The translations under genes and the position numbers were made by a program. Shown piece after piece: positions 1 through 64,000 of a stretch of 64,000 nt of DNA. Below the pieces are notes generated by a model. That model worked only from the letters and a program-made list of their open reading frames with translations. It ran no database searches and had not been told where the DNA came from. Source of the DNA: a virus; IMG/VR virus record IMGVR_UViG_3300011113_000396, positions 1 to 64,000 of that record, one strand, 5' to 3'. How positions within the stretch are numbered: position 1 is the first letter of the stretch; every line of letters starts with the position of its first letter.

Positions 1-554
1 GTTTTGAGAGCTTTCCCGCATGGGGCTACAGTTTTTATTCTGGAACAGATCCTCAAAGTGGCTGGGCAACTACTGCACCAGACAACTTGATTGAAGTCTG
101 GGAAAATGGATTTCTAGGAGTTCCTGCCTATGAAGGAAATTCCTTTGCAGAATTAAATGCAAATTATGCTTCTACCCTATACCAGAATGTAAATGGACTC
201 GGTGACTTCAATCAAATCAATTGGCATTTTGCTCACCGTGGAAGAGATGGTGTTGATACCATGCGCTTGACCATCACCGATTTTGGTACAGATCAGACTG
301 CTGGTGGTGGAGATGATACCGTTTTATTTCAACAAGAATTTTCTGCTGATAACACAGCATGGCAAGTTCACGTCGGAACTATTACTTCAATTGGCAATCT
401 GACTAGCTTTGCATTTGAAGCGGTGAATGCAGTTGGTGGAAGCACACAAGGCAATCTAATCGACTGGTGCGGGTTCGGAACAAATGCAGTTCCTTCACCC
501 GGATGCTTGGTTTTGTTGGGCTTTGCTGGTCTGTTTAACTATAGAAGAAGATAG
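1..554 (+). CDS. PEP-CTERM-like (exosortase-sorted) surface protein, 5' truncated by window edge
   Basis: Frame is open from position 3 (FESFPAWGYS...). C-terminus is VPSPG + hydrophobic helix + RRR, the tripartite PEP-CTERM-type sorting signal. Confidence 0.8.
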   Translation, partial: FESFPAWGYSFYSGTDPQSGWATTAPDNLIEVWENGFLGVPAYEGNSFAELNANYASTLYQNVNGLGDFNQINWHFAHRGRDGVDTMRLTITDFGTDQTAGGGDDTVLFQQEFSADNTAWQVHVGTITSIGNLTSFAFEAVNAVGGSTQGNLIDWCGFGTNAVPSPGCLVLLGFAGLFNYRRR

Positions 555-562
555 CATAAATA
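555..562 (+). promoter_or_regulatory. T4-type (gp55) late promoter box
   Basis: CATAAATA, 4 nt before ATG 567; matches TATAAATA-like boxes recurring before late genes. Confidence 0.6.
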
Positions 563-566
563 TGGT

Positions 567-2882
567 ATGCTATCCTTTTATAAATTTTTAACTGAAGCAC
601 TAACCGCCAATCAAAAATATTGGGTTGATCACTTTGTTGATTGGCAAAATCCATTAAAGAGGTCTGTCGATTTTTCAAATCATCTTTTTGATAAAGACAA
701 TCCAATCGGCGGTGGTACTGTAATGGACAATGGTAACACAGTGGTGTTTGATATGCCGACAGAAGGATTAAAGCTACAAGCACCAGCTTATCTTGCCGAT
801 CATTTAGACAACTTGGGATATGATGTTCACGACTTCAAAGCTGGATTAGCTGTTAGAAAAGGACACACTCGCCCAATTTCAATTGCAAAGGTTTTATCTC
901 AACCAATCGCAGAACCAGAAGGCATTCCATATGAAGCGGCTCATCCGGCATGGCGAGATCATAGAGAAAAAAGTCTTCAACAAAAGCGAATCTTGGATGA
1001 ATACAATCGTGATGATGTTCGTGTTGCTATGAGGTCGCCTTTACAGATTGTCATAACAAGACATCCTTATAAAGTTGCCGAGATGTCTTCAAACAAACCA
1101 AGATGGACAAGCTGCATGGCACTTGGTACTTGTCCAGATGTTGATATTGAGGGGCAAGAACCACCAGAGCGAGAATATGGCGAACCCTTCTATAATGAAA
1201 TGCCCGGATATCAAGAACCCGGATCAAATGCCAAATATGTTAAGAAAGCACTTACGGGTGGAGCACATATGGCATATTTGATTACGGCTGGAGACCATGA
1301 TTTAAAAAATCCTTTAGCCAGAATCATGCTTGAGCCATTTCATAGCGAGGATATGAAAGATAAAATCTATAGAGCGCAAAATCCCATAGGTTATGACTAT
1401 AAAGATGTTTCATGGGAAGAAGTGAAGCCCAAACATACAATATTAAGAGCTTCGCCTGTTACATATGCCTCTAGTAATTTAAAAAGTAATGGCAAGTCAT
1501 TAATAGATGCATTTAAGCATACTTTAGATTTTCATTTATCCGAAAAGATGCCATTGAAGTCATATCAAGATAATGTTCACAAATATTATATCGAACCAAT
1601 TTTATATCGTGATCACGATGATCGTGAGATACTTCCATCTTCTGAAACTACCAATCGTGTATTAAAAATGGCATCTTCTCCATTTGAACATCATCAATTA
1701 GAAGCACTTGAAGATCCAGAAGTACACAGAGCTTTACTAGCTTATACATTAGACAATCCAATTTATGGTAACACTGTTGATGATAGAGTAAGTCATGATA
1801 TATTCAGATCTCCCCACGAAGCTGTAGTTTTAAAGGCACTTGAAAAAGTTCCATCATTGTTGAAAAATAGAATATCTTTGACAAGACTTTCGTATTCGAA
1901 ACATAAAGCAGTAAGAAGTAAAGCTTTTGAATTTGCTGATTTGATGGATCCTCATGAACTTATTCGATCTCCACATGAAGAATTTGCTCTAAAGGGATTG
2001 GATTATATAAATTCATATTTAGAACGAGCAAGTCCATTTGATCAAACAGCAGCAAAATATTTAAGATTAGCTATACATTCGCCTCATGACAAAGTATTTG
2101 ATTCAATTATCAATAATCCAAATGCCCAAAAACAATTAAATTTTCATAGTCTTTTAATTGGGCAATTGCATGATAATGATGATGCAAAATCATTGAAATC
2201 TTTTAATAAACTAATGAGTGATGTCAAAGATGGAACTATAAAGTCTGAGAGTGTTTTAGATAATATAGCACACTCAGCCATAACTGCTGCTCCTACTATC
2301 CCAGTATTGGAAGCTGCGGCAAATGAACCATCGTTGATTGATCGTCTTGTTCCCGGTTCTGAACTACATAGAGTATTTACCTTCGCAAGAACAGAATATG
2401 ATCCGCAGCGTAAAAAAGTATTTACAGATCTTTCTATAAAATTGGCAAAGTCTGATGCATTCCACAAAACGCCATATTATCACCAACATGAGCGCGATAA
2501 TGTAAGTGATGATGTGGGAGGAATTCCTTCTGTTTTATCGGAAATGGCTGTAAGAAATTTAGGTGCTGCCTTGATTAGCGATTCGGAAGAGGTAAGAAAC
2601 GAAGCATTAAAACATAAAGATTTAGGGAAAATATTAAAAGATAGACGATTATTTTCTGAGATTAGATTTAATTTTTATGAACCTGATCACAAAAACACTG
2701 CAATGGCAATCTACAACCATCCAGACTTCAATTCAAAAGATATGGAATTTGAAATACGAAATTCTGTGCATGATGAAATCAAATCCGATCCTAGAGGATT
2801 TACCACAAATCCTTTGTTAGATACGGTTGAAGATGTTTTTGGAAGAAGATCGGCAAGAAGTAGATTTAGAATGGAAGGTTGA
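567..2882 (+). CDS. Hypothetical 771-aa protein, probable internal head protein with C-terminal helical repeats
   Basis: N-terminus MLSFYKFLTE resembles a T4 capsid-targeting sequence; RHPY..AEMS...WTSCM motif; repeated SPHE-type units. Confidence 0.6.
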   Translation: MLSFYKFLTEALTANQKYWVDHFVDWQNPLKRSVDFSNHLFDKDNPIGGGTVMDNGNTVVFDMPTEGLKLQAPAYLADHLDNLGYDVHDFKAGLAVRKGHTRPISIAKVLSQPIAEPEGIPYEAAHPAWRDHREKSLQQKRILDEYNRDDVRVAMRSPLQIVITRHPYKVAEMSSNKPRWTSCMALGTCPDVDIEGQEPPEREYGEPFYNEMPGYQEPGSNAKYVKKALTGGAHMAYLITAGDHDLKNPLARIMLEPFHSEDMKDKIYRAQNPIGYDYKDVSWEEVKPKHTILRASPVTYASSNLKSNGKSLIDAFKHTLDFHLSEKMPLKSYQDNVHKYYIEPILYRDHDDREILPSSETTNRVLKMASSPFEHHQLEALEDPEVHRALLAYTLDNPIYGNTVDDRVSHDIFRSPHEAVVLKALEKVPSLLKNRISLTRLSYSKHKAVRSKAFEFADLMDPHELIRSPHEEFALKGLDYINSYLERASPFDQTAAKYLRLAIHSPHDKVFDSIINNPNAQKQLNFHSLLIGQLHDNDDAKSLKSFNKLMSDVKDGTIKSESVLDNIAHSAITAAPTIPVLEAAANEPSLIDRLVPGSELHRVFTFARTEYDPQRKKVFTDLSIKLAKSDAFHKTPYYHQHERDNVSDDVGGIPSVLSEMAVRNLGAALISDSEEVRNEALKHKDLGKILKDRRLFSEIRFNFYEPDHKNTAMAIYNHPDFNSKDMEFEIRNSVHDEIKSDPRGFTTNPLLDTVEDVFGRRSARSRFRMEG

Positions 2883-2898
2883 TAATAGATCTGTAAAT

Positions 2899-2905
2899 CT
2901 AAATA
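2899..2905 (+). promoter_or_regulatory. Late promoter box
   Basis: CTAAATA, 4 nt before ATG 2910. Confidence 0.55.
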
Positions 2906-2909
2906 ATAT

Positions 2910-3506
2910 ATGCGAACTTTTATCCAATATCTTTTTGAAGCAAAGGACATTGACCCTTATGTAAATGTACGTCCTTCTTATGCTATTGAATCTCCTTGGT
3001 ACACCAATTCTCGCCAAGTATCTTTAGATGACAAAGGTAGAGAGATACCCTCCGAAAAATATGAAGGTATTCCGGGTACTGGACCATATTCAGATATTCA
3101 ATCAAGGGATGTAAAAAATTCTACGAATAGCATATTCAATGAACTAAAAGATCATTTGCACAATTCAAGAATGCAGTCTTGGGAAATGGGAGATAGACAA
3201 GGGCCGATGCCAACACAAGAAGGATCGCAAGATGCTGCATATTCTTTAATTTCAAATTTTAAAGCACTTCCAATAATTAGAAAAATTTTAAGAGAAAAGC
3301 ATAAAAAATCTGGTGGAAGTTCCATTCAAGTTGAAACAAGACTCACGCGCTTGGATACTCAACTTGAAGATATGGCCTACGCACATCCACAGTTTAATTT
3401 GTGGGCACAAGCAAATAGTGATATGATCGCGGCTAATCTAGCTAAAGGCGGTCACATCACCGACCACATCGATCAATTCATGGCAACTCAAAAACAGAAA
3501 ATATAA
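2910..3506 (+). CDS. Hypothetical protein, probable internal head protein
   Basis: 198-aa ORF; N-terminus MRTFIQYLFE. Confidence 0.6.
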   Translation: MRTFIQYLFEAKDIDPYVNVRPSYAIESPWYTNSRQVSLDDKGREIPSEKYEGIPGTGPYSDIQSRDVKNSTNSIFNELKDHLHNSRMQSWEMGDRQGPMPTQEGSQDAAYSLISNFKALPIIRKILREKHKKSGGSSIQVETRLTRLDTQLEDMAYAHPQFNLWAQANSDMIAANLAKGGHITDHIDQFMATQKQKI

Positions 3507-3507
3507 C

Positions 3508-4353
3508 ATGAAATCATTTTCCGAATTTTTAACTGAAGATATTGAACTACTTATTGAAAATGAAGGTAGAGTAAATTTTTTTGGAGTAGATCATTTAGGT
3601 GCGGATGCTAAAGAAATAATAAGAGCAGTTGAAAGAGTACAAACAAAAACTCCTAACCTCAAAGGAAAAATAATTTTTAAAGAGGGTGCAAAACATATTA
3701 ACATATTTCAGATCGATAGTGAAGGACGCGAAAAACTATTAGGGGGTTTTAGTATGGGTCGCGGGAAATCTGGACCTCAAGGTCCATTAATTAGAAAAAT
3801 AGAAACTGCATTATTTGGTGAAACATATCCACAACGAATGTCTCGCCTGAGAAGTGAACGCTCTAGCCGTTTAACAACCGCAATACCCACACCAGACTCT
3901 GTACAGTCATTAGAAGATCGCCTAACCCTGTTGCGTGGGCTTCCTAGAAAAGAAGGAAGCGACAGAACTAAGAGAGTGGATGATTCTATTACAAGAATAG
4001 AAGCTAGACTTGAAAAGGCAAAAACTTCAGTAAGTGCTGCCATGACTCCAGCCAAACCAACACAAACACCAACCCCAAGAAGAGCATTTACTTCGAAGGA
4101 TGTTTTAACTGCTCTTGGAATGGGAACCGTTGCTACCGCATTAGGAAATGTTTGGGATGCAGCTGGTGCTTTGGTGACTCAGCCTTCTATACAAGATAGA
4201 ATGACGGCAGAGGAAGATGCCCAAACTGATCTTGGTCTAGGATTTAATCTAGGCTCTGATGGGGAACTAGAAGCCGATCCAGCAGGATTTAAAGCAGTGA
4301 GGGATAGACAGAAGAGGGGTGAGAATTATCCACCCACTCTATTCCCGAGATGA
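3508..4353 (+). CDS. Hypothetical protein, probable internal head protein
   Basis: 281-aa ORF; N-terminus MKSFSEFLTE, close to the T4 internal-protein leader pattern. Confidence 0.6.
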   Translation: MKSFSEFLTEDIELLIENEGRVNFFGVDHLGADAKEIIRAVERVQTKTPNLKGKIIFKEGAKHINIFQIDSEGREKLLGGFSMGRGKSGPQGPLIRKIETALFGETYPQRMSRLRSERSSRLTTAIPTPDSVQSLEDRLTLLRGLPRKEGSDRTKRVDDSITRIEARLEKAKTSVSAAMTPAKPTQTPTPRRAFTSKDVLTALGMGTVATALGNVWDAAGALVTQPSIQDRMTAEEDAQTDLGLGFNLGSDGELEADPAGFKAVRDRQKRGENYPPTLFPR

Positions 4354-5601
4354 TTATTTACCTTTAGTTTTGTTTTCTTGAGCCTTTTTCTTTTCAGCTT
4401 CAAGCCTTTCTCTTTCTGCTCTTACCTTATCAATCATACCAGCGGATTTTTTTGATTCTCTAGCTTCTTTAGCTTGCGTTTCCACATCAAAGGCATTTTG
4501 TACAGCTTTATCTTCTGCTTGTTTCATCATATCAGCTAGTTCTTGTTTGCTCATCGTAATTGTCTCTTCCGGCGTTTTAGTTTGTTTTGGTTCTTGCTTC
4601 GCTGGAAGTTCTTGTTTTGGTGCTGCTTGTGCTGTTGCAGTTTGTTTTTGAGCATTTGGATTTTCTGGAATTTTTAATTCCTGCCCGATGCCAATTTTAT
4701 TAGGATTTGGTATTTGATTTAATTTCGCTAAATCATCAACGGTTATCTTATAACCTCTTTCCTTCGAAAGTTTTTGTGCTATGACACCCAAAACATCTCC
4801 CTCTTGAACTTTATATGCTCCATTACCGACTTGTGGCTCTGGTACATTTTCTGTTTGTGGCGGTGGCATCTGGGGTGGTGTTTGTGTTGCCCTCGCAGTT
4901 TTTAATAAAGCAGTAATAGTTTTTTCCTCTTCGGGATATCTTGATTGTGTTACAGCATTTTTTATCTCCTGACTATTACCCGATGCTAATATTTTATCTC
5001 TTCTAATTTCAAATACATTTTTAGTAATAGCAAAGGGACAATTTTTTTTGCCGTCTGGGCATCTAGCCCTTGCGTCTAAAAATATTCGTGGACCGCCTGA
5101 TTGACCATGCTGTACATTTGTAGAATAAAACAACTCATTCAAACCTTCATTTGTTTCAATAAGATTTCCTAATTCTGAATCTTTTTTCTTTAGATTTTTT
5201 AAAGGTTCTTCGTAATATCTAATATCTGTAAATGTTTGAGCTGCCTTCGATAACAAATCTGCATGGGATTTAGATAAATTTCTCCATTGATTTGCGAATG
5301 CTCCATTATAATCACCAAAATCTGTGAGACCTATTAAAGATCTTAATGGTGAATCTTCTGGTTCATTAGTTTTAATATAATTAACAAAATCTTCAGGAGT
5401 TCCCACTGCACTGGCAAACTGATGTGTACCATAACTAACTCCTCCCTTGTCGCCTGTACCGCGAGATATAGTTCCTATTCCTTGGTTACTTTCATATTGT
5501 TGACTAACATAACCAAGTTTCCGTTTTGGTGGAGTTTGTTTCTTCGATTCCATCAAATTTAAAATAAACTTGTATTGTCTGTCTATAGAAAAGTAGTGCA
5601 T
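4354..5601 (-). CDS. Peptidoglycan hydrolase: VgrG3-like lysozyme-fold domain + LysM + charged tail
   Basis: YES..G.GTIS.G.GDKGGVSYGTHQ and STNVQHG motifs; LysM YKVQEGDVLGVIA...LAKLNQIPNPNKIGIGQELKIP. Start moved to ATG 5601 to remove overlap with the upstream gene. Confidence 0.75.
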   Translation of the reverse strand: MHYFSIDRQYKFILNLMESKKQTPPKRKLGYVSQQYESNQGIGTISRGTGDKGGVSYGTHQFASAVGTPEDFVNYIKTNEPEDSPLRSLIGLTDFGDYNGAFANQWRNLSKSHADLLSKAAQTFTDIRYYEEPLKNLKKKDSELGNLIETNEGLNELFYSTNVQHGQSGGPRIFLDARARCPDGKKNCPFAITKNVFEIRRDKILASGNSQEIKNAVTQSRYPEEEKTITALLKTARATQTPPQMPPPQTENVPEPQVGNGAYKVQEGDVLGVIAQKLSKERGYKITVDDLAKLNQIPNPNKIGIGQELKIPENPNAQKQTATAQAAPKQELPAKQEPKQTKTPEETITMSKQELADMMKQAEDKAVQNAFDVETQAKEARESKKSAGMIDKVRAERERLEAEKKKAQENKTKGK

Positions 5602-5605
5602 AGTT

Positions 5606-6328
5606 TTATTCCAGTGTAAGTTCTTTGTCGAGTGCGCGATTAGCAGCATTGCGAAGCTTGTCAATATAGCCACGGCTACGAAGTTCCTTGAACAACAAGT
5701 TTTCCATAGAAAACTCTCCTCCAGATTCAAGTCCTTCGTCACGCATATTGCTGATTTTCTTGAGTAGTGATCTATAAAGAGTTTCATCAGTTGACTCAGT
5801 TTCAATCAAATGATCTATTTTTTGCATGTAGGATTCTACTTTCTTTGTGAGAAAGCTATCCTTTTCAAAATTTAGATCTTTATATTTGGGTTTAGATACC
5901 CATTGGTCATTAAGTAGAGAATAAACACCCTGATCTTTGTGGGTCACTTGGGTTATGGGTTGTGCAAATATTTCAACATCTGCCCCATAAACCTTGATTT
6001 TATGAGATAGACTCCAGATGGTTTTTTTATCTTTAAAATAATCAAGAATTAAATCCTTGTCCATTTCAAAAAAGGTGGGGTCAATTACTAAATGGATATC
6101 CAAATCTGAATTATTTGTATAATTGTAATTGGCATTTCCCCCTGTCATGACGATATCAATAATAGCTTCTTCCGGGACGTTGGCAAATTTGGCCCATTTG
6201 TAGCCTATCTTGGTCAATGTCTTTTTGACCTGTGGTTTGAGCGTTTCTCCATCCCAGTAAATAGGATTGAGTTTATTGTGGTACTCAAGAGTTAATTTTT
6301 CATTTAATAGGGACAAGAAGTTCATCAT
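5606..6328 (-). CDS. Pol-beta superfamily nucleotidyltransferase of T4-like phages
   Basis: TGGNANYNYTNNSDLDIHLV catalytic motif; GGEFSMENLLFKELR C-terminal motif. Confidence 0.75.
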   Translation of the reverse strand: MMNFLSLLNEKLTLEYHNKLNPIYWDGETLKPQVKKTLTKIGYKWAKFANVPEEAIIDIVMTGGNANYNYTNNSDLDIHLVIDPTFFEMDKDLILDYFKDKKTIWSLSHKIKVYGADVEIFAQPITQVTHKDQGVYSLLNDQWVSKPKYKDLNFEKDSFLTKKVESYMQKIDHLIETESTDETLYRSLLKKISNMRDEGLESGGEFSMENLLFKELRSRGYIDKLRNAANRALDKELTLE

Positions 6329-6330
6329 GA

Positions 6331-6350
6331 TATTTATGATTACATAAATA
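6331..6350. promoter_or_regulatory. Back-to-back divergent late promoters
   Basis: TATTTATG-ATTA-CATAAATA gives CATAAATA on both strands, each 2-5 nt from an ATG. Confidence 0.65.
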
Positions 6351-6355
6351 CTAGT

Positions 6356-6619
6356 ATGGAAAACAAAACAGCTGTCTCTGTAGTATCTTCAACCACTGGA
6401 TTGACATTAGGACAAATCCCGAAGCACCGTTCTGTATTGATTAGCACCGTTACTAGCGGTGCAGCCGGACTTACGCTTTCATTTATGGATAACACTGGCT
6501 CTCCATCAAATCAATTTAACATGCATGTTGATGGGGATGTAAATGGACCAGTTTTACTACCACTTCGAATCACTGGTTTGACCGCAACTGCTGCTGTTAG
6601 CGTAGCATTCCTCACCTAA
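6356..6619 (+). CDS. Small hypothetical protein, possibly virion structural
   Basis: 87-aa beta-rich ORF with GLT motifs, between a late promoter and a terminator. Confidence 0.65.
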   Translation: MENKTAVSVVSSTTGLTLGQIPKHRSVLISTVTSGAAGLTLSFMDNTGSPSNQFNMHVDGDVNGPVLLPLRITGLTATAAVSVAFLT

Positions 6620-6620
6620 T

Positions 6621-6647
6621 AAAAAAACCCCGCTTTCGCGGGGTTTT
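6621..6647. terminator. Bidirectional intrinsic terminator
   Basis: A7-CCCCGC-TTTC-GCGGGG-T4 between convergent genes. Confidence 0.85.
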
Positions 6648-6665
6648 ATTAAGATGCCTTTTTAA

Positions 6666-6974
6666 TTAAAGGCGAGTCTTTGCCTTGGAGCAAGTATTTG
6701 AGCAATTGTCAATACGCTCATGGAGCGAGTCAGTCTGTTGCCACATGCTACGGCGAAGCTCATCAATATTTTCAGTGTGAGTTCGATCTGTGTGGCTACG
6801 CTCAAGTGAGCAGACTTCCTTTGATAGCCGACGAATTTCTGCAACGAGCAGGAATCCAGTCAGTCCAGCAAATGACCAAACAAGCGGAGCCTTTGCGTTA
6901 TCAAGGTGTAGAATCAGAGCAGCGAACGCGGTAAAAACAGCAAGCCAACGATAAGTAAAAACATTATTGTGCAT
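6666..6974 (-). CDS. Hypothetical membrane protein
   Basis: Two hydrophobic segments then coiled-coil; AAGGAG upstream. Confidence 0.65.
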   Translation of the reverse strand: MHNNVFTYRWLAVFTAFAALILHLDNAKAPLVWSFAGLTGFLLVAEIRRLSKEVCSLERSHTDRTHTENIDELRRSMWQQTDSLHERIDNCSNTCSKAKTRL

Positions 6975-7113
6975 TTAAATTCTCCTTTTGAATAATAAAA
7001 TTTACAACCGAAACGATCTGATCTAGTTTCTTATTCTCTAGAATAAGATTTACTTTGATCTTTTCAACCTCTTGCTTGAGTTCTAGTATTAGCTTTTTTT
7101 CTTCATCAGTCAT
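6964..7113 (-). CDS. Small coiled-coil hypothetical protein (49 aa, not in ORF track)
   Basis: Translated by hand: MTDEEKKLILELKQEVEKIKVNLILENKKLDQIVSVVNFIIQKENLNAQ. Confidence 0.5.
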   Translation of the reverse strand: MTDEEKKLILELKQEVEKIKVNLILENKKLDQIVSVVNFIIQKENLNAQ

Positions 7114-7133
7114 AACTATACTTAGTCCTCAAA

Positions 7134-7206
7134 TGGGTAGGGTGGGGGTCGAACCCACACATCAACCGTTATAAGCGGTTGGTTCTGCCGATTGAACTAC
7201 CTACCC
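7134..7206 (-). tRNA. tRNA-Ile(TAT)
   Basis: Cloverleaf GGGTAGG...CCTACCC-A; anticodon arm AACCG-CTTATAA-CGGTT; GTTCGA T-loop; no encoded CCA. Confidence 0.9.
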
Positions 7207-7210
7207 AATT

Positions 7211-7292
7211 ACAGTACCCGAAGTACTGGCGATCTAGTCCTCGCTTTCCCGTTAGGGCGGAACGATTTGTGCTTTGTCGTTCCCTATTATGC
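7211..7292 (-). ncRNA. Candidate structured RNA / tRNA leader (four tandem hairpins)
   Basis: GGAACGA/TCGTTCC, CCC-TAAC-GGG, GCGA/TCGC and CAGTAC/GTACTG hairpins in an intergenic gap. Confidence 0.35.
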
Positions 7293-7294
7293 CA

Positions 7295-7561
7295 TCATTC
7301 TACTGAAGATGGTTCCTCTGTCAAGAGAATTTTGCATTTTTGGTTCGTTGCATGTCCAGAAGGAGTCAAAACCAAATAATTGCTCTTCTGGCGATCAGTA
7401 TCGTCACCAAGCCGATAGTTGATCTGAGAGCCGCCAAGCCCCTTGGTAAGGTCTTGCACCCCCTGCCCAGTCATCTGGGCTAGGATTGCCTTGGCGGCTG
7501 AAATAGCGGCCTCCTGAGAGGCCACCTCAAGTGGAATATCAATGTGAATGCGATATGCCAT
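7295..7561 (-). CDS. Hypothetical protein
   Basis: Likely start MAYRIHIDIPL, abutting the upstream stop. Confidence 0.6.
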   Translation of the reverse strand: MAYRIHIDIPLEVASQEAAISAAKAILAQMTGQGVQDLTKGLGGSQINYRLGDDTDRQKSNYLVLTPSGHATNQKCKILLTEEPSSVE

Positions 7562-7752
7562 TAGTCGATAAGAAGCTTCTTGGCGTTTTCGGATGGAATC
7601 CAATCAGTCGAACCATCCTCATACCGAACAAAATACTCAACTTCTTCGGTGATCATACCATTCTTGGTCTTGATCTTCTCTGACTGGCTTCCCATAATGG
7701 TGCAAGCCTTGTTGTTTTGTGAATTTACTACTTGTTCGCCGTGCTTGTACAT
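7561..7752 (-). CDS. Small hypothetical protein
   Basis: Likely start MYKHGEQVV, preceded by GGAGG. Confidence 0.6.
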   Translation of the reverse strand: MYKHGEQVVNSQNNKACTIMGSQSEKIKTKNGMITEEVEYFVRYEDGSTDWIPSENAKKLLID

Positions 7753-7753
7753 G

Positions 7754-8149
7754 TTAAACCTCCAATTCTTGAAAACCTTCGTCATCAGTATACCAGATCT
7801 CATCGAAGAAGTCAACACACCATGTCAGACAATGCTTACACGGCTTTGAATTCCTCAATTCATGAAACCGATTCATACGAAAATTGATCAGTTTCAGCTT
7901 TTTGTCACCCTTCTTGTATGATTTAGGCAACTTATTGAATGCATCCAGTTCAGAATGGACACAATCAATGACATAACCATACTTACGAGCAAGTGGATGA
8001 GTCTTGAACTGATTAGTTCCGATTGAAACTAGCTTATTCTTGTGGAAGATCAGGCTTACATGCTTCTTCTGTCGCTGCATTTCCAGACAAATCGGCATCG
8101 TTTGCTCTAAAATATCGTTTAGCTTCGTACTCAATTTTGGAATAATCAT
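7754..8149 (-). CDS. Zinc-dependent cytidine/dCMP deaminase-fold protein
   Basis: HSE...SKPCKHC matches the HxE/PCxxC deaminase motifs. Confidence 0.75.
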   Translation of the reverse strand: MIIPKLSTKLNDILEQTMPICLEMQRQKKHVSLIFHKNKLVSIGTNQFKTHPLARKYGYVIDCVHSELDAFNKLPKSYKKGDKKLKLINFRMNRFHELRNSKPCKHCLTWCVDFFDEIWYTDDEGFQELEV

Positions 8150-8354
8150 AAGTAGTCGCCTTTGACCCGACTATCTTCTCATTATAGTATTTCTCTACGA
8201 AAACATCAACCACCAAAGGGTAATGTTTTACAACATTTCGTGCTTTTTCACGAATTTCTTTTGGTACTTTTGGTGTTTGCTTTGGGTCAAGAAGACTATA
8301 GATGAATTCTTTGCACCTCTGCAATGCATAAATTTCTTCTTCTAAGGTTGACAT
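8034..8354 (-). CDS. Hypothetical phage protein (BPSL0761-like)
   Basis: LLDPKQTPKVPKEIREKARNVVKHYP motif; start moved to MSTLEEE because the track start lies inside a tRNA. Confidence 0.55.
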   Translation of the reverse strand: MSTLEEEIYALQRCKEFIYSLLDPKQTPKVPKEIREKARNVVKHYPLVVDVFVEKYYNEKIVGSKATTYDYSKIEYEAKRYFRANDADLSGNAATEEACKPDLPQE

Positions 8355-8356
8355 AA

Positions 8357-8427
8357 TGCGAGTAATGGGATTCGAACCCATAAAGATACTTTGGAAGAGT
8401 ACCATGTTACCGTTACATCATACTCGC
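8357..8427 (-). tRNA. tRNA-Gly(TCC)
   Basis: GCGAGTA...TACTCGC-A; anticodon loop CTTCCAA; GTTCGAAT T-loop. Confidence 0.9.
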
Positions 8428-8433
8428 AACAAA

Positions 8434-8504
8434 TTGGAGATCCTAGATTCGAACTAGGACAAACTGAGTCAGAGTCAGTTGTGCTACCGTTACACTAATC
8501 TCCA
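8434..8504 (-). tRNA. tRNA-Gln(CTG)
   Basis: TGGAGAT...ATCTCCA-A; ACTGA-CTCTGAC-TCAGT anticodon arm. Confidence 0.9.
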
Positions 8505-8505
8505 C

Positions 8506-8622
8506 TGGGAATCCATATGGGATTTGCACCCATTTTCTAGTTTTATCGGTTAATTAAATAAACCGTTTTACACTAGAGCGAGTCTTGTCAACTCCGCGTG
8601 TTCCTACCACGCCGATGGAACC
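8506..8622 (-). ncRNA. Aberrant 117-nt tRNA-like RNA with long variable arm and encoded CCA
   Basis: Acceptor GGTTCCAT/ATGGATTC + CCA; D-stem GCGTG/CACGC; non-canonical anticodon loop; ~45-nt variable hairpin; T-arm ATGGG-TGCAAAT-CCCAT. Confidence 0.65.
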
Positions 8623-8627
8623 ATAAA

Positions 8628-8702
8628 CATTCCCGACAGGATTTGCACCTGTGACCTAATGCTTAGAAGGCATTTGCTCTAATCTAACTGAGCTACGGGA
8701 AT
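8628..8702 (-). tRNA. tRNA-Arg(TCT)
   Basis: ATTCCCG...CGGGAAT-G; AATGC-CTTCTAA-GCATT anticodon arm; variant T-loop TGCAAAT. Confidence 0.9.
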
Positions 8703-8708
8703 ATGTCT

Positions 8709-9026
8709 TTACTCACTGAGTCGAAGACCGCTACCTAGAATCGGTCCAGATCCCATATTGCCTGTAAAGATACCAGTTGAAGCCTCAATATACTTGGCTT
8801 CCATTTCCTTGACTGGTTCAGTTTCGAACACCACAAAGATGTCAGAAATTTCAAGACCATCGCCATGATTTGCATATGGCATATATGGAGCAAAACCAAT
8901 CTTCCCATCACCAACAGGAATCAGAATAAATGGCTTCTGAATCGTGTAGGATGCTGTAGTTTCATCAAATGAAACCTTGCCGATAAGTTCTTCACCACTA
9001 GAAAGACGTAGAATAAGTGTTTGCAT
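8709..9026 (-). CDS. Sm-like domain protein (T4 gp61.1-like)
   Basis: ILRLSSGEELIG...FAPYMPYA motif. Confidence 0.65.
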   Translation of the reverse strand: MQTLILRLSSGEELIGKVSFDETTASYTIQKPFILIPVGDGKIGFAPYMPYANHGDGLEISDIFVVFETEPVKEMEAKYIEASTGIFTGNMGSGPILGSGLRLSE

Positions 9027-9519
9027 GTTCTTTTTCCTTTATTGCATCAGTATACCAAAACGGACAGGGATTGCAAGACCACTTGGCGAATTTACTTTTT
9101 TCGCCAACATAGTATGCACGATATGCTCGGACAGCATCGTCAGATACCTTGTATTTATCAGGCATTGCCTGAGCAAATGGGGTAAGGTCTTTGTTGATAA
9201 AGTCCGGTCGCATTTGAAACATTTCGTAGATAAGAGGCTCAGATTTGTGCTGACGCTCATATCGTTGACTATAGTAATAGCAGAGACTGCGAGCGTGAGT
9301 TGCAAGCCATTCGTAATTGGCAGAAGATTCGGCAACCCACTGGGTGCATGGATGATTTACAAAACACTTCTTGTAGAGTGGAAGGTTGTGTGGATTGTTA
9401 GAAAGATGATGAACTGTAGAAAGCATTTGAGCACTTTCAAGAATCATCTTTACAACATGCTTATCGCACATGTAACTGGCTGCAATTACTGGGTCATTGT
9501 CAAGCACAAAAATATTCAT
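8998..9519 (-). CDS. denV: Pyrimidine-dimer DNA glycosylase / endonuclease V family
   Basis: MNIFVLD.DP..AA.YMCDKHVVKMILESAQML, NHPCTQW, FAQAMPD, AYRAYY motifs. Confidence 0.8.
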   Translation of the reverse strand: MNIFVLDNDPVIAASYMCDKHVVKMILESAQMLSTVHHLSNNPHNLPLYKKCFVNHPCTQWVAESSANYEWLATHARSLCYYYSQRYERQHKSEPLIYEMFQMRPDFINKDLTPFAQAMPDKYKVSDDAVRAYRAYYVGEKSKFAKWSCNPCPFWYTDAIKEKEHANTYSTSF

Positions 9520-9765
9520 TTATTGATCCGGGGGTTTGGGTTTAGTCAAGAACTTGTCAGTATATACCAGACTGACACCCGGTATCTTAGTCATATCGTT
9601 TGCATAGTCAATAGCTTTTTTGTGAAGATCTGAATTTAGTTCTTCAATGTAAGTAGTGTAATTGGTGAAGTACATTACTAGCCAAAGCATGAGTAATTCT
9701 TCATCAGACATCTTATTTACATTAATATTTTTCATAAGTTCTTCTGAATCACCAAACATGTTCAT
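9520..9765 (-). CDS. Hypothetical protein
   Basis: 81-aa ORF tightly packed between guaC and denV. Confidence 0.6.
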   Translation of the reverse strand: MNMFGDSEELMKNINVNKMSDEELLMLWLVMYFTNYTTYIEELNSDLHKKAIDYANDMTKIPGVSLVYTDKFLTKPKPPDQ

Positions 9766-10787
9766 TCTCCAAAAACTTTGTTATATTGGTTGTTAACTCT
9801 TACGAATTGTGCGTTGGTGTGTAGATCGTTTAGATTTCTCGCACCAACATATGTGCAAGCAGATCGAACTCCACCCATAATTTCTTTAACTGTGTTAGCC
9901 ACTTCGCCGCGCTCTTCAACGATAATCTTCTTACCTTCAGCACATCGATAATCGGGTCGATGATTATAGTGATTTGTCATAGCATGTTCGGATGCCATTC
10001 CATAGAACGTAGGAACTGACTTACCTTGAGTATAGTCGTATTCCCATCCACCAGACTCATCGTGGCCTGCTAGCATACCTCCAAGCATGACCATCTTAGC
10101 ACCAGCGGCGAAAGCCTTGGCGACATCACCGGGATGTACGCACCCACCATCCGCGACTATACCCGAGAACCCCGGCAGACTCTTTGCACCTTCGACGCAA
10201 TTGTGGACTGCCGAAAACTGGGGATACCCGACTCCGGTCATCTTGCGTGTCGTACATGCGCTGCCGGGGCCGATTCCAACCTTTACAAAGTCTGCTCCTT
10301 CGTTCCATAGTGCTTCTACTCCTTCTTGGGTGACTACATTTCCTGCAATAATATTTACACGATCTCCGTACTTACTACGAATGTTTTTTACCAGTACTTT
10401 GAAATTATCGATATAACCATTGGCTACATCAATACAAACAAATCGGAAAAAGTTTTCCTTTTCCATAAGTTTATAAAAAGTCTGTTGTGATGGAGTATCC
10501 ATACCAATAGTTGGTACTGAGAAATACTGCACATCTTTTGCCAGAGATTCTAGATCATTTGTGCTGTAGTGCTTGTGCAGACACGTTAGCCACATATGCT
10601 TGGTCAAGGCTTCGGCCATATTCAGAGTTCCCGTCGTAGCCATGTTAGCTGCTACAATAGGAACACCTGTCCATGGAATTCTTCCGATGGTTCTAAGTAG
10701 AGACACATCGGATCTGGAATTGACCTTAGATGCTTGTGGAACGATCAGGACATCAGAGTAATCTAGTTGGGTTTCTTTGATTTGCAT
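9762..10787 (-). CDS. guaC: GMP reductase
   Basis: LDYSDVLI, AANM, CIDVANGY, KVGIGPGSACTTR..TGVGYPQ, ADGG, FYGMAS, GGVRSACTYVGA; no CBS domains. Confidence 0.92.
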   Translation of the reverse strand: MQIKETQLDYSDVLIVPQASKVNSRSDVSLLRTIGRIPWTGVPIVAANMATTGTLNMAEALTKHMWLTCLHKHYSTNDLESLAKDVQYFSVPTIGMDTPSQQTFYKLMEKENFFRFVCIDVANGYIDNFKVLVKNIRSKYGDRVNIIAGNVVTQEGVEALWNEGADFVKVGIGPGSACTTRKMTGVGYPQFSAVHNCVEGAKSLPGFSGIVADGGCVHPGDVAKAFAAGAKMVMLGGMLAGHDESGGWEYDYTQGKSVPTFYGMASEHAMTNHYNHRPDYRCAEGKKIIVEERGEVANTVKEIMGGVRSACTYVGARNLNDLHTNAQFVRVNNQYNKVFGE

Positions 10788-11257
10788 AGTTGCTTGAGAT
10801 TATACCACACTGTCTGTGAAATTCCAAGCAATGACTTCATGAAATTCTTAACTGAGAACTTTCCCCGTACTGGTTTCCAAAGTTTCTTTGGACATGTGGC
10901 ACCAGCAACAGTTAACTTTACAGTTAACCTTGCTCTTGGGTTCATTCCACAACCGCATAGTTTGCAATATCCTATCGGATCTTGTGGGGATTTAGCAAGA
11001 CCGGGACAGCTGAGGCACTGTTCTTTTCTGGCCTCAAATACTTTCTTGGATACTTCTGTAGTAAACGCGCTGTTTAATTCAAATATAAAATATGAAATTA
11101 TTTTTTTTAACTTATTTGATAATTTAAATGTTTTAATTATTTTGTTTTTTTGGTTTGCATTTATCAATATCAACGGAGAGTAAATATTTTTATTTTCTGG
11201 ATTTTTAATAGAAGGTAATTTAGAATTAAATTTTTCTATTACTCTAAATTTTTTCAT
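10763..11257 (-). CDS. Cys-rich small protein (DUF6171-like)
   Basis: R...CLSCP...CKLCGC...K......CP...W pattern; start MKKF overlaps the upstream stop. Confidence 0.6.
   Translation of the reverse strand: MKKFRVIEKFNSKLPSIKNPENKNIYSPLILINANQKNKIIKTFKLSNKLKKIISYFIFELNSAFTTEVSKKVFEARKEQCLSCPGLAKSPQDPIGYCKLCGCGMNPRARLTVKLTVAGATCPKKLWKPVRGKFSVKNFMKSLLGISQTVWYNLKQLCKSKKPN
10799..10827 (-). promoter_or_regulatory. Sigma70-type promoter for the guaC-denV-tRNA operon
   Basis: TTGGAA-17 nt-TATAAT with TG extension, 11 nt before the guaC ATG. Confidence 0.65.
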
Positions 11258-14200
11258 TGCTTGATTCTCCAGCAACCAATAAGACCTTGTTCTCTTGCCC
11301 AGTTCGCAAAATCTAAATTATCTTGTTGATTTAATGCATTTTCATGAACAAATATATTATTACCACCACAATCACTACAATCATATTGAGAATTAGAAGT
11401 AAATGGATCAAGTCCATCTAAGCAATTTCTACAACATCCTGTTGTTGTATCTAATGGAGTATCTGGGTCGTTAAGATCAAAACATTTTTCATTAGTAGAA
11501 TCAAAATTATCACAATAAACACTTATATTGGGAGGAGTATAATCATCCGGATCAGGAGCAACATAGCAGAATCCATTAACAAGATAATCATTGACATTAT
11601 TGCATGTAACACCATTATATAATGATGTATTTAATTGACACGGTGCATTTATATTTGTAAATTTTCCTAGCCCATCACTATACAATTTCAACCCGGCACA
11701 TAAAGATATAGCAATATAATTGCAAATATAATTATGCTCTGTGCGTGGATTGTTCAATTGACTTTCAAATTCACCATAATTATAAGTTGATGGTCCTGAT
11801 TGGCATTCAAAGGATTGTATTGTGCCTATATCACTGGCTAAACATGATTGTTTGGGAATCACAATATCTTTAATAACTCCAGTAAAAAATCCACCGCACG
11901 CGCAAAAATTACCTTTATATCGGTTGATCATTGCTTCATTTGTCATTCCTATAAAATTTAATTGTTCTTTAGTTACATTGAATAAAATTTTTGAACAATC
12001 GAATTGATTATCTGAAGTATAAATTAATTGGTTGTTATGGTCTGGAATGCATAAGCCCCAAGTTACTCCTCCAAATGGATATGGATCGGGCGCAACTGAA
12101 TTAAATTCTGGAGTTATAGATTGAGAATTTAAATATGATCCCGGAACATTATCATATCCATCTTGTTGTGGTGTTATAACTGGGGCACCAGTTGCTGGAC
12201 TAATGTCGTATCTTCCGGAAAATGCACTTGAAAATGCTAAAACCATACCTTTTTCAGCACTGTATTGGCCAAAATCAAAAGTTGTAGGCTTTCCGGCTTC
12301 TACCCAATCTTTAAATGCTTCTTGTGGATATTTCGGACTTCTACACCAGATAGATGCTATATTTTGACAATTTTCATCAAAATTTACAGACATTCCACAT
12401 CCACCACATTTACTTACTAATTCACAGCATTCTGAATTGAACATTCCAGTAAAATTTGCGTATGGAATGCTATATGGATATGATGGTGCAGCTTCCCAAA
12501 ATTTTTGCGGAGGTAAACCAAATGGCCATTCAGTTATATCACCCTGAGCTGTGATTGCTCTATGTACTTGTACATTTGTGTTTTCGCAAAAATCATATTG
12601 AATTGTATCGTCGCACTCATATGTTACAGGTTCTACATTAAAACCAAAAACATCATCAGGCACAGTATTTGGATCGGTTCTTCTGAACGCTATTGGACCA
12701 TACCAGCCAAAATCATATGAAATAATATCAATGTCATTATTATATGGTATTTGAGTTGAACTTGCAAGATCGGTTTCTACAAAAACACCAGCACATCCAG
12801 ATGTTTTTGTGCCAAATCCAGCACCACCAACAAGTGGGGACGCAGAACAAGAAGCATTAAAAGATTTAAATCTTGCATCATTCCAAAGATATTCGTTTGT
12901 AGAAGAACAAGGCCGTCCCCAACATACCGCACAATTATCTTTAGTTTTTGTCAGAGGAATATTAAAAGTGGTGTTTTTATAATTATCTTTTTCTTCTTCT
13001 GTTCTTTTTATTACTCTATGCGGGGTCACCGTGGTGTCCCACTTCATTTCTCTACTTTGATAGCGAACAAATGATACTTCATTTCTCCCAGCCGGTCTAA
13101 CTTCAAAATATTGCTCAGTACCAGCACTACCGGGACAATCTACGGCACTGCCATTCACTACCTGAATTGGATTACTATGAGTTCCTAAAAATACATCTGG
13201 GTGTTGAGAATATGTTGATCTTCCACAATAAGGATCATTTACCCACCCGGTTTGAATTGGTCCAATAGGAGAAACACAACCTTCTCTAATACAATTTGTT
13301 CCCGGATTCCATGCAAAATCAAAATCACCCCTATCTCCATCAACTGGAACAGTGCAATTGTTTAATTGTGAATGAGCTAAAACTCTTGAAAATGATGGCC
13401 ATTCAAGCAAACTTTCTGGCCCTTGTACATATCCATATTTTCTAAAAAACCAGTTATTTTCCGGTCTAGATAGTGTATTAAACGCACCACCTGTTTCATC
13501 TGGATCTGTGTCATCTGGTTCGCTTGTTGTGGGTGGCGGCCCAGCCTGTTGAACTAATCCTTGACCCCATGCTGCAAATTCCCATCTTCCGGGCTGCACA
13601 AGCATGTAAGTATATGTTATTTGAGATAATTTTGCTATTAGTCCTATTTTTCTTGCATTTCTTGTAGGTTCATCATCATCTGGATAACTCGTATCCCAAA
13701 TTTTATTAATAGGGTTAAATACATTTACATATTTCATGGCTTGTAAATTTTTTAACTCTTCATTTACATCGCCATTTTCATCCTTAAACATACATTCGGC
13801 ATCCGGATTGAAATTTGATATTATTTCATTAATATCAAATGGCATAAAAACATTTACTAATTCATTTCCTTCTAATTCATCAAATAATCCATTTACGGAT
13901 AAAGCTCTTCGTCTTTTGCGGACAGGTCCTAATGGCAAAGGGAATGATTTTTCAATATAGTTAGATCGTTCATACTCAGGCAAATTTCTAAAAGATTGTA
14001 TTAATTCAGCAGAAGTTCCATTTATTGGTACAGGTCTTTCAATTTCTAATTCTCCGAAAAGATCAAAGGTAATACCAGTTAATCCCAATGATTCTCTATA
14101 ATAACTTTCAGCTATTATTATTTCTTCATAAGCTTCTTGTCTCCAATCCTTGACTAAAATATTTTGAAATCTTCTTCTAGTCAATTCATTAATATATTCA

Positions 14201-15468
14201 CGAACAAAATAAATTGCTGTTCCATCCGGATAAGGTTGATCGGGGAATGGAGCAAAATTACCTATTGGATTATTAAAATATGCAGTAAAAGACCGCATAA
14301 AAGTAATTAAACTGTCTTTATCGAAAAAGGCTGCTGAAGATGGATCTTCAAGAAGAAATTCATCAATATCAAATTCAAAAAATGGTATTGCAGAACAGCC
14401 GTAAATAAATCTTCTAGGTATTATGTAACTCAGAGGATATGTTATTTGTAAATCACCTAAATCAGGATAACATGCATTGGCTTCTCCTAATCCCCAATGG
14501 TGTTCGCATTGAATAAATGCGAGTATTTGCGCTCTTAGAGGTGTTTTATAAATTCCACCTTCTAAAAAACCACTTGGTTCCGTTAATGGCTGTCCTTGTG
14601 AAAAATAATTCACAGGTGTTGTAAATGGATATGGGTCGCCTTCGTTGTAAGAAAATATTTGCCATGCCCATGGATAATGTTCCTTCATTATTCTTCTTCT
14701 ATATGGAGATACTCCCATTTTATTACAATAATTTCTTATTTCTTCAGAACCATATCCGGCATTTGAAGCAATGGTTAGTGTCACACAACATCTATCTTCT
14801 GCTTCTGTTGAGCAAGGATAACCAACTTCTTTAGAAGGTCCGGAAACAAAAGGACCGAGCAAGGATCCTGTAAAAAATAAATCTTCAAAGAAATTAACGC
14901 CTAATCCTATACCGGCCTTCAAAGTGGTAAAAAATGCTGCAAATCCGTTATCTGAAGGATCTTTGCCGCCTCCGTAATAAGTTTGTGCTGTATCAAATCT
15001 GCCCTCAGATTTAGCATCATCACCCTCATCTAATTCATTGGGTATTAATGTGCCATTACATGCATCTCCCTGAAGTATTCTACTTTTATGTAAATTTGTA
15101 TTTGGTGAGACTGTTTCATTTCCCGGTCCACCAAATTGGGACGCACTAACATATTCGGTTGATTCACATTCTGGTACGTTAGTGGTGTAGTTAAGCATAT
15201 ATGAAGGATTCCACCAAATCCAATATGCACCCATATTCTTATATTCAAATTTTATTAATGGATCATTTAAAGTTGAATTAACTGGTGCAGCTCCAACATC
15301 AATTCCTTGATATAAAACTAAATCATCATTTGGATCAATTGGATTGCCAGACCAAGGCGTGATCCTATCTCCCCACATGCAGCTACTACAGCAAACATCT
15401 GGACATCCAGTTGGAGGGGGTGGTGGAGATTTAGTAGTTCCGCAGCAACAAGTAGATAAAAAAGTCAT
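11254..15468 (-). CDS. Very large Cys-rich protein (1404 aa), possibly a virion appendage
   Basis: Begins MTFLSTCCCG; many Cys clusters; acidic, Pro/Gly-rich. Confidence 0.7.
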   Translation of the reverse strand: MTFLSTCCCGTTKSPPPPPTGCPDVCCSSCMWGDRITPWSGNPIDPNDDLVLYQGIDVGAAPVNSTLNDPLIKFEYKNMGAYWIWWNPSYMLNYTTNVPECESTEYVSASQFGGPGNETVSPNTNLHKSRILQGDACNGTLIPNELDEGDDAKSEGRFDTAQTYYGGGKDPSDNGFAAFFTTLKAGIGLGVNFFEDLFFTGSLLGPFVSGPSKEVGYPCSTEAEDRCCVTLTIASNAGYGSEEIRNYCNKMGVSPYRRRIMKEHYPWAWQIFSYNEGDPYPFTTPVNYFSQGQPLTEPSGFLEGGIYKTPLRAQILAFIQCEHHWGLGEANACYPDLGDLQITYPLSYIIPRRFIYGCSAIPFFEFDIDEFLLEDPSSAAFFDKDSLITFMRSFTAYFNNPIGNFAPFPDQPYPDGTAIYFVREYINELTRRRFQNILVKDWRQEAYEEIIIAESYYRESLGLTGITFDLFGELEIERPVPINGTSAELIQSFRNLPEYERSNYIEKSFPLPLGPVRKRRRALSVNGLFDELEGNELVNVFMPFDINEIISNFNPDAECMFKDENGDVNEELKNLQAMKYVNVFNPINKIWDTSYPDDDEPTRNARKIGLIAKLSQITYTYMLVQPGRWEFAAWGQGLVQQAGPPPTTSEPDDTDPDETGGAFNTLSRPENNWFFRKYGYVQGPESLLEWPSFSRVLAHSQLNNCTVPVDGDRGDFDFAWNPGTNCIREGCVSPIGPIQTGWVNDPYCGRSTYSQHPDVFLGTHSNPIQVVNGSAVDCPGSAGTEQYFEVRPAGRNEVSFVRYQSREMKWDTTVTPHRVIKRTEEEKDNYKNTTFNIPLTKTKDNCAVCWGRPCSSTNEYLWNDARFKSFNASCSASPLVGGAGFGTKTSGCAGVFVETDLASSTQIPYNNDIDIISYDFGWYGPIAFRRTDPNTVPDDVFGFNVEPVTYECDDTIQYDFCENTNVQVHRAITAQGDITEWPFGLPPQKFWEAAPSYPYSIPYANFTGMFNSECCELVSKCGGCGMSVNFDENCQNIASIWCRSPKYPQEAFKDWVEAGKPTTFDFGQYSAEKGMVLAFSSAFSGRYDISPATGAPVITPQQDGYDNVPGSYLNSQSITPEFNSVAPDPYPFGGVTWGLCIPDHNNQLIYTSDNQFDCSKILFNVTKEQLNFIGMTNEAMINRYKGNFCACGGFFTGVIKDIVIPKQSCLASDIGTIQSFECQSGPSTYNYGEFESQLNNPRTEHNYICNYIAISLCAGLKLYSDGLGKFTNINAPCQLNTSLYNGVTCNNVNDYLVNGFCYVAPDPDDYTPPNISVYCDNFDSTNEKCFDLNDPDTPLDTTTGCCRNCLDGLDPFTSNSQYDCSDCGGNNIFVHENALNQQDNLDFANWAREQGLIGCWRIKQ

Positions 15469-15632
15469 AATTCAGCTTCAATTTTTTCAATCGTATCTCG
15501 TAGAGTCTTCATTTCGTTGGCAAGCGCACGCCAATCTTTTGTCTCTAGGAGATAGTCTTCGTATATATCAATGCAAGAATGCGCTTTTTTGATTATTGTA
15601 AGAAGAGATTCTTTAAGTTCTTGCTTGTCCAT
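15465..15632 (-). CDS. Small hypothetical protein (55 aa, not in ORF track)
   Basis: Translated by hand: MDKQELKESLLTIIKKAHSCIDIYEDYLLETKDWRALANEMKTLRDTIEKIEAEL; ATGA overlap with the next gene. Confidence 0.6.
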   Translation of the reverse strand: MDKQELKESLLTIIKKAHSCIDIYEDYLLETKDWRALANEMKTLRDTIEKIEAEL

Positions 15633-15635
15633 ATA

Positions 15636-16415
15636 CTATGTATTTTCATTATCTTCCCTCGTCACGATTGGAATCACATTTGTTTTAACTTCTGGTGCTT
15701 CAGTAATTTTGATTTTATTTCTTTTTACTTTCAATCCAGCACTGGTGATTTCTATGGGATTTTGTTTTACTTCAGTTTCTAATGGCTGTTGCGGTTGAAT
15801 AGCACCAAACGGTTTGCCCTCTTCTTTGGCACGATTGATAAGATCAACAATGTTGAGCATTCGTTCATTTTTCTTCTCTTCTTTTTGTGTTTTATCAACT
15901 TGAACATCTATGCTCTCTATAGTTCTATAATAAAAACTTCTATAGAATCTCAAATCCATATCAAAGACAGTTATAAGACCTGACTTTGGATATGGGGTTT
16001 CTATGATTGATGATTTCAGCCGAGAATTAACTCTCGGAACTCTAAGTTTTCCGAAGAACCTAGCTTTACCTGTTCTGCCAGCGTTACCCAAGTTGGTATT
16101 TCTGGTACAGGTCATGATTCTGGTTTGTCCGTTTGTGATTTTTCTAAAAGTCACAACACAAATATACTTTTCAAGTGCTTCCATCAATTCTGCCATTGAC
16201 AAAGAATCAGATGGAGCATAGTCAGAATCGGTTTGAGCAATTTTAAAAATTTCTCCATCCAACCGTTCCAATTTTATTTCTAAACTAGAAGCATCCTCTT
16301 CAGACTCTTCTTGTTTATTTTGTTCTTGTTGATCTGGAAATATTGATGATAGATCCAGCCCGTTGGTAAGAGGTTTTACTTTATCAAACGGATCAGGTTG
16401 TTGGTCTGGGGGCAT
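15636..16415 (-). CDS. SH3-fold (WYL_2/DUF2693-like) domain protein
   Basis: VVTFRKITNGQTRIMTCT...ITVFDMD...YRSF motif. Confidence 0.6.
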   Translation of the reverse strand: MPPDQQPDPFDKVKPLTNGLDLSSIFPDQQEQNKQEESEEDASSLEIKLERLDGEIFKIAQTDSDYAPSDSLSMAELMEALEKYICVVTFRKITNGQTRIMTCTRNTNLGNAGRTGKARFFGKLRVPRVNSRLKSSIIETPYPKSGLITVFDMDLRFYRSFYYRTIESIDVQVDKTQKEEKKNERMLNIVDLINRAKEEGKPFGAIQPQQPLETEVKQNPIEITSAGLKVKRNKIKITEAPEVKTNVIPIVTREDNENT

Positions 16416-17355
16416 TTGTACCTCCAGTTGTATTGGTTGGAACCACAGGCACTCCACCAAAGAATTGGTTATACCGATCTGTTAAATCAAATCCCTCTGG
16501 TACTCTATTTTTTAGATCAACTGGAGTATGATATTGTGATGGGGCTTCTGATTCCTTAGTCCCAGTTTCTTTGAATGGCTGCGACACTTTGAATATTTTT
16601 TCTACAACATAAGGAGATGCGAGTGTATCAGTTGGTCCTGCGGCCATATTGGCAAGGGTTTTTAGTTCAAAATCTCTGACTTCTGGTGTTACGTCACCAG
16701 TCTTATATTTTCCAAATGCTTCTTGTCCGCTAGCTGCATTTAATTCTGATGCTGCTTTTGTGTAGTCTGAAGTTCCGAAAACTAAATTATATACTTTAGA
16801 TCCTGCTAAAGCACCACCACCATAAGTACCAGCGGTTTTAAGATATTCCTTAATATTTTTTGTAGGAATTTCTACTCCACTTTTTAATTTTATAGAATCT
16901 GGTAAAATCTTGTCAACCAAACTAGATTGTGCTGATTGTATCAATAATTGGCCAATTATAGATCCGGTGACAGATTTAAAATTTTCTTCATGCTTCTTTC
17001 TGAATGTAGCAGGAGAATTTGCATCAGATACTTGTAGTGCTTGATAAATTTTATCGAATTTATCCATTTTAGTGATATCCATAATATCGATAAAATCTAC
17101 AGGAGAATTACCGATATTTAAATCACTTCTTACGGATAGAGTGTCTGGAGATTGTGTTTGTTTTTGCCCAGTGAATTTACCGCTATATGGATCAATACCC
17201 ATACTTCGTAAAGCTTTAGTTCTTGCATTCTCTGTCTCTGGGCTATATGGTGTGCTGCCAGATTGCGAAGGGACCGATTCTGGTTCTTGAATAGTTAGAA
17301 GTTTAAATGGATCAAATTCTTCTTGTTCAGTAATGTGCTTGCCAGATATACTCAT
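16393..17355 (-). CDS. Hypothetical protein
   Basis: 320-aa ORF in the operon; N-terminal HITE may be a gp21-type cleavage site. Confidence 0.6.
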   Translation of the reverse strand: MSISGKHITEQEEFDPFKLLTIQEPESVPSQSGSTPYSPETENARTKALRSMGIDPYSGKFTGQKQTQSPDTLSVRSDLNIGNSPVDFIDIMDITKMDKFDKIYQALQVSDANSPATFRKKHEENFKSVTGSIIGQLLIQSAQSSLVDKILPDSIKLKSGVEIPTKNIKEYLKTAGTYGGGALAGSKVYNLVFGTSDYTKAASELNAASGQEAFGKYKTGDVTPEVRDFELKTLANMAAGPTDTLASPYVVEKIFKVSQPFKETGTKESEAPSQYHTPVDLKNRVPEGFDLTDRYNQFFGGVPVVPTNTTGGTNAPRPTT

Positions 17356-17717
17356 TTTGCATAATCCATGAAAATAGTCTTATTAAACTGACTTATATTT
17401 TCTTCCTTTGCCGCATATCCCAAAATCATGTGATGGGCAATTATTAGCTTTTCAAGATCGTTGTCATTCTTATTTAAAGTGATTGAAACTTTTTCTGGAG
17501 CTAGCATTACTTCAAAATGTAAAAGACCTCGTAAAGCTATGGCAAGATTCTTTTCATTTAAGTGTTGTTTATTTGAATCTATAGTCGAAATCTGAAGAGT
17601 ATCGGTTTCTTCAAAATAGGAAAGTAAAAATACGATATCTTGGTATCCAGTTTCGACCTGTGTGCCAGATACTGTTTTGTAATAGAATCCTTTAGGGTGT
17701 TTTTTGAAGTTTATCAT
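17352..17717 (-). CDS. Hypothetical protein
   Basis: 121-aa ORF with ATGA overlap. Confidence 0.6.
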   Translation of the reverse strand: MINFKKHPKGFYYKTVSGTQVETGYQDIVFLLSYFEETDTLQISTIDSNKQHLNEKNLAIALRGLLHFEVMLAPEKVSITLNKNDNDLEKLIIAHHMILGYAAKEENISQFNKTIFMDYAK

Positions 17718-17718
17718 G

Positions 17719-18948
17719 TTAGTTCGTTATATTTATGGTTTTTCTTGAGGCAACCGCGTCTGTCGAATGTCTGACTGTTATTTTGTCTGGGAATGTGGAT
17801 GTTACATTTAAAATAACGAACGAACCATTTTTACCCGGTACTCCATAATAAGATGTATTTGAATTTATTAAAGCTTGCTCAGTAGTATCTAAAGTTAAAG
17901 ATTCAAATACTAAAGAATAACCATAGTTACTTGAGTGTGATGTATCAAATTTGTAAATTATATTGCGTCTTAGAGTGGGGAAATTGGTTAAATTATTGGC
18001 GTAGATTATTCCAATACCACTTACACTTATCTTATAAATCTGATCGAAATTGGTTCCCAAAACTACATTAGTAGCTAAAGCAGATCCAGTTTCACATGAG
18101 CCGCCAACCGAGAATACATCTTCCGTATATGCCGATGGATACTTAAATTGTCTTAAATACGACTGAAGTTCGGTTTGATTTTCAAAACATTCAAGGAAAG
18201 CACCTTCGCTATCATAAAGCTTGGAAGATCCAGTTTCGGTGGCATCAGATGATTTTGAAAGATCATTAATACCTCGCATGAAAACTTTGAACTGAAGCTG
18301 TTCACCAATATAGCTTTCATTGACAACAGAATCGGTTAGGAAGAGTAATTCCTCTCCATTGTCCAATGTTTTAATATAAGACACTCCAATATATCCGGGA
18401 TTTAAGGTCGATCCTTCAATACTAATAAAATCACCATAATACATTCCGAGATTCTTAAGAAGTTCTGTGCCGAGAACATTTCGAACAACATTGTACGTTG
18501 TTCCAGACAACCCGGCCAATCTATTAAATTGGGGTGGCTCTAAAAAGTAATCTCTATTGTATTTTGTGATTTCATTGTCAATACCCTGAATGGTTACAAC
18601 ATTTGCAATCACTATGTTGTTTACATAGGAGTCAAGAGTATATGTTCCACCCAGATTAGCATCTATAACTTCAGCTTCATTCAAATATTCTGCATTTGAA
18701 ATAGTGAATGTATATCCGGCAGTCAACCCGCCAAAAAATAGAGCTAATTCCTCAAAATCGCTATCTTGAAGGCATTCGTTATAATCAATAAGTACTTTAT
18801 TGTAATTATCAAAATAAACGAACTGAGGACTGCACCTAAGCCGTTTATTATACAAGCTATACTCATCTGATTGTAAAAGTTCGATGCCATATAAGGTAGC
18901 ACCGCGCACTTCTACGAAGGCATAACTTGAGGGTGATGAAAAATGCAT
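17719..18948 (-). CDS. Hypothetical protein, probably virion structural
   Basis: 409 aa, beta-rich, GxT motifs; YKFDTSHSSN.G..L.F motif resembles T4-like structural domains. Confidence 0.55.
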   Translation of the reverse strand: MHFSSPSSYAFVEVRGATLYGIELLQSDEYSLYNKRLRCSPQFVYFDNYNKVLIDYNECLQDSDFEELALFFGGLTAGYTFTISNAEYLNEAEVIDANLGGTYTLDSYVNNIVIANVVTIQGIDNEITKYNRDYFLEPPQFNRLAGLSGTTYNVVRNVLGTELLKNLGMYYGDFISIEGSTLNPGYIGVSYIKTLDNGEELLFLTDSVVNESYIGEQLQFKVFMRGINDLSKSSDATETGSSKLYDSEGAFLECFENQTELQSYLRQFKYPSAYTEDVFSVGGSCETGSALATNVVLGTNFDQIYKISVSGIGIIYANNLTNFPTLRRNIIYKFDTSHSSNYGYSLVFESLTLDTTEQALINSNTSYYGVPGKNGSFVILNVTSTFPDKITVRHSTDAVASRKTINITN

Positions 18949-18951
18949 TTT

Positions 18952-20016
18952 TTAGTATGCTAGGTAATATACTGTAGTAGCTGCTGTGTCAGACTTTACA
19001 AACAAGTTATAAGGATTGCTTATTTCGATAAACAACTTTTCTCCGGGATCCATTTGGAAACCCGTAGCACCTGTGTTGCCAGTAACATAAACCGAATATC
19101 TATTCGATGCTGCTGACTTGATTTGAACTCCGTAAGTCACCCCAATGCTGGTGATTGAGGTCAATCTTTGGAAAGAAGTCGTAGTAGCCAATGATCCGGT
19201 TGACACGGTTGAGACCAACTCGGGCATGGTCTTAATTTTGCCTGTGCCACCAGAAAGATATGTGCTGATGTTGGCTACATTTGTATTAATCGTATTACCA
19301 AGATAAGCAGCGTTTGTGCTTATTGTTGACAGCGTGGATTCTATCGTAGTACCAGTTACAATAACTGGATTACCACCTGTGTATCCTTGGACCTTTAAAG
19401 GTGATGATACATCATTTATTACTGCAACCGTGGAGGCTAAATTTGCAGTAATGCTGAATGATCCACCAGCCAAAGAAACGTAAAGGGCATTCACGCCAGT
19501 GCTTGTGTCAATCGATGCGGAGGCAGTAGTATTACCGCCAATTATCCTTGAAAACATCGGAAAAGCAACACTGGCTGACCGGACGTAACCACCTCCACCA
19601 GAAGTGAAGGTATCGGCAAGAGTATTTACTAGAACACCAAATGTAGTACCAGATCCTGTATTAAGAGAATTTGAAATGGTTGTTAGCTTGGTGTTTGCCC
19701 CAGAATCGGTGACCGATACTGCGGCTCCAGAAATACCAGCAACTTCAAGATATGTGCCAGAAACATTTCTGACATAGGCGTTTGATACTGCATTTAAAGT
19801 CAATCCACTTGTAATTCCGTATAGAGAAACGGGAAGTGGACTTGTAGCACTCACTCTATTGGTTGTAGTATCACTTCCCCATGCAATTTTATTTACTTGA
19901 ACATGGTGGGTGAGGAATGTGCCAGCGTCCCCGGTTGTGCCATAATCCGTGGCAATGCTTGCAGTATTTCCTCCAGATGCTACAATAGTTACATTATCGT
20001 CAGTATCAGCTGCCAT
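18952..20016 (-). CDS. Virion structural protein (Ser/Thr/Gly-rich)
   Basis: HVQVNKIAWG...RVSATSPLPV N-terminal block; GVQIKS...N...VYV...GFQMDPGEKLF C-terminal beta domain; GGAG upstream. Confidence 0.6.
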   Translation of the reverse strand: MAADTDDNVTIVASGGNTASIATDYGTTGDAGTFLTHHVQVNKIAWGSDTTTNRVSATSPLPVSLYGITSGLTLNAVSNAYVRNVSGTYLEVAGISGAAVSVTDSGANTKLTTISNSLNTGSGTTFGVLVNTLADTFTSGGGGYVRSASVAFPMFSRIIGGNTTASASIDTSTGVNALYVSLAGGSFSITANLASTVAVINDVSSPLKVQGYTGGNPVIVTGTTIESTLSTISTNAAYLGNTINTNVANISTYLSGGTGKIKTMPELVSTVSTGSLATTTSFQRLTSITSIGVTYGVQIKSAASNRYSVYVTGNTGATGFQMDPGEKLFIEISNPYNLFVKSDTAATTVYYLAY

Positions 20017-20051
20017 TTTATCTCCAGTTTCAGTAATATATAGGTTATATA

Positions 20052-20279
20052 ATGCTCATAGATATATCACACAAAAATGAATTTTCTAAAAAAGTGGAAG
20101 ATTACGCTCTTAAACACAATTCCACGTATTTGGATGCCGTGTTGAACATTGCTCAGGAATATAATATCGAACCAGAAGCAGCTGCAAAGCTGATTTCTAA
20201 ACCGATAATCGAAAAGCTTTCGGCTGAAGGCAAGGAACTAAATCTTGTTAAAAACAACAAGTCTAGACTTCCTTTTTAA
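20052..20279 (+). CDS. gp33: Late promoter transcription coactivator
   Basis: FS..VE.......YLDAV.......IEPE.AAKLISKPI.EKL..E...LN.......LPF; next to gp32. Confidence 0.85.
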   Translation: MLIDISHKNEFSKKVEDYALKHNSTYLDAVLNIAQEYNIEPEAAAKLISKPIIEKLSAEGKELNLVKNNKSRLPF

Positions 20280-20308
20280 ATTCTTTACTGTATCATACTC
20301 TCATTAGG

Positions 20309-20332
20309 CCAAGGTAGTCCCTTGGGGAAAGG
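20309..20332 (+). promoter_or_regulatory. Hairpin abutting the gp32 ribosome-binding site (possible translational operator)
   Basis: CCAAGG-TAGTC-CCTTGG followed by GGAAAGG. Confidence 0.4.
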
Positions 20333-20338
20333 TTTTAT

Positions 20339-21205
20339 ATGTCAAATTTCAGTGATTTCAAAAAGCGTTCTAAGTCAAGCATCGAAGATCTTACCAAGAA
20401 GATTGAGGATCTAAACAAGGAAGCATCCTACAAGGATGATCGATTCTGGAAGCCAGAAGTCGATAAGGCTGGTAATGGCTATGCCGTTATTCGCTTCCTT
20501 CCTGCTGCTCCCGGAGAAGACATTCCATGGGCAAAGGTCTACTCTCACGCCTTCCAAGGCAAGGGTGGATGGCTCATTGAGAATTGCCCAACCACAATTG
20601 GTCAGAAGTGCCCAATCTGCGAAGGTAACAGCGAACTCTGGAACAGCGGTATCGAAAAGGACAAGGATATCGCTCGTAACCGTAAGCGCAAGCTTTCTTA
20701 CATCTCAAACATTCTAGTTGTCAGCGATCCGGCTAATCCGGCCAATGACGGTAAGATGTTCCTCTATAAGTATGGCACCAAGATCTTCGGTAAGATTCAG
20801 GAGGCCATGCAGCCACAGTTCAAGGATGAAGAGGCCATCAACCCATTCGACTTCTGGAAGGGTGCTAACTTCAAGCTTAAGATCCGCAAGGTTGCTGGAT
20901 TCATCAATTACGATAAGTCAGAGTTTGATTCTCAGTCAGAACTCTACCGTGGTGATGATGAGAAGCTTGAGTCGCTGTGGAAGAACCTTAACAAGCTTAA
21001 TGAGTTTGTGAATCCAGCCGAGTTCAAGAATTATGAAGATCTCAAGAAGAAGATGAATGATGTTCTTGGTGGTGATCTTCGTGATATCGGTGCTCAGTCA
21101 AAGACCATTGAAGATGAAGATGCTCCATCTCCATCAAAGCGGTCTGGTCCTTCTGATTCAGAAGACGCGATGGCTTATTTTGAGCGTCTGTCGCGGGAAA
21201 ATTAA
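20339..21205 (+). CDS. gp32: Single-stranded DNA-binding protein
   Basis: DDRFWKP.VDKAGNGYAVIRFLPA, ENCPTTIG..CP.CE, NPFDFW.GANFKLKI, acidic tail. Confidence 0.95.
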   Translation: MSNFSDFKKRSKSSIEDLTKKIEDLNKEASYKDDRFWKPEVDKAGNGYAVIRFLPAAPGEDIPWAKVYSHAFQGKGGWLIENCPTTIGQKCPICEGNSELWNSGIEKDKDIARNRKRKLSYISNILVVSDPANPANDGKMFLYKYGTKIFGKIQEAMQPQFKDEEAINPFDFWKGANFKLKIRKVAGFINYDKSEFDSQSELYRGDDEKLESLWKNLNKLNEFVNPAEFKNYEDLKKKMNDVLGGDLRDIGAQSKTIEDEDAPSPSKRSGPSDSEDAMAYFERLSREN

Positions 21206-21972
21206 TAACTTAAAGTTCTCCAACTAACGTCAAGAACTTTTTGCATCTGCAATATCAACCCGGAGTCGCCAATACTATTGAGGCTCCGGGTTGATTGTTC
21301 ATTTCGGAGGGGTTGAACATTTCTTTGTCCAAGAATAGCAGGCATAGACTGTGGTATGGCTGCTTCCCCTTTATCTGATATAAATTCTTGTGGGTCAAAC
21401 TTTTCTTGATTTATCTTTATTGGATTTCCGGATTGAATGGTCTTCAATTCCTGAATTTTTTGCATTATAACTTCTTCAAGATCTTCCTTTTGCTCATAGT
21501 ATGGCAGTTGTTCTGATCTTGATTCTACTTTGATTTTATCCTGCTCAGGCATATTTTTTTGAGCCTGACGGTCTTTCTTTTCCTGAACAGATAATTCCTT
21601 TTCGCTTGTATTTAATTTTAATTGCTTAACCTTTGGTGGCGGTGGTGTCTTATCTTCAGTTTCTTTTGGAGAAACCTCTGTCACCTTTTCTTTGATTGCA
21701 TCTTCGTCTGTATTCTTCTCTCCAGAAACGTCATTGGTTGACTTAACTGATTCCGCTTCGGCTTTGTAAGACGAAGATTTCAGATTAGATATCTTAGTTT
21801 CAATCTCTTGAAGCTTTTTATCATAAACATCTTGGCTGATTTTTTTGTTGTCTAGATCTTCTGCTAGTTGTTCTTTTTCTTTTTCCAACAAGCCAACTTC
21901 GTCTTCAGGCTTTGGAGAAGTTTCAGTTAGCATCATTTTAAAGAAATTATTTGGTTTGTTTTCTTCAATCAT
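21202..21972 (-). CDS. Charged helical hypothetical protein in the tape-measure/hub-associated position
   Basis: 256 aa, E/K-rich, directly downstream of gp26/gp51-like genes. Confidence 0.55.
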   Translation of the reverse strand: MIEENKPNNFFKMMLTETSPKPEDEVGLLEKEKEQLAEDLDNKKISQDVYDKKLQEIETKISNLKSSSYKAEAESVKSTNDVSGEKNTDEDAIKEKVTEVSPKETEDKTPPPPKVKQLKLNTSEKELSVQEKKDRQAQKNMPEQDKIKVESRSEQLPYYEQKEDLEEVIMQKIQELKTIQSGNPIKINQEKFDPQEFISDKGEAAIPQSMPAILGQRNVQPLRNEQSTRSLNSIGDSGLILQMQKVLDVSWRTLSY

Positions 21973-22175
21973 GACAGTTCATTAAATCCTTTCGCGGATG
22001 CTGCCTTAAGTTTCTTTTCTGTTTGATATGCCTTAATTTGAGATATGAATACATCTAATTCCCAAGGCATCATTCTTTCAATCTCAGATAGTGGGATTTC
22101 ATGTTTGTAGATAAGATTGAAAAATTTTACATACTTATCTACTAAATTTTCACTATCGAGAATTAAGAAAAAAAA
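21969..22175 (-). CDS. gp51: gp51-like baseplate hub assembly ORF, probably a -1 frameshift extension of gp26
   Basis: Reads FFLILDSENLVDKYVKFFNLIYKHEIPLSEIERMMPWELDVFI... (MMPWE motif); no ATG/GTG/TTG 5' of the motif; entered via TTTTTTTTC. Confidence 0.7.
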   Translation of the reverse strand, partial: FFFLILDSENLVDKYVKFFNLIYKHEIPLSEIERMMPWELDVFISQIKAYQTEKKLKAASAKGFNELS

Positions 22176-22834
22176 CGCAGATGTTCTCCTATTATTGCAG
22201 TTCTTGAAACCCCATCTGATGTTGTATAGCCAACTTCAAAATACAATTCAGGATTGTTTTCAATAAATTGTTTTATTTTATTATACTCATCAATTTTTAA
22301 ATTTTGTAAAACATCGACTCTTTCCTCTAAGGGGAGGTTGTCCATAATGAAATATTCATCTGTTCTTTCAAAAGATTTTACATGTAGTGCAATCTTTTCT
22401 TCAGATGTTAATTCCTTTGATATGCAATCTTTGGCCTTTATGCTTTCAAATGTCACAATTTCGCCATTACCAATCATTAAGGTTTTGCCTTCTATAAGAC
22501 TTATTTTATGATCTAAAACATTAAGACTTATTTTATGCTTTTCTTGCGTTGTGGGGCATGTAATTTCCAAATCAAGTTGTTCGCCCATTGATTTAGCTCT
22601 CAAGAAAAGAAAACATTGTTCAACAAGAGCTAATTCGGCCTTTGCATTAAGTGGCGTGTCGAAACAATCGTTAATTAAATCCAAAACAGTTTTAATTATA
22701 AGATCATTTCTAGATTCCTCTTTTATAATTGCCAAGTTTTTTTCGTCCTTGACTAAGAACGGTCTGAAGTAATGCTCTTTTCCATTAAGCAATTTAGCTT
22801 TATATTTTGGTAATCTATTTTCAAAGTATGACAT
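22163..22834 (-). CDS. gp26: Baseplate hub subunit / assembly chaperone
   Basis: LPKY......FRPFLVKDEK.L...LRAKSMGE...L..TCP motifs; ends in FFS. Confidence 0.8.
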   Translation of the reverse strand: MSYFENRLPKYKAKLLNGKEHYFRPFLVKDEKNLAIIKEESRNDLIIKTVLDLINDCFDTPLNAKAELALVEQCFLFLRAKSMGEQLDLEITCPTTQEKHKISLNVLDHKISLIEGKTLMIGNGEIVTFESIKAKDCISKELTSEEKIALHVKSFERTDEYFIMDNLPLEERVDVLQNLKIDEYNKIKQFIENNPELYFEVGYTTSDGVSRTAIIGEHLRFFS

Positions 22835-22841
22835 ATAATCC

Positions 22842-23414
22842 TCAATTATTTTTAAATGTATAAGTTCTAAAATTAAATTCTACAGTTGCAAACATAACAG
22901 CATTTTTTTCTGCTTCTCCAAATTCTAACGGAAAAATTCCAATAGGATATGCTTCAGAGAAAATAAATGTAGATGAAACTTTATCCTGCAAATTCAGAGA
23001 TACAAGAATTACTTGTCCGAGTATAGATGTATAATCATTTACATAGGTATAACGATTACCAGCAAACCCTGTCCCGCTACCATTTAACTTTGATCCATCG
23101 TTAACAATACTTTCTACCCAATCATTAATAGCTTTATAGTTTGTCCATTTAGCATCAACTGCCATAGTCAATAGCAAGGAACTTGTTTTATCAAAGTCAA
23201 AATTTACAGGCACATTTCTACCAATATTTGGACCGCTAGTAAAATCTCCAATGACTCCTACTGATTTGTTTGGAAACTTAACTGAAAATATTGGTATTGA
23301 ATTGGCAACTTCTTGCCCATTTCTTGTAATGCTTACTTCAAAGCGGTTGCTTCTTTGTAGTCCATAGGTCTCTACTTTATTTTTTATGTAATTTATTGAG
23401 CTGTTAATTTGCAT
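22842..23414 (-). CDS. gp54: Baseplate tail-tube initiator (gp19-fold)
   Basis: GLQRSNRFEV, W..., EAYP..I.PL, VEF.FR tube-family motifs; synteny. Confidence 0.65.
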   Translation of the reverse strand: MQINSSINYIKNKVETYGLQRSNRFEVSITRNGQEVANSIPIFSVKFPNKSVGVIGDFTSGPNIGRNVPVNFDFDKTSSLLLTMAVDAKWTNYKAINDWVESIVNDGSKLNGSGTGFAGNRYTYVNDYTSILGQVILVSLNLQDKVSSTFIFSEAYPIGIFPLEFGEAEKNAVMFATVEFNFRTYTFKNN

Positions 23415-23841
23415 TGAATAACGTCTTTTCTGTTAGAATTTTAAATTTCCAATTGTTCTTCTCACATAAAACTTTAGTAGCATTCCATTTAGCCTCATTG
23501 ACTAGATATTGGATCTTAGCTTCCATATAAGTCTTACTAGCTTTCTTCTTTTTTTCTGGGCTTTTGGTTTGTTTATTTGGCTTAACCTCTATGATAAAGA
23601 CTTGCTGTTTTCCATTTTCTTCTGTAAGAATGATAAAGTCTGGATAGTAGGTATGTACTTTCTTGTCAATAGGTGAAAGGTAGGGTATTTTAATCTTTTC
23701 ATATCCCCACTTCTTGACTGTTGCAGTCTCATCTAAATATTTGCAAAACTTTCTTTCCCATAAAGATTTCGTATAAACATGCGTAGTTCCACCCATATAT
23801 TTATGGGGATTGGAAAGCAAAATTTTTGTTTTATACGGCAT
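23404..23841 (-). CDS. gp4: Head completion nuclease (TnsA-like)
   Basis: SLWERKFC.YLD...WGYE...IPYLSP.D...H.YYPDF...EVKP.KQT...N.AKW...ILTE. Confidence 0.9.
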   Translation of the reverse strand: MPYKTKILLSNPHKYMGGTTHVYTKSLWERKFCKYLDETATVKKWGYEKIKIPYLSPIDKKVHTYYPDFIILTEENGKQQVFIIEVKPNKQTKSPEKKKKASKTYMEAKIQYLVNEAKWNATKVLCEKNNWKFKILTEKTLFNAN

Positions 23842-23845
23842 ACAA

Positions 23846-23857
23846 TATCTATACATA
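23846..23857. promoter_or_regulatory. Overlapping divergent late promoters for gp4 and gp48
   Basis: TATAGATA (minus) and TATACATA (plus), each exactly 4 nt from its ATG. Confidence 0.55.
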
Positions 23858-23861
23858 AAGC

Positions 23862-24623
23862 ATGGGAGTTTATAGATATCCATTAGCATATGCAGCCGAA
23901 AATCCTTTCTGGATCTATTTTTCGGCAGCTGATTATTCTGTCAGAGCACAAAATAGAACTAGAGCTGGAGTGGCTTCTAGGGCTGTAGAGACAGTTATAT
24001 TACCTCTCCCTATGGTCTATAATCTTGAGACTAAGCATATGTTCAACGAAGAACTTAGCTTTGTCGGTCCACACCTAAGTGTTGCTGGTATGGCAAACTC
24101 CGGTGGACCATTAGCACTGACCGAAAGAATCGCATCATCAGTCTTTGGCTTTGTCGAACCTTTAGTAGCTACTGAAAGCTATAGACGTTTTTCAAATATC
24201 ACTGAATTGGCTATTTTGTCAGAAGCCAGAAGATCATTCCAGTTTCAATATTTATTTGTTCCAAAAAATACACAAGAAGCAGATGTGGTATGGACTATTT
24301 GCGATTTATTTAATACGATGTCTTATCCAGTCAGTGGAGGGGTTCCTGAAAAGGCGTATCCGCCACCGCTTTGGAGAATAGCTGGAAATAATTATAGAGT
24401 TACATCACAGTGGTTACAGGAACCATTGGTTTGCGTGTTGGCTGCTGTTGCAGTCAGCCCGATTCCTCAGCAAGATGCATATGTGCCTCGTTATAGAATC
24501 GATGGAAGCCCAGTGGCTACAAGACTATCGTTGACCTTTACAGAATTTGAACCCGGAACAAGAATTCCCGGTGCTCTTGGTGGTATTAGAAGCAAGTCTG
24601 AAATTGCGGCAGGATTAGGCTAA
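23862..24623 (+). CDS. gp48: Baseplate tail-tube cap
   Basis: YRYP, ILPLP, RRSFQFQY.F.PKN.QEA, YPPP.W, CVL..V, DG.PV...L.LTF.E. Confidence 0.75.
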   Translation: MGVYRYPLAYAAENPFWIYFSAADYSVRAQNRTRAGVASRAVETVILPLPMVYNLETKHMFNEELSFVGPHLSVAGMANSGGPLALTERIASSVFGFVEPLVATESYRRFSNITELAILSEARRSFQFQYLFVPKNTQEADVVWTICDLFNTMSYPVSGGVPEKAYPPPLWRIAGNNYRVTSQWLQEPLVCVLAAVAVSPIPQQDAYVPRYRIDGSPVATRLSLTFTEFEPGTRIPGALGGIRSKSEIAAGLG

Positions 24624-25324
24624 TGAAACTCAATATCAAAAATACTTTTACTTTATCAAAAATAGAAGGTAATAAAGATATCAAGATAGCTGATATATTT
24701 GGAAAAATCAAATTTCCAGAAGCTACAGTAGAATCCTTTAAACCAGCTGAGTACTTTTCCCCAGAACAAGTATCGTATGCCAAGTATGGTGATTCCAATA
24801 AAAGTCTTCAGATATTACAAAAATCAAATATAGTAAATCCAAAATCAGATTTACCAAAGACAAAATATTTTATTACTAAAGAATTGAACTCTTCATATTA
24901 TATTTTACATTCTTTTACTAATATACAAATAGGCGATATATTTGTAAAAAAAGTTGGATCCTTTTTTGATCCGACAAATAATTTTTTTGTTATTACTTCA
25001 ATTCAAAAATTAAGCGATAACTTTAGAAATATTGCTATTTCAACTAAATACAAAGGAAAATTGGATGCAACGACTGATGCTGTTTTAGTAATCAGAAACG
25101 GTTCTATTATAGATGACAGCTCTATTACTGCAAGCAGTACAAAAAATAAATTTCCACTAAATTTTGTTTCCGACGATGGCGGAAAGGTTGAAAAATATAA
25201 TTGGATTACAATACAATCTCATTTTATAGGATCAAAAACGACATACGCATTTGCTGATACATATTCATCGACCGAGAGCCAAGTATCTACTAATCTCAGT
25301 ACATTTACATTGAACAGAATATAA
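24623..25324 (+). CDS. gp53: Baseplate wedge subunit (diverged)
   Basis: IADIF...PEQVSYAKYGD......IL...NIVNP..DLP LysM-like pattern; follows gp48. Confidence 0.6.
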   Translation: MKLNIKNTFTLSKIEGNKDIKIADIFGKIKFPEATVESFKPAEYFSPEQVSYAKYGDSNKSLQILQKSNIVNPKSDLPKTKYFITKELNSSYYILHSFTNIQIGDIFVKKVGSFFDPTNNFFVITSIQKLSDNFRNIAISTKYKGKLDATTDAVLVIRNGSIIDDSSITASSTKNKFPLNFVSDDGGKVEKYNWITIQSHFIGSKTTYAFADTYSSTESQVSTNLSTFTLNRI

Positions 25325-25325
25325 T

Positions 25326-27722
25326 ATGCTTCCGAATTTTATTAAAATAAGAGAGATATCTTTTTATCATTATAGTACAGATGCCTTTGAATTAGTATTG
25401 AGTGGTGATACTGATATCGGTGATCCAACATTTACATTTGTTAGCGATTCTGTCTCAAGATCCATGTTTGAACGACTGGAATTCAGTAGTGGAATTGACA
25501 ACATTTATGCAAATGGAATATTAGTGTTAAGGGATCGCGGTGATATAGTCGGCAAATTAAATCCATCTGGTAAAGATATTATTAAAGTTGTTATCACTTC
25601 CGATGATGATGCATCTGAAGAAATTGAACAATATTATGTGGCATCAGAATGCTCATATTCAAGCGGAGCTACAGATAGAAAACATACCAAACTTGTTACA
25701 TTTAAACTTCTTTCATTGAATCTTTATAGAAATGAAAGAGCCATTAATAGCCAAAATATAACTGAACTCAAATATGGATTTATTGACAATAGCAATTTGA
25801 TGTTCAATAGAATATGTAATAACGCTGGATTTTATTATTCGGATACCGGAACAGGTCCATCGACAAGAACTTGTTATTATCTAAAAAATAAGAATCTGAT
25901 TTATCCAAATAACAGAGTTACTGATGACAGCCCAATGTCACATTTACTTTATATGAGTAAATATGCATTACCAGAAAATCCAGAGAATAATTATCCCTCT
26001 TATTTTGTGTATGATGATGCAAATACAAGTTTACAATTTAAAAATATAATTCCAGAGGATCCAGAAGCTGTTACTTATGAAAAGAAGTTTATTATTGGTA
26101 ATATTAATACCATTCAAGATAAAGAAGTACCCTTTGAAATTAAACCAACTAAGCAATTTTCGTTTTCGGAACTTATTAATTCTGGAGCATTAAGTTCATA
26201 TTACGAATGTGTTTTCCCAGATTTTTATAAACCTTATATTGATTTTTTGGGAAATACAGAATATATCAAAACTAATATAGAATATAATATTACCGATTTA
26301 AATCCAGATTTTGCAAATTTGTGTTCTGTCAATGACCGAGGATTATCTTATACTTTGTTGGATGAAGTAATTGATGGCGTTAGTTTCTTTTATAGTGCGT
26401 ATATACCAACAAAAAGATTCGTGGATAACAAACCCTATGGTTATTATGATACAACTTATTTAAATTTGCCATATGAACCAGTTTTTAATGTTTATGCGAA
26501 TATAGATTCTCCAAAAACCACTCTTAAAATTTATCAAACAATGTTTGATATTTTCCCTTATACAGATGATTTCTTAAATTCAACCAATGCTCCCGGAATA
26601 ACTTCCAGCAAGGCAATGGTTTCTAAGATAGTCCAAATATTGGACAGTGTTGAGAATGCCAAGAAAACGTATCACGAAACAATTACTCTCAAGGAGCAAT
26701 ATAATGTTTTTAAATACGTTCTTTGTTGTTTAGAGGGTGAAGGACCTGATGATGGTGCAGCATTTGATGCAGTTGTCAAATACAATAGAGTACTGACAAA
26801 TAGTTCAGATACTAAGCATCCGGTATATCTTTATACATTTAAAGAAGTAGAATTTGTACCCATCGATTTTAATGTTTTCTTTAGCGGATATGATACCTCT
26901 TTATCTGGAATCACAATTATAGGTGGCTCTTTAGCAGGAGTTACCATTCAAGGTATCACTCTTGATATTTCAAAATATGATACCTTCTATTGGCCTACTG
27001 GAGCTGTCACTACAATTTTTGATATTACTTTGGGTATGGCTGGTGTAGCAGATGCAGCCAAAAAGCATAATATACATTATATTCTTGCGGGTAAGAAGGA
27101 TGGACGTTCTGGATATTGTTTCAATACAAATGAAATGATGAATTTTCATATCAATCCAGAATCGCTTGGAAATACTTACACTTATTTTAACAATGGTATT
27201 ACATTGGGTGCGACTGGATTCTATTACGGGGGATCTGGATACGATCTATCCCTTAAGCAACTGATTCTTCGAACCAATACAAGCGGTACGATTGTTGATA
27301 CCTTTGCCTTCAATGATTATAGAATTATGCCCATTGGCTGTAATAAACAAAATTGGTCAATTGAAAATGGCGGTGAATATACTGATCCACCAGTTCAAGC
27401 TAATAATACTAAATGTAATATTCGTTCAAGGCATCATGTAACCAAAATAACACAGAAAAACATTACAGGTCTTAATGGACTAACAGGACTGACTTACACC
27501 TGTGTCGGTATAACTGCATTAGTAGCTGGTGTCACCCAAAATTTAACAATTTGCCCAAATACAAAGTATTATTTGTTCGATGTTCAAAATGCAATAGATG
27601 GTTTCTGCGGTATTGAGTGCGAACAGAGTGACAATACAAATCCAATATTTGGAATTCAAAGCACTCAATCTGATCCGTTTAGTTTCATCAAACCATTACC
27701 TACAGGTTATACAGCAATATGA
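25326..27722 (+). CDS. Baseplate hub (gp27-like) N-terminal part with large insertions
   Basis: Position after gp53; G.L.L.D and YF.Y......F hub-like segments; GxT-rich, Cys-containing C-terminal half. Confidence 0.5.
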   Translation: MLPNFIKIREISFYHYSTDAFELVLSGDTDIGDPTFTFVSDSVSRSMFERLEFSSGIDNIYANGILVLRDRGDIVGKLNPSGKDIIKVVITSDDDASEEIEQYYVASECSYSSGATDRKHTKLVTFKLLSLNLYRNERAINSQNITELKYGFIDNSNLMFNRICNNAGFYYSDTGTGPSTRTCYYLKNKNLIYPNNRVTDDSPMSHLLYMSKYALPENPENNYPSYFVYDDANTSLQFKNIIPEDPEAVTYEKKFIIGNINTIQDKEVPFEIKPTKQFSFSELINSGALSSYYECVFPDFYKPYIDFLGNTEYIKTNIEYNITDLNPDFANLCSVNDRGLSYTLLDEVIDGVSFFYSAYIPTKRFVDNKPYGYYDTTYLNLPYEPVFNVYANIDSPKTTLKIYQTMFDIFPYTDDFLNSTNAPGITSSKAMVSKIVQILDSVENAKKTYHETITLKEQYNVFKYVLCCLEGEGPDDGAAFDAVVKYNRVLTNSSDTKHPVYLYTFKEVEFVPIDFNVFFSGYDTSLSGITIIGGSLAGVTIQGITLDISKYDTFYWPTGAVTTIFDITLGMAGVADAAKKHNIHYILAGKKDGRSGYCFNTNEMMNFHINPESLGNTYTYFNNGITLGATGFYYGGSGYDLSLKQLILRTNTSGTIVDTFAFNDYRIMPIGCNKQNWSIENGGEYTDPPVQANNTKCNIRSRHHVTKITQKNITGLNGLTGLTYTCVGITALVAGVTQNLTICPNTKYYLFDVQNAIDGFCGIECEQSDNTNPIFGIQSTQSDPFSFIKPLPTGYTAI

Positions 27723-28426
27723 AACAATTTAAAAGAATATTAACGCATTTTTTACATGAAGTACATGATCACGATGAGCGATTTTCTGAAATTGAACAAT
27801 ATATTTGTGCTAATCCGGATGCAGTCAATAATCAACCAAGAGATATAGAAGATTGTATTGCAAAATTTCCTAAATTAAGTGCATATAAGCCAACAACCCC
27901 AGAGCCGCTTAATTCAACAATAGAACAATTGTTTGCAAATGCTTCAGAGTGTTCTGGAATATCCAGTATGTTGGGAACTACTTATTGGGGATGTGAATGG
28001 GGACACCCAACATCATCAATTTCTTGTGATTGCCCATATGTTAGCGTACCCTTTTTCACCTACATGGCACACAAAAAATTAACAGCATCTTTCTACAACA
28101 CTCCGTTAAAGACACCGATGCTTCGTGCTGCCTTTGAAACTTTATTAAAAGCTAGAAAAATAACAGTAACAGTTAGAGGTAATTTTTCATTTGATATTGG
28201 TCAAATTATAGAGATAGAGGATAATAGGCCTGTTACAAAAGAGAACGAATCTATTACCCAGTCTGGATTCTCTGGTAAATGGCTAATACTAAATGTCAAA
28301 CACGTTTTTAATAGAGATTACCACTATGAATGTGAGCTGGATTGCGCTTCATATGATCTTATAACAGCTGAACTTAATCTCTTACAGTCAGGCGATGTGT
28401 CAGGACTAGGAATCATAAATAGCTAA
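27719..28426 (+). CDS. Baseplate hub (gp27/gpD-like) C-terminal domain protein
   Basis: ITVTVRGNFSFDIGQIIEI...FSGKWLILNVKHVF motif; Cys-rich N-terminal half. Confidence 0.6.
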   Translation: MKQFKRILTHFLHEVHDHDERFSEIEQYICANPDAVNNQPRDIEDCIAKFPKLSAYKPTTPEPLNSTIEQLFANASECSGISSMLGTTYWGCEWGHPTSSISCDCPYVSVPFFTYMAHKKLTASFYNTPLKTPMLRAAFETLLKARKITVTVRGNFSFDIGQIIEIEDNRPVTKENESITQSGFSGKWLILNVKHVFNRDYHYECELDCASYDLITAELNLLQSGDVSGLGIINS

Positions 28427-28427
28427 T

Positions 28428-28802
28428 ATGGCAAAAGATTTTGATTTAAATCTTACAGTATCGGCAAAAAGCAAAGATTTTGTGCTTTTGAATACCACTT
28501 CTGCCTTGAATCAAACAATAACAAATTTGGTCAATGTTCGTACTGGGGATATTATTTCAGATTTTTCAGTCAATTCTCCCCTATCTAGTTTAAATTATTC
28601 GGTAGATCCAATTTATAGAGAATATTATCTTTCTCTCATTCCAGATTTTTTGACCCACATTACAAATGGGGAGATAGCTGAAGCTGAAATAACAACAAAC
28701 AGCGTTACAAATAATAAAGTATCATTGGATTTGCGTTATAAGACCAAGTCTAATGCTTCGGGAAGAGCAAATACAGTCAAAATAGAACAGAATTTATACT
28801 AA
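28428..28802 (+). CDS. gp25: Baseplate wedge subunit (diverged)
   Basis: KDFDLNL......DF......ALNQTITNLV....GD; directly before gp6; CATAAATA upstream. Confidence 0.65.
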   Translation: MAKDFDLNLTVSAKSKDFVLLNTTSALNQTITNLVNVRTGDIISDFSVNSPLSSLNYSVDPIYREYYLSLIPDFLTHITNGEIAEAEITTNSVTNNKVSLDLRYKTKSNASGRANTVKIEQNLY

Positions 28803-28803
28803 A

Positions 28804-30489
28804 ATGGCAATTACCACCAATAATCTTGACATATCAGCATTGGATTTTGATTCAATTAAATCCGATCTTAAAACTTATTTACAAACCCAAACGGAAATTG
28901 GTAAAGATATAGGGTTTGAAACAGGTTCTGTCTCTGATTCTTTGCTGTCTGTGCTATCGTATAATACTCTTTATTATGCCTATTACATCTATGCGCTATA
29001 TCAAGAAACAAGCGTTGAGAATGCGACCAAGATTTCTTCTATTGAAAATATATTAAAGGGTATTGGATATACTGCACCGGGGTATAAATCTGCAACTGCA
29101 AATTTAAGATTGACCCACAAATCAGGTGCCTCCGCAACATCTGTATTTAAATTTGATGTATTTAGCGCGAGTAATGAATTTGGGAAGAAATCATTTATTT
29201 ATACTGGAAACGATCAAACTCTTTCCAGCGGATATATCGATATTCCAGTAACTGAAGGTGCAATTGTAAGTGAAGTTCATTTTTTAGATGCAAATCAAAC
29301 ATACATTGAATTAGACGATACCAACATTGATATAGCTAATATTTTTGTTTCTGTTAGCGGAAGTTATTGGACAAATGCTGCTTACTTTACAGGAACCCCC
29401 ACAAGCTCTTCGCAAGTGTTCTTTGTAGAAAAGGTTGGAGGAAAGTATAGAGTTGTTTTTGGTGGCTCTAGACAGGATTCAAGGCTAAATGCCGCAGGAT
29501 CAATCCCCTCAACTTCAGAACAAATAGTAGTTTACTATATTCGTTCAAGTGGTACATCTGGCAATAATTGTAAGGTATTTACATCTACGAATTCAAATTA
29601 TACAATTACTACTAATATAAATTCTGCTGGTGGATTAAATCAAGTTGACATTGAATATTTGCGAGAAGTATCTCCGCTTATATTTGGACTAAATCCAACA
29701 AATAAAAGAATAGTAACTATTAATGATTTGAAAGGCTATATTGGCACTCATTCTACATATGATACTACCAAGGATATTGATACGAATATATCAGTTTGGA
29801 ACGGTGCAAATACAAATCTAAAAGAATTTGGAACGTGCTATTTTTCAATCATTAATTCAACAACCACGATTGGTAATCAGATAATTTCTGATGTTGCTGA
29901 TTATAAAGCTGGAAATATAACCGTCAAGTATGTCGTTCCAAAGACTGTCAGTCTTGCAGTTACAATAGCTGCTAAATATCTACCAAAAACAAAGAAGACT
30001 GCGGCTCAATTGAAATCGGGAATCGAATCTGCTTTAACTGTTTACGATGTCAATGAATTTTTCAATAGTGTTAATTCAGAAGATTTATTGGCCATAATGA
30101 GAACTGTGGATTCTTCTCTTTCAACCAATCAAACAACAATTTCGATGACAGCAACCTATGTTCATAGCTTGACCAGCGGAATAAATTTTGGATTTGAAAA
30201 TGAAATTATCAGTTTCAATACTGAATTGTTCTCCTCAAAATATGGATCAGTAAAACTTACAAGCTCAACAGTAGCTGACATTACTGGTTTTTACAAGATT
30301 CAAATGAAAAATTCTTCAGACGTTTTCATGGATTATGTCGGAAGATTCAATCCAAAAACAGGTGTAATTTCTCTAAAGAGTTCCTTTAATGCTACGAGTA
30401 TAACATTCAACTTCGTAGTAAAGGACATAGAAGCGGTTAAGAATTTTGTTGTTGATCCTACATTTACAGTAACAACAGAAATACTATGA
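28804..30489 (+). CDS. gp6: Baseplate wedge subunit
   Basis: LDFDSIKSDLK.YL..Q, LLSVLSYNT.Y, GY......A.A, Y.V.FG, RIVT..D motifs. Confidence 0.85.
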   Translation: MAITTNNLDISALDFDSIKSDLKTYLQTQTEIGKDIGFETGSVSDSLLSVLSYNTLYYAYYIYALYQETSVENATKISSIENILKGIGYTAPGYKSATANLRLTHKSGASATSVFKFDVFSASNEFGKKSFIYTGNDQTLSSGYIDIPVTEGAIVSEVHFLDANQTYIELDDTNIDIANIFVSVSGSYWTNAAYFTGTPTSSSQVFFVEKVGGKYRVVFGGSRQDSRLNAAGSIPSTSEQIVVYYIRSSGTSGNNCKVFTSTNSNYTITTNINSAGGLNQVDIEYLREVSPLIFGLNPTNKRIVTINDLKGYIGTHSTYDTTKDIDTNISVWNGANTNLKEFGTCYFSIINSTTTIGNQIISDVADYKAGNITVKYVVPKTVSLAVTIAAKYLPKTKKTAAQLKSGIESALTVYDVNEFFNSVNSEDLLAIMRTVDSSLSTNQTTISMTATYVHSLTSGINFGFENEIISFNTELFSSKYGSVKLTSSTVADITGFYKIQMKNSSDVFMDYVGRFNPKTGVISLKSSFNATSITFNFVVKDIEAVKNFVVDPTFTVTTEIL

Positions 30490-31169
30490 TTTTATTTTTT
30501 AATCCAGAAACACAAGGACTGACCGTATCTTTCGATGCGAGTTATTACATTGCTGAACTGGAAAATTACATAGCAACAACATTTAAAAGCACTACTCCAC
30601 CAACAAATAAAATTTTTGTTGAGGAGTATTTTCCCCAATGGATAAGAGAACAGCATAACAAAAATCCTGTTAGATTCGTTAGTTTTTTACAAAACTATTA
30701 TGACTGGCTTTTTACTGTTGTATCCGGTGATGGATTTGGTGCTGATTACGAACTTGAAAAGTTATTAGGTATTAGAGAATGCCCATTTGATTCGGTTGAT
30801 GAATTAATTTATCTCTATGCTAATGATTTTCATGGCATATCATATACTACGACTCAAGTAGAGAATTTCAGACCTTTTATTGAAAACATCCAAAAGAAAT
30901 ATCTTTCTGTAAAAGGTACAGACTCATCCTATGAATATTTTATTAAAGAAATTTACGGATTCACTGCTGGAGTTACGGCCAATTATTCTAATACTACTTT
31001 TGTACTAAATTCTACTAATATTGGACCGACTAACAAAATTCAAGACAAGACTTCTGAAAATACATATACTGTCAAAATCGATGTCAGCTCAACAGCTGCC
31101 ACTGCTGCTGACAAGAAGACAATAGAAGAATCATTCAATATTTTAGGATATAAGACATTGGTAATCTAA
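30486..31169 (+). CDS. Short gp7-like baseplate wedge protein
   Basis: FPQWIRE......FVSFLQNYYDWL and Y..KGT..SY..F....YG motifs; follows gp6. Confidence 0.6.
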   Translation: MILFFNPETQGLTVSFDASYYIAELENYIATTFKSTTPPTNKIFVEEYFPQWIREQHNKNPVRFVSFLQNYYDWLFTVVSGDGFGADYELEKLLGIRECPFDSVDELIYLYANDFHGISYTTTQVENFRPFIENIQKKYLSVKGTDSSYEYFIKEIYGFTAGVTANYSNTTFVLNSTNIGPTNKIQDKTSENTYTVKIDVSSTAATAADKKTIEESFNILGYKTLVI

Positions 31170-31170
31170 C

Positions 31171-31899
31171 ATGGCAAACACCCCATTCAATTCAAATGAC
31201 TTTCCGTTAAAGCAATCGCCTTACTATAGCAGAACATATGATTCTGATGTCGGTACTACTTTCGGATTTTCAAATCATCAAATGGTAGCTTTCCAACCCG
31301 GAAATCCACTACAAGCTTCTGAATTGAATGAATTACAAGAAAAGCGTCTTCTTGACAACACTCTAAATTTTGAAATGTTGGGAGCATGGGCGAAGGAATG
31401 CTTTAGCAATAATTTAGATTTCCCTAAGTGGGATGGGGCAATTCCTCTATATCCAAAGACTGATACTATTGGATCTGATACTAAGCTAATCGGTATTACT
31501 CAAATTGGAATAAACGCTTTACAAGTTCAATTTAGAACTGGCTGGTATCTAGTTAAGACTGATGCTGGTTTAAGAACTTGGGTTCATTACGATAATTCTC
31601 CAGCTACTGTGAGTTCCTTTGTATTAGCACCAGCTACAAATTATTACATTGGATTTTCAAAGACAGAAGGATATACCGGGGCTACGGTCAGCAATGATTT
31701 GGGAGACAATTCAGACGGGACTTCGGATCCAAGTATACCCGGAGCAGATCGTTATATCGTTGGTCTTGGTTCTGTAATGTACAGTACAGTTTCTGGGTTT
31801 ACAGGAAATTTTGAACCAGTGTTTAGTTATTATAATAGTGGTTTGACAGGTGTTACTAACAGTGCTACATATCTTAACGGATTAACATTCCATCCGTAA
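31171..31899 (+). CDS. DUF4815-type virion protein, N-terminal domain only
   Basis: SPYY...F.PG.PLQASELNELQ and PGADRY motifs. Confidence 0.65.
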   Translation: MANTPFNSNDFPLKQSPYYSRTYDSDVGTTFGFSNHQMVAFQPGNPLQASELNELQEKRLLDNTLNFEMLGAWAKECFSNNLDFPKWDGAIPLYPKTDTIGSDTKLIGITQIGINALQVQFRTGWYLVKTDAGLRTWVHYDNSPATVSSFVLAPATNYYIGFSKTEGYTGATVSNDLGDNSDGTSDPSIPGADRYIVGLGSVMYSTVSGFTGNFEPVFSYYNSGLTGVTNSATYLNGLTFHP

Positions 31900-31911
31900 T
31901 GGAGGTGAATT

Positions 31912-32493
31912 GTGAGTTGTGGTTGTAATAAAGGTAAAGATAATAATGGTAACAAAGTGAGAATTTTTAGAGATATTTCATCTGGAAAAACTGATGTAAA
32001 AAAGCTTTATACGATGATTCAAGGGTTTGCCTTAGCATATGCCTCTAGGGGATTGTCTAAAGAAAAAGCTCCAAAAGAAATCAAGCAGCTTAGAGTATTG
32101 AGTTGTTTTGGGAATGAATCTTCTGGCGGCGAATTGCCTCCATGTCAACATCTAAAGCCATCCTCAACTGAAGGTAAGTTTTATTGCGGTGGCTGTGGAT
32201 GTGGAGACAAAAAGGCCACTTGGCTCAATGGAACTGCCGAGGAATATTCAAAATTAGATTTTCCTTTCTTGTCTTGCCCGTTGGCCATGCCGGGATTCTC
32301 AAATTATAAGCAGAGCAATCCAGACGAAGCAAACGAGCCTATAACAAGAAAGTTCTATATTGAAAATATGGACTTTACAGATGTACAAGAGGTTGAAGTT
32401 ACACAACATGAATTTGACCCTGCCTCTTTAGGATTGTCAAAACAAGTAACTCAAGATGAACTAAAAAACATCTTTAAGAAAAAATCCGACTGA
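31912..32493 (+). CDS. Cys-rich hypothetical protein (DUF6171-like)
   Basis: CGCNK, SCFG...PPC, YCGGCGCGD, KL......CP motifs; GTG start after GGAGG. Confidence 0.6.
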   Translation: MSCGCNKGKDNNGNKVRIFRDISSGKTDVKKLYTMIQGFALAYASRGLSKEKAPKEIKQLRVLSCFGNESSGGELPPCQHLKPSSTEGKFYCGGCGCGDKKATWLNGTAEEYSKLDFPFLSCPLAMPGFSNYKQSNPDEANEPITRKFYIENMDFTDVQEVEVTQHEFDPASLGLSKQVTQDELKNIFKKKSD

Positions 32494-32517
32494 ATCTAAT
32501 GCAGCATACATAATAGT

Positions 32518-33324
32518 ATGCCAGCATTAAATTCCAGAGAATCTTTAATAGATTACGCTTTTAGAGCTTTAGGATCACCTGTAATCGAAATAAATGTCGA
32601 TATGCAGCAAGCCTATGACAGGCTTGACGATGCGCTCCAGTTCTTTGCCGAGAGGCATTTTGACGGGGTGGATCGTTGCTATTTTGATTATGTTGTCACT
32701 CAGCAAGACGTAGATCGTAAATATATCAATACGGATGCCTTTGGTCCCATGGTCGGGGCTGATGCGTCTGGCCGTCCAGATGGGCGAGATATATTATCGA
32801 TAATTAGAATTTTTCCTTTCGGTACTCATAGTTCAAATAATTTTTTTGACATTCGCTACCAGCTAGCATTGAATGACTTCTTTGGTATTAATACCAATCT
32901 TAACACAAGCGGTGCTGCTCCAGTAGCAACTTATGATATTGCCAAACGATATATCCGTCTGATCGAAATGATGTTTGATCCGGAAAGAGCTATTCGTTTT
33001 TCCAAGGTTACAAACAAGCTTCAAATCGAAACCGATTGGACAGAAATGAAGGCTGGAACCCATTTGGCGGTTGAAGCTTATGTCCTCTTAGACCCAGAAA
33101 GATACACAGAAATCTATAACGACATTCTTCTAAAGAAGTATGTAACGGCTCTTATCAAGAGACAATGGGGCGCAAATCTTTCAAAGTTTGATGGTGTTCA
33201 GCTTCCCGGTGGCATTGTCACCAGAGGATCCTCAATTTTTGGAGAAGCAATTCAGGAAATTGCAATACTTGAAGAACAAGTAAGATCCGCTTATGAGTAT
33301 CCACCTGACTTCATGACAGGATAA
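32518..33324 (+). CDS. gp13: Neck protein
   Basis: R.LGSPVIEINVD..Q..DR.DDALQFF.E.HFDG; KKY.TALIKRQWG.NLSKF.GVQLPGG. Confidence 0.93.
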   Translation: MPALNSRESLIDYAFRALGSPVIEINVDMQQAYDRLDDALQFFAERHFDGVDRCYFDYVVTQQDVDRKYINTDAFGPMVGADASGRPDGRDILSIIRIFPFGTHSSNNFFDIRYQLALNDFFGINTNLNTSGAAPVATYDIAKRYIRLIEMMFDPERAIRFSKVTNKLQIETDWTEMKAGTHLAVEAYVLLDPERYTEIYNDILLKKYVTALIKRQWGANLSKFDGVQLPGGIVTRGSSIFGEAIQEIAILEEQVRSAYEYPPDFMTG

Positions 33325-33326
33325 AA

Positions 33327-34244
33327 ATGGCAACTAATCCTTACTTCAGAGACAATTATTCTGGTGAGCAGAATGTAACCGAGTCCATCGTGATCGAAAC
33401 AATCAAGATGATGGGTAAAAATTGTTTCTACATTCCTAGAGAATATAACAACATCTCTGTTCTTTATGGAGAAGATCCTTTATCTTCCTTTACAAATAAA
33501 ATTGAGATAGAGATGTATCCCGCTACAGTCAATGGCTTCGGTGGTGCAGGCGATCTTGCCTCAAGATTTGGAATTGAAGTTAAGGATGACGTTACTTTAG
33601 TAGTTTCTAAAAAACGATTCACTAAAGAAGTAACTGAAAGATTCAATACAATCACACGCCCTAGAGAAGGGGATTTGATTTACTTTCCTTTATCTAAAAC
33701 ATTTTTTGAAATAAATTTTGTAGAACACGAAACGCCATTCTATCAACTAGGAAAGCTTTATACATTTACTTTATTCTGCGAAACCTTCGTCTTCTCACAC
33801 GAAGAATTCAATACAGATTCTCCATTGGATTCTATTATGGATCGCTCAAAGGAAACTTATTCATTGTTTATCAATGAAGCTGGTGGTACTTTCATGAATG
33901 AATTTACTATTGGCGATAAGCTTTACCAAAACGGATTTACATTTGGATCTTCGCCAAAGACTGCTGCTATTGTAAATTATAATACCAGAGTGAAACAACT
34001 TACGCTATCTCCGATTAAAGGAACATTTGTGTCGGGTGATATCGTGGTTTCTAATGAGTTTGGAATAACTGCTTCTATGACTGGGGCAACATCATCTAAT
34101 GTTGTCACATATTTCAATACAGAAACAGACAACATTTCTGATATTGATAATCCATTTGACATGCTTGTGCAAGATTATTACGCTGGAGTCACACCAAGTT
34201 TGATTGACTATAGTGAAGATAATCCGTTTTCAGAGGGTATTTAA
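33327..34244 (+). CDS. gp14: Neck protein
   Basis: NPYF, YIPR, RPREGDLIYFP, FEINFVEHE.PFYQLGK, NPF.E. Confidence 0.93.
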   Translation: MATNPYFRDNYSGEQNVTESIVIETIKMMGKNCFYIPREYNNISVLYGEDPLSSFTNKIEIEMYPATVNGFGGAGDLASRFGIEVKDDVTLVVSKKRFTKEVTERFNTITRPREGDLIYFPLSKTFFEINFVEHETPFYQLGKLYTFTLFCETFVFSHEEFNTDSPLDSIMDRSKETYSLFINEAGGTFMNEFTIGDKLYQNGFTFGSSPKTAAIVNYNTRVKQLTLSPIKGTFVSGDIVVSNEFGITASMTGATSSNVVTYFNTETDNISDIDNPFDMLVQDYYAGVTPSLIDYSEDNPFSEGI

Positions 34245-34661
34245 ATGTCTGATATAACAAACAAAGAACAACTCAATAATTTTCTAGAAATAACTAATCC
34301 AAAAACTTTGAAGCAAGAATCTTCTATAGTGAAGAAAAATGTAGAAGATGACTATGAATATGCTAGAGATAACATTAGAGAGATTCTAGAGAAGGGCAAA
34401 ATGGCTTTAGATGGCATTCTTCAGGTTGCTCAGGATGGAGACTCCCCCAGAGCATACGAAGTCGCTACAAATATGCTCAAGGCTCTCTCAGAGATCAATA
34501 AAGATCTCATGGATGTCCATGTTAAGGTCAAGGATAGTGAAAAAACCACAATTAAGCAAACCAATAACGCTATTTTTGTGGGTTCTACCTTAGATCTTCA
34601 AGACATGATAAATAAAGAAAGAAGCTCAAAGAAAGCGATAATACAGGACAACAATGTTTGA
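34245..34661 (+). CDS. gp16: Terminase small subunit
   Basis: DDYEYAR.N....EKG..AL.......SPRAYEV...NNAIFVGST.DLQ. Confidence 0.9.
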   Translation: MSDITNKEQLNNFLEITNPKTLKQESSIVKKNVEDDYEYARDNIREILEKGKMALDGILQVAQDGDSPRAYEVATNMLKALSEINKDLMDVHVKVKDSEKTTIKQTNNAIFVGSTLDLQDMINKERSSKKAIIQDNNV

Positions 34662-37600
34662 TTCATTTTATAACGATTGCATTAAAAAGAACACGATAGC
34701 ATTTGCTTCGTTATTTAACAACATCTATGTGAATAGAGAGGACACAGAGGAATCTAAAAAAATAAAAGTACCTCTAGTATATGGCGGTAAGGAAAAGTAT
34801 GTAAGTCGCCTTCAAAATCCGTCTAGTATTTCTGAAAAAGATAAGCTTCAAATAACTCTTCCCATGATGAGTTTTGATATGTCTAATCTGCAATACGATA
34901 CGCAGAGACATAGAAACAAACTTGAATTCAACAAGCTTTTTTATCAAGAAGAAGGTGAGACTAAAGCCAAAATTAAAATAGGCGAATATCCTTGCTTGAT
35001 GCAATTTAATCTTGCAATTTACACTCGTAATATTGAAGAAAATTTTCAAATTATTGAGCAAATTGCACCCTATTTCACGCCTGAATATATTCTTACTCTA
35101 GATTTTGATAAGACTTTGACTAGAGGTATTGATATTCCGATTAATCTAGTTGCATCAAAGATCGGAAATGACTATGAAGGTGGATTTGGCAATCGTAGAG
35201 CTGTAGTAAGTACCTTACAATTTGTAATGCGTACCTATTTGTTTGGTCCTGAGCGAGAAGCAACGCCAATTCTTACAACTGATTTTAATCTTAATACCCA
35301 AGACAGCTTTTTACAATTTATTACAGATGTTCAAGTCAATGATGACTTATATCTTAACAATCAATCTATTACAGTTACTTGGAGGCAGGGAGGTATTTTC
35401 CCCAGAAATCCAACTATCGTAATTACAAATCTTACAAACTACACCCAAGAAATAGTCTACGATCCAGAAACATTTGACGTTGGCGATGGAACTAATAGTG
35501 TTACATTTCCTATACCAGCTTCTGCTCCTTTGCTACAACAGTTATATGTAAGAGTATTTTTGGGCACAGTATCAGATAATTCGCCAGCATTTGAAATTAG
35601 ATCAGCTGCTGGAAATATTTCCTTGTTACGGTTGGCTAATTTTTCTGGGACAACTTTTAATGATTTGATGTCATCCAACCACTATTTCTTTACTCAAAGT
35701 GGTGTGACACAATTTCCAAGAGGCAACAATCTTGTCTTGGCTTATAATTATGGCTCATATAGCGATCTTAACATTAAAACGCCCGGATTACTTGAATATT
35801 ATCGTGCATTTGGCTTAACATTTAGAGCAAATACAATTGACAATCCACAAATTCCATTTGGTAGCGTTATACACAACGGCATGTGGGCTGGTATAAGTTA
35901 TGATCAGAACAGAGTTTTGCCTTGTTTAACAATTTACATGAGACCCGGAGCCAATGTAAATTTATATGCAAACCAAGGTGATGGGGTGTTCGGCACAACA
36001 CAAGGATCATTAGCAAATAGAAGAACAAGTGAGGATATGTTCCAAGCAACATATGGTTCTCAATCTTATTATATTAATGGATTTTGGGGATGGAATGGAA
36101 CTACAAGTACTATAAGTATTGGATCATATCCAACAGCTGGCATTACAATAGAGAGTGGTTTTAGTGGATATATTTTTGACAAAAATAATCAAAATAGATA
36201 TCCCGACACCGGAAAATATTCAACTGGTGTAACTCATTCTCAAGCAGGCCCATCAATAAGAACATTATTTGATCCAACATTTACTCAAAAGTTATATCCA
36301 AATCGTGGGGCAACAGGTCTAAGAGCTTGGCAAATTACTGCCTTTGGTAGTAATAATCCAGCTGATTTATTTTTTGATTCAAATGTAATTTCTGGTTCGA
36401 CTCTACCGATTTTTACTGCCAATCCCAATTTGTCCGGTTCTGATTTTAATTATCTTGATAACAATGATAAGATGAGATTTGGAACGTATATGGACTGTTA
36501 TAGAATAGCCCATAATGGAAACACATATTTGATTCCATCTCCATTTACTGCAAATCTTGTTACAGATATGCTTGGGTTTACTGCATATAAATCGACTGGA
36601 TTTACAGGCAGAGAAGAATTTGCTGGTAAGTTTGGAACAACCTATGTGGGAGGATGGAATAAATTATTTGATTTTGTTTATGCTGGAAAAAATATAAATG
36701 GTGTTACGTTTACCCCACCCACTCCATGCGTGGATATTATTTTCAATGATCATGAACTTAGATGGGGACTGGGTTTGGGTGCTGATGCCTTGATGATATG
36801 GAGATTCATGCTTTTGGTTGATGGGTTGACAACTGCTTGGATCAATAGAGTCAAACAAGATGAATTCTGGCCAAATCTTCAGGCCAAATATGCAGAATAT
36901 CCCGGCCTGTCTTTTGACAGAATCTTTGATAATATGAAAAATTCATTTATTCAGTTTACATCAGGACCTTTATCGAGAAAAGGTCTTCATGGAGGAATTC
37001 AGTTTTCTACTGATGCATTGCCATTGAATGAATTTTATGACAATGAGGTTAGAAAATATTGGTATGGACTTCAGGAAACAAGCGAAAGAAGAAGTCCGGG
37101 ATGCAAATTTGCTCCAGTTCATGTAAACAGAATTCCTAAATTAAAATCAGCTGCTCGTTTTAATGATGTAACAATTCAGAGCTTTTCTCAAGGAGTAACA
37201 TTACCATACGAATTAATATATCATTATCCTTATGGTTATCCTTATACTTTCTCAAATTATCAGGGAAGATATAGAAGAACAGGTTATGGCCCTACACCAT
37301 CTAATCCAATAGCATTACAAGGTGTAACAAATATAGTCATAAATCTAAATCCAACGGTACAACAAGTAAATATATCATCTGATAAGCTTGTTCCTTGGTT
37401 TATTGAGGACTCCGTTGGACAAACTGGTACAGCTTTTAATGTAGGTATTTCATATAATCAAACATATTTTGAAACAAACCAATTACCTACTACATTGGGG
37501 AACGGTACTTTTGTATCTTTCTTTGGTAAATATCAAGAACCTTCACTCTGGCCTACGGCGGGAAGATCTTTATCAGAAAAATATGAACCATTTTTTGCAA

Positions 37601-38724
37601 TAAAACACGAATCAAAAGAAATTCGTGGCGTAATTGAAGAAAATATGAGTCATGGGGTTTCTGGAATATTCATCTATAATAATATTTTATTTAATAGAGT
37701 AACATATCATGTTCCACATGGATATGAAAACAGTTGGTTTATGGATAGTTTACCTTCAGTTGCAAATAATTTTGCTAGAGGATTTACTTATAATGATCCT
37801 GCAATATTTTCAAAAACAGATTTTAGTGGGGTTGATCAAAGACAAAATCCAAATTACCAACCGATAAATTTTTATCATTCTTATAACGAAAATATATTCA
37901 TATCAAAATTATTAACACCGCTTCCACTTAATATTTTAAATCAAGCTGTAATTTTCCAAGGACCTATAACAAATGAAAATGATTCTAGTGCTGGGTATTA
38001 CGGAATTCACCCTAAATCTTGGAACAATTTTAAATACAATGATGAGATTTTATTAAATCATATTTTATGGGATATAGAAGTTGCTACCCATGGAAGAACA
38101 TATGAATATCTTTCTTCATCTGATGATATTTCAATGGAAGAAGCTTTAAGATATGAGGTTGGAGGATTTAATATCTCTAAATTGAATCCGGCTTTAGTTA
38201 GCAAAGTTAGATTGTTGGGTGTTACTGGGTCTGATCAAAATTTAATCTTACACAGAATTACTCTACCAATTCCATATATTTTAACAACTGATTATGCAAA
38301 ACCAGAACAGGGTTCATATTACGATAATTGGTATAATAATCATTTTGCTCAAAATGTTTTAGCCACAAGTGTCGATCCTTCCACTGGAACAACCCTTGAT
38401 AACATTAATCTTATCACGACTGGAAATAGAGATTTAGACTTCTATACTAAGTCTGTTGTAACAGAATCAAACGGTTCTCACTCATGGAGTACACTTAGAA
38501 CTGATAATAACATCAGACGTTTCAGTGTTGATGTTTTTGCTGGGACTCAATTAGTTGGAAACTTAGTACCAAGCAAATACTATCCAATGGGTGTTTGGTT
38601 GGTTACTGATGAAGTATCAATATTACCAGACGGAACCACGTTTAATAATTACAACTTAACTTTCCAATATCGTGATGCTGGTCCAATGGTTGATGGAATT
38701 ACTACTGCACCTTATAGAACATGA
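34654..38724 (+). CDS. gp15: Tail sheath stabilizer / tail terminator with ~1100-aa C-terminal extension
   Basis: First ~210 aa: AFASLFNNI, KVPL.YG.KEK, LPMMSF, QIIEQI.PYF.P; remainder is a GxT-rich unknown region. Confidence 0.85.
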   Translation: MFDSFYNDCIKKNTIAFASLFNNIYVNREDTEESKKIKVPLVYGGKEKYVSRLQNPSSISEKDKLQITLPMMSFDMSNLQYDTQRHRNKLEFNKLFYQEEGETKAKIKIGEYPCLMQFNLAIYTRNIEENFQIIEQIAPYFTPEYILTLDFDKTLTRGIDIPINLVASKIGNDYEGGFGNRRAVVSTLQFVMRTYLFGPEREATPILTTDFNLNTQDSFLQFITDVQVNDDLYLNNQSITVTWRQGGIFPRNPTIVITNLTNYTQEIVYDPETFDVGDGTNSVTFPIPASAPLLQQLYVRVFLGTVSDNSPAFEIRSAAGNISLLRLANFSGTTFNDLMSSNHYFFTQSGVTQFPRGNNLVLAYNYGSYSDLNIKTPGLLEYYRAFGLTFRANTIDNPQIPFGSVIHNGMWAGISYDQNRVLPCLTIYMRPGANVNLYANQGDGVFGTTQGSLANRRTSEDMFQATYGSQSYYINGFWGWNGTTSTISIGSYPTAGITIESGFSGYIFDKNNQNRYPDTGKYSTGVTHSQAGPSIRTLFDPTFTQKLYPNRGATGLRAWQITAFGSNNPADLFFDSNVISGSTLPIFTANPNLSGSDFNYLDNNDKMRFGTYMDCYRIAHNGNTYLIPSPFTANLVTDMLGFTAYKSTGFTGREEFAGKFGTTYVGGWNKLFDFVYAGKNINGVTFTPPTPCVDIIFNDHELRWGLGLGADALMIWRFMLLVDGLTTAWINRVKQDEFWPNLQAKYAEYPGLSFDRIFDNMKNSFIQFTSGPLSRKGLHGGIQFSTDALPLNEFYDNEVRKYWYGLQETSERRSPGCKFAPVHVNRIPKLKSAARFNDVTIQSFSQGVTLPYELIYHYPYGYPYTFSNYQGRYRRTGYGPTPSNPIALQGVTNIVINLNPTVQQVNISSDKLVPWFIEDSVGQTGTAFNVGISYNQTYFETNQLPTTLGNGTFVSFFGKYQEPSLWPTAGRSLSEKYEPFFAIKHESKEIRGVIEENMSHGVSGIFIYNNILFNRVTYHVPHGYENSWFMDSLPSVANNFARGFTYNDPAIFSKTDFSGVDQRQNPNYQPINFYHSYNENIFISKLLTPLPLNILNQAVIFQGPITNENDSSAGYYGIHPKSWNNFKYNDEILLNHILWDIEVATHGRTYEYLSSSDDISMEEALRYEVGGFNISKLNPALVSKVRLLGVTGSDQNLILHRITLPIPYILTTDYAKPEQGSYYDNWYNNHFAQNVLATSVDPSTGTTLDNINLITTGNRDLDFYTKSVVTESNGSHSWSTLRTDNNIRRFSVDVFAGTQLVGNLVPSKYYPMGVWLVTDEVSILPDGTTFNNYNLTFQYRDAGPMVDGITTAPYRT

Positions 38725-40355
38725 GTAAAAAACATAAAGGTTATTTAGGTAATTCAAACCTCAAAGAGGCTGGAATCCATATCGATTATACCCCTGAACA
38801 AGTTCAGGAGTATATTAAATGTGCAAAAGATCCAATTTATTTCATCAAAAACTATATTAAAATCGTTTCACTTGATAAGGGTTTAGTACCTTTTGATCTT
38901 TATGATTATCAGGAAGATATTGTTCAAAAAATGCACGATAACAGATTTATCATCGCAAAGCTTCCTCGTCAGTCAGGTAAATCTACCACAATGGTATCAT
39001 ACATTTTACATTATATTCTGTTTAATCAGAGTATGAATGTGGCTATTCTGGCAAATAAAGGCTCAACTGCTAGAGAAATTCTCAGTAGACTCCAATTAGC
39101 ATATGAGTATCTTCCAAAGTGGTTGCAGCAAGGCGTAGTAGAATGGAATAAAGGATCGTTAAAATTAGAAAACGGATCTAAAATTATCGCATCCACTACC
39201 TCTGCCTCAGCAATTCGTGGTGGATCGTTTAACATGATCTTTTTAGACGAATTTGCTCACGTTCCAAATAATGTTGCTGAAGAATTCTTTAGTTCAGTCT
39301 TCCCAACTGTAACTTCAGGCCAAACAACCAAAGTATTAATGGTCAGTACTCCAAATGGTATGAATATGTTCTACCATTTCTGGAAGAACGCTATTAAGAA
39401 GGACGGAGAGCCGGGTAAGAACGAGTATGTGCCCATTGAAGTAAACTGGAGGCAGATACCCCTTTATCCCGGAGGACCGATGAGAGGGGCTGAATGGCGG
39501 CAGCAAATGATCGATCAGACTAGCGAGATGCAGTTTGAAAGTGAATTTGAATGTTCTTTCTTAGGTTCATCAAACACTCTTATTTCGACATATAAACTCA
39601 ATACGCTAGTTTACAACCAGCCATTTGAGCGCAGACCCGGTGGCCTTAGCATTTACAAACCGCCCCATGAAGACGGTATTTACTTCTGTGTTGTGGATAC
39701 ATCTAGAGGTCAGGGGCACGATTATAGTGCTTTTGTGATTATAGATGGAAACACAAAGCCATTTGAGGTGGTAGCTGTTTATAGAAATAATGTAATTTCT
39801 CCTTTCGATTTTCCTATCGAAGTTTACAACGCTTGTACAGAATATGGTAATGCCCATTGTTTAGTTGAAATTAATGATGTTGGATCTCAGGTAACAGAAA
39901 TTTTACACAGAGATTATGAATACGAAAACCTAATTTCAACCCAATATATGGGTCGAGCTGGTCAAAAAATCTCTTTAGGATTCGGTAGAGGTCAAAAACA
40001 ATTTGGTGTTAGAACTAGCACAGCACTTAAAAAGATCGGGTGTGCTGCTCTTAAAAATTTAATTGAATGTGATAAATTGGTATTTTCAGATCAGGACATG
40101 GTTTCTGAGCTTTATACCTTTATCTCAAAGGCAAACTCATACCAAGCTGATGATGGCTACAACGATGACTTAGTCATGTGTTTAGTTTTATTTGGATGGC
40201 TAACAAGACAGGTTTACTTCGAAGATTTGCTGGATTTAAAGAACAAGAAAATAATAAATACAGAGGAACAACAAGAAAATCATATGTTCGTTGCAGATAT
40301 GGATGAGAGGGAAGATATGAAATTTGGTGGCGACTTATGGTTTGAGGTAAAATAA
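38721..40355 (+). CDS. gp17: Terminase large subunit
   Basis: YLGN.NLK, PRQSGKST (Walker A), FLDEFA (Walker B), VSTPNG, DDLVM. Confidence 0.97.
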   Translation: MSKKHKGYLGNSNLKEAGIHIDYTPEQVQEYIKCAKDPIYFIKNYIKIVSLDKGLVPFDLYDYQEDIVQKMHDNRFIIAKLPRQSGKSTTMVSYILHYILFNQSMNVAILANKGSTAREILSRLQLAYEYLPKWLQQGVVEWNKGSLKLENGSKIIASTTSASAIRGGSFNMIFLDEFAHVPNNVAEEFFSSVFPTVTSGQTTKVLMVSTPNGMNMFYHFWKNAIKKDGEPGKNEYVPIEVNWRQIPLYPGGPMRGAEWRQQMIDQTSEMQFESEFECSFLGSSNTLISTYKLNTLVYNQPFERRPGGLSIYKPPHEDGIYFCVVDTSRGQGHDYSAFVIIDGNTKPFEVVAVYRNNVISPFDFPIEVYNACTEYGNAHCLVEINDVGSQVTEILHRDYEYENLISTQYMGRAGQKISLGFGRGQKQFGVRTSTALKKIGCAALKNLIECDKLVFSDQDMVSELYTFISKANSYQADDGYNDDLVMCLVLFGWLTRQVYFEDLLDLKNKKIINTEEQQENHMFVADMDEREDMKFGGDLWFEVK

Positions 40356-43300
40356 ATGGCTGAATTAACACACTCACATAACATTAGCGGAACTCTTATA
40401 GGCCTTACACCCGGAAGTGCTCCTTTAACCGTTGGATTAACCTTTTCTGTTGATGGTGTGTCATTCTCCTCTGTAAATTTTGATCTTCGCATTGATGTAG
40501 ATACTTTTGATTTAAGTGTTCCTTATACTTCTATTGATACTTTTAGAGAATTAAATGGAAGTTCAGAAGTTCTAATTGCAAATAATTCAAATGGACTTAT
40601 TGTTAGTAACACTGGAACTACATGGAACCATTTTATTGGAATTACATTATATTCCCCGCAACAAAATATTTTTAATGCCGGATTAGCAAATCAAATGCTA
40701 GCTGGTGATTTACATTATCGAACAAGAGCAAATAATTTTTCTTTAAAATATGGAGCGTTTGGTCAAACAGGAAGTGGCCAAATAGCAGAAGTCGCATCAT
40801 CAACAAGAGGCGAAACACTTTCATTTAGACCATTTAATATTGTTTCGGCTACAAATGGAGTTGCAGGATCCACTCTCGGATTAACTTTACAATCTGCTAA
40901 TATTCAAAGATATTATGTTGGTATTGGTACTGGTGCAACATTTTTTGGTATTGTTTCATTACTAGGATGCACCAATGGTATTAATTTAAATTCTTCTAAT
41001 TTAACATCTACACAAATTTCAGAAATAAATGCTGATTACTTAGATCCTAATATTTCTGGTACTGATTCAAAATTCAATACACTCAGAAGAATTATTGATA
41101 ATTCTGGTACAACAATATTCAATACTTCTTATACAGAATTTGTAGTGCCAAAACATATTCCGACTGGAAGTTATTATTTAATGCCAATCCCAAATTCATT
41201 TTTTGGACTTCCGGCATTTAGCAATGACGAATCCTTTACAGCTTCGGGACAAAATATTAATTTATCACAAACAAATATTAATATTACAAATAATATATCT
41301 TCTGGGTTGACTGGAGTTTATAGTTTATCATCTGGTGTAACGCATTTTACAACGGCAATATCAACAAGACTTCCAATTGTATCACAAGCCTTTTCTAATG
41401 TAGATTTTGCTGATAAAACTTTTTCGATATTTGATCCAATAACATTTAATTTAGTTACATCTCCCTATGGAATTACAAATAATTTAACAGGAAATACGTT
41501 TCATAAGTTAGATTATGGCTTTAATAATAGAGGAACAACTAACTATGGAGGTGCTTTAACGGATAATCCTGTATCTCATGTACCACCATTATTTGGATTT
41601 ATTCCTATTGGATTAACTATTGGAAATACTCTAACTGTATTATTAGATGGTATTACATTTTACGAAAAAATTTATAATCCATATAATGTTAATTTTAATA
41701 ATACATCACTTGCACATTTTTATACAAGTGAAAGTACTATACAAAATAATAAACGTTTTATACGTTTAATAAATGAATCTGGCGATTTAGCTGCTAAAAG
41801 AAATTTAAATCACATCAATAGAGCATTTTATAGAGTTGATTTTAATAATCATGCTAATCCTTGGGGATTTACTGGATTTACTTTTGGTCAAGGATCTACA
41901 CAAAGCCAATTAAAGGTATTTTACGGTAATCCTGCAAATGGTATATCATTTATTCTACCAATAAATACAGGCTCACCAGCAGACTTTTACTCGTTAACCG
42001 GGCAAGACGTTTTTATTCCGATTCAAGGCACTGCTAGTGGATCTACATTGACCCCGGGAGCTTCTGTTGAAATACACTATCAAAATAGACCACTTGGGTA
42101 TCTAGAAAAATTAAATTTATATAATGCATCTGGTAATTTTGCTTTAGGAATTACTATTGCGGATAATAGAACCTTTATTCCAAAAAACACAACTGAATTG
42201 GGATATATAAGAAAAAACTTTGATCAATCTAATGTTGAAACTTTTATTGTCCCAAATTTAAATAGTGTTGGATCTACTGGAACTGCAAGAATATCATTTA
42301 TTAGAGGGGATGGAGTAAGTTTTGAATTTGGCTCAACTCCGATCACAACTCCATTTAGAACATTTTCACCTATACACACGATAGGAAATATTTCTGGACT
42401 GACGTTAATCGCAACTGGGGTTACACAATCAACAAGCCCAACAAGCTTTACAAGATTTATTGCTCCTGCTGTTGATTTAATGCGAATAACTGTAAATCAT
42501 GGCCTAACAAATCTTGAGTCCGGAATAATTGGAAGAAATAATATCCACAGTAGATATTATATGCAATCAAATGTTGATAATTTTTTAACTGATGGTAGTT
42601 TCTATAGAGGTTATTTGAGTTTTATACTTGATTCTGTCGGTCCAGAAAATGTTGTAAATAATGGTATTAGTGTTACAAATCGTACATTGCGTTCTTTTAG
42701 AGAAGCTGCTTTAGAACGTGCTAATAACATAAATGCTATAAATGGCATTTCTTTGAGTATTCCTTTGAGAAATTTTCAAGGTGTTATCACTGAAGGTTGG
42801 CCATTCGATACAATTGAAGGTAATAGTTCATTAACTCAATTGATGAACTATTTTAATGGCCCACCATTGACCGAGGCTCAATTATCAGCAGTTGCAGACA
42901 CATTTAATTATCCTCAATATGATACCGGGTTTACACTTATGTTTGATCAGGGTGACAGTCCGGATGAGACTTTTAATAACGGGGAATGGTTTCTTGCAAA
43001 TCCTCAATCGTTCTTAAGATATTCCAGTGGCAGCACGTTCTTCCCATCAACTGCATTTAGTTTTGATAATACCACGATAAGCTTTCCACACTACATTTTC
43101 TATGACTATAGAATTACTGGTGTGACTTTATCATCTACATCTTCTGTTCAATCGCAACAATCATTAACAACAACAATAACTGTACAAGATTTACCTCACG
43201 CATCAATTTTTGATGGATTAAGACTATCAGTTCTTAATGGTACTTCTGAAGTGTTTACAAAAAATTTATTATATACAACTTCTAGCAGTAATGATTATAG

Positions 43301-44738
43301 AATACCCGGTTATTCTGGGTTAGGTGTAACAAATTATGCTGCTTATTATACAACTACTCCAAGGGCAATAACTGGTATTTTTGTAGGTAGTGGAGTTACG
43401 TTAGGGGGAATAACTATTAGTCCCCCAGCAACTGGTTGGCCAGCTTCTGCGACTCTTACTGTAAGAGTAAGTCCAATATTTAAATCATTTATTAATATTA
43501 CAAGTGATGTTGATGTTTTACGGACTAATTCTTATGTTAGAGATACATCATTCTCAACTGCTGCTCAACCAACAACTGGTGGGGGTGGTGGTGGATCGTC
43601 TAGTGGATCCGTAAGCGTATCAGAATCTGTTGTTACTGGTGTCGCTTTCACCTCAACCGAAAACGATTTCTATGCAGGATTCCTCTGTGGTACTACTGCT
43701 TATAATATTATTACAAATAATAGTACTGCTTCGTATTCAGTACTAACCAGTAGCAGCACAGCCTACGCCAACGCCAAGGCTGCGTTTGATGCTGGAACTC
43801 TAACGTCAAACACTTCAACAGACATTGAAATTCATTCTTTACTTAACTATATGGATTACGGTGGAAACATAATTGTTGCCCCAACAATTGATGGATTGTT
43901 AGGAAGCAATTATGAATATGATGTAGTATTTGCTGAAGACAATAAGAGATATGGTGAATTGATGCGTATTGGTTCTGAAAAGAATCATGCAATTGTTATT
44001 GTTGGAACCTCCCTTGAAGAGGATGCAGCCTCATTTGCAGCTCCAGCATATACTAATCTCAATTCAGCAGGGCTTGTTGATGGATTGACCTATATGACAA
44101 CTGCAAATAAGGGTGAATATGTGTTCTCAGTGCTAGGATACAAGAATAGAACCCGTTTCTATGGTTCCGGAACTGATACTGTTCGCCTTTATCTGTCCTC
44201 TGATGTTGCAGGCGCATATGCTCGTTCGTATGTAGAGAATAAATACCACTTATCAAGCTCTGGTTCGATTAGAGGCGGAATCAAAACTTATTCAAATATT
44301 ACTCCAACTATTGTAGATCGTGATCTCTCTGGCTATTACACCAGAGGTATCAACCCAATCTACATTCCAAGCGGTACAAACAGAGCTGCTATTTGGGGAG
44401 ATGCCACTGGTATTACTACAGGAAACGAAGTATATAGAAAGTCGGCTTCAATCTCCAAGAACACTAGCACAATTAAGAGAGAATTCAAGAAGATCTTTGA
44501 AGACTTCCAATTTGAACAAAATAATGCTGGTACAAGAGCACAATTCGTTTCAAGAGCAACTACTGTTCTTGATAAGTTGCAATCTGTTGGTGGCCTTGCT
44601 TCTTACACGTTAATTTGCAATGAAACAAACAATACCCCAACTGTAATTGCACAGAAGAGATTGGTTGTTGACTTGACAATAGTACCTAATAATTCAATCG
44701 AATCTATAGTCTTGAATTTTGTTCTTAATCAAATCTAA
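40356..44738 (+). CDS. gp18: Tail sheath paralog 1: ~1075-aa N-terminal extension + Gly/Ser linker + minimal sheath domain
   Basis: C-terminal RGINPI, WGD.T, FQFEQNN..TR, ICNETNNTP.VI, DL.I.P..SIE.I.LNF. Confidence 0.8.
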   Translation: MAELTHSHNISGTLIGLTPGSAPLTVGLTFSVDGVSFSSVNFDLRIDVDTFDLSVPYTSIDTFRELNGSSEVLIANNSNGLIVSNTGTTWNHFIGITLYSPQQNIFNAGLANQMLAGDLHYRTRANNFSLKYGAFGQTGSGQIAEVASSTRGETLSFRPFNIVSATNGVAGSTLGLTLQSANIQRYYVGIGTGATFFGIVSLLGCTNGINLNSSNLTSTQISEINADYLDPNISGTDSKFNTLRRIIDNSGTTIFNTSYTEFVVPKHIPTGSYYLMPIPNSFFGLPAFSNDESFTASGQNINLSQTNINITNNISSGLTGVYSLSSGVTHFTTAISTRLPIVSQAFSNVDFADKTFSIFDPITFNLVTSPYGITNNLTGNTFHKLDYGFNNRGTTNYGGALTDNPVSHVPPLFGFIPIGLTIGNTLTVLLDGITFYEKIYNPYNVNFNNTSLAHFYTSESTIQNNKRFIRLINESGDLAAKRNLNHINRAFYRVDFNNHANPWGFTGFTFGQGSTQSQLKVFYGNPANGISFILPINTGSPADFYSLTGQDVFIPIQGTASGSTLTPGASVEIHYQNRPLGYLEKLNLYNASGNFALGITIADNRTFIPKNTTELGYIRKNFDQSNVETFIVPNLNSVGSTGTARISFIRGDGVSFEFGSTPITTPFRTFSPIHTIGNISGLTLIATGVTQSTSPTSFTRFIAPAVDLMRITVNHGLTNLESGIIGRNNIHSRYYMQSNVDNFLTDGSFYRGYLSFILDSVGPENVVNNGISVTNRTLRSFREAALERANNINAINGISLSIPLRNFQGVITEGWPFDTIEGNSSLTQLMNYFNGPPLTEAQLSAVADTFNYPQYDTGFTLMFDQGDSPDETFNNGEWFLANPQSFLRYSSGSTFFPSTAFSFDNTTISFPHYIFYDYRITGVTLSSTSSVQSQQSLTTTITVQDLPHASIFDGLRLSVLNGTSEVFTKNLLYTTSSSNDYRIPGYSGLGVTNYAAYYTTTPRAITGIFVGSGVTLGGITISPPATGWPASATLTVRVSPIFKSFINITSDVDVLRTNSYVRDTSFSTAAQPTTGGGGGGSSSGSVSVSESVVTGVAFTSTENDFYAGFLCGTTAYNIITNNSTASYSVLTSSSTAYANAKAAFDAGTLTSNTSTDIEIHSLLNYMDYGGNIIVAPTIDGLLGSNYEYDVVFAEDNKRYGELMRIGSEKNHAIVIVGTSLEEDAASFAAPAYTNLNSAGLVDGLTYMTTANKGEYVFSVLGYKNRTRFYGSGTDTVRLYLSSDVAGAYARSYVENKYHLSSSGSIRGGIKTYSNITPTIVDRDLSGYYTRGINPIYIPSGTNRAAIWGDATGITTGNEVYRKSASISKNTSTIKREFKKIFEDFQFEQNNAGTRAQFVSRATTVLDKLQSVGGLASYTLICNETNNTPTVIAQKRLVVDLTIVPNNSIESIVLNFVLNQI

Positions 44739-44748
44739 TAAATAGTAT

Positions 44749-45882
44749 ATGCCGATTACCACAACCACACAATCAAACACATTTAACATCACCCCAGTAT
44801 CTGCTACAGATCACTATACTGGGTTTTTGTGTTCCACATCGACATATAATTTATTAGGAACAACTGCTGATTCATTTACGAATCTTGAAACTATTTCAGA
44901 CTCTATTTCTACATTAGCGGGAAGAACAAGCTATACCAGTATTACCACAAATAGTCTAGTTGACAGAGAAATCCATTCAATATTTAATTGCATGGAATAT
45001 GGTGGTAAAATGGTTATTTCTGGGACTACTGCTGGACTAGCCTTATCGTCAGCTAAAATTTCAGAAGTTATAGCCGAGGATACCTCTAGATACAGCGACG
45101 TAATTAGTGTAGCCAAAGCTAGACTGAATTGCAATGCAATTATTGGTTCTGACAGAGATCAGAGTGGGGACTACACCACTCCTGATCAAGCATCAATTAT
45201 ATCCTCAGTATCAACTCAATTGGGGTCTACTGGCACAACAGCAATTTCTTATCTCGCAGCCACAATTATTGGTTATAAGGAAAGGCCAAGATTCTACACA
45301 GGTAGTTCATCCTCTACAAGCGCAATTACAATTTTCCTTGTGTCTGATGCTGCTGGAGCAAATGCTAGAGCGTCAGCACAATCAAAACCATATTTAACCT
45401 CTGCTGGTGTTTATAGAGGAGAACTTTTAAATTATACAAATGTTACCCCTAAGCTCTCGTTTACATCATCAACAACACTAGCCTCAAGAGGAATTAATTA
45501 TTATAATTATCTCCAATCAAAGGGTAAATATTATCTTTGGGGCGATGAAACAGGATTTAGAGATAGCACAAGTGCTAAAAGTTCTTATGGTTTCTCCAAA
45601 GCATTCCTTTATATTAACCGCGAAGTAACTTCCATATTGGATGATTATGTCTTTGAATTTAATGATGCTACCACTAGGTCAGCAATCAAATCAAAGATGC
45701 AGAATATACTTGATCCGATGATTTCAAGCGGTTCTTTGGTAAGTTATACTTTGATTTGCGACGAAACTAATAATCCACAAACAGTAATCAATCAGAGACA
45801 GCTTAAAGTAGATCTAACAATAGTACCAAATCTACCAGTTAAGAGCATTACTTTAAGCTTTAGCATATCTCTGTTATCATGA
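44749..45882 (+). CDS. gp18: Tail sheath paralog 2 (minimal, 377 aa)
   Basis: RGIN, WGD.T, YVFEFND..TR, ICDETNNP..VI; AATAAATA box 4 nt upstream. Confidence 0.8.
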   Translation: MPITTTTQSNTFNITPVSATDHYTGFLCSTSTYNLLGTTADSFTNLETISDSISTLAGRTSYTSITTNSLVDREIHSIFNCMEYGGKMVISGTTAGLALSSAKISEVIAEDTSRYSDVISVAKARLNCNAIIGSDRDQSGDYTTPDQASIISSVSTQLGSTGTTAISYLAATIIGYKERPRFYTGSSSSTSAITIFLVSDAAGANARASAQSKPYLTSAGVYRGELLNYTNVTPKLSFTSSTTLASRGINYYNYLQSKGKYYLWGDETGFRDSTSAKSSYGFSKAFLYINREVTSILDDYVFEFNDATTRSAIKSKMQNILDPMISSGSLVSYTLICDETNNPQTVINQRQLKVDLTIVPNLPVKSITLSFSISLLS

Positions 45883-47291
45883 ACATAGTTAACTACGGAC
45901 AAACTACAGTACCAAGCGATTTTAAAATTCTCGCTTTTGTATCTCCATTAACGCAAAGTGTTTTGTCCGGAATAACTACTTCAAGTCTTGGGTCTGATCA
46001 ATTAACATATGTAGAGTCGTTAGAAGATTTTGTAGATACTTTATTTGGTTATACTGCTATAACTTTTCAAGCTGGATCAGGAGCAACTGCTGAGAAAATA
46101 ACGGATGTGGAGTTACATGGCATAATGACGATGCTTGAATATGGAGCATCTGTATATGTTATGAATACTACTGGTTTAACAGAATCAGGTGCATATACAA
46201 CAAAAAATATTCAAAGCGTTATTAACTCGACAGGTGCAGGGTGCATTGTTAACAATGTATTTGATGGATTGACTGGTTCTGGGTTTACTGGAATACAAGA
46301 TACTCCAATAATAATTCAAAATACAGATTTTGAACAAAGATTATTAAATTATTTTATCACAGAAGTTAATGATCCCGGAAATACAGCTGGAACCCCCTTT
46401 ACATATAACGATCAGCTGGGCGAAATATATGCCAATTTTCAAGATGACATTCAGCCATCTGATACATTTACAGAATTATTTCCTTCATTAGGTAAGTTTG
46501 CTTATGATACATTTCCATCGGCAGTTTATGGAACTTCAGAATATAATAATTTTATCGTATCCAACGGAAAATTAATCGATCAAAATATTATAGAGCTTTT
46601 GGGTATTAAGATAAGAAATAGATGTATCAATCCAGAGACAAACCCAGAATCTACAAGTGAACTTTGGACTAAAATTCCGGTTCCGATGGTTTATGATCTA
46701 GCTGGTCAGTTTTCAAGGCTTAATTTAGCCGGAACTCCATGGAGCAGCACATCAAATTTCTTGGTAGGTCCATTGCTTAATATTGTTCAAGACGATGGTG
46801 AATATGTTTTGCCGTTTTCGGATAGCAATTCAGTGGCTGAGTTTAAAAATACCATCACCGGACTTATCAATAATAGAATAAATTATGCAACTTTCTATAG
46901 TTTTGACGGAATTTATGGTTGCTATTTCTTAAGTGATCTGACTTGCGAATCTCAAACTGATAATTCGGCTCCATTTACGCTGGCTCAAAGCGAAAAAAGC
47001 GTTTATTTTGTAAACATTACAAAGTATATTAAAACTAAAATTTCATCAATTTGTGAAAATTATGTGTTTGAACTAAACAATGAGATAACTCGTTTACAGT
47101 TAACATCTGAAATATTAACCTTCATGAATGGATTGCTGTCTGACGGAGCTATTAATAACTTTAATATTGTTGCGGATGATACAAATAACACATTTGAAGA
47201 TCGTATAAATAGAAGGTTGAGGGTAGATGTATCCTATACAACTAATCCAACAAATGATTTTGTGGAGCAATCAATAATTATCATACCTTAA
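45879..47291 (+). CDS. gp18: Tail sheath paralog 3 (diverged, 470 aa)
   Basis: DLAG..SR, NRIN, YVFELNN..TR, DDTNNT......L.VDV. Confidence 0.7.
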   Translation: MNIVNYGQTTVPSDFKILAFVSPLTQSVLSGITTSSLGSDQLTYVESLEDFVDTLFGYTAITFQAGSGATAEKITDVELHGIMTMLEYGASVYVMNTTGLTESGAYTTKNIQSVINSTGAGCIVNNVFDGLTGSGFTGIQDTPIIIQNTDFEQRLLNYFITEVNDPGNTAGTPFTYNDQLGEIYANFQDDIQPSDTFTELFPSLGKFAYDTFPSAVYGTSEYNNFIVSNGKLIDQNIIELLGIKIRNRCINPETNPESTSELWTKIPVPMVYDLAGQFSRLNLAGTPWSSTSNFLVGPLLNIVQDDGEYVLPFSDSNSVAEFKNTITGLINNRINYATFYSFDGIYGCYFLSDLTCESQTDNSAPFTLAQSEKSVYFVNITKYIKTKISSICENYVFELNNEITRLQLTSEILTFMNGLLSDGAINNFNIVADDTNNTFEDRINRRLRVDVSYTTNPTNDFVEQSIIIIP

Positions 47292-47318
47292 AATACATAG
47301 ATAATAGGGTAGAAAACG

Positions 47319-47852
47319 ATGAGCAACGCAAATTCACTAAGTTATTTTAAACAAAAATTCAACGGTGGTACTCGCCAAAATCGATTTGAGGTTGAGGGAC
47401 AATGGCCGAATATTTCGGAAAATCCCAAAACATGCTTTCATATTGTTTCTGCAAGTATGCCACAGTCAGATGTTGGCATAATTCAAATTCCTTACAGAGG
47501 AAGAGTTTTAAATATAGCTGGAGATAGAGAATATGAAGCTTGGAACTTAGTGATTTATGATGACACAGGTACTAATTCTTTATGGAAAGCATTTACAAGT
47601 TGGTCTAACATAATTAATAAAATTTCTGGAAATACCATAAATCCTCAAAATGTAAATTTTAGAAATGTAAAAACTAATTGGAAAGTAAGACAACTTAATA
47701 CAACTAACAATGGAACTATTCGTGAACTTGAGTTGTTGGGTTGTTGGCCAGCTTCTGTAGGAGCTTTAAATTTCAATGCTTCAAATGTTAATCCTGTTGT
47801 TTTTAATGTAACTATGAATTACGATCAATTTAGGATAACAAAATACTCATGA
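47319..47852 (+). CDS. gp19: Tail tube protein paralog 1
   Basis: GGTRQNRFEV, IPYRGR...IAGDR.Y..W....YDD, WP..VG, F.VT..YD. Confidence 0.9.
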   Translation: MSNANSLSYFKQKFNGGTRQNRFEVEGQWPNISENPKTCFHIVSASMPQSDVGIIQIPYRGRVLNIAGDREYEAWNLVIYDDTGTNSLWKAFTSWSNIINKISGNTINPQNVNFRNVKTNWKVRQLNTTNNGTIRELELLGCWPASVGALNFNASNVNPVVFNVTMNYDQFRITKYS

Positions 47853-48424
47853 GCTGCGATAGCAAAATTTCAACTTTCAGAGATGCATTCGCATCATTCC
47901 CAAGAGGAAACAGATATTCCATTTCAGGTCAAATTCCCAATTCAAATAATGGATGGGGTAATGATAATACTGGTGGATTTCATATTCATGCTTTGGCATT
48001 GAATGTTCCTCCAGCAAATCTTACAACTCTTCGATACAATTATAGAGGTAGAACCCTCAAAAATCCCGGAGATAGACTATTTCCATTTTGGAATGTCACT
48101 ATTTTGGACGATACAGGGACTGATACCGTGTGGGAAGCGTTCCACAAATGGAGTAACAGTATCAATGATCATGATTCAAATTTAAGAACTACCTCCGCTT
48201 CAAGCTATGATTCTTATAAGCAGAATGGATGGATAGTTAAGCAATTAGGTCTCAACGGAGATACGATTAAAAGCGTAACTCTTGACGGTTGCTTTCCTTA
48301 CATTGTTGGACCAATTGAGCTTGATATGAATCAAAAAAATACCGTTTGTCAATTTAGCATGGTAATAGCATACGATAGCGTGGTTGATGTGTTTACAAAA
48401 GACGGAACAATTAATATTAATTAA
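47849..48424 (+). CDS. gp19: Tail tube protein paralog 2
   Basis: RGNRY, YRGR..K.PGDR.F..W.VTILDD, AFHKW, FP..VGPI.L. Confidence 0.85.
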   Translation: MSCDSKISTFRDAFASFPRGNRYSISGQIPNSNNGWGNDNTGGFHIHALALNVPPANLTTLRYNYRGRTLKNPGDRLFPFWNVTILDDTGTDTVWEAFHKWSNSINDHDSNLRTTSASSYDSYKQNGWIVKQLGLNGDTIKSVTLDGCFPYIVGPIELDMNQKNTVCQFSMVIAYDSVVDVFTKDGTININ

Positions 48425-48435
48425 TAGGATTTATT

Positions 48436-49977
48436 ATGGCACTATCTGATATTTTAGGTTTTAGTTTTGGTAAGAAGAAAGGCAAAGAGGTTGAAGGTGA
48501 TCAGTCGATTGCTTCCCCGATGCCACCAGAAGATTATGATGGCAGTTATCTAGTAGAAACTGGTGGGGTTTATGGTACTTACATTGACTTCACTGGTAAT
48601 GCGAGAGATGATGGTGCATTTATTGCCCAATATAGAAACATGTCTCTCTACCCAGAAGTTGATACGGCAATTGATGAAATTGTAAATGAGACTATCGTAT
48701 TAGGAACAGATCGTAAACCTATTAAATTACAGCTTGATAAGCTTAATCTTTCAGATAGCATCAAATCAAAGATTCACAAAGAATTCGATCACCTTTTAAA
48801 GATTTTAGATTTCAAAGGCAAGTGCTATGAAATTTTTCGTAGATGGTATATCGATGGAAAAATTTATTATTACATTGAAATCGATAACGATAATCCACAA
48901 CAAGGTATAAGAAAGCTTATACCACTTGATCCAATCAAAATCAAGAAGATCAAGAATCTAAAGAAAAATCAAAAACGAGTTGGTTCTGCTATAGTTCCTC
49001 TTATTCAGGAAGTAGAGGAATATTATCTTTATACAGATACTAACAAAGATTCTTTGATATCAACAGGACCAACAGGCCTTAGATTATCTACGGATTCTAT
49101 TTGCTATGCCCACTCTGGTTTAGTTGACATGAACACCAAGAGAGTTGTCGGCTACCTACAAAAGGCAATTCGAACAATGAACATGTTGCGTCAGCTAGAA
49201 GACGCAATCGTTGTTTATAGAATTTCACGCGCACCAGAACGTCGTATCTTTTATATCGATGTCGGTAATTTGCCAAAGCAAAAGGCAGAACAATATGTCC
49301 GTGAATTGATGAATAGATATCGCAATCGAATGATCTACAATCAGGCCACTGGTGAAATCAAGGATGACCGTAATCATATGGCCATGCTTGAAGATTACTG
49401 GATGCCAAGAAGAGAGGGTGGTAGAGGCACGGAAATCTCTACCCTTGATGGCGGTCAGAACCTCGGTGAAATGACCGATGTTGAATATTTTAAGCGTAAA
49501 CTATATCAATCATTAAATATTCCTGCATCAAGATTAGCTGGCGACAACCAGTTTAACATGGGTCGATCTGCTGAAATCACAAGAGATGAAGTAAAATTCT
49601 TCAAGTTCATCGAAAGAATCCGTTTACGCTTCTCGGTTCTATTCTTGAATTTACTAAAGGTACAGTTGGTTCTCAAAGGAATTATTACTGTAGAAGATTG
49701 GGATGACATGTATTCTGATATTGAGTTTGAATTCAATACAGATTCATATTTTAATGATATCAAGGATGCAGAAGTTCTTGCTAGCAGATTGGATCTTGTA
49801 GCAGCCGCCGAGCAATACATTGGTAAATATTTTTCTACCGATTACATTCGTAAAAATATTTTGAAGCAATCTGATGAAGAAATTGAACTCATAAATACTC
49901 AGATGCAGTTTGATATTTTGAAGATGCAACAAGCTGCGGCAGCTCAACAACAGCAAATGCAACAGGAGCAACAATGA
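48436..49977 (+). CDS. gp20: Portal vertex protein
   Basis: YR.M...PEVD.AI.EIVNE, FRRWYIDG, YRISRAPERRIFYIDVGNLPK.KAEQY, EDYW.PRREGGRGTEI. Confidence 0.97.
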   Translation: MALSDILGFSFGKKKGKEVEGDQSIASPMPPEDYDGSYLVETGGVYGTYIDFTGNARDDGAFIAQYRNMSLYPEVDTAIDEIVNETIVLGTDRKPIKLQLDKLNLSDSIKSKIHKEFDHLLKILDFKGKCYEIFRRWYIDGKIYYYIEIDNDNPQQGIRKLIPLDPIKIKKIKNLKKNQKRVGSAIVPLIQEVEEYYLYTDTNKDSLISTGPTGLRLSTDSICYAHSGLVDMNTKRVVGYLQKAIRTMNMLRQLEDAIVVYRISRAPERRIFYIDVGNLPKQKAEQYVRELMNRYRNRMIYNQATGEIKDDRNHMAMLEDYWMPRREGGRGTEISTLDGGQNLGEMTDVEYFKRKLYQSLNIPASRLAGDNQFNMGRSAEITRDEVKFFKFIERIRLRFSVLFLNLLKVQLVLKGIITVEDWDDMYSDIEFEFNTDSYFNDIKDAEVLASRLDLVAAAEQYIGKYFSTDYIRKNILKQSDEEIELINTQMQFDILKMQQAAAAQQQQMQQEQQ

Positions 49978-50375
49978 AGCATAGACTAAAAAAGATTGTT
50001 TTTGAGTCCTTGGACAAGAACAAACTCCAATTTAATATTAAAAATGAGCTTTCTTTTAGAGTTAGCCAATTAATAAACGAAAAAATGCTTTTTGAGCAGA
50101 ACAGAATGCTACAAAAATGCACTCCAAAAGTTTCGACCGATTCTATGGTTAGATTTGTTTCTGTAATTAAGGAATCCCTACAATCCAAATATCCTATAGA
50201 CATTAAATTAAACAACGGCGAAAATATAACTATTAATAGCAAAGAAGGGCAGAAGTTGGCTATTTTGTTTGATAATCTAAATGAAAATAACCGTGTCAAA
50301 ATGACTTCTTCGCTATTTGAGAATAGCAAAAACTACAAAAATATTTTAGATTTCAGCAAAAATATAAGGAAATAA
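49974..50375 (+). CDS. Prohead core-associated protein
   Basis: Between gp20 and gp21; helical; LNEN-type possible cleavage motifs. Confidence 0.5.
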   Translation: MKHRLKKIVFESLDKNKLQFNIKNELSFRVSQLINEKMLFEQNRMLQKCTPKVSTDSMVRFVSVIKESLQSKYPIDIKLNNGENITINSKEGQKLAILFDNLNENNRVKMTSSLFENSKNYKNILDFSKNIRK

Positions 50376-50376
50376 A

Positions 50377-50685
50377 ATGTCATCAAAGAAAATTTTCAAA
50401 CAAATCCTTGAAGAGAATGTAGTCGGAGCTAGAAACTCCGTCCGTGAAATGCTTTATTCTAAGCTAAAACAAAGACTCAATGAAAAGTATATTGAAGTAT
50501 CAAGAACATATTTCAATGAAGGTAAAATGGAAGATGTTGATGGCGATGGTCAGGTCGGTAATGATACCGAAGACGCTATTGCTACCAAGTTCATGAAGAT
50601 GGGAATGCCTCAAGATAAAGCAGTTGCAAAGGCAAAGAGCATAACTGCTAAAAAGGGCAGCAAAGATAAGAAGAACAAAAAATGA
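50377..50685 (+). CDS. Prohead core protein (gp67/68-like)
   Basis: Directly before gp21; ILEE/LNE motifs; DVDGDG loop. Confidence 0.55.
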   Translation: MSSKKIFKQILEENVVGARNSVREMLYSKLKQRLNEKYIEVSRTYFNEGKMEDVDGDGQVGNDTEDAIATKFMKMGMPQDKAVAKAKSITAKKGSKDKKNKK

Positions 50686-51329
50686 AGTTAATCACCGAAA
50701 CAATTGAAAATGTTCGTGTAATAACTGAAAGCGTCGATGGAAATAACAAGAATTATTTCATCGAAGGTATCTTCATGCAAGCTGATACCAAGAATAGAAA
50801 TGGTAGAACTTACCCCAAGCCTATTCTTATGAATGAAGTTAGACGTTATATCAACGAACATGTCAATAATAAGAGAGCCTTCGGTGAACTAAACCATCCA
50901 ACTGGTCCTTCTGTCAATCTAGACAGAGTCTCACATCTTATCACAGAACTCCACGAACGTGGAAATGATGTTTATGGTAAGGCTAAAATTCTTGATACCC
51001 CAACCGGAAAAATTGTTAAGAGTCTTTTAGGAGAAGGCGTTCAGCTTGGAGTTTCTTCAAGAGGAATGGGTTCTCTAAAGAAGACCAAAGAAGGTGTCAA
51101 TCAAGTACAAGAAGACTTCATGCTTGCTGCGGTTGACATTGTAGCAGATCCTTCTGCTCCACATGCGTTTGTCAACGGCATAATGGAAGGTAAAGAATGG
51201 GTATGGAGTAATGGTGTTCTTAAAGAACAGACCATCTCCAACTATAAGAAAGAAATTCTAAAGACTCCAAGCAAGCAACTTCAAGAAAAAGTTCTTAAGA
51301 CATTTGAACACTTTTTAAGAAATCTATGA
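50682..51329 (+). CDS. gp21: Prohead protease
   Basis: MKLITE, IEGIFMQ...KNRNGR.YP, GEL.HP, GVSSRGMGSL, DIVADPSAP.AFV.GIME. Confidence 0.97.
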   Translation: MKLITETIENVRVITESVDGNNKNYFIEGIFMQADTKNRNGRTYPKPILMNEVRRYINEHVNNKRAFGELNHPTGPSVNLDRVSHLITELHERGNDVYGKAKILDTPTGKIVKSLLGEGVQLGVSSRGMGSLKKTKEGVNQVQEDFMLAAVDIVADPSAPHAFVNGIMEGKEWVWSNGVLKEQTISNYKKEILKTPSKQLQEKVLKTFEHFLRNL

Positions 51330-51817
51330 ATTACTTAGAGCAAACATATTTAAAACAAATCAATCAACTTCAAGAAGAGTTGAATGTTTTAAAACATCAA
51401 GAAAAAACATTGTCTGAACAATCTACATTTGAATCACAAGCAGATGTAGAAACTTATGCAAAAACTGCACTCGATTCTTTAAGTCCAGAAAACTTAGTTC
51501 GTGATGCCGCAAGTGCATTAGTAGGATCAATGGCAGTTAAAAATGTATTAGGTCAAGTAAATTTAAAGCAAATTCTTCAAAAAAATATGCAAGATTTTAT
51601 GAGAGGAACTTTAGAATATAGTTTAGGCGATATTGGAAATTCGCTCGCAAATACTTTAGTCAACGCTGCTGGTAGGAATCCTTTCCAACTTGCTAAGGCA
51701 ATTAGCGTGACTCGTTACAATCCATATGCAATTTTTGATCCCACAGAAAGAAATGATGGTACGCGAAGAGCTAATCCACAAAATATAGATTCATTGTTAG
51801 CTAATGAATCAGATTAA
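51326..51817 (+). CDS. Hypothetical protein inserted between gp21 and gp22
   Basis: 163-aa ORF with ATGA overlap; N-terminal coiled-coil ending in LSE. Confidence 0.6.
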   Translation: MNYLEQTYLKQINQLQEELNVLKHQEKTLSEQSTFESQADVETYAKTALDSLSPENLVRDAASALVGSMAVKNVLGQVNLKQILQKNMQDFMRGTLEYSLGDIGNSLANTLVNAAGRNPFQLAKAISVTRYNPYAIFDPTERNDGTRRANPQNIDSLLANESD

Positions 51818-51837
51818 TAAATAATTTAGGAGAAAAT

Positions 51838-52890
51838 ATGAGAAACAGAAAAAAATATATCGAAGATGAAATTCTAAGCGAAGAGATGGAAGATGAGACT
51901 GAGGAAGAAGAAATGGATGATTCCGAGGAACAAATGGATGATGATTCCGAAGATGAAGATACTTCTTCTAACCCCGGCAAAAAGGCAGCTGGATTCGTTG
52001 ACTTTGATGTTAACGGAATGGGCAGCATGGATGCTAATGGCGGTAGAGTATTCATTCAAACAGATCCAAGAATGGATCCAAACATGGCCAATCTTGCTCC
52101 CTACAACCAAATGACTATTGCTACCCCCAAGGTATCACCTGTTCAGATGAAGGAAGCATTTGACGCAATCTTTGCGGATGCTGCTCTTTCAGAAGAAGTT
52201 GTAAACAAGCTACAGACCGTATTTGTTGCTGCACTCAACGAAAAAGTTGAAGAGCACGCTAAGAACACAACCAAGATTCTTGCCGAGCAATACGAAAAGA
52301 ATCTTGAAATCATGGCAGGAACATTGGCTGAAAAGCTTGATGAGTATCTTGGCTATGTCGTTGAAGAATGGATGGACGAGAACAAGGTTGAAGTAGAACG
52401 CGGCATTAAGACTCAGGTTGCTGAAAATTTCATTCGTGGTCTAAAAAATCTATTCGAAGCACATTACATTGATGTTCCAGAAGAGAAGTACAACCTTGTC
52501 GATGAACTATTTGAACAGAATGATGAATTGACAAGAACCATGAACAAGGTCATTAATGAAAACATGAACCTCAAGAAGGAAAGTGTTGCCAATAAGATCT
52601 CAAGCATCTTCCTAGAAGAATGCCATGGATTAACCGATACACAAGTCGAAAAACTAGGCTCGCTTGCTAAGGGTCTCGATTTTGATGGAGAAAATTCATT
52701 TAGAGGTAAGCTACAATCGCTCAAGGAAGCTTATTTCTTCAGAAAACAAGAAGCCAGACCAGCTCCAGTAGCTCCAGTAGCTAGTCCAGTAATGGATCTA
52801 CATGAGATGGTTCAGCCGACTGCGCCAACTATAGACAATGAAACCGTCGCTCAAGTGGCTAGAGCAATGAGTAGACATATTAAGAAATAA
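51838..52890 (+). CDS. gp22: Prohead core scaffold protein
   Basis: Acidic N-terminus; LSEE, LDEYL.YVVEEW..EN..., FI.GLK.LF..HYIDVPEEK; AATAAATA + AGGAG upstream. Confidence 0.92.
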   Translation: MRNRKKYIEDEILSEEMEDETEEEEMDDSEEQMDDDSEDEDTSSNPGKKAAGFVDFDVNGMGSMDANGGRVFIQTDPRMDPNMANLAPYNQMTIATPKVSPVQMKEAFDAIFADAALSEEVVNKLQTVFVAALNEKVEEHAKNTTKILAEQYEKNLEIMAGTLAEKLDEYLGYVVEEWMDENKVEVERGIKTQVAENFIRGLKNLFEAHYIDVPEEKYNLVDELFEQNDELTRTMNKVINENMNLKKESVANKISSIFLEECHGLTDTQVEKLGSLAKGLDFDGENSFRGKLQSLKEAYFFRKQEARPAPVAPVASPVMDLHEMVQPTAPTIDNETVAQVARAMSRHIKK

Positions 52891-52901
52891 TAAGGATTTA
52901 A

Positions 52902-52909
52902 CCTAAATA
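52902..52909 (+). promoter_or_regulatory. Late promoter for the major capsid gene
   Basis: CCTAAATA followed by AGGAGA and ATG 52929. Confidence 0.6.
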
Positions 52910-52928
52910 ACACAGGAGAAAAATAAAA

Positions 52929-54332
52929 ATGTTCGAAGATTCAACACCGTATGATATTTTAACTGAAAAGTGGAACCCCGTCCTAAATCACGACGCAGTT
53001 CCCGCTATTGAAGATGTATACAAGAAGAAAGTAACCGCAGTCCTTCTTGAGAACCAAGAAGCTGCTATGCGTCAGCAGTATCTAACCGAAACTTCAGCCA
53101 ATGCTATTGGTGGTGGTTTCGCTCTTAACACCAATGCCAATCCCAACACCAATCTAGCTGGTTATGACCCAATCCTAATCAGCCTCGTTCGCCGCGCCAT
53201 GCCAAACCTCATGGCCTACGACATCGCTGGTGTTCAGCCCATGACCGCTCCTACTGGACTCATTTTTGCAATGAGATCTAAGTATGACGGTCAGGGCGGA
53301 AATGAAGCTCTATTCGCTGAACCATTTGCTAAGTTCAGCGGTTCAGGTGCAACCTCAGCTGGTGCTGCAACTGATACAGATCCAACTGCTGGTGTAGCTC
53401 CAGTAAGTTTCTCTGGACTAACTGTTACTAAGGCTTCAATTTTTGGACATGAGTTCCAAGCATTAAACACAGCTAGAGCTGAAGGTTTAGGAGAATCTGC
53501 TTCTAATGTATTTAAAGAAATGGCATTTGCTATCGACCGTATTGCCGTAACTGCTAAGACTCGCGCTCTAAAGGCAGAGTATACCACTGAGCTTGCTCAG
53601 GACCTTAAGGCTGTTCACGGACTTGACGCTGAAACCGAACTCGCCAACATCCTAAGCACTGAAATTCTTGCTGAAATGAACCGCGAGCTTATCCGCAACA
53701 TTTATCACGTTGCCAAGCTTGGTTGCCAGCAGTCAGATCTTTTCTACAAGTCATCATCACCCGGTACTGGTGGTGCATATGACCTAGCTCTCGACTCAGA
53801 CGGTCGTTGGAGCGCAGAACGCTTCCGTGGCCTCATGTTCCAGATTGAACGTGAAGCTAACCTAATTGCTAAGGACACTCGTCGCGGTAAGGGTAACTTC
53901 ATCGTCTGCTCATCAGACGTTGCTTCAGCCCTCACCATGGGTGGCTTCCTCCAGTTGACCCCAGCTCCTGCTACCCAGCTTGAAGTTGATGATACTGGAA
54001 ACACCTTCGCTGGTATTCTAGCTGGTAAGATGCGCGTTTACATTGACCCCTACAGCAGCGCAACCCAGAACTTTGTCTGCGTTGGCTATAGAGGTGCAAG
54101 CCCCTACGACGCTGGTCTCTTCTACTGCCCATACGTTCCACTCCAGATGGTTCGTGCAGTCGATCCTGACACCTTCCAGCCCAAGATTGGCTTCAAGACC
54201 CGCTACGGCATGGTCCAGAACCCATTCGTCCGCGTTTCTGGTTCACCAGACGGCGCAAACATGTCCGAAGGTAAGAATCAGTACTATAGACTCTTCGCAG
54301 TCACCAACCTCCACGGTAACACTGGTAACTGA
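52929..54332 (+). CDS. gp23: Major capsid protein
   Basis: KW.PVL, LLENQE, YDPILISLVRRAMPNL.AYD..GVQPM..PTGLIFAMR, RALKAEY..ELAQDLKA.HGLDAE.EL, YCPYVPLQM. Confidence 0.98.
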   Translation: MFEDSTPYDILTEKWNPVLNHDAVPAIEDVYKKKVTAVLLENQEAAMRQQYLTETSANAIGGGFALNTNANPNTNLAGYDPILISLVRRAMPNLMAYDIAGVQPMTAPTGLIFAMRSKYDGQGGNEALFAEPFAKFSGSGATSAGAATDTDPTAGVAPVSFSGLTVTKASIFGHEFQALNTARAEGLGESASNVFKEMAFAIDRIAVTAKTRALKAEYTTELAQDLKAVHGLDAETELANILSTEILAEMNRELIRNIYHVAKLGCQQSDLFYKSSSPGTGGAYDLALDSDGRWSAERFRGLMFQIEREANLIAKDTRRGKGNFIVCSSDVASALTMGGFLQLTPAPATQLEVDDTGNTFAGILAGKMRVYIDPYSSATQNFVCVGYRGASPYDAGLFYCPYVPLQMVRAVDPDTFQPKIGFKTRYGMVQNPFVRVSGSPDGANMSEGKNQYYRLFAVTNLHGNTGN

Positions 54333-54356
54333 TAAGTTTCTATAAAAGGAAATGAG

Positions 54357-54385
54357 AAGGGAGAGGAGAAATCCTCTCCCTTTTT
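54357..54385 (+). terminator. Intrinsic terminator after gp23
   Basis: AAGGGAGAGGA-GAAA-TCCTCTCCC followed by TTTTT. Confidence 0.9.
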
Positions 54386-54400
54386 CATTATACATACATT

Positions 54401-54922
54401 ATGGCGCAAGCTGATTATCCAGTTAATATTAGTCAACTTAATAGAAATTTTTATACCTTTAAGTTGTCTAGAATACCTACTACAACCTTCTTTTTACAGA
54501 AGGTTACTTTGCCGGGTATTCTATCCCCAAATTTTGATCAGCCAACCACATTAGGTGTTCCAGTAAAAAGACCACTTGGAACCTATAATTTCGCAAATCT
54601 TGATATTGAATTTATTGTAGATGAAAATATGACTAACTGGTTGGAGATTTATAGATGGATGAGAAATATAGGTAATCTTGATTCGGATTGCACTTATAAT
54701 ATTCCCGAAAATAAATTTACATCAACTGGAACTCTTATCATTCAGAAGAGTTCATATACAGCAAATATTACTACCACCTTCTTTGATATATTTCCTATAT
54801 CATTGGGGGGAATTGGCTTTGATACTACACTTCCAGCATCCGAGCCAGCAAGAGTAAGTGCATCATTTGCCTATACATACTATAGCTTTAGTCCAGATCC
54901 GGGAAATACTACTTTAGATTGA
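54401..54922 (+). CDS. gp3: Tail completion / tube terminator
   Basis: F.L.R.P...FF.Q.V.LPG, L.I.F.VDE.M.NW.EI..W, F...FP.SL.G..FD; TATACATA 4 nt upstream. Confidence 0.88.
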   Translation: MAQADYPVNISQLNRNFYTFKLSRIPTTTFFLQKVTLPGILSPNFDQPTTLGVPVKRPLGTYNFANLDIEFIVDENMTNWLEIYRWMRNIGNLDSDCTYNIPENKFTSTGTLIIQKSSYTANITTTFFDIFPISLGGIGFDTTLPASEPARVSASFAYTYYSFSPDPGNTTLD

Positions 54923-54951
54923 TTTTATTTATATTTGTGTATACTTAAATT

Positions 54952-55386
54952 ATGAATTTTGATGAACTAAAAGAACAGGTCGAAAAAGATCTTAAGATCG
55001 ATATCACAGAACTTGCTCAAGAATCTGTAATAACACCGCAGATTCACAACAAGTATTTGTTATTTTTCAAAAAATACAAAGAAGAACTTTCTGCCGATGA
55101 ACGAACCATGAAAGTATTAAGAAAATACAAATGGCTTTATTACATGGGAAAGTTGAGCAGAGAAGAATTACAGAATCTCAAATGGGAACCATTTGAATTA
55201 AATATTCTCAAGACAGACGTAGATAAGTTCATCGAAGCTGACGATGACATTATCAATCTTGAAGGAAAAATTGCAGAAAAGAAAGAAATGGTCAATTATC
55301 TTGATGGTGTCATTAAGATTGTAAATGGTCGCCAATGGAATATTAGATCCGCTATTGATTGGATTAAATTCACAAATGGACAATGA
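54952..55386 (+). CDS. uvsY: Recombination mediator
   Basis: D..ID..EL..ES...PQ.H.KYL, KW.YY.GK, LK.D.....AD, R.W.I..AI.W.KF..G. Confidence 0.9.
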   Translation: MNFDELKEQVEKDLKIDITELAQESVITPQIHNKYLLFFKKYKEELSADERTMKVLRKYKWLYYMGKLSREELQNLKWEPFELNILKTDVDKFIEADDDIINLEGKIAEKKEMVNYLDGVIKIVNGRQWNIRSAIDWIKFTNGQ

Positions 55387-56869
55387 AATTAAAATAGAAG
55401 CTGTTGATGATGCATTCATCAAGATACGATGTCCAAAGGATATCGCTAAAGAGCTTAATACCTATTTTACATTCACAGTTCCTAATCACAAATACAATCC
55501 ATCATTTAAAAAGAGATTATGGGATGGTAAGATTCGTCTTTATAACCTTGCTAGTCAGCGAATTTACAAGGGAATGCTTCCATATGTTAAAAAGTTCTTC
55601 GATGATCGGCATTATCCTTATAAAAATGAAATCATTGAAGACACTACTTACATTGAAGAAGATCACATCCGCAAATTCATAACCGATTATCTTAAGGTAT
55701 CAAGTGGCGGAAAAATTATAACTCCCCACGATTATCAAATTAATGCAGTAACTCATGGAATTAGAAACAAGAGAGCATTACTTCTTTCTCCAACTGGTTC
55801 CGGCAAATCATTAATAATTTATTCATTAATTCGATACTTTATTGATAATATGCCAAAGGATAAAAGTATCTTAATTGTTGTGCCTACCACAAGTCTGGTT
55901 GCTCAATTATATAATGACTTTGCAGACTACTCTAAATTAAATGGCTGGGATGTTAAGGCAAATGTTAAAAAGATATATGCTGGGGAGTCTAAAGTTATTG
56001 ACAAAAAAGTAATTATCTCTACATGGCAAAGTATCTTCAGAGAGAATGAAAAATTTTTTGATAACTTTCATGCTGTCATAGGCGACGAATGTCATTTATT
56101 CAAAGCAAAATCTCTTTCCATGATTATGGAAAAGATGAAAAACTGCCCAGTTCGTTTTGGTCTTTCGGGAACACTTGATAACACTAAAGTTCATAAATTT
56201 ATAATCGAAGGGCTATTTGGACCTCTTTATAGAGTTACTACTACTAAGTCTCTAATTGAGAAGGATGTATTAAGTAATATTAATATCAATTGCTTAATCT
56301 TTAAGTATCCTCTTGAAGAATGTAATAAGGTAAAAAGAGTAGATTACAGAGATGAATTAGATTTTATATTTTCAAGTGAAAAAAGATACAACATGATACA
56401 TCAGCTATGTAAATCCTTAAAGGGAAATACATTGGTACTTTTCAGTCATGTAGAAACGCATGGAAAAAAATTGTACGATATGATGAAGGATTTTGATAAG
56501 AGTGTTTTCTATATTTCAGGAGAAGTTCCTCTTGATGAGAGAGAATTTATACGACAAAAGATTGATACTCTTGAAGATAGCATTCTAATAGCATCATATG
56601 GTACATGTTCTACTGGCATTAATATTAAGAACATTCATAACATTGTTTTCTCGTCCCCATCGAAATCTGTTGTTCGTGTTCTTCAGTCTATTGGCCGAGG
56701 ATTGAGAAAAGCTGATAATAAAACACATATGACTTTATATGATTTGGTAGATGATTTGAGATATAAGAAATATACAAATCATACATTCAACCATTTCATT
56801 GAACGATTGAAGATTTATGAAAATGAAAAATTTCCTTTCAAGCTCATAAATCTCAATCAAGATTCATAA
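55376..56869 (+). CDS. uvsW: SF2 RNA-DNA/DNA helicase
   Basis: WDGKIRL, SPTGSGKS, STWQS, DECH, QSIGRGLR; start moved to MDNEIK. Confidence 0.95.
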   Translation: MDNEIKIEAVDDAFIKIRCPKDIAKELNTYFTFTVPNHKYNPSFKKRLWDGKIRLYNLASQRIYKGMLPYVKKFFDDRHYPYKNEIIEDTTYIEEDHIRKFITDYLKVSSGGKIITPHDYQINAVTHGIRNKRALLLSPTGSGKSLIIYSLIRYFIDNMPKDKSILIVVPTTSLVAQLYNDFADYSKLNGWDVKANVKKIYAGESKVIDKKVIISTWQSIFRENEKFFDNFHAVIGDECHLFKAKSLSMIMEKMKNCPVRFGLSGTLDNTKVHKFIIEGLFGPLYRVTTTKSLIEKDVLSNININCLIFKYPLEECNKVKRVDYRDELDFIFSSEKRYNMIHQLCKSLKGNTLVLFSHVETHGKKLYDMMKDFDKSVFYISGEVPLDEREFIRQKIDTLEDSILIASYGTCSTGINIKNIHNIVFSSPSKSVVRVLQSIGRGLRKADNKTHMTLYDLVDDLRYKKYTNHTFNHFIERLKIYENEKFPFKLINLNQDS

Positions 56870-56875
56870 ATACTA

Positions 56876-57604
56876 ATGGAGGTCATTATGGATTTAGACT
56901 ACAAGATCTTTAAGTTGAAAAGTGGTGAAGAAATAATTGGCTTGATCGATAGTCAGGATGATATGACCATAAAAATCAGTAGACCAATGGTGGTAAAGTC
57001 AGTTTTGATGGTTGATAAATCTGGCTATCCAAAAGAAGTTATGATTATGCGTAATTGGCTTGAATTAACAAATGAATTAGATGTTAAATTGCCAAAAGAT
57101 CACATTGCAACTACTTTAAATCCTGCAAAGGAAACTGTTTTTCTATACGAAAAGCAAAAAATACGCGAGGATCAAGAATATCTCTACAAGCAAATGATGG
57201 AAGATATTACTCCTCAACTTCCAAGTGATTTAGGATTTTCTGGAATGAATCCACAGATGATGAATATGATTCAAAAGAAAATGGAAGAAGAGCTTTTTGG
57301 CAAACAGCAAAAAAACGAAGAAGGAGATACTGCAACTCCAGAACAACCAGAAAAAAAACCAAATATGGTTGGAATGTTCTTGTTCTTTCCTCCCGATATT
57401 ATTGCAGATCTGATTGACACTGGAGTTTTAGATCCTGAGATGTTTGCTGAACTCGCTGAAGATGATGCTTTAATTCCTGAAATGGAAAGACTTTCAGAGA
57501 AAGAACTCAAAGAAATTGATTTGAGTGATTGGCCTGATGATCCAAGTAAGCTCATTCAGGATAGCTCTGAAGATAACTCTGAAGAAGACTCAGAGGATAC
57601 TTAA
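56876..57604 (+). CDS. Sm-like domain protein with acidic tail
   Basis: KIFKLKSGEEIIG motif; likely start ATG 56888 after GGAGG; CATAAATA upstream. Confidence 0.65.
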   Translation: MEVIMDLDYKIFKLKSGEEIIGLIDSQDDMTIKISRPMVVKSVLMVDKSGYPKEVMIMRNWLELTNELDVKLPKDHIATTLNPAKETVFLYEKQKIREDQEYLYKQMMEDITPQLPSDLGFSGMNPQMMNMIQKKMEEELFGKQQKNEEGDTATPEQPEKKPNMVGMFLFFPPDIIADLIDTGVLDPEMFAELAEDDALIPEMERLSEKELKEIDLSDWPDDPSKLIQDSSEDNSEEDSEDT

Positions 57605-57659
57605 AGTACTCTATAGTATCTAATAAGTATAATTTCCCTTGTCCATCGCGTACACGCTC

Positions 57660-57687
57660 ATTGTAGCAAGGAAAACAATTCTGTCAA
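57660..57687 (-). promoter_or_regulatory. Antisense sigma70-type promoter
   Basis: TTGACA-16 nt-TACAAT with TGn extension on the minus strand. Confidence 0.55.
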
Positions 57688-57695
57688 TACCCCCC

Positions 57696-57723
57696 TTGCT
57701 CTTATGTTATTTGGACGTATAAT
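57696..57723 (+). promoter_or_regulatory. Sigma70-type promoter for the gp55-gp47-gp46 operon
   Basis: TTGCTC-16 nt-TATAAT, 6 nt before ATG 57730. Confidence 0.6.
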
Positions 57724-57729
57724 GTAATT

Positions 57730-58386
57730 ATGAAGAAAACTAAACAAAAGAAGAAAAAAATCGAATTAGAAGAAGATGAAGATGATTTAGGGTTTGATGA
57801 TTTTGCTATTGAAATAGAACCAGAAGTCATAAAGCCTGCCACAAAAGGACATTACATCGATAACTCAAAGTTTAATGATGAAATGACAAAGTGGATCAAG
57901 AAAGTCAGAACGGCTGAAAAAAATGGTAAGGATAGACCTCCTGTAACTGACTATATTGCAGAATGTTTTTTAAAAATTGCGGAACATCTGTCCTACAGAC
58001 CAAATTTTATGAACTACCCCTATAGAGAAGAGATGGTGGGTGATGGAATTGAAAATTGTTTGATGTACGCACATAATTTCAACCCAGATAAGTCATCAAA
58101 CCCCTTTTCTTATTTTACCCAGATTATATACTATGCATTCCTTAGACGAATAGAGAAGGAAAAGAAGCAATCGTATGTAAAGTTTAAGATAATGGAAGAA
58201 AATGCCGATGATAAATTCTATAAGTGGTTTAAGGAAAACTACTTTGAGAAGGACGGTAAGCCAGAACTAGCTGATGTTTTTAATCTCACAGAACGAGATG
58301 TAGAAAGATTTGAAGAAAAAGCTGGTGGCGGAACCAAGAAAAAGACCAGAAAAAAGAAAAAGGTTATTAAAAGAGGTTTAATGTGA
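57730..58386 (+). CDS. gp55: Late transcription sigma factor
   Basis: HYIDN, YI.ECFLKIA.HLS.RPNF.NY.YREEM..DGIENCL.Y..NF.P.KS.NPFSYFTQIIYYAFLRRI.KEKKQ. Confidence 0.96.
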   Translation: MKKTKQKKKKIELEEDEDDLGFDDFAIEIEPEVIKPATKGHYIDNSKFNDEMTKWIKKVRTAEKNGKDRPPVTDYIAECFLKIAEHLSYRPNFMNYPYREEMVGDGIENCLMYAHNFNPDKSSNPFSYFTQIIYYAFLRRIEKEKKQSYVKFKIMEENADDKFYKWFKENYFEKDGKPELADVFNLTERDVERFEEKAGGGTKKKTRKKKKVIKRGLM

Positions 58387-59432
58387 AAATAGCAGTCATT
58401 AATGACACCCACTTCGGAATCAGAAATGATTCCGAATTGTTTTTAAATTACTTCATAGATTTTTTTAAAGAACAATTCTTTCCATATCTCAAAGATAATA
58501 ATATCGATACGGTAATTCATCTTGGAGATTTCTTCGATAGAAGAAAATATATCAATTTTAACACATTAAACCGAGTTACTAATGAAATCCTTGTTCCCCT
58601 GAAAGAGATGGGAATTCAAGTACATTGTCTAGTCGGTAATCACGACACTTATTATAAAAATACTAATAGAGTAAATTCTGTATGTCAGCTACTTCCAGCG
58701 TTTGATAATATCAAAACTTATGGTGAATTCGATATTATCAATATCGATGGAACCGAAATCGCTATGGTTCCTTGGATCAACGATTCAAATGAAAAAGATA
58801 TAGTCAAGCAACTCAAGAAGTGCAAAGCAACGATTGCATGTGGCCACTTTGAACTAACAGGATATGAAGTTCTTCGTGGTGTAAAGTTTGATGGTGGAAT
58901 GTCAGATGAAGTTCTTGCCAAGTTTGAAATTGTTCTTTCTGGCCATTTTCATCTGAAATCATCCCATAAAAATATTTACTACTTGGGTACTCAATACCAA
59001 ATGCTTTTCTCCGATATTAATGAAGCAAAGGGCTTCCATGTCTTTGATCTAAAGTCTAGAGAATTGGAATATATCCAGAACAGAAATTGCATTTTTCATA
59101 GAATTTTTTACGATGACAGTGCAACACCCAAGATCGATAAGATGGATTTCTCTCAGTACGAGAATAAGCTCGTAAAGATTATAGTCCAAAGAAAAACTAA
59201 TCCTGCTACTTATGAAAAGTTTATTGATGGCATCAATTCTGCAAATGCTCATGAGATTTCTATAGTTGATGAGACATTTGTACCAGATGATTCAAACGAT
59301 GTTGCTGATTTGAGTGTTGATACACTTTCATTCATCGAAAAAGAAATCGATCAATTGATTGATGTCAAAAATAAAGACGAACTCAAGAAAATGGTTCATG
59401 ATATTTACTTTGAAAGTCTAGATAATGATTAA
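58383..59432 (+). CDS. gp47: Recombination endonuclease subunit (Mre11/SbcD-like)
   Basis: DTHFG.RND, HLGDFFDRRK, GNHD, GHFE, SGHFH. Confidence 0.96.
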   Translation: MKIAVINDTHFGIRNDSELFLNYFIDFFKEQFFPYLKDNNIDTVIHLGDFFDRRKYINFNTLNRVTNEILVPLKEMGIQVHCLVGNHDTYYKNTNRVNSVCQLLPAFDNIKTYGEFDIINIDGTEIAMVPWINDSNEKDIVKQLKKCKATIACGHFELTGYEVLRGVKFDGGMSDEVLAKFEIVLSGHFHLKSSHKNIYYLGTQYQMLFSDINEAKGFHVFDLKSRELEYIQNRNCIFHRIFYDDSATPKIDKMDFSQYENKLVKIIVQRKTNPATYEKFIDGINSANAHEISIVDETFVPDDSNDVADLSVDTLSFIEKEIDQLIDVKNKDELKKMVHDIYFESLDND

Positions 59433-61134
59433 GTTTACCCAACTAAGATTCAAGAATTTTGGTTCATTCGGCAATAATTTTACTGAAATCGATTTTGGTA
59501 AAAAGGGAAATTATCTAGTTTCAGGCAAAAACGGAGATGGAAAGTCCTTTGCCTTTCTAGATGCTATTACTTTTGGTTTGTTTGGTGTTCCTTTTAGAAA
59601 TATCAATATTCCACAACTAGTCAATAGTGTAAATAAGAAAAACTGTGTGGTAGAGGTAGAATTTGATATTGGGTTGACCAAATACATGGTTAGGCGTGGC
59701 CTAGCCCCCAAGATCTTTGAAATTTACAAAGATGGCAAGTTGATAGAACAAGCCGCCAAGACTAAGGAATATCAGGAATATTTGGAAAAGAATATCCTTA
59801 AAATGGGATATAAGTCTTTTACTCAGGTTGTTATTCTTGGAAAGTCTTCTTTTGTCCCGTTTATGCAACTTACTGCGGCTGACAGACGAGAAGTCATTGA
59901 AAATGTTTTGGATATCGGTATTTTTAGCTCTATGAATTTAGTATTAAAGGGCAAGATTTCTCAGCAGAAAGAGTTTATTAAGCAAAAAAAGACCGATTTA
60001 TCCACAATTCAGGGCAAGGTAGATGTTTTGGATCGTAATCGCCAAGAATTGGAGAAGAAAAAGCAGGATATTGAAACTAAGCTACAAAATAGGCTTAACG
60101 AAATTGATGTTAGTATCACCCAATATAGAGATCCAATTGCCTCATTAGAGGCAGAACTAGCCGCCAAGGAGGCTGTTCTAGCCACTTTTGCCGAAACCAA
60201 GTATACGGGTATGCTTGAACTGAGGTCGAGCTTAAAAGCCAACCTAGAGTCATTAAAGGAAGACATTCAGTTTTATCAGGAAAATGAAGTGTGTCCTGCA
60301 TGTAAGCAGGCTATAACGGATAACCACAGGAACGAAATCTGTGCGACTAAGAATACCAAAAAAGACGAAATTGATACAGCCATTCAAAAATTGAATGAGA
60401 TGATCGAAGAACAAAAAAATAATGACAACTCCAAAAAGAATTTGGAAAGAGAAATATCAAATATTAAGAATGATATAAGACAAGCAAACCAAAAAATTGC
60501 CAATCTAGAAGAACAAAAGAAAATTTATGAAAAAGAAGCCAAAATTGATCTGGTGGATACTATCGAAAAAATTACAAACGACATTGCTACTTTTAAGAAG
60601 GAAGCTAAGGCACATCAACGAAGCTTGGATACACTTTACAATGAGAACGAAGATCTAGAAATACTTTCTGGGCTTCTGAAGGATAGTGGTATTAAAACCA
60701 AAATTATTCGCCATTATCTTCCATTGATGAATCAGATTGTGAATAAGTATCTTTCCAACATGAATTTCTTCGTCCATTTTTACTTGGATGACGAATTCAA
60801 GGAAACGATCAAAAGTCGCCACCGAGATGACTTTTCCTACATGAGCTTTAGTGAAGGTGAAAAGCTTAGGATTGACTTAGCATTGCTTTTAGCATGGAGA
60901 GAAGTCGCTAAACAGAAGAATAGTGTCAGTTGTAATCTATTGATTTTGGATGAAGTATTTGATTCTTCGCTAGATTCCGTGGGTACGGATGAATTGATGA
61001 AAATCCTAAATATATTAGGTAAGGAAACTAATGTGATTGTAATCAGTCACAAAACGGATCAGCTTACCGATAAGTTTAAGTACATTTACACGCTGGAGAA
61101 GAAGAATAACTTTAGCAAAATAAGCCTTACATAA
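59425..61134 (+). CDS. gp46: Recombination ATPase subunit (Rad50/SbcC-like)
   Basis: GKNGDGKS, zinc hook CPAC, FSEGEK, LILDEVFDSSLD, ISH. Confidence 0.96.
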   Translation: MIKFTQLRFKNFGSFGNNFTEIDFGKKGNYLVSGKNGDGKSFAFLDAITFGLFGVPFRNINIPQLVNSVNKKNCVVEVEFDIGLTKYMVRRGLAPKIFEIYKDGKLIEQAAKTKEYQEYLEKNILKMGYKSFTQVVILGKSSFVPFMQLTAADRREVIENVLDIGIFSSMNLVLKGKISQQKEFIKQKKTDLSTIQGKVDVLDRNRQELEKKKQDIETKLQNRLNEIDVSITQYRDPIASLEAELAAKEAVLATFAETKYTGMLELRSSLKANLESLKEDIQFYQENEVCPACKQAITDNHRNEICATKNTKKDEIDTAIQKLNEMIEEQKNNDNSKKNLEREISNIKNDIRQANQKIANLEEQKKIYEKEAKIDLVDTIEKITNDIATFKKEAKAHQRSLDTLYNENEDLEILSGLLKDSGIKTKIIRHYLPLMNQIVNKYLSNMNFFVHFYLDDEFKETIKSRHRDDFSYMSFSEGEKLRIDLALLLAWREVAKQKNSVSCNLLILDEVFDSSLDSVGTDELMKILNILGKETNVIVISHKTDQLTDKFKYIYTLEKKNNFSKISLT

Positions 61135-61437
61135 ATGTACAACTACCGAGGAAAATTTCGAATACTACAGCCAGATGGCAATATGACCGTCTATTCTCAA
61201 TATGATGTTGTCGAGAAGGAAGGCAAGCATTATATGGCTGTGTTTGATACCTATGGTTTCTCCCCCGAACACGGAGAACTTCGCGGTTGGAAAAAAATAA
61301 ACGGAACTGTTCCTGTTACCAGTAGCAGTGCCCCATCCAATCCCGATGTCGGACAGCAATGGCTCGATACTGTTTCTGGAATTCTATTCGAATATGTTGA
61401 CGATGGAAATTCTAAACAGTGGTTAGCCATTAGCTAG
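61135..61437 (+). CDS. Small protein with carbohydrate-binding-like and fibre-type motifs
   Basis: Y..YDVV...GKHY and APSNP..GQQWLDT.SG.LF.Y..DGNS.QW. Confidence 0.55.
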   Translation: MYNYRGKFRILQPDGNMTVYSQYDVVEKEGKHYMAVFDTYGFSPEHGELRGWKKINGTVPVTSSSAPSNPDVGQQWLDTVSGILFEYVDDGNSKQWLAIS

Positions 61438-61444
61438 GAGACTT

Positions 61445-61630
61445 ATGGGATACTATTATGAAAAGAAGAAGAATAATAGTTGGAGAAGAAAATTTTACAG
61501 AGAATTGGCAAAGAAACAAAGGCGTTCTACGCGACATTATTTGAATAAACTTGTTCAAGATGTTTGCTCAGGAGCTATTGACTTTGATGAGTTCTTGGAT
61601 ATGATGCGTAGAAGAGGTAATATATTATGA
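61445..61630 (+). CDS. Small basic hypothetical protein
   Basis: 61 aa; GGAG upstream; ATGA overlap with gp45. Confidence 0.55.
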   Translation: MGYYYEKKKNNSWRRKFYRELAKKQRRSTRHYLNKLVQDVCSGAIDFDEFLDMMRRRGNIL

Positions 61631-62325
61631 AGACTAAAAGTGCCACTAAGCTAAGTAAAGAGACTCTGCAAATTCTGAAGAACTTTGCATCCCTCAATTC
61701 CAATCTCCTTGTCAAGCCCGGTAATCGTCTTGTTACGGTTACTCCCTACAAGAATGTGATGGCCGAAGCCATTATTCAGGAGGAGTTTGATACTGAATTC
61801 GCTATCTGGGATCTGTCCAAGTTCCTTGGCATCGTGTCGATGTTCGAAGATCCTGACTTTATTTTCCACGACAAGTATGTGGAGATTGAAGGTAGCAATC
61901 ATTCTACCGTAAAGTATTTCTACTGTGATCCGAAGCTTATCACTTCTTATCCAACTAAGAATCTTGTCATGCCCCGTATTGTCCTAGAACTTGAGTTCTC
62001 GGAGCGTAAACTGACCGAACTGCAAAAGGCAGCATCGATTCTACAGATTCAGGATCTCAAGATCTTCTGTGACAGCGGTAGTATTATGGGTGAGATGTTC
62101 GATTCTAAGGACAGCACTACAAACACCTATAGCGTAGAGTTCCCATACGACGGCGAACTTGAGACTGATGAGTTTGAGTTCCACTTCAAGATTGAGAATC
62201 TGAAGTTTATTCCGGGAGCCTATAAGGCTCAATTCTCGGAAAATATTGTGTCTAAGTTTGTTTGCAATAATACTCCAATTTCTTATTGGGTTGCAATGGA
62301 ACCGTCTTCCAACTACGGAAAGTAA
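61627..62325 (+). CDS. gp45: Sliding clamp
   Basis: LSKETL.ILKNFAS.N, F.I.DL..FL, F.F.FK.ENLK...G.Y, YW.A.E. Confidence 0.93.
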   Translation: MKTKSATKLSKETLQILKNFASLNSNLLVKPGNRLVTVTPYKNVMAEAIIQEEFDTEFAIWDLSKFLGIVSMFEDPDFIFHDKYVEIEGSNHSTVKYFYCDPKLITSYPTKNLVMPRIVLELEFSERKLTELQKAASILQIQDLKIFCDSGSIMGEMFDSKDSTTNTYSVEFPYDGELETDEFEFHFKIENLKFIPGAYKAQFSENIVSKFVCNNTPISYWVAMEPSSNYGK

Positions 62326-62329
62326 GTAA

Positions 62330-63277
62330 ATGAATATTGATCACTTTGTATGGGCGGAAAAATACCGCCCATCATCCATTTCTGAATGCATTCTTTCTAA
62401 GGAGAATGCAAATACATTCAATAGCATGGTGAAGCAAGGAGAGCCACAAAATCTTATGCTATCCGGCCCAGCCGGATGCGGTAAGACTACGGTTGCTAAG
62501 GCTCTTTGCAAGGATCTTGGATGCGATTACATTCTGATCAACTGCTCTGAAGATGGCAATATTGATACTCTTCGCACAAAGATTCGTGGATTTGCTAGCA
62601 CTGTATCATTGACTAGTGCCAAGAAGGTAGTTATTCTTGATGAATTTGATTATAGCAATGCAAATAGCATTCAACCCGCTCTGCGCGGGGCTATCGAAGA
62701 GTTTTCTTCTAATTGCAGATTCATTATGACTTGCAATTGGCCAAGTCGCATCATTGATCCTCTTCATTCCCGGTGTACGCACATCTCATTTGTGATTCCT
62801 TATGAGGAAAGATCTACGCTTGCGACTAATATGTTTAAGCGTGTGAAGCACATTCTTGATACCGAAAAGGTAAAGTATAACGATAGTGCTCTTGCTACTC
62901 TAGTAAACACCCATTTCCCAGACTTTAGGCGCATTATTAATGAATTGCAGAGATATTCTGTCTCTGGCGAGATTGACGTTGGTATTCTAAGCCAATGCAA
63001 GGAGATCGATCTCAAGAAGCTGGCTGGATATATGTCCAGTAAGAATTTTGCCGAGGTTCGGAAATGGGTCGTCAACAATCTTGAGAATAACAATACAGAT
63101 ATTTTTCGAAGGATCTATGATAATCTGACTGATATGCTACAGCCAGCCAGCATCCCACAAGCAGTCATGATTATTGCAGAATACCAATATAAGGCAGCAT
63201 TTGTCGCAGATCAAGAGATCAATATGACTGCATTCTTGGTAGAAATCATGATGCAATGTGAGTTTAAGAAGAAATGA
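62330..63277 (+). CDS. gp44: Clamp loader ATPase subunit
   Basis: W.EKYRP, GPAGCGKTT, ILDEFD, NCRFI.TCN, LHSRC, FPDFRR. Confidence 0.96.
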   Translation: MNIDHFVWAEKYRPSSISECILSKENANTFNSMVKQGEPQNLMLSGPAGCGKTTVAKALCKDLGCDYILINCSEDGNIDTLRTKIRGFASTVSLTSAKKVVILDEFDYSNANSIQPALRGAIEEFSSNCRFIMTCNWPSRIIDPLHSRCTHISFVIPYEERSTLATNMFKRVKHILDTEKVKYNDSALATLVNTHFPDFRRIINELQRYSVSGEIDVGILSQCKEIDLKKLAGYMSSKNFAEVRKWVVNNLENNNTDIFRRIYDNLTDMLQPASIPQAVMIIAEYQYKAAFVADQEINMTAFLVEIMMQCEFKKK

Positions 63278-63645
63278 ACCTATCCAAGGTATTAGAAAGC
63301 ATCAACTATACAAAGGAAGATGCCCTTGTTGACAACGACAAGGATTATGTTCCATTTGTCGTAAATAGATCATTATCATATTTCATTGATACTATAGCCT
63401 ACGCCAATCAGATGAATCTATACCCTCATCTGAACAAGCGTCTTCAATATGATTATCTTAGAAATGCTATTCGCAAGAAGCGCAGATTCAGTAAATGGGC
63501 TAAGAAAGCCGAATACGACTGCCTAGAAGCTGTGTGCTTTTACTATGGATGTTCTAAGGTAAAGGCAATAGAAATCATCAACCTACTCTCCCAAGAGCAA
63601 AAATCACATATACAGTCAGAATACGAAAAACTCCAAAAAACCTAA
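63274..63645 (+). CDS. gp62: Clamp loader small subunit
   Basis: SIN.TK, Y.PF.VNR.LSYF.DT...AN.MN, QYD.L....RK..RFSKW. Confidence 0.93.
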   Translation: MNLSKVLESINYTKEDALVDNDKDYVPFVVNRSLSYFIDTIAYANQMNLYPHLNKRLQYDYLRNAIRKKRRFSKWAKKAEYDCLEAVCFYYGCSKVKAIEIINLLSQEQKSHIQSEYEKLQKT

Positions 63646-63669
63646 ATAATTTGGTATTATGGAGTTTTT

Positions 63670-64000
63670 ATGGATAATAATGACATATTTGATGGTTTAG
63701 GTGTTGAAGTAACATTAAAAGATAAAGACGCATTCTTGAAGGTCCGAGAGACCCTAACAAGAATCGGCGTTTCTTCCAATCCAAACAAAAAGCTATATCA
63801 ATCTTGCCATATCTTGCACAAGAAGGGCAGATATGCTATAATGCATTTTAAAGAATTATTTGTTTTAGACGGATTGGATAGTGATATGGACGAAACCGAC
63901 TTGGCAAGAAGAAATACTATTGTAAAGCTTCTTGTCGAATGGGGTTTAGTCGATCCAGTAGATGAGAATAGATATAAGGGGCCTCAGCTTCCGCTGAACA
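63670..64000 (+). CDS. regA: Translational repressor, 3' truncated by window edge
   Basis: Translated by hand: ...FLKVRETLTRIGV...KLYQSCHILHKKGRYAIMHFKELF.LDG; GGAG upstream. Confidence 0.93.
   Translation, partial: MDNNDIFDGLGVEVTLKDKDAFLKVRETLTRIGVSSNPNKKLYQSCHILHKKGRYAIMHFKELFVLDGLDSDMDETDLARRNTIVKLLVEWGLVDPVDENRYKGPQLPLN

What the first reader, a model, noticed from the sequence alone, without database searches (positions are those of the whole stretch)
17719..54922. G-x-T motif enriched across virion proteins: possible virion-wide modification sequon
Seen: G-x-T (GLT, GIT, GVT, GFT, GTT, GAT, GNT, GST) occurs about 38 times in sheath paralog 1 and about 24 times in the gp15 extension by hand count. 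Dense clusters occur in the hub (SGITIIGGSLAGVTIQGIT; GLTGLT..GIT..GVT), the DUF4815-like protein, the gp7-like protein, the gp14 insert, ORFs 6356, 17719 and 18952, the variable loop and C-terminus of gp23, and the gp3 C-terminus. It looks scarce in gp32, gp46, gp47, gp20 and gp17. These proteins are not homologous, so shared repeat ancestry does not explain it. Inference: a recognition site for Thr modification such as O-glycosylation (virion glycosylation is known in some phages) or for a decorating protein.
Basis: partly seen in the sequence, partly recalled or inferred. Interest (0 to 1): 0.75.

Follow-up and report, generated by a model that had tools for sequence, protein, structure and literature searches.

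The report
Candidate virion sugar-attachment motif Gly-x-Thr
A marine T4-like phage has about twice the expected number of Gly-x-Thr sites in the add-on domains of its particle proteins and also encodes an enzyme of the type that adds sugars to Gly-x-Thr collagen repeats, so its particle is probably sugar-coated at a defined motif, though no chemistry has been done.

Summary
In the 35 ORFs of 17719-54922, G-x-T occurs 151 times against 72 expected (z 9.2). It is the only one of 1,600 gapped dipeptides above z 4. The excess is specific to spacing, orientation, reading frame and Thr, and it survives 10-residue local shuffles. It sits in clade-specific add-on domains (sheath paralog 1, gp15 extension, gp14 C-terminal part, baseplate and fibre ORFs), not in conserved cores or in gp23, gp20 or gp17. 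Non-virion proteins are at expectation.

Just beyond the window the genome encodes a GT2-TPR glycosyltransferase, 1 nt upstream of a collagen-like gene with a GPT/GAT/GVT block. A hypervariable sugar-gene cassette precedes it. This architecture matches C. difficile SgtA-BclA3, which puts O-GlcNAc on Thr of GPT repeats.

All eight GT2-TPR-positive T4-like genomes tested show the excess, with a shared context Φ-[ST]-G-Φ-T-[G/A/F]. Four negatives do not. Motif density is kept while positions turn over.

Caveats: the positives form one clade, so this is one evolutionary event. An unrelated jumbo phage with a GT2-TPR homologue has G-x-T only in its collagen fibre. Burial could not be computed, and there is no chemistry.

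The same reading was already noted by this scan on at least 25 other genomes.

The parts
40356..44738 (+). Sheath paralog 1 (1460 aa). The N-terminal 1103-aa add-on carries 35 G-x-T (11.9 expected); the conserved sheath core aa 1104-1460 carries 3 (3.0 expected).
   Evidence: PHROG tail sheath on aa 1199-1458 and Pfam Phage_sheath_1C. Counts; p<=0.0005. 37-39 motifs kept in orthologues at 62-89% identity and 32 at 59%; motif Thr 86-100% conserved against 54-84% for other Thr at 62-89% identity.
34654..38724 (+). gp15 tail-sheath stabiliser with a ~1100-aa extension. Core aa 1-230 has 1 G-x-T (0.7 expected); the extension has 25 (8.3 expected).
   Evidence: Pfam T4-gp15_tss E 1.4e-51 on aa 5-225. 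Counts; p<=0.0005. The extension is absent from sister-clade and distant phages, where the protein is about 350 aa.
25326..27722 (+). 15 G-x-T against 4.8 expected, 12 of them in aa 401-798, including GLTGLT.
   Evidence: Sister-clade orthologues at 25-32% identity have 11/2.3 and 10/2.9 but share only 1 motif column.
18952..20016 (-). 354-aa fibre-like protein, 13 G-x-T against 6.3 expected.
   Evidence: p 0.0035. In 47 family representatives G-x-T occurs 389 times against 133-219 at other spacings; only 16% of their motifs fall in the reference's motif columns. AF2 is confident only at the ends, and the motifs there lie in loops or at strand edges.
17719..18948 (-). 409-aa protein of unknown family, 6 G-x-T against 2.6 expected.
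   Evidence: p 0.028. The sister-clade orthologue has 8/3.5.
31171..31899 (+). 242-aa baseplate-periphery protein (weak TssK/phi812-baseplate likeness), 8 G-x-T against 2.3 expected.
   Evidence: p<=0.0005. AF2 pLDDT 63, pTM 0.67: helix plus beta-sandwich, with motifs in loops, at strand ends and in two strands. Foldseek best E 1e-3 to phi812 baseplate.
30486..31169 (+). 227-aa protein, 4 G-x-T against 1.2 expected.
   Evidence: p 0.018.
33327..34244 (+). gp14 neck protein. Conserved core aa 1-170 has 0 motifs; the C-terminal part aa 171-305 has 5 (1.2 expected).
   Evidence: PHROG head closure Hc2 on aa 1-203. Counts. Sister clade 8/2.0 with 1 shared column; distant phage G005 2/1.2.
45879..47291 (+). 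Sheath paralog 3 (470 aa). N-terminal aa 1-267 has 8 motifs (2.8 expected); the sheath core aa 268-470 has 0.
   Evidence: PHROG and Pfam sheath C-terminal domain. Counts; p 0.021.
52929..54332 (+). gp23 major capsid protein: an internal negative, not enriched (4 against 3.0).
   Evidence: PHROG major head protein E 2e-146; p 0.35.
48436..49977 (+). gp20 portal: an internal negative (1 against 1.3); used as the phylogenetic marker.

Best explanation
G-x-T, in the fuller context Φ-[S/T]-G-Φ-T-[G/A/F], is the acceptor motif of a phage-encoded protein O-glycosyltransferase. That enzyme is the GT2-TPR protein at genome 75228-76457, about 11 kb beyond the window's end. Its N-terminal GT-A/GT2 domain, with an invariant IDADD (DXD) motif, would transfer a first sugar to the Thr hydroxyl; by analogy with SgtA and GmaR this is probably a HexNAc. 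The C-terminal TPR domain would hold the protein substrate. Its original substrate is the collagen-like fibre encoded 1 nt downstream, whose second triple-helix block is a run of GPT/GAT/GVT/GIT triplets. In this clade of marine T4-like phages the same short motif has been written many times into the clade-specific add-on domains of the sheath, gp15, gp14, baseplate and fibre proteins, so much of the tail and neck surface would carry O-linked glycans. The hypervariable cassette of further glycosyltransferases, sugar epimerases/dehydratases and methyltransferases upstream of GT2-TPR would extend and diversify the glycan. Shown here: the motif statistics, their clade restriction, the gene architecture and the family relationships of the enzyme. 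Inferred: that the enzyme acts on these Thr residues, the identity of the sugar, and that the sites are exposed.
For: (1) Motif excess specific to spacing, orientation, frame and Thr: 151 vs 72, z 9.2, rank 1 of 1,600. G-x-S is not enriched in the pooled positives G011-G015 (z -0.6). (2) Confined to virion proteins, and within them to add-on domains rather than conserved assembly cores: 35/11.9 vs 3/3.0, 25/8.3 vs 1/0.7, 5/1.2 vs 0/0.9, 8/2.8 vs 0/0.8. Non-virion ORFs are at 0.90x. (3) GT2-TPR has Pfam GT2 plus TPR and an invariant IDADD. Its best solved relatives by sequence are GmaR (E 3.4e-9), SunS and a SunS relative, all protein or peptide glycosyltransferases (GmaR function from PMC9638930). 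(4) The gene pair GT2-TPR then collagen-like gene matches SgtA-BclA3, where a GT-A plus TPR enzyme encoded immediately upstream of bclA3 puts beta-O-GlcNAc on Thr of GPT repeats (PMC7157674). A collagen-like gene follows within 4 genes in 28 of 30 IMG/VR loci. The pairing recurs in the unrelated jumbo phage Tunturi_5, whose collagen tail fibre has G-x-T 79 vs 30. (5) Eight GT2-TPR-positive genomes have a spacing-specific index of 1.41-2.22 in G/T-rich proteins >=200 aa. Four negatives, two of them complete genomes, have 1.01-1.08. In the pooled positives G011-G015 G-x-T is rank 1 (z 11.8); in negatives it is rank 31. G-x-T-[GA] is 2.9-4.2x in positives and 0.9-1.1x in negatives. (6) The same flanking preferences and GxTGxT doublets appear in four sub-lineages and not in negatives. 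(7) Motif Thr is more conserved than other Thr while x varies. Over longer distances density is kept but positions turn over: hub 15 vs 11 motifs with 1 shared; only 16% of family motifs fall in reference columns. (8) At least 6 further glycosyltransferases and 3 nucleotide-sugar enzymes lie beside GT2-TPR, replaced by a different sugar toolkit in a relative whose shared virion and replication proteins are mostly 80-100% identical.
Against: No chemical evidence of any modification. All positives form one clade in portal and MCP trees (100/100), so enzyme and motif are linked by a single evolutionary event and could be independent traits of that clade. The only independent lineage with a GT2-TPR homologue (Tunturi_5) shows no excess in non-collagen proteins (index 1.00). 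Similarity to GmaR and SunS covers only the first ~100 residues, and SgtA itself could not be compared. SgtA accepts Ser in vitro, yet G-x-S is not enriched here. The middle residue is mostly aliphatic and almost never Pro (4 vs 16 expected), unlike GPT collagen repeats, and is compatible with a structural role. AF2 models were of modest confidence and gave no solvent accessibility; two of the modelled motifs lie inside beta-strands. gp23, the most exposed virion protein, is not enriched. The target of the variable glycosyltransferase cassette is unknown and could be something other than virion proteins.
Confidence: 0.55

Rival explanations
1. G-x-T is a structural motif intrinsic to a fold class used by this clade's add-on domains (for example trimeric fibrous or beta-rich decoration domains). 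Gly would allow a kink and the beta-branched Thr would stabilise the next strand or a short polyproline-II or collagen-like segment. GT2-TPR would glycosylate only the collagen fibre, or nothing in the virion.
For: Aliphatic x, hydrophobic -2 and G/F/A at +1 look like packing preferences. Thr but not Ser is enriched, as expected for a beta-branched structural residue. Several enriched proteins look fibrous and fold poorly as monomers. The ORF 18952 family consensus shows periodic units. Some sites are position-conserved across 27%-identical homologues: G16, G67 and G211. Tunturi_5 has the enzyme and a G-x-T collagen but no excess elsewhere. Enzyme and motif share one origin.
Against: Large G/T-rich fibre and baseplate proteins of four GT2-TPR-negative T4-like phages (101 proteins, 66 kaa) show no spacing-specific excess, no flank preferences and no doublets. 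The enriched regions share no detectable homology or repeats. Motifs occur in different secondary-structure settings. Most positions are not conserved between clades while density is, which is unusual for fold-determining residues.
Confidence: 0.27
2. G-x-T marks sites for another partner: docking of a decoration protein or of the collagen-like fibre onto the virion surface, or a different Thr modification such as phosphorylation.
For: The surface-biased distribution and constraint on Thr fit any surface recognition role. A conserved ~140-aa protein, itself G-x-T-rich, travels with the collagen genes.
Against: No kinase or decoration-protein candidate was identified. A 3-residue motif repeated 150 times in unrelated folds is an unlikely protein-protein docking site. 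The only conserved enzyme co-distributed with the motif is a glycosyltransferase.
Confidence: 0.08
3. The excess is a by-product of composition, codon or DNA-level bias, or of gene-calling errors.
For: The enriched proteins are G- and T-rich. Gly codon GGA is over-used in the motif (75 of 151 against 248 of 680).
Against: The excess survives per-protein and 10-residue local shuffles (z 9). It is absent at other spacings and in the reverse orientation, and absent in the other two reading frames. It is reproduced in orthologues from independent metagenomes.
Confidence: 0.01

Closest known systems
Clostridioides difficile SgtA with BclA3 (exosporium collagen-like glycoprotein; PMC7157674)
   Same: A GT-A/GT2 catalytic domain followed by a TPR domain. 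The gene lies immediately upstream of a collagen-like gene rich in Gly-x-Thr triplets. The Thr of those triplets is the acceptor of a first O-linked sugar, which other unidentified enzymes extend.
   Different: SgtA is bacterial and acts on one spore-surface collagen. Here the enzyme is encoded by a T4-like phage, and the motif is also scattered, mostly with an aliphatic rather than Pro middle residue, over non-collagen virion proteins. Direct sequence comparison with SgtA was not possible. Activity, sugar and acceptors are untested.
Listeria monocytogenes GmaR (flagellin O-GlcNAc transferase; PDB 22ao; PMC9638930)
   Same: Best solved sequence relative (E 3.4e-9 over the GT domain). N-terminal GT domain followed by TPR repeats. 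A cytoplasmic enzyme that glycosylates a surface-structure protein before assembly.
   Different: GmaR has an extra antirepressor domain and acts on flagellin Ser/Thr without a G-x-T rule known to me. Similarity is limited to about 100 residues.
Bacillus BclA-type collagen-like glycoproteins (own knowledge plus the background given in PMC7157674)
   Same: Collagen-like filaments with GPT-type repeats that are heavily O-glycosylated on Thr and form an outer nap on a particle.
   Different: A spore rather than a virion, and different glycosyltransferases. Not examined here beyond the literature.
Virion glycosylation in mycobacteriophages
   Same: Phage-encoded glycosyltransferases that O-glycosylate the phage's own structural proteins in the cytoplasm.
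   Different: As I recall, the sites there are C-terminal extensions of capsid and tail-tube subunits. Here capsid and tube are not enriched, the sites are a short dispersed motif in add-on domains, and the enzyme family (GT2-TPR) and phage type (T4-like myovirus) differ.

Membership tests
SgtA/GmaR-type GT2-TPR protein O-glycosyltransferases | N-terminal GT-A fold, family GT2 catalytic domain | tested here: met
   Pfam PF00535 E 7.3e-12 (46 bits, cutoff 23.3) on aa 7-104; present in nearly all of 120 listed homologues.
SgtA/GmaR-type GT2-TPR protein O-glycosyltransferases | DXD metal/nucleotide-sugar binding motif | tested here: met
   I95-D96-A97-D98-D99 is invariant in the 12-sequence alignment A1 spanning 50-63% identity to the query.
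SgtA/GmaR-type GT2-TPR protein O-glycosyltransferases | TPR domain C-terminal to the catalytic domain | tested here: met
   PF13431 TPR_17 E 9.7e-7 at aa 195-224. Further TPR families (PF12895, PF14559, PF13428, PF07719) are recorded for homologues. A weak PDB hit to an engineered TPR protein covers aa 186-282.
SgtA/GmaR-type GT2-TPR protein O-glycosyltransferases | Sequence relatedness to a characterised member | tested here: inconclusive
   GmaR E 3.4e-9, but over aa 1-102 only. SunS E 8e-4. The NCBIfam SunS model scores 31 bits against a cutoff of 350.
SgtA/GmaR-type GT2-TPR protein O-glycosyltransferases | Encoded next to its protein substrate (a collagen-like gene with G-x-T triplets) | tested here: met
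   A 1-nt gap separates it from the collagen ORF 76459-78186 (Pfam Collagen E 8e-40), whose aa 362-448 are GPT/GAT/GVT/GIT triplets. A collagen-like gene lies within 4 genes in 28 of 30 loci. The pairing also occurs in Tunturi_5.
SgtA/GmaR-type GT2-TPR protein O-glycosyltransferases | Transfers a sugar (GlcNAc) to Ser/Thr of a protein | not testable with these tools
   Needs an enzyme assay or mass spectrometry.
Glycosylation sequon (a short motif that is necessary for and marks modified residues) | Motif over-represented in substrates and under selection | tested here: met
   2.1-2.2x excess, 4.1x for G-x-T-[GA]. Motif Thr 86-100% conserved against 54-84% for other Thr in the sheath paralog at 62-89% identity. 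Density is kept while positions turn over.
Glycosylation sequon (a short motif that is necessary for and marks modified residues) | Motif residues are solvent-exposed in the folded or assembled substrate | tested here: inconclusive
   Motifs lie in add-on domains rather than assembly cores, and mostly in loops or at strand edges of two modest AF2 models. No coordinates were available to compute accessibility.
Glycosylation sequon (a short motif that is necessary for and marks modified residues) | The Thr in the motif is actually modified | not testable with these tools
   No cultured representative was found: no T4-like phage in 50,697 GenBank phage records carries a close GT2-TPR homologue.
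Mycobacteriophage-type virion glycosylation | Acceptor sites on the major capsid and tail-tube subunits | tested here: not met
   gp23 4 vs 3.0 (p 0.35); tube paralogs 2/0.7, 2/1.2 and 1/1.1. The definition of this family comes from my own knowledge, not from a paper read here.

The most novel reading that the evidence does not exclude
A whole clade of abundant, uncultured marine T4-like phages O-glycosylates its own tail, neck and fibre surface at a defined short sequon, Φ-[S/T]-G-Φ-T-[G/A/F]. The sequon was borrowed from collagen-like G-x-T repeats and written into non-collagen add-on domains. A conserved initiating GT2-TPR transferase is combined with a rapidly swapped glycan-tailoring cassette, so closely related phages would wear different sugar coats, a viral counterpart of O-antigen serotypes.
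Probability: 0.45. Interest if true: 0.85.

Novelty: new variant of a known kind. Interest (0 to 1): 0.7.

Why it matters
As far as I know, self-glycosylation of tailed-phage virions is established only for mycobacteriophages, and no bacterial-virus O-glycosylation sequon has been defined. If this reading holds, modified sites could be predicted from sequence alone in a large group of ocean phages: 432 GT2-TPR relatives in IMG/VR and more than 5,000 in metagenomes. It would also give a simple peptide-plus-enzyme assay. The hypervariable sugar cassettes would point to selection on the virion surface itself, for example adsorption, stickiness to marine particles, or avoidance of grazers or host defences. 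It would also extend the known substrate range of SgtA-type enzymes from collagen repeats to globular proteins.

Tried and rejected
Local compositional heterogeneity: rejected, since shuffles within 10-50-aa windows still give z 9.0-9.8.

DNA-level motif or codon artefact: rejected, since the pattern is in frame 0 only. A GGA codon bias remains unexplained.

Hidden homology or internal repeats among enriched proteins: none found by all-against-all BLASTP.

General property of T4-like virion proteins: rejected. 58 distant loci gave G-x-T 1070 against GT 1072 and GxxT 1091; G005, G006, G007 and the whole Mosig genome have an index of 1.01-1.08 in G/T-rich proteins.

T4-type late promoter TATAAATA upstream of the glycosyltransferase genes: uninformative, with 10 sites against about 25 expected by chance, so expression timing could not be inferred.

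What replaces the motif Thr in orthologues: Ser in 4 of 14 and 3 of 16 cases, no different from other Thr, so uninformative.

Independent replication of the enzyme-motif link: not achieved. All positives are one clade, and Tunturi_5 supports only the enzyme-collagen link.

Structure: the two AF2 models reached pLDDT 63 and 57. Foldseek gave only a weak baseplate likeness (E 1e-3). No coordinates were returned, so no solvent accessibility could be computed.

Complex prediction was not used, because an enzyme-substrate pair is a poor case for it.


Full report
WHAT THE WINDOW IS. The window is the first 64 kb of a 113,452-bp contig of an uncultured marine T4-like myovirus. Its major capsid protein is about 56% identical to those of cyanomyoviruses and of Pelagibacter phage Mosig. 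PHROGs and Pfam identify gp6-like wedge, gp13, gp14, gp15, gp17, gp20, gp21, gp22 and gp23. They also identify three sheath paralogs and several tube paralogs.

THE OBSERVATION. I called 121 non-overlapping ORFs and compared G-x-T counts with the expectation from each protein's own composition.
- Over the 35 ORFs of 17719-54922 there are 151 motifs against 72.4 expected.
- Among all 1,600 residue pairs at gaps 0-3, G-x-T is the single outlier (z 9.2; the next is 3.8).
- G-T, G-xx-T, G-xxx-T and T-x-G all sit at 0.9-1.17 times expectation.
- Shuffling within 10- to 50-residue windows leaves z at 9.0-9.8. The DNA pattern GGNNNNAC occurs 151 times in frame 0 but only 13 and 11 times in the other frames. 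Local composition and nucleotide-level causes are therefore excluded.
- P(T at +2 | G) is 0.192 in the virion module against a Thr frequency of 0.087. In all other ORFs of the genome it is 0.047 against 0.052.
gp23, the gp3-like tube protein and sheath paralog 2 are not significantly enriched. gp20 and gp17 are simply at expectation.

WHERE THE MOTIFS SIT. Within multi-domain proteins the excess is entirely in the parts that are not shared with other T4-like phages:
- Sheath paralog 1: aa 1-1103 has 35 against 11.9; the sheath core has 3 against 3.0.
- gp15: the extension has 25 against 8.3; the core has 1 against 0.7.
- gp14: the C-terminal part has 5 against 1.2; the core has 0 against 0.9.
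- Sheath paralog 3: the N-terminal part has 8 against 2.8; the core has 0 against 0.8.
The enriched regions share no detectable homology or internal repeats.

The motif has a wider context: a hydrophobic residue at -2, Ser/Thr at -1, an aliphatic middle residue and G/F/A after the Thr. Charged middle residues number 17 against 58 expected and Pro 4 against 16. GxTGxT doublets are 3 to 8 times over naive expectation. G-x-T-[GA] is 4.1-fold enriched.

EVOLUTIONARY BEHAVIOUR.
- Orthologues from independent metagenomes keep the excess: 37-39 motifs in the big sheath paralog at 62-89% identity and 32 at 59%.
- In that protein the motif Thr is 100%, 100% and 86% conserved in relatives at 89%, 78% and 62% identity, against 84%, 68% and 54% for other Thr. 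The middle residue drifts freely.
- Over larger distances the density persists but the positions do not. The baseplate ORF 25326 has 15 motifs and its sister-clade orthologues 11 and 10, with one shared column. gp14 has 5 against 8, with one shared.
- In 47 representatives of the ORF 18952 family, G-x-T occurs 389 times against 133-219 at other spacings. Only 16% of their motifs fall in the reference's motif columns.
- Alignment error at about 30% identity inflates apparent turnover. Even so, the pattern is what a selected motif density would give, rather than fixed fold-determining residues.

THE ENZYME.
- Genome 64.4-76.5 kb encodes a GT32-like DXD enzyme, a GT2, a UDP-GlcNAc 2-epimerase, a GT15, an RXYLT1/GT47-like enzyme, a GT25, two NAD-dependent sugar epimerase/dehydratases and a GT2-TPR protein.
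- This run is followed after 1 nt by a collagen-repeat protein.
- That protein's second triple-helix block (aa 362-448) consists of GPT/GAT/GVT/GIT triplets.
- GT2-TPR has an invariant IDADD motif.
- Its closest solved relatives by sequence are Listeria GmaR, the flagellin O-GlcNAc transferase with a GT domain followed by TPRs (E 3.4e-9), and the peptide S-glycosyltransferase SunS.
- The architecture and gene neighbourhood match C. difficile SgtA. SgtA is a GT-A plus TPR enzyme encoded immediately upstream of bclA3 that adds beta-O-GlcNAc to Thr of GPT repeats (PMC7157674).

DISTRIBUTION.
- GT2-TPR is present in the phage's own clade (97% and 88% identity) and in the sister clade (63%). It is absent from six distant T4-like contigs, including genomes estimated 96% and 100% complete.
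- It is also absent from Mosig and from every cultured T4-like phage in 50,697 GenBank records.
- IMG/VR holds 432 relatives. In 49 loci at 51-59% identity a collagen-like gene follows within four genes in 28 of the 30 loci with enough downstream sequence.
- In those loci the non-collagen proteins downstream show G-x-T 798 against 530, 564 and 572 at other spacings. The enzyme genes upstream are flat at 374 against 369, 367 and 374.
- Five long positive contigs are T4-like, with portals 53-61% identical to this one. Their spacing-specific index in G/T-rich proteins of at least 200 aa is 1.41-1.78; for the own and sister clades it is 1.87-2.22.
- The negatives score 1.03 (G005), 1.02 (G006), 1.08 (G007) and 1.01 (whole Mosig genome).
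- In the pooled distant positives G-x-T is again rank 1 of 1,600 (z 11.8) and G-x-S is not enriched (z -0.6). In the negatives G-x-T is rank 31.
- The close relative G001 keeps GT2-TPR and the collagen gene. It replaces the whole upstream cassette with methyltransferases, epimerase/dehydratases, a sugar C-methyltransferase and a PLOD-type glycosyltransferase domain. The result is a conserved initiator next to a hypervariable tailoring set.

LIMITS.
- Portal and MCP trees put all positives in one clade with 100/100 support. The association of enzyme and motif therefore counts as one event, not eight.
- The one independent lineage available is the jumbo phage Tunturi_5, with a homologue at 40% identity. 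It has a collagen-like tail fibre 4 kb from the enzyme gene with G-x-T 79 against 30, but no excess in its other proteins (index 1.00). That supports the enzyme-collagen link and not its extension to the whole virion.
- AF2 models of ORF 31171 (pLDDT 63) and ORF 18952 (pLDDT 57, confident only at the ends) place most motifs in loops or at strand edges, with two inside strands. No coordinates were available to measure burial.
- The Thr-only preference and the aliphatic middle residue are equally compatible with a structural role.
- The late-promoter scan was uninformative.

VERDICT.
- The most likely explanation (about 0.55) is an O-glycosylation acceptor motif served by the phage's SgtA/GmaR-like GT2-TPR enzyme.
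- The main rival (about 0.27) is a structural motif of clade-specific add-on domains, with the enzyme acting on collagen fibres only.
- My two literature searches for phage virion glycosylation found no description of this in T4-like phages; the library is incomplete.
- The same GT2-TPR plus G-x-T-(G/A) reading has already been recorded by this scan on at least 25 other genomes. Those notes are not independent evidence, but within the scan this is a further member of a recurring finding.

Noticed in passing
window 40356-48424, also 22842-23414 and 54401-54922: Three sheath paralogs (1460, 377 and 470 aa) and four tube-family ORFs in one T4-like genome. Sister-clade genomes have two sheath-like genes and the distant G005 has one.
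   Followed up: partly
window 34654-38724: gp15 carries a ~1100-aa C-terminal extension that is absent from the sister clade and from distant phages, where the protein is about 350 aa.
   Followed up: partly
L016:1371-12206 (genome 64371-75206) against L118:404-9979: The sugar-gene cassette between regA and GT2-TPR is completely different in a relative whose shared virion and replication proteins are mostly 80-100% identical. One has 6 glycosyltransferases plus an epimerase; the other has methyltransferases, epimerase/dehydratases, a C-methyltransferase and a PLOD-type GT. It behaves like a serotype-style swap locus.
   Followed up: partly
L016:5154-5960 (genome 68154-68960): A GT15-family enzyme (Pfam Glyco_transf_15, E 1.5e-41), a family I know mainly from fungal alpha-1,2-mannosyltransferases, is encoded by a phage.
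   Followed up: no
L016:18079-18519 (genome 81079-81519): A conserved ~140-aa protein accompanies the GT2-TPR and collagen genes in all clade genomes. In G003 it lies directly after GT2-TPR; in G014 and G015 it lies directly before a collagen gene. It is itself G-x-T-rich (3-8 motifs against 1-2.5 expected).
   Followed up: partly
L252 / PP885688.1 28905-38126 (Tunturiibacter phage Tunturi_5): A cultured jumbo phage has a GT2-TPR homologue (annotated beta-1,4-glycosyltransferase) 4 kb from a 1469-aa collagen-like tail fibre with 79 G-x-T against 30 expected. It could serve as a culturable system to test collagen-fibre glycosylation.
   Followed up: partly
window 18952-20016 and alignment A3: The family consensus shows periodic TDxVxVxG-like units, and AF2 models only the two ends with confidence. 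It is probably an oligomeric fibre with a globular C-terminal head.
   Followed up: no
window 17719-54922 (motif codons): Gly in the motif uses GGA in 75 of 151 cases, against 248 of 680 for other Gly. Unexplained.
   Followed up: no
window 567-2882: A 771-aa ORF outside the finding's range has 5 G-x-T against 1.2 expected, although it is poor in G and T. Its function was not examined.
   Followed up: no
whole genome G000: The T4 late-promoter word TATAAATA occurs only 10 times against about 25 expected from composition, and is not concentrated upstream of virion genes. Late promoters of this clade may differ from the T4 consensus.
   Followed up: no

Follow-up and report, generated by a model that had tools for sequence, protein, structure and literature searches.

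Three tandem sheath genes and two tube genes in an uncultured T4-like phage point to a contractile tail probably made of several sheath and tube proteins

The textbook contractile tail is that of phage T4, a uniform helix built from a single kind of sheath protein and a single kind of tube protein. More elaborate part lists are found in the extracellular injection systems (eCIS). Afp of Serratia entomophila and PVC of Photorhabdus each have three tandem core-size sheaths of ~350–450 aa (Afp2–4 and Pvc2–4), and more than one tube-fold protein (Afp1,5 and Pvc1,5). In PVC, layers of Pvc2 and Pvc3 alternate and the Pvc4 initiator ring surrounds Pvc5; the terminal arms of sheath proteins make an inter-subunit handshake, and the second eCIS tube protein, Pvc5, has been equated with T4 gp54 (bioRxiv 10.1101/2025.04.20.649488). 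Among phages, the jumbo Pseudomonas phage PaBG has duplicated sheath genes, the copies being 38% identical and attributed to gene duplication (PMC7412058), and its tail sheath is described as two-component (Kurochkina et al. 2018, Virology 515:46, as cited in PMC6357053). Large decorated sheath proteins also occur, of 987 aa in AR9 and 1086 aa in Atu_ph07 (PMC9230969). For T4-like phages, our literature search found no description of a gp18 or gp19 duplication.

Here, a window of 64,000 nucleotides was analysed, corresponding to positions 1 to 64,000 of IMG/VR record IMGVR_UViG_3300011113_000396, a metagenomic assembly of 113 kb that is ~62% complete by CheckV. A sequence-only reading of the window had reported three gp18-family genes followed by two gp19 genes. 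All five ORFs were confirmed, with the following features:

40356–44738, plus strand: sheath paralogue 1 (sheath 1), ORF of 1460 aa, gp18 family
40356–43577, plus strand: N-terminal region of sheath 1, residues 1–1074, no known family
43578–43610, plus strand: poly-Gly/Ser linker of sheath 1, GGGGGGSSSGS, residues 1075–1085, read directly from the sequence
43611–44738, plus strand: core module of sheath 1, A-type, ~375 aa, phrog_23 and PF17482
44749–45882, plus strand: sheath paralogue 2 (sheath 2), A-type, minimal core-only, 377 aa, phrog_23 and PF17482
45879–47291, plus strand: sheath paralogue 3 (sheath 3), B-type, 470 aa, phrog_23 and PF17482
47319–47852, plus strand: tube paralogue 1 (tube 1), gp19 family, 177 aa, phrog_45
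47849–48424, plus strand: tube paralogue 2 (tube 2), gp19 family, 191 aa, phrog_45

All five ORFs lie between terminase gp17 and portal gp20. The gene order is gp13, gp14, gp16, gp15, gp17, three sheaths and two tubes, gp20, gp21, gp22, gp23, gp3, UvsY, UvsW, with the prohead protease, scaffold and major capsid protein genes downstream of the sheath/tube block. These neighbours bear out the T4-like setting that had been proposed. The synteny is that of Synechococcus phage S-SM2 and T4, each with one gp18 and one gp19, and the portal shares ~50% identity with those of cyanomyoviruses. T4 and the cultured Kyanoviridae S-SM2, HTVC008M and Mosig share the same gp15-gp17-sheath-tube-gp20...gp23-gp3 neighbourhood. 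They carry, however, a single sheath of 639–748 aa with outer domains inserted and a single gp19, whereas the window phage has three core-size sheaths and two tubes. Within the block, the stop codon of sheath 2 overlaps the start codon of sheath 3 (ATGA), and that of tube 1 likewise overlaps the start of tube 2. The tail terminator gp15 of the window phage also bears an extension, of 1,107 aa and with no known family.

All three sheath paralogues matched the PHROG family phrog_23, 'tail sheath' (sheath 1, E = 1.7e-22; sheath 2, 8.2e-26; sheath 3, 6.6e-14), and narrowly exceeded the 26.9-bit cut-off of PF17482, Phage_sheath_1C (27.1, 27.3 and 31.4 bits, respectively). Over 365 aa, sheath 2 shared 35% identity with the last 357 aa of sheath 1 (E = 1e-61), and over 194 aa it shared 27% with sheath 3 (E = 3e-14), together with a common motif block; the internal-block motifs quoted in the sequence-only reading, EIHSLLNYMDYGG, EIHSIFNCMEYGG and ELHGIMTMLEYGA, are present in the three translations. 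Profile–profile comparison of the A-type and B-type families gave a full-length match (probability 100%, E = 1e-81, 370 columns). The C-terminal domain was thus matched in all three paralogues, and the 365-aa alignment and 370-column profile match span the complete two-domain core of a T4-type (gp18) sheath. Among solved chains, all three paralogues were closest to T4-type gp18, with T4 gp18 the best solved relative of the sheath 1 core (E = 1.2e-13) and of sheath 2 (E = 1.2e-11). Sheath 3 has additional residues in its middle (~145–225). Its AF2 model was of low confidence (pLDDT 56) and served only to show which proteins top the fold search; the top Foldseek matches were all sheath proteins, at E = 3e-6 to 1e-3 and a TM of just 0.27–0.33 over ~480–500 aligned columns.

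Both tube proteins matched phrog_45, 'tail tube' (tube 1, E = 4.7e-32; tube 2, E = 3.5e-25), and were 34% identical to each other (E = 9e-31). With Pfam PF06841, Phage_T4_gp19, tube 1 scored 25.3 bits, under the 28.2 cut-off, and tube 2 had no match. In the tube tree both fell inside the gp19 clade (support 96), separate from gp3 and gp54, which together with the phrog_45 matches identifies them as gp19 tail tubes. Tube 1 paired with the first tube of metagenomic lineages L021/L022, and tube 2 with the second. Since gp54-like, gp48-like and gp3-like genes are present in addition to both tubes, tube 2 is a true extra gp19 paralogue and not the equivalent of Pvc5. The second tube of eCIS corresponds to T4 gp54, whereas the window phage has a gp54-like gene apart from tube 2. 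The contrast drawn previously, of one tube gene in T4 against two tube proteins in eCIS, is an oversimplification: T4 has more than one tube-fold protein, Pvc5 being equated with its gp54.

Sheath 1 had been described as a ~1,075-aa N-terminal region joined by GGGGGGSSSGS near 43580. The linker was found to start at nucleotide 43578, with a complete core behind it. The N-terminal region is beta-rich, abundant in Thr, Ser, Gly and Asn, and consists of two modules, residues 1–577, which are the most variable, and residues 578–1074, which are more conserved. No match was found in Pfam or PHROG, and ESM Atlas gave no usable hit. Homologues of the region occurred only in proteins of the same architecture (1426–1485 aa, 37–89% identical), plus one 886-aa form that begins at sheath 1 residue 578. 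There was no paralogue of the region elsewhere in the window, no internal repeat, and no similarity to the gp15 extension. An AF2 model built from 12 homologues had a mean pLDDT of 41 and is therefore unreliable. A candidate Ig/FN3-like sandwich at residues ~916–1071 was rejected, as its Z of ≤7.7 was within background (VIA-align, 48,161 chains).

Selection differed sharply between the two parts of sheath 1, with dN/dS of 0.17–0.40 in the N-terminal region versus 0.03–0.04 in the core. Mean pairwise identity was 0.24–0.65 in the first ~900 residues and reached 0.7 near the linker. The core retained 83–100% column identity in homologues whose N-terminal regions share only 24–70%, a conservation that fits a lattice-type constraint. 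A run of 6–8 Gly was present in all 10 sheath 1 homologues, and the segment after the linker was conserved: S(V/I)SVSESVVTGVAFT follows directly and lines up with the sheath 2 N-terminal arm, so that sheath 1 retains this arm downstream of the linker. No in-frame ATG, GTG, TTG or GGAGG for a free core sheath was found at the linker.

To place the paralogues, a maximum-likelihood sheath tree was built that included T4-like gp18, the three paralogues and the L020/L021 sheaths. The core-only proteins formed a clade (100/100) nested among T4-like gp18. A and B grouped together with support of 97/96, the A clade with 99/96 and the B clade with 97/89. The sheath 1 core and sheath 2 were sisters (98/95), and sheath 3 fell together with proteins of ~430 aa and the second L020/L021 sheath (97/89). 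The more distant L020–L022 lineage has gp17, sheath A of 389 aa, sheath B of 437 aa, two tubes and gp20, and sheath 2 along its entire length shares 30% identity with the first L021 sheath. In the trees, both the A/B split and the tube 1/tube 2 split predate the divergence from the L021 lineage. From these data we infer that outer-domain loss came first, inside the T4 gp18 lineage, leaving a core-only sheath of ~400 aa. An old A/B duplication, common to the window phage and the two-sheath, two-tube L020–L022 lineage, would have come next, and a later duplication of the A copy would have given sheath 1 and sheath 2. The gp19 tube gene would have been duplicated once. The tree upholds the local duplication proposed earlier, though not as an event in a single phage: there were apparently two steps, older and wider, with the two-sheath, two-tube arrangement in a distant lineage.

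The same reading had called the tail composition Afp/PVC-like. This holds for gene count and tandem order; the locus has three tandem sheaths and at least two tube-fold proteins, and the resemblance is one of composition only. It does not hold for lineage, as the nearest relatives are T4-type gp18. In the solved-chain search, sheath 1 and sheath 3 had no sequence match to Afp/Pvc chains at E ≤ 1, and sheath 2 gave a marginal match to the PlPVC1 chain 9qgl (E = 0.074); similarity to Afp/Pvc is at the fold level only. The lineage question was decided by nearest-relative searches and the gp18 tree, identities of 10–12% being unreliable for a joint tree, and the paralogues nest among T4-like gp18. 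Nor is the locus a bacterial or plasmid cluster for a capsid-less, tail-like particle of the eCIS type, since terminase, portal and capsid genes flank the sheath/tube block. Judged from sequence relationships, the resemblance to Afp/PVC is convergent and the duplication independent.

Large additions to a sheath have several counterparts. One PVC paralogue bears an extra surface element, the Pvc3 knob, thought to dock fibres, and in this it is like sheath 1. We know of no eCIS sheath with a 1,075-aa N-terminal module. AR9, Atu_ph07 and an L028-type metagenomic sheath resemble sheath 1 in placing hundreds of added residues on the tail surface, and in L028 one large sheath is paired with a 418-aa core-only sheath. 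In these three, however, the extra mass lies inside the sheath fold (in the large L028 sheath, the core has its N-terminal part around residue 47 and its C-terminal part at 781–1012), whereas in sheath 1 it lies ahead of the entire core, on a poly-Gly tether. PaBG, like the window phage, has duplicated sheaths and is a phage, not an eCIS. It is unrelated to the T4 group and has two sheath copies, not three; the passages cited here report no tethered giant module and make no mention of tube duplication.

The five ORFs were intact and of conserved length in 12 related IMG/VR loci from different samples, at 77–99% identity. Purifying selection acted on all five genes (dN/dS 0.015–0.26). Besides the sheath 1 core (0.03–0.04), values were 0.03–0.05 for sheath 2, which is 87–96% identical in the relatives, ~0.10 for sheath 3, 0.08–0.10 for tube 1, and ~0.02 for tube 2, the most conserved of the five genes; for comparison, that of portal gp20 was ~0.02. 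A canonical full-length gp18 was sought elsewhere, but neither the 113-kb record nor two related ones, of 81 kb and 49 kb, contained a further sheath gene. It is very improbable that just one sheath and one tube are in use, the other copies being redundant, in decay or a product of misassembly. Tandem paralogues can be short-lived and the record is a metagenomic assembly, but the same five intact genes recur at 12 independent loci, selection is purifying at dS up to ~1.9, and the paralogues are old, as they are just 27–35% identical to each other and the A/B and tube splits precede the L021 divergence. Because three intact sheath and two tube genes are kept by the phage and its relatives, the contractile tail is probably made of several sheath and tube proteins.

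In our preferred reading, which we give a probability of about 0.5, the phage belongs to an uncultured T4-like (Kyanoviridae-like) clade whose members use the products of all five genes as functional tail components, co-assembled in a mixed tail. The three sheath proteins would form one contractile lattice via the N- and C-terminal arms kept by all. The bulk of the trunk would consist of sheath 2 and tube 2, the pair under strongest constraint, an assignment made solely because their dN/dS is lower. The faster-evolving sheath 3 and tube 1 would form a few specialised layers, either adaptor or end rings or periodic rings, comparable to Pvc4/Pvc5 or Pvc3 in PVC. Sheath 1 would occupy sheath 2-like lattice positions, with its 1,075-aa module held outside the sheath by the thin poly-Gly tether, and mixing with bare subunits would prevent crowding on sheath contraction. 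The N-terminal fusion may, however, be tolerated solely in an end ring. The variable tip of the module would most likely contact the host surface or dock fibres.

The components could instead be evenly mixed or strictly alternating, with three sheaths and two tubes in comparable amounts along the trunk and a sheath that is 'hairy' throughout. PVC has alternating layers and PaBG a two-component sheath, and the ATGA overlaps at sheath 2/sheath 3 and tube 1/tube 2 are compatible with coupled translation. The sheath 1 core is also constrained like sheath 2, and has the top codon adaptation of the three (CAI against gp23: sheath 1 core, 0.54; sheath 2, 0.45; sheath 3, 0.40). Codon usage thus points away from sheath 2 as the bulk component, although codon adaptation, GC3, Nc and upstream ribosome-binding sites gave no decisive stoichiometry signal. 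We nevertheless consider even mixing unlikely, since the evolutionary rate of sheath 3 and tube 1 is 2–5 times that of sheath 2 and tube 2, which is unexpected at equivalent positions, and since, from general sheath geometry, 1,075-aa modules borne by at least one third of the subunits would lack room once the sheath had contracted. Equally doubtful is that sheath 1 stands outside the contractile lattice, its core only anchoring the module, at the neck by the enlarged gp15 or at the baseplate rim, or its N-terminal region being a pro-region or intramolecular chaperone that is cut off at the poly-Gly once assembly is complete. As terminal arms form the inter-subunit handshake, a big N-terminal fusion may need a free arm; the extended gp15 would also suit an anchor, and the invariant poly-Gly could serve as a processing site. 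An anchor would need less, however, than a core conserved end to end, N-terminal arm included, at dN/dS 0.03–0.04. The N-terminal region diversifies fast yet under purifying selection (0.17–0.40), like an exposed virion part rather than a discarded pro-region, and neither a protease motif nor any sign of cleavage was found.

For the preferred mixed lattice, an in-silico test that paired sheath 2 and sheath 3 weakly favoured contact between paralogues, scoring 0.57 (best control, 0.00) in a range, ≤0.60, that holds just 7 of the 80 solved complexes yet both passing mismatches. Among the 80 solved complexes, 58 cleared the pass mark, compared with 2 of 110 mismatched pairs. Runs showed at least 76% contact agreement, with partner pLDDT of at least 57, and the pass may come from sheath lattices of known structure that the predictor has memorised. 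The T4 late-promoter motif NATAAATA was not enriched (12 found versus ~22 expected). A more far-reaching proposal, which we consider unlikely, is that the sheath itself carries host recognition or adhesion: some subunits would thread the poly-Gly tether through the wall and show a modular, fast-diversifying 120-kDa domain, and paralogue-specific handshakes (three sheath, two tube) would fix ring order, with heterogeneity programmed along the tail and evolved in the T4 lineage independently of Afp/PVC.

If the preferred reading is right, relatives of T4 reduced the sheath to its core before regaining complexity by duplication, arriving at a three-sheath list known so far from Afp/PVC. The locus would be an independent test case supplied by nature for how paralogous sheath and tube proteins are put in order within one lattice, and would show how domains as big as a cargo or adhesin can be fixed to a sheath that contracts. 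The latter has practical value in the design of sheath nanotubes and of delivery particles resembling eCIS.

In a locus survey, tandem gp19 duplicates and some gp18 duplicates recurred among uncultured T4-like phages. Tandem tube duplicates were also seen in lineages with one sheath, and sheath and tube paralogues therefore need not act as pairs.

Between 32.5 and 57 kb, the genes of the window are ordered as in marine T4-like phages (gp13, gp14, gp16, gp15, gp17, five tail genes, gp20, gp21, gp22, gp23, gp3, UvsY and UvsW), and the portal was ~50% identical to cyanomyovirus portals. The window makes up the initial 64 kb of an IMG/VR virus record of 113,452 bp, whose completeness is estimated at 62%. 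The same neighbourhood is found in Synechococcus phage S-SM2, Pelagibacter phages HTVC008M and Mosig, and T4. Each of these, however, carries one sheath gene (639-748 aa) and one tube gene, whereas the corresponding slot in the window holds three and two.

Tail genes of the window
40356-44738 (+), sheath 1, 1460 aa
44749-45882 (+), sheath 2, 377 aa
45879-47291 (+), sheath 3, 470 aa
47319-47852 (+), tube 1, 177 aa
47849-48424 (+), tube 2, 191 aa

The family assignment of the five genes is solid. All three sheaths matched phrog_23 and passed the cut-off of Pfam Phage_sheath_1C, and both tubes matched phrog_45. The motifs, sizes and linker position given in the sequence-only reading were correct. 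Residues 1104-1458 of sheath 1 were 35% identical to sheath 2. Sheath 3 was more remote, with 27% identity across its C-terminal half besides the shared motif block, and profiles of the A type (sheath 1 core and sheath 2) and the B type (sheath 3) aligned over their full length with a probability of 100%. A structural model of sheath 3, though of low confidence, had exclusively sheath proteins as its best fold matches.

The sheath stabiliser or terminator gp15 (34654-38724, +) is 1356 aa long, against 240-344 aa in relatives; only residues 1-230 are gp15-like, and the remaining 1,107 aa had no PHROG or Pfam match and no similarity to the N-terminal region of sheath 1. Small terminase gp16 (34245-34661, +) lies upstream of gp15, while in T4 and the related contig L020 it lies between gp15 and gp17. 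Two structural-region ORFs had no PHROG match, 11254-15468 (-, 1404 aa) and 25326-27722 (+, 798 aa), the latter amid baseplate genes.

The same five genes, intact and of the same lengths, occurred in 12 related loci on other IMG/VR contigs (77-99% identical). Comparison of the window with three of these loci (dS 0.5-1.9) gave low dN/dS ratios.

dN/dS by gene or region
Sheath 1 core, 0.03-0.04
Sheath 1 N-terminal region (residues 1-1074), 0.17-0.40
Sheath 2, 0.03-0.05
Sheath 3, ~0.10
Tube 1, 0.08-0.10
Tube 2, ~0.02
Portal (comparison), ~0.02

No additional sheath gene was found in the 113-kb record (~62% complete) or in related 81- and 49-kb records. Because the genes are intact and constrained and no other sheath gene is present, the copies are neither decaying nor accompanied by a canonical gp18 elsewhere, as far as the data reach.

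Sheath 3 was the query of an exhaustive HMMER search, which returned its own cluster, then ~430-aa proteins at 26-31% identity, and nothing else; no relative of sheath 3 was present in the INPHARED set of cultured phages. One of the ~430-aa proteins is encoded in related contigs L020-L022, where gp15 (344 aa), gp16 and gp17 are followed by sheath A (389 aa), sheath B (437 aa), two tubes (169-177 and 181 aa) and gp20. Sheaths A and B were 30% and 26% identical to sheaths 2 and 3, respectively, over their full length. A careful maximum-likelihood tree (33 sequences, 405 columns) placed a clade of core-only sheaths, which lack outer domains, among T4-like gp18 (support 100/100). Within it, A and B formed one group (97/96), divided into an A clade (99/96), which united L021 sheath A with the sheath 1 core and sheath 2, themselves sisters (98/95), and a B clade (97/89), which united L021 sheath B with sheath 3. 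A quick tree of the tubes assigned tubes 1 and 2 to the gp19 clade, separate from gp3 and gp54, and matched tube 1 to the first tube of L021 and L022 and tube 2 to the second. Together, the trees give the order of three events: the outer domains were lost; in a common ancestor with the L021 lineage, the sheath then duplicated into A and B and the tube into tubes 1 and 2; and A later duplicated in the window's lineage, one copy gaining the N-terminal region.

The observation of three sheath and two tube genes is thus confirmed, and its interpretation as an Afp/PVC-like, heteropolymeric tail reached by local duplication is upheld in part. The composition resembles Afp/PVC, but the tail does not belong to those systems: nearest-relative searches and the tree place the window paralogues in the T4 gp18 lineage, and the locus is that of a capsid-bearing phage. 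The second tube of extracellular contractile injection systems has been equated with gp54 (bioRxiv 10.1101/2025.04.20.649488). Besides tubes 1 and 2, the window encodes three further tube-fold proteins, and thus five against four in T4.

Further tube-fold genes
22842-23414 (-), gp54-like
23862-24623, gp48-like
54401-54922, gp3-like

Duplicated sheath genes have been described for jumbo phage PaBG (PMC7412058), and duplicated phage sheath genes are mentioned in a survey of sheath evolution (PMC9230969). New here are three sheaths inside the T4 group together with duplicated gp19, the two-step history, and a giant module tethered N-terminally to a sheath.

Residues 1-1074 of sheath 1 had no Pfam or PHROG family match and nothing similar elsewhere in the window; homologues were confined to proteins of the same architecture (37-89% identity). 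An 886-aa homologue, P0090, begins precisely at the position corresponding to residue 578, where invariant columns begin; the region is therefore modular, with a hypervariable distal and a more conserved proximal module. P0090, without the distal module, may be a genuine variant or may owe its length to a truncated gene call. The run of 6-8 Gly and the segment after it, which can be aligned to the N-terminal arm of sheath 2, were invariant among homologues, and the core was 83-100% conserved between proteins whose N-terminal regions shared 24-70%. Structure prediction for the region was unreliable (pLDDT 41), yielding only a possible Ig/FN3-like sandwich adjoining the linker, with Z at background. 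The stretch 40356-43640 (+) encodes 41% Thr/Ser/Gly/Asn, with 35 G-x-T and 24 N-x-S/T motifs (raw counts).

Constraint over the whole core, the kept arm segment and an invariant tether of minimal cross-section favour a place for sheath 1 within a sheath lattice over mere resemblance to a sheath. The variable tip of the module suggests an exposed, host-facing role. The evolutionary rates suggest that the slow pair, sheath 2 and tube 2, may form the bulk set, and the faster pair, sheath 3 and tube 1, a specialised set. The analogue would be PVC, where the first ring is Pvc4 around Pvc5 and Pvc2/Pvc3 alternate above (bioRxiv 10.1101/2025.04.20.649488). Codon usage gave no backing for sheath 2 and tube 2 as bulk. 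In silico pairing of sheaths 2 and 3 lent weak support, with a score of 0.57 against 0.00 for the best control; at least 76% of contacts were shared between runs, and partner pLDDT was at least 57. The pairing mark was reached by 58/80 solved complexes and 2/110 mismatched pairs, yet passing scores of 0.60 or below came from just seven of the 80 complexes and from both passing mismatches. The pass may reflect memory of solved sheath lattices.

Gene numbers were surveyed in 46 contigs spanning gp17 to gp20.

Sheath and tube genes per contig
1 sheath, 1 tube: 27 contigs
1 sheath, 2 tubes: 11 contigs
1 sheath, 3 tubes: 4 contigs
2 sheaths, 2 tubes: 1 contig
3 sheaths, 2 tubes: 3 contigs (the window's clade)

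Another two-sheath lineage, contig L028, encodes a large sheath (L028:2-3040, at least 1012 aa), a core-only sheath (L028:3075-4331, 418 aa) and then a tube. The ~730 extra residues of the large sheath are inserted within the fold, between an N-terminal core part near residue 47 and a C-terminal part at 781-1012. The counts and L028 show that tandem tube-gene duplication recurs in uncultured T4-like phages, and sheath-gene duplication less often. In the IMG/VR T4-like contigs L046-L049, L051-L054, L056, L060-L061, L064, L070, L086 and L090, a single sheath of core or middle size precedes two or three tandem tubes of the gp19 clade; judging by the tube tree, the tubes seem to have duplicated independently in several lineages. 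L096, L098-L100, L102 and L104 each encode two large sheath-family ORFs in tandem (~670-1030 aa each) and may represent lineages of jumbo phages with two sheaths, as in PaBG. In L080-L083, L051 and L054, the ORF of the large terminase subunit was 942-1462 aa long, against the usual ~545-590, a difference that hints at insertions, for example inteins.
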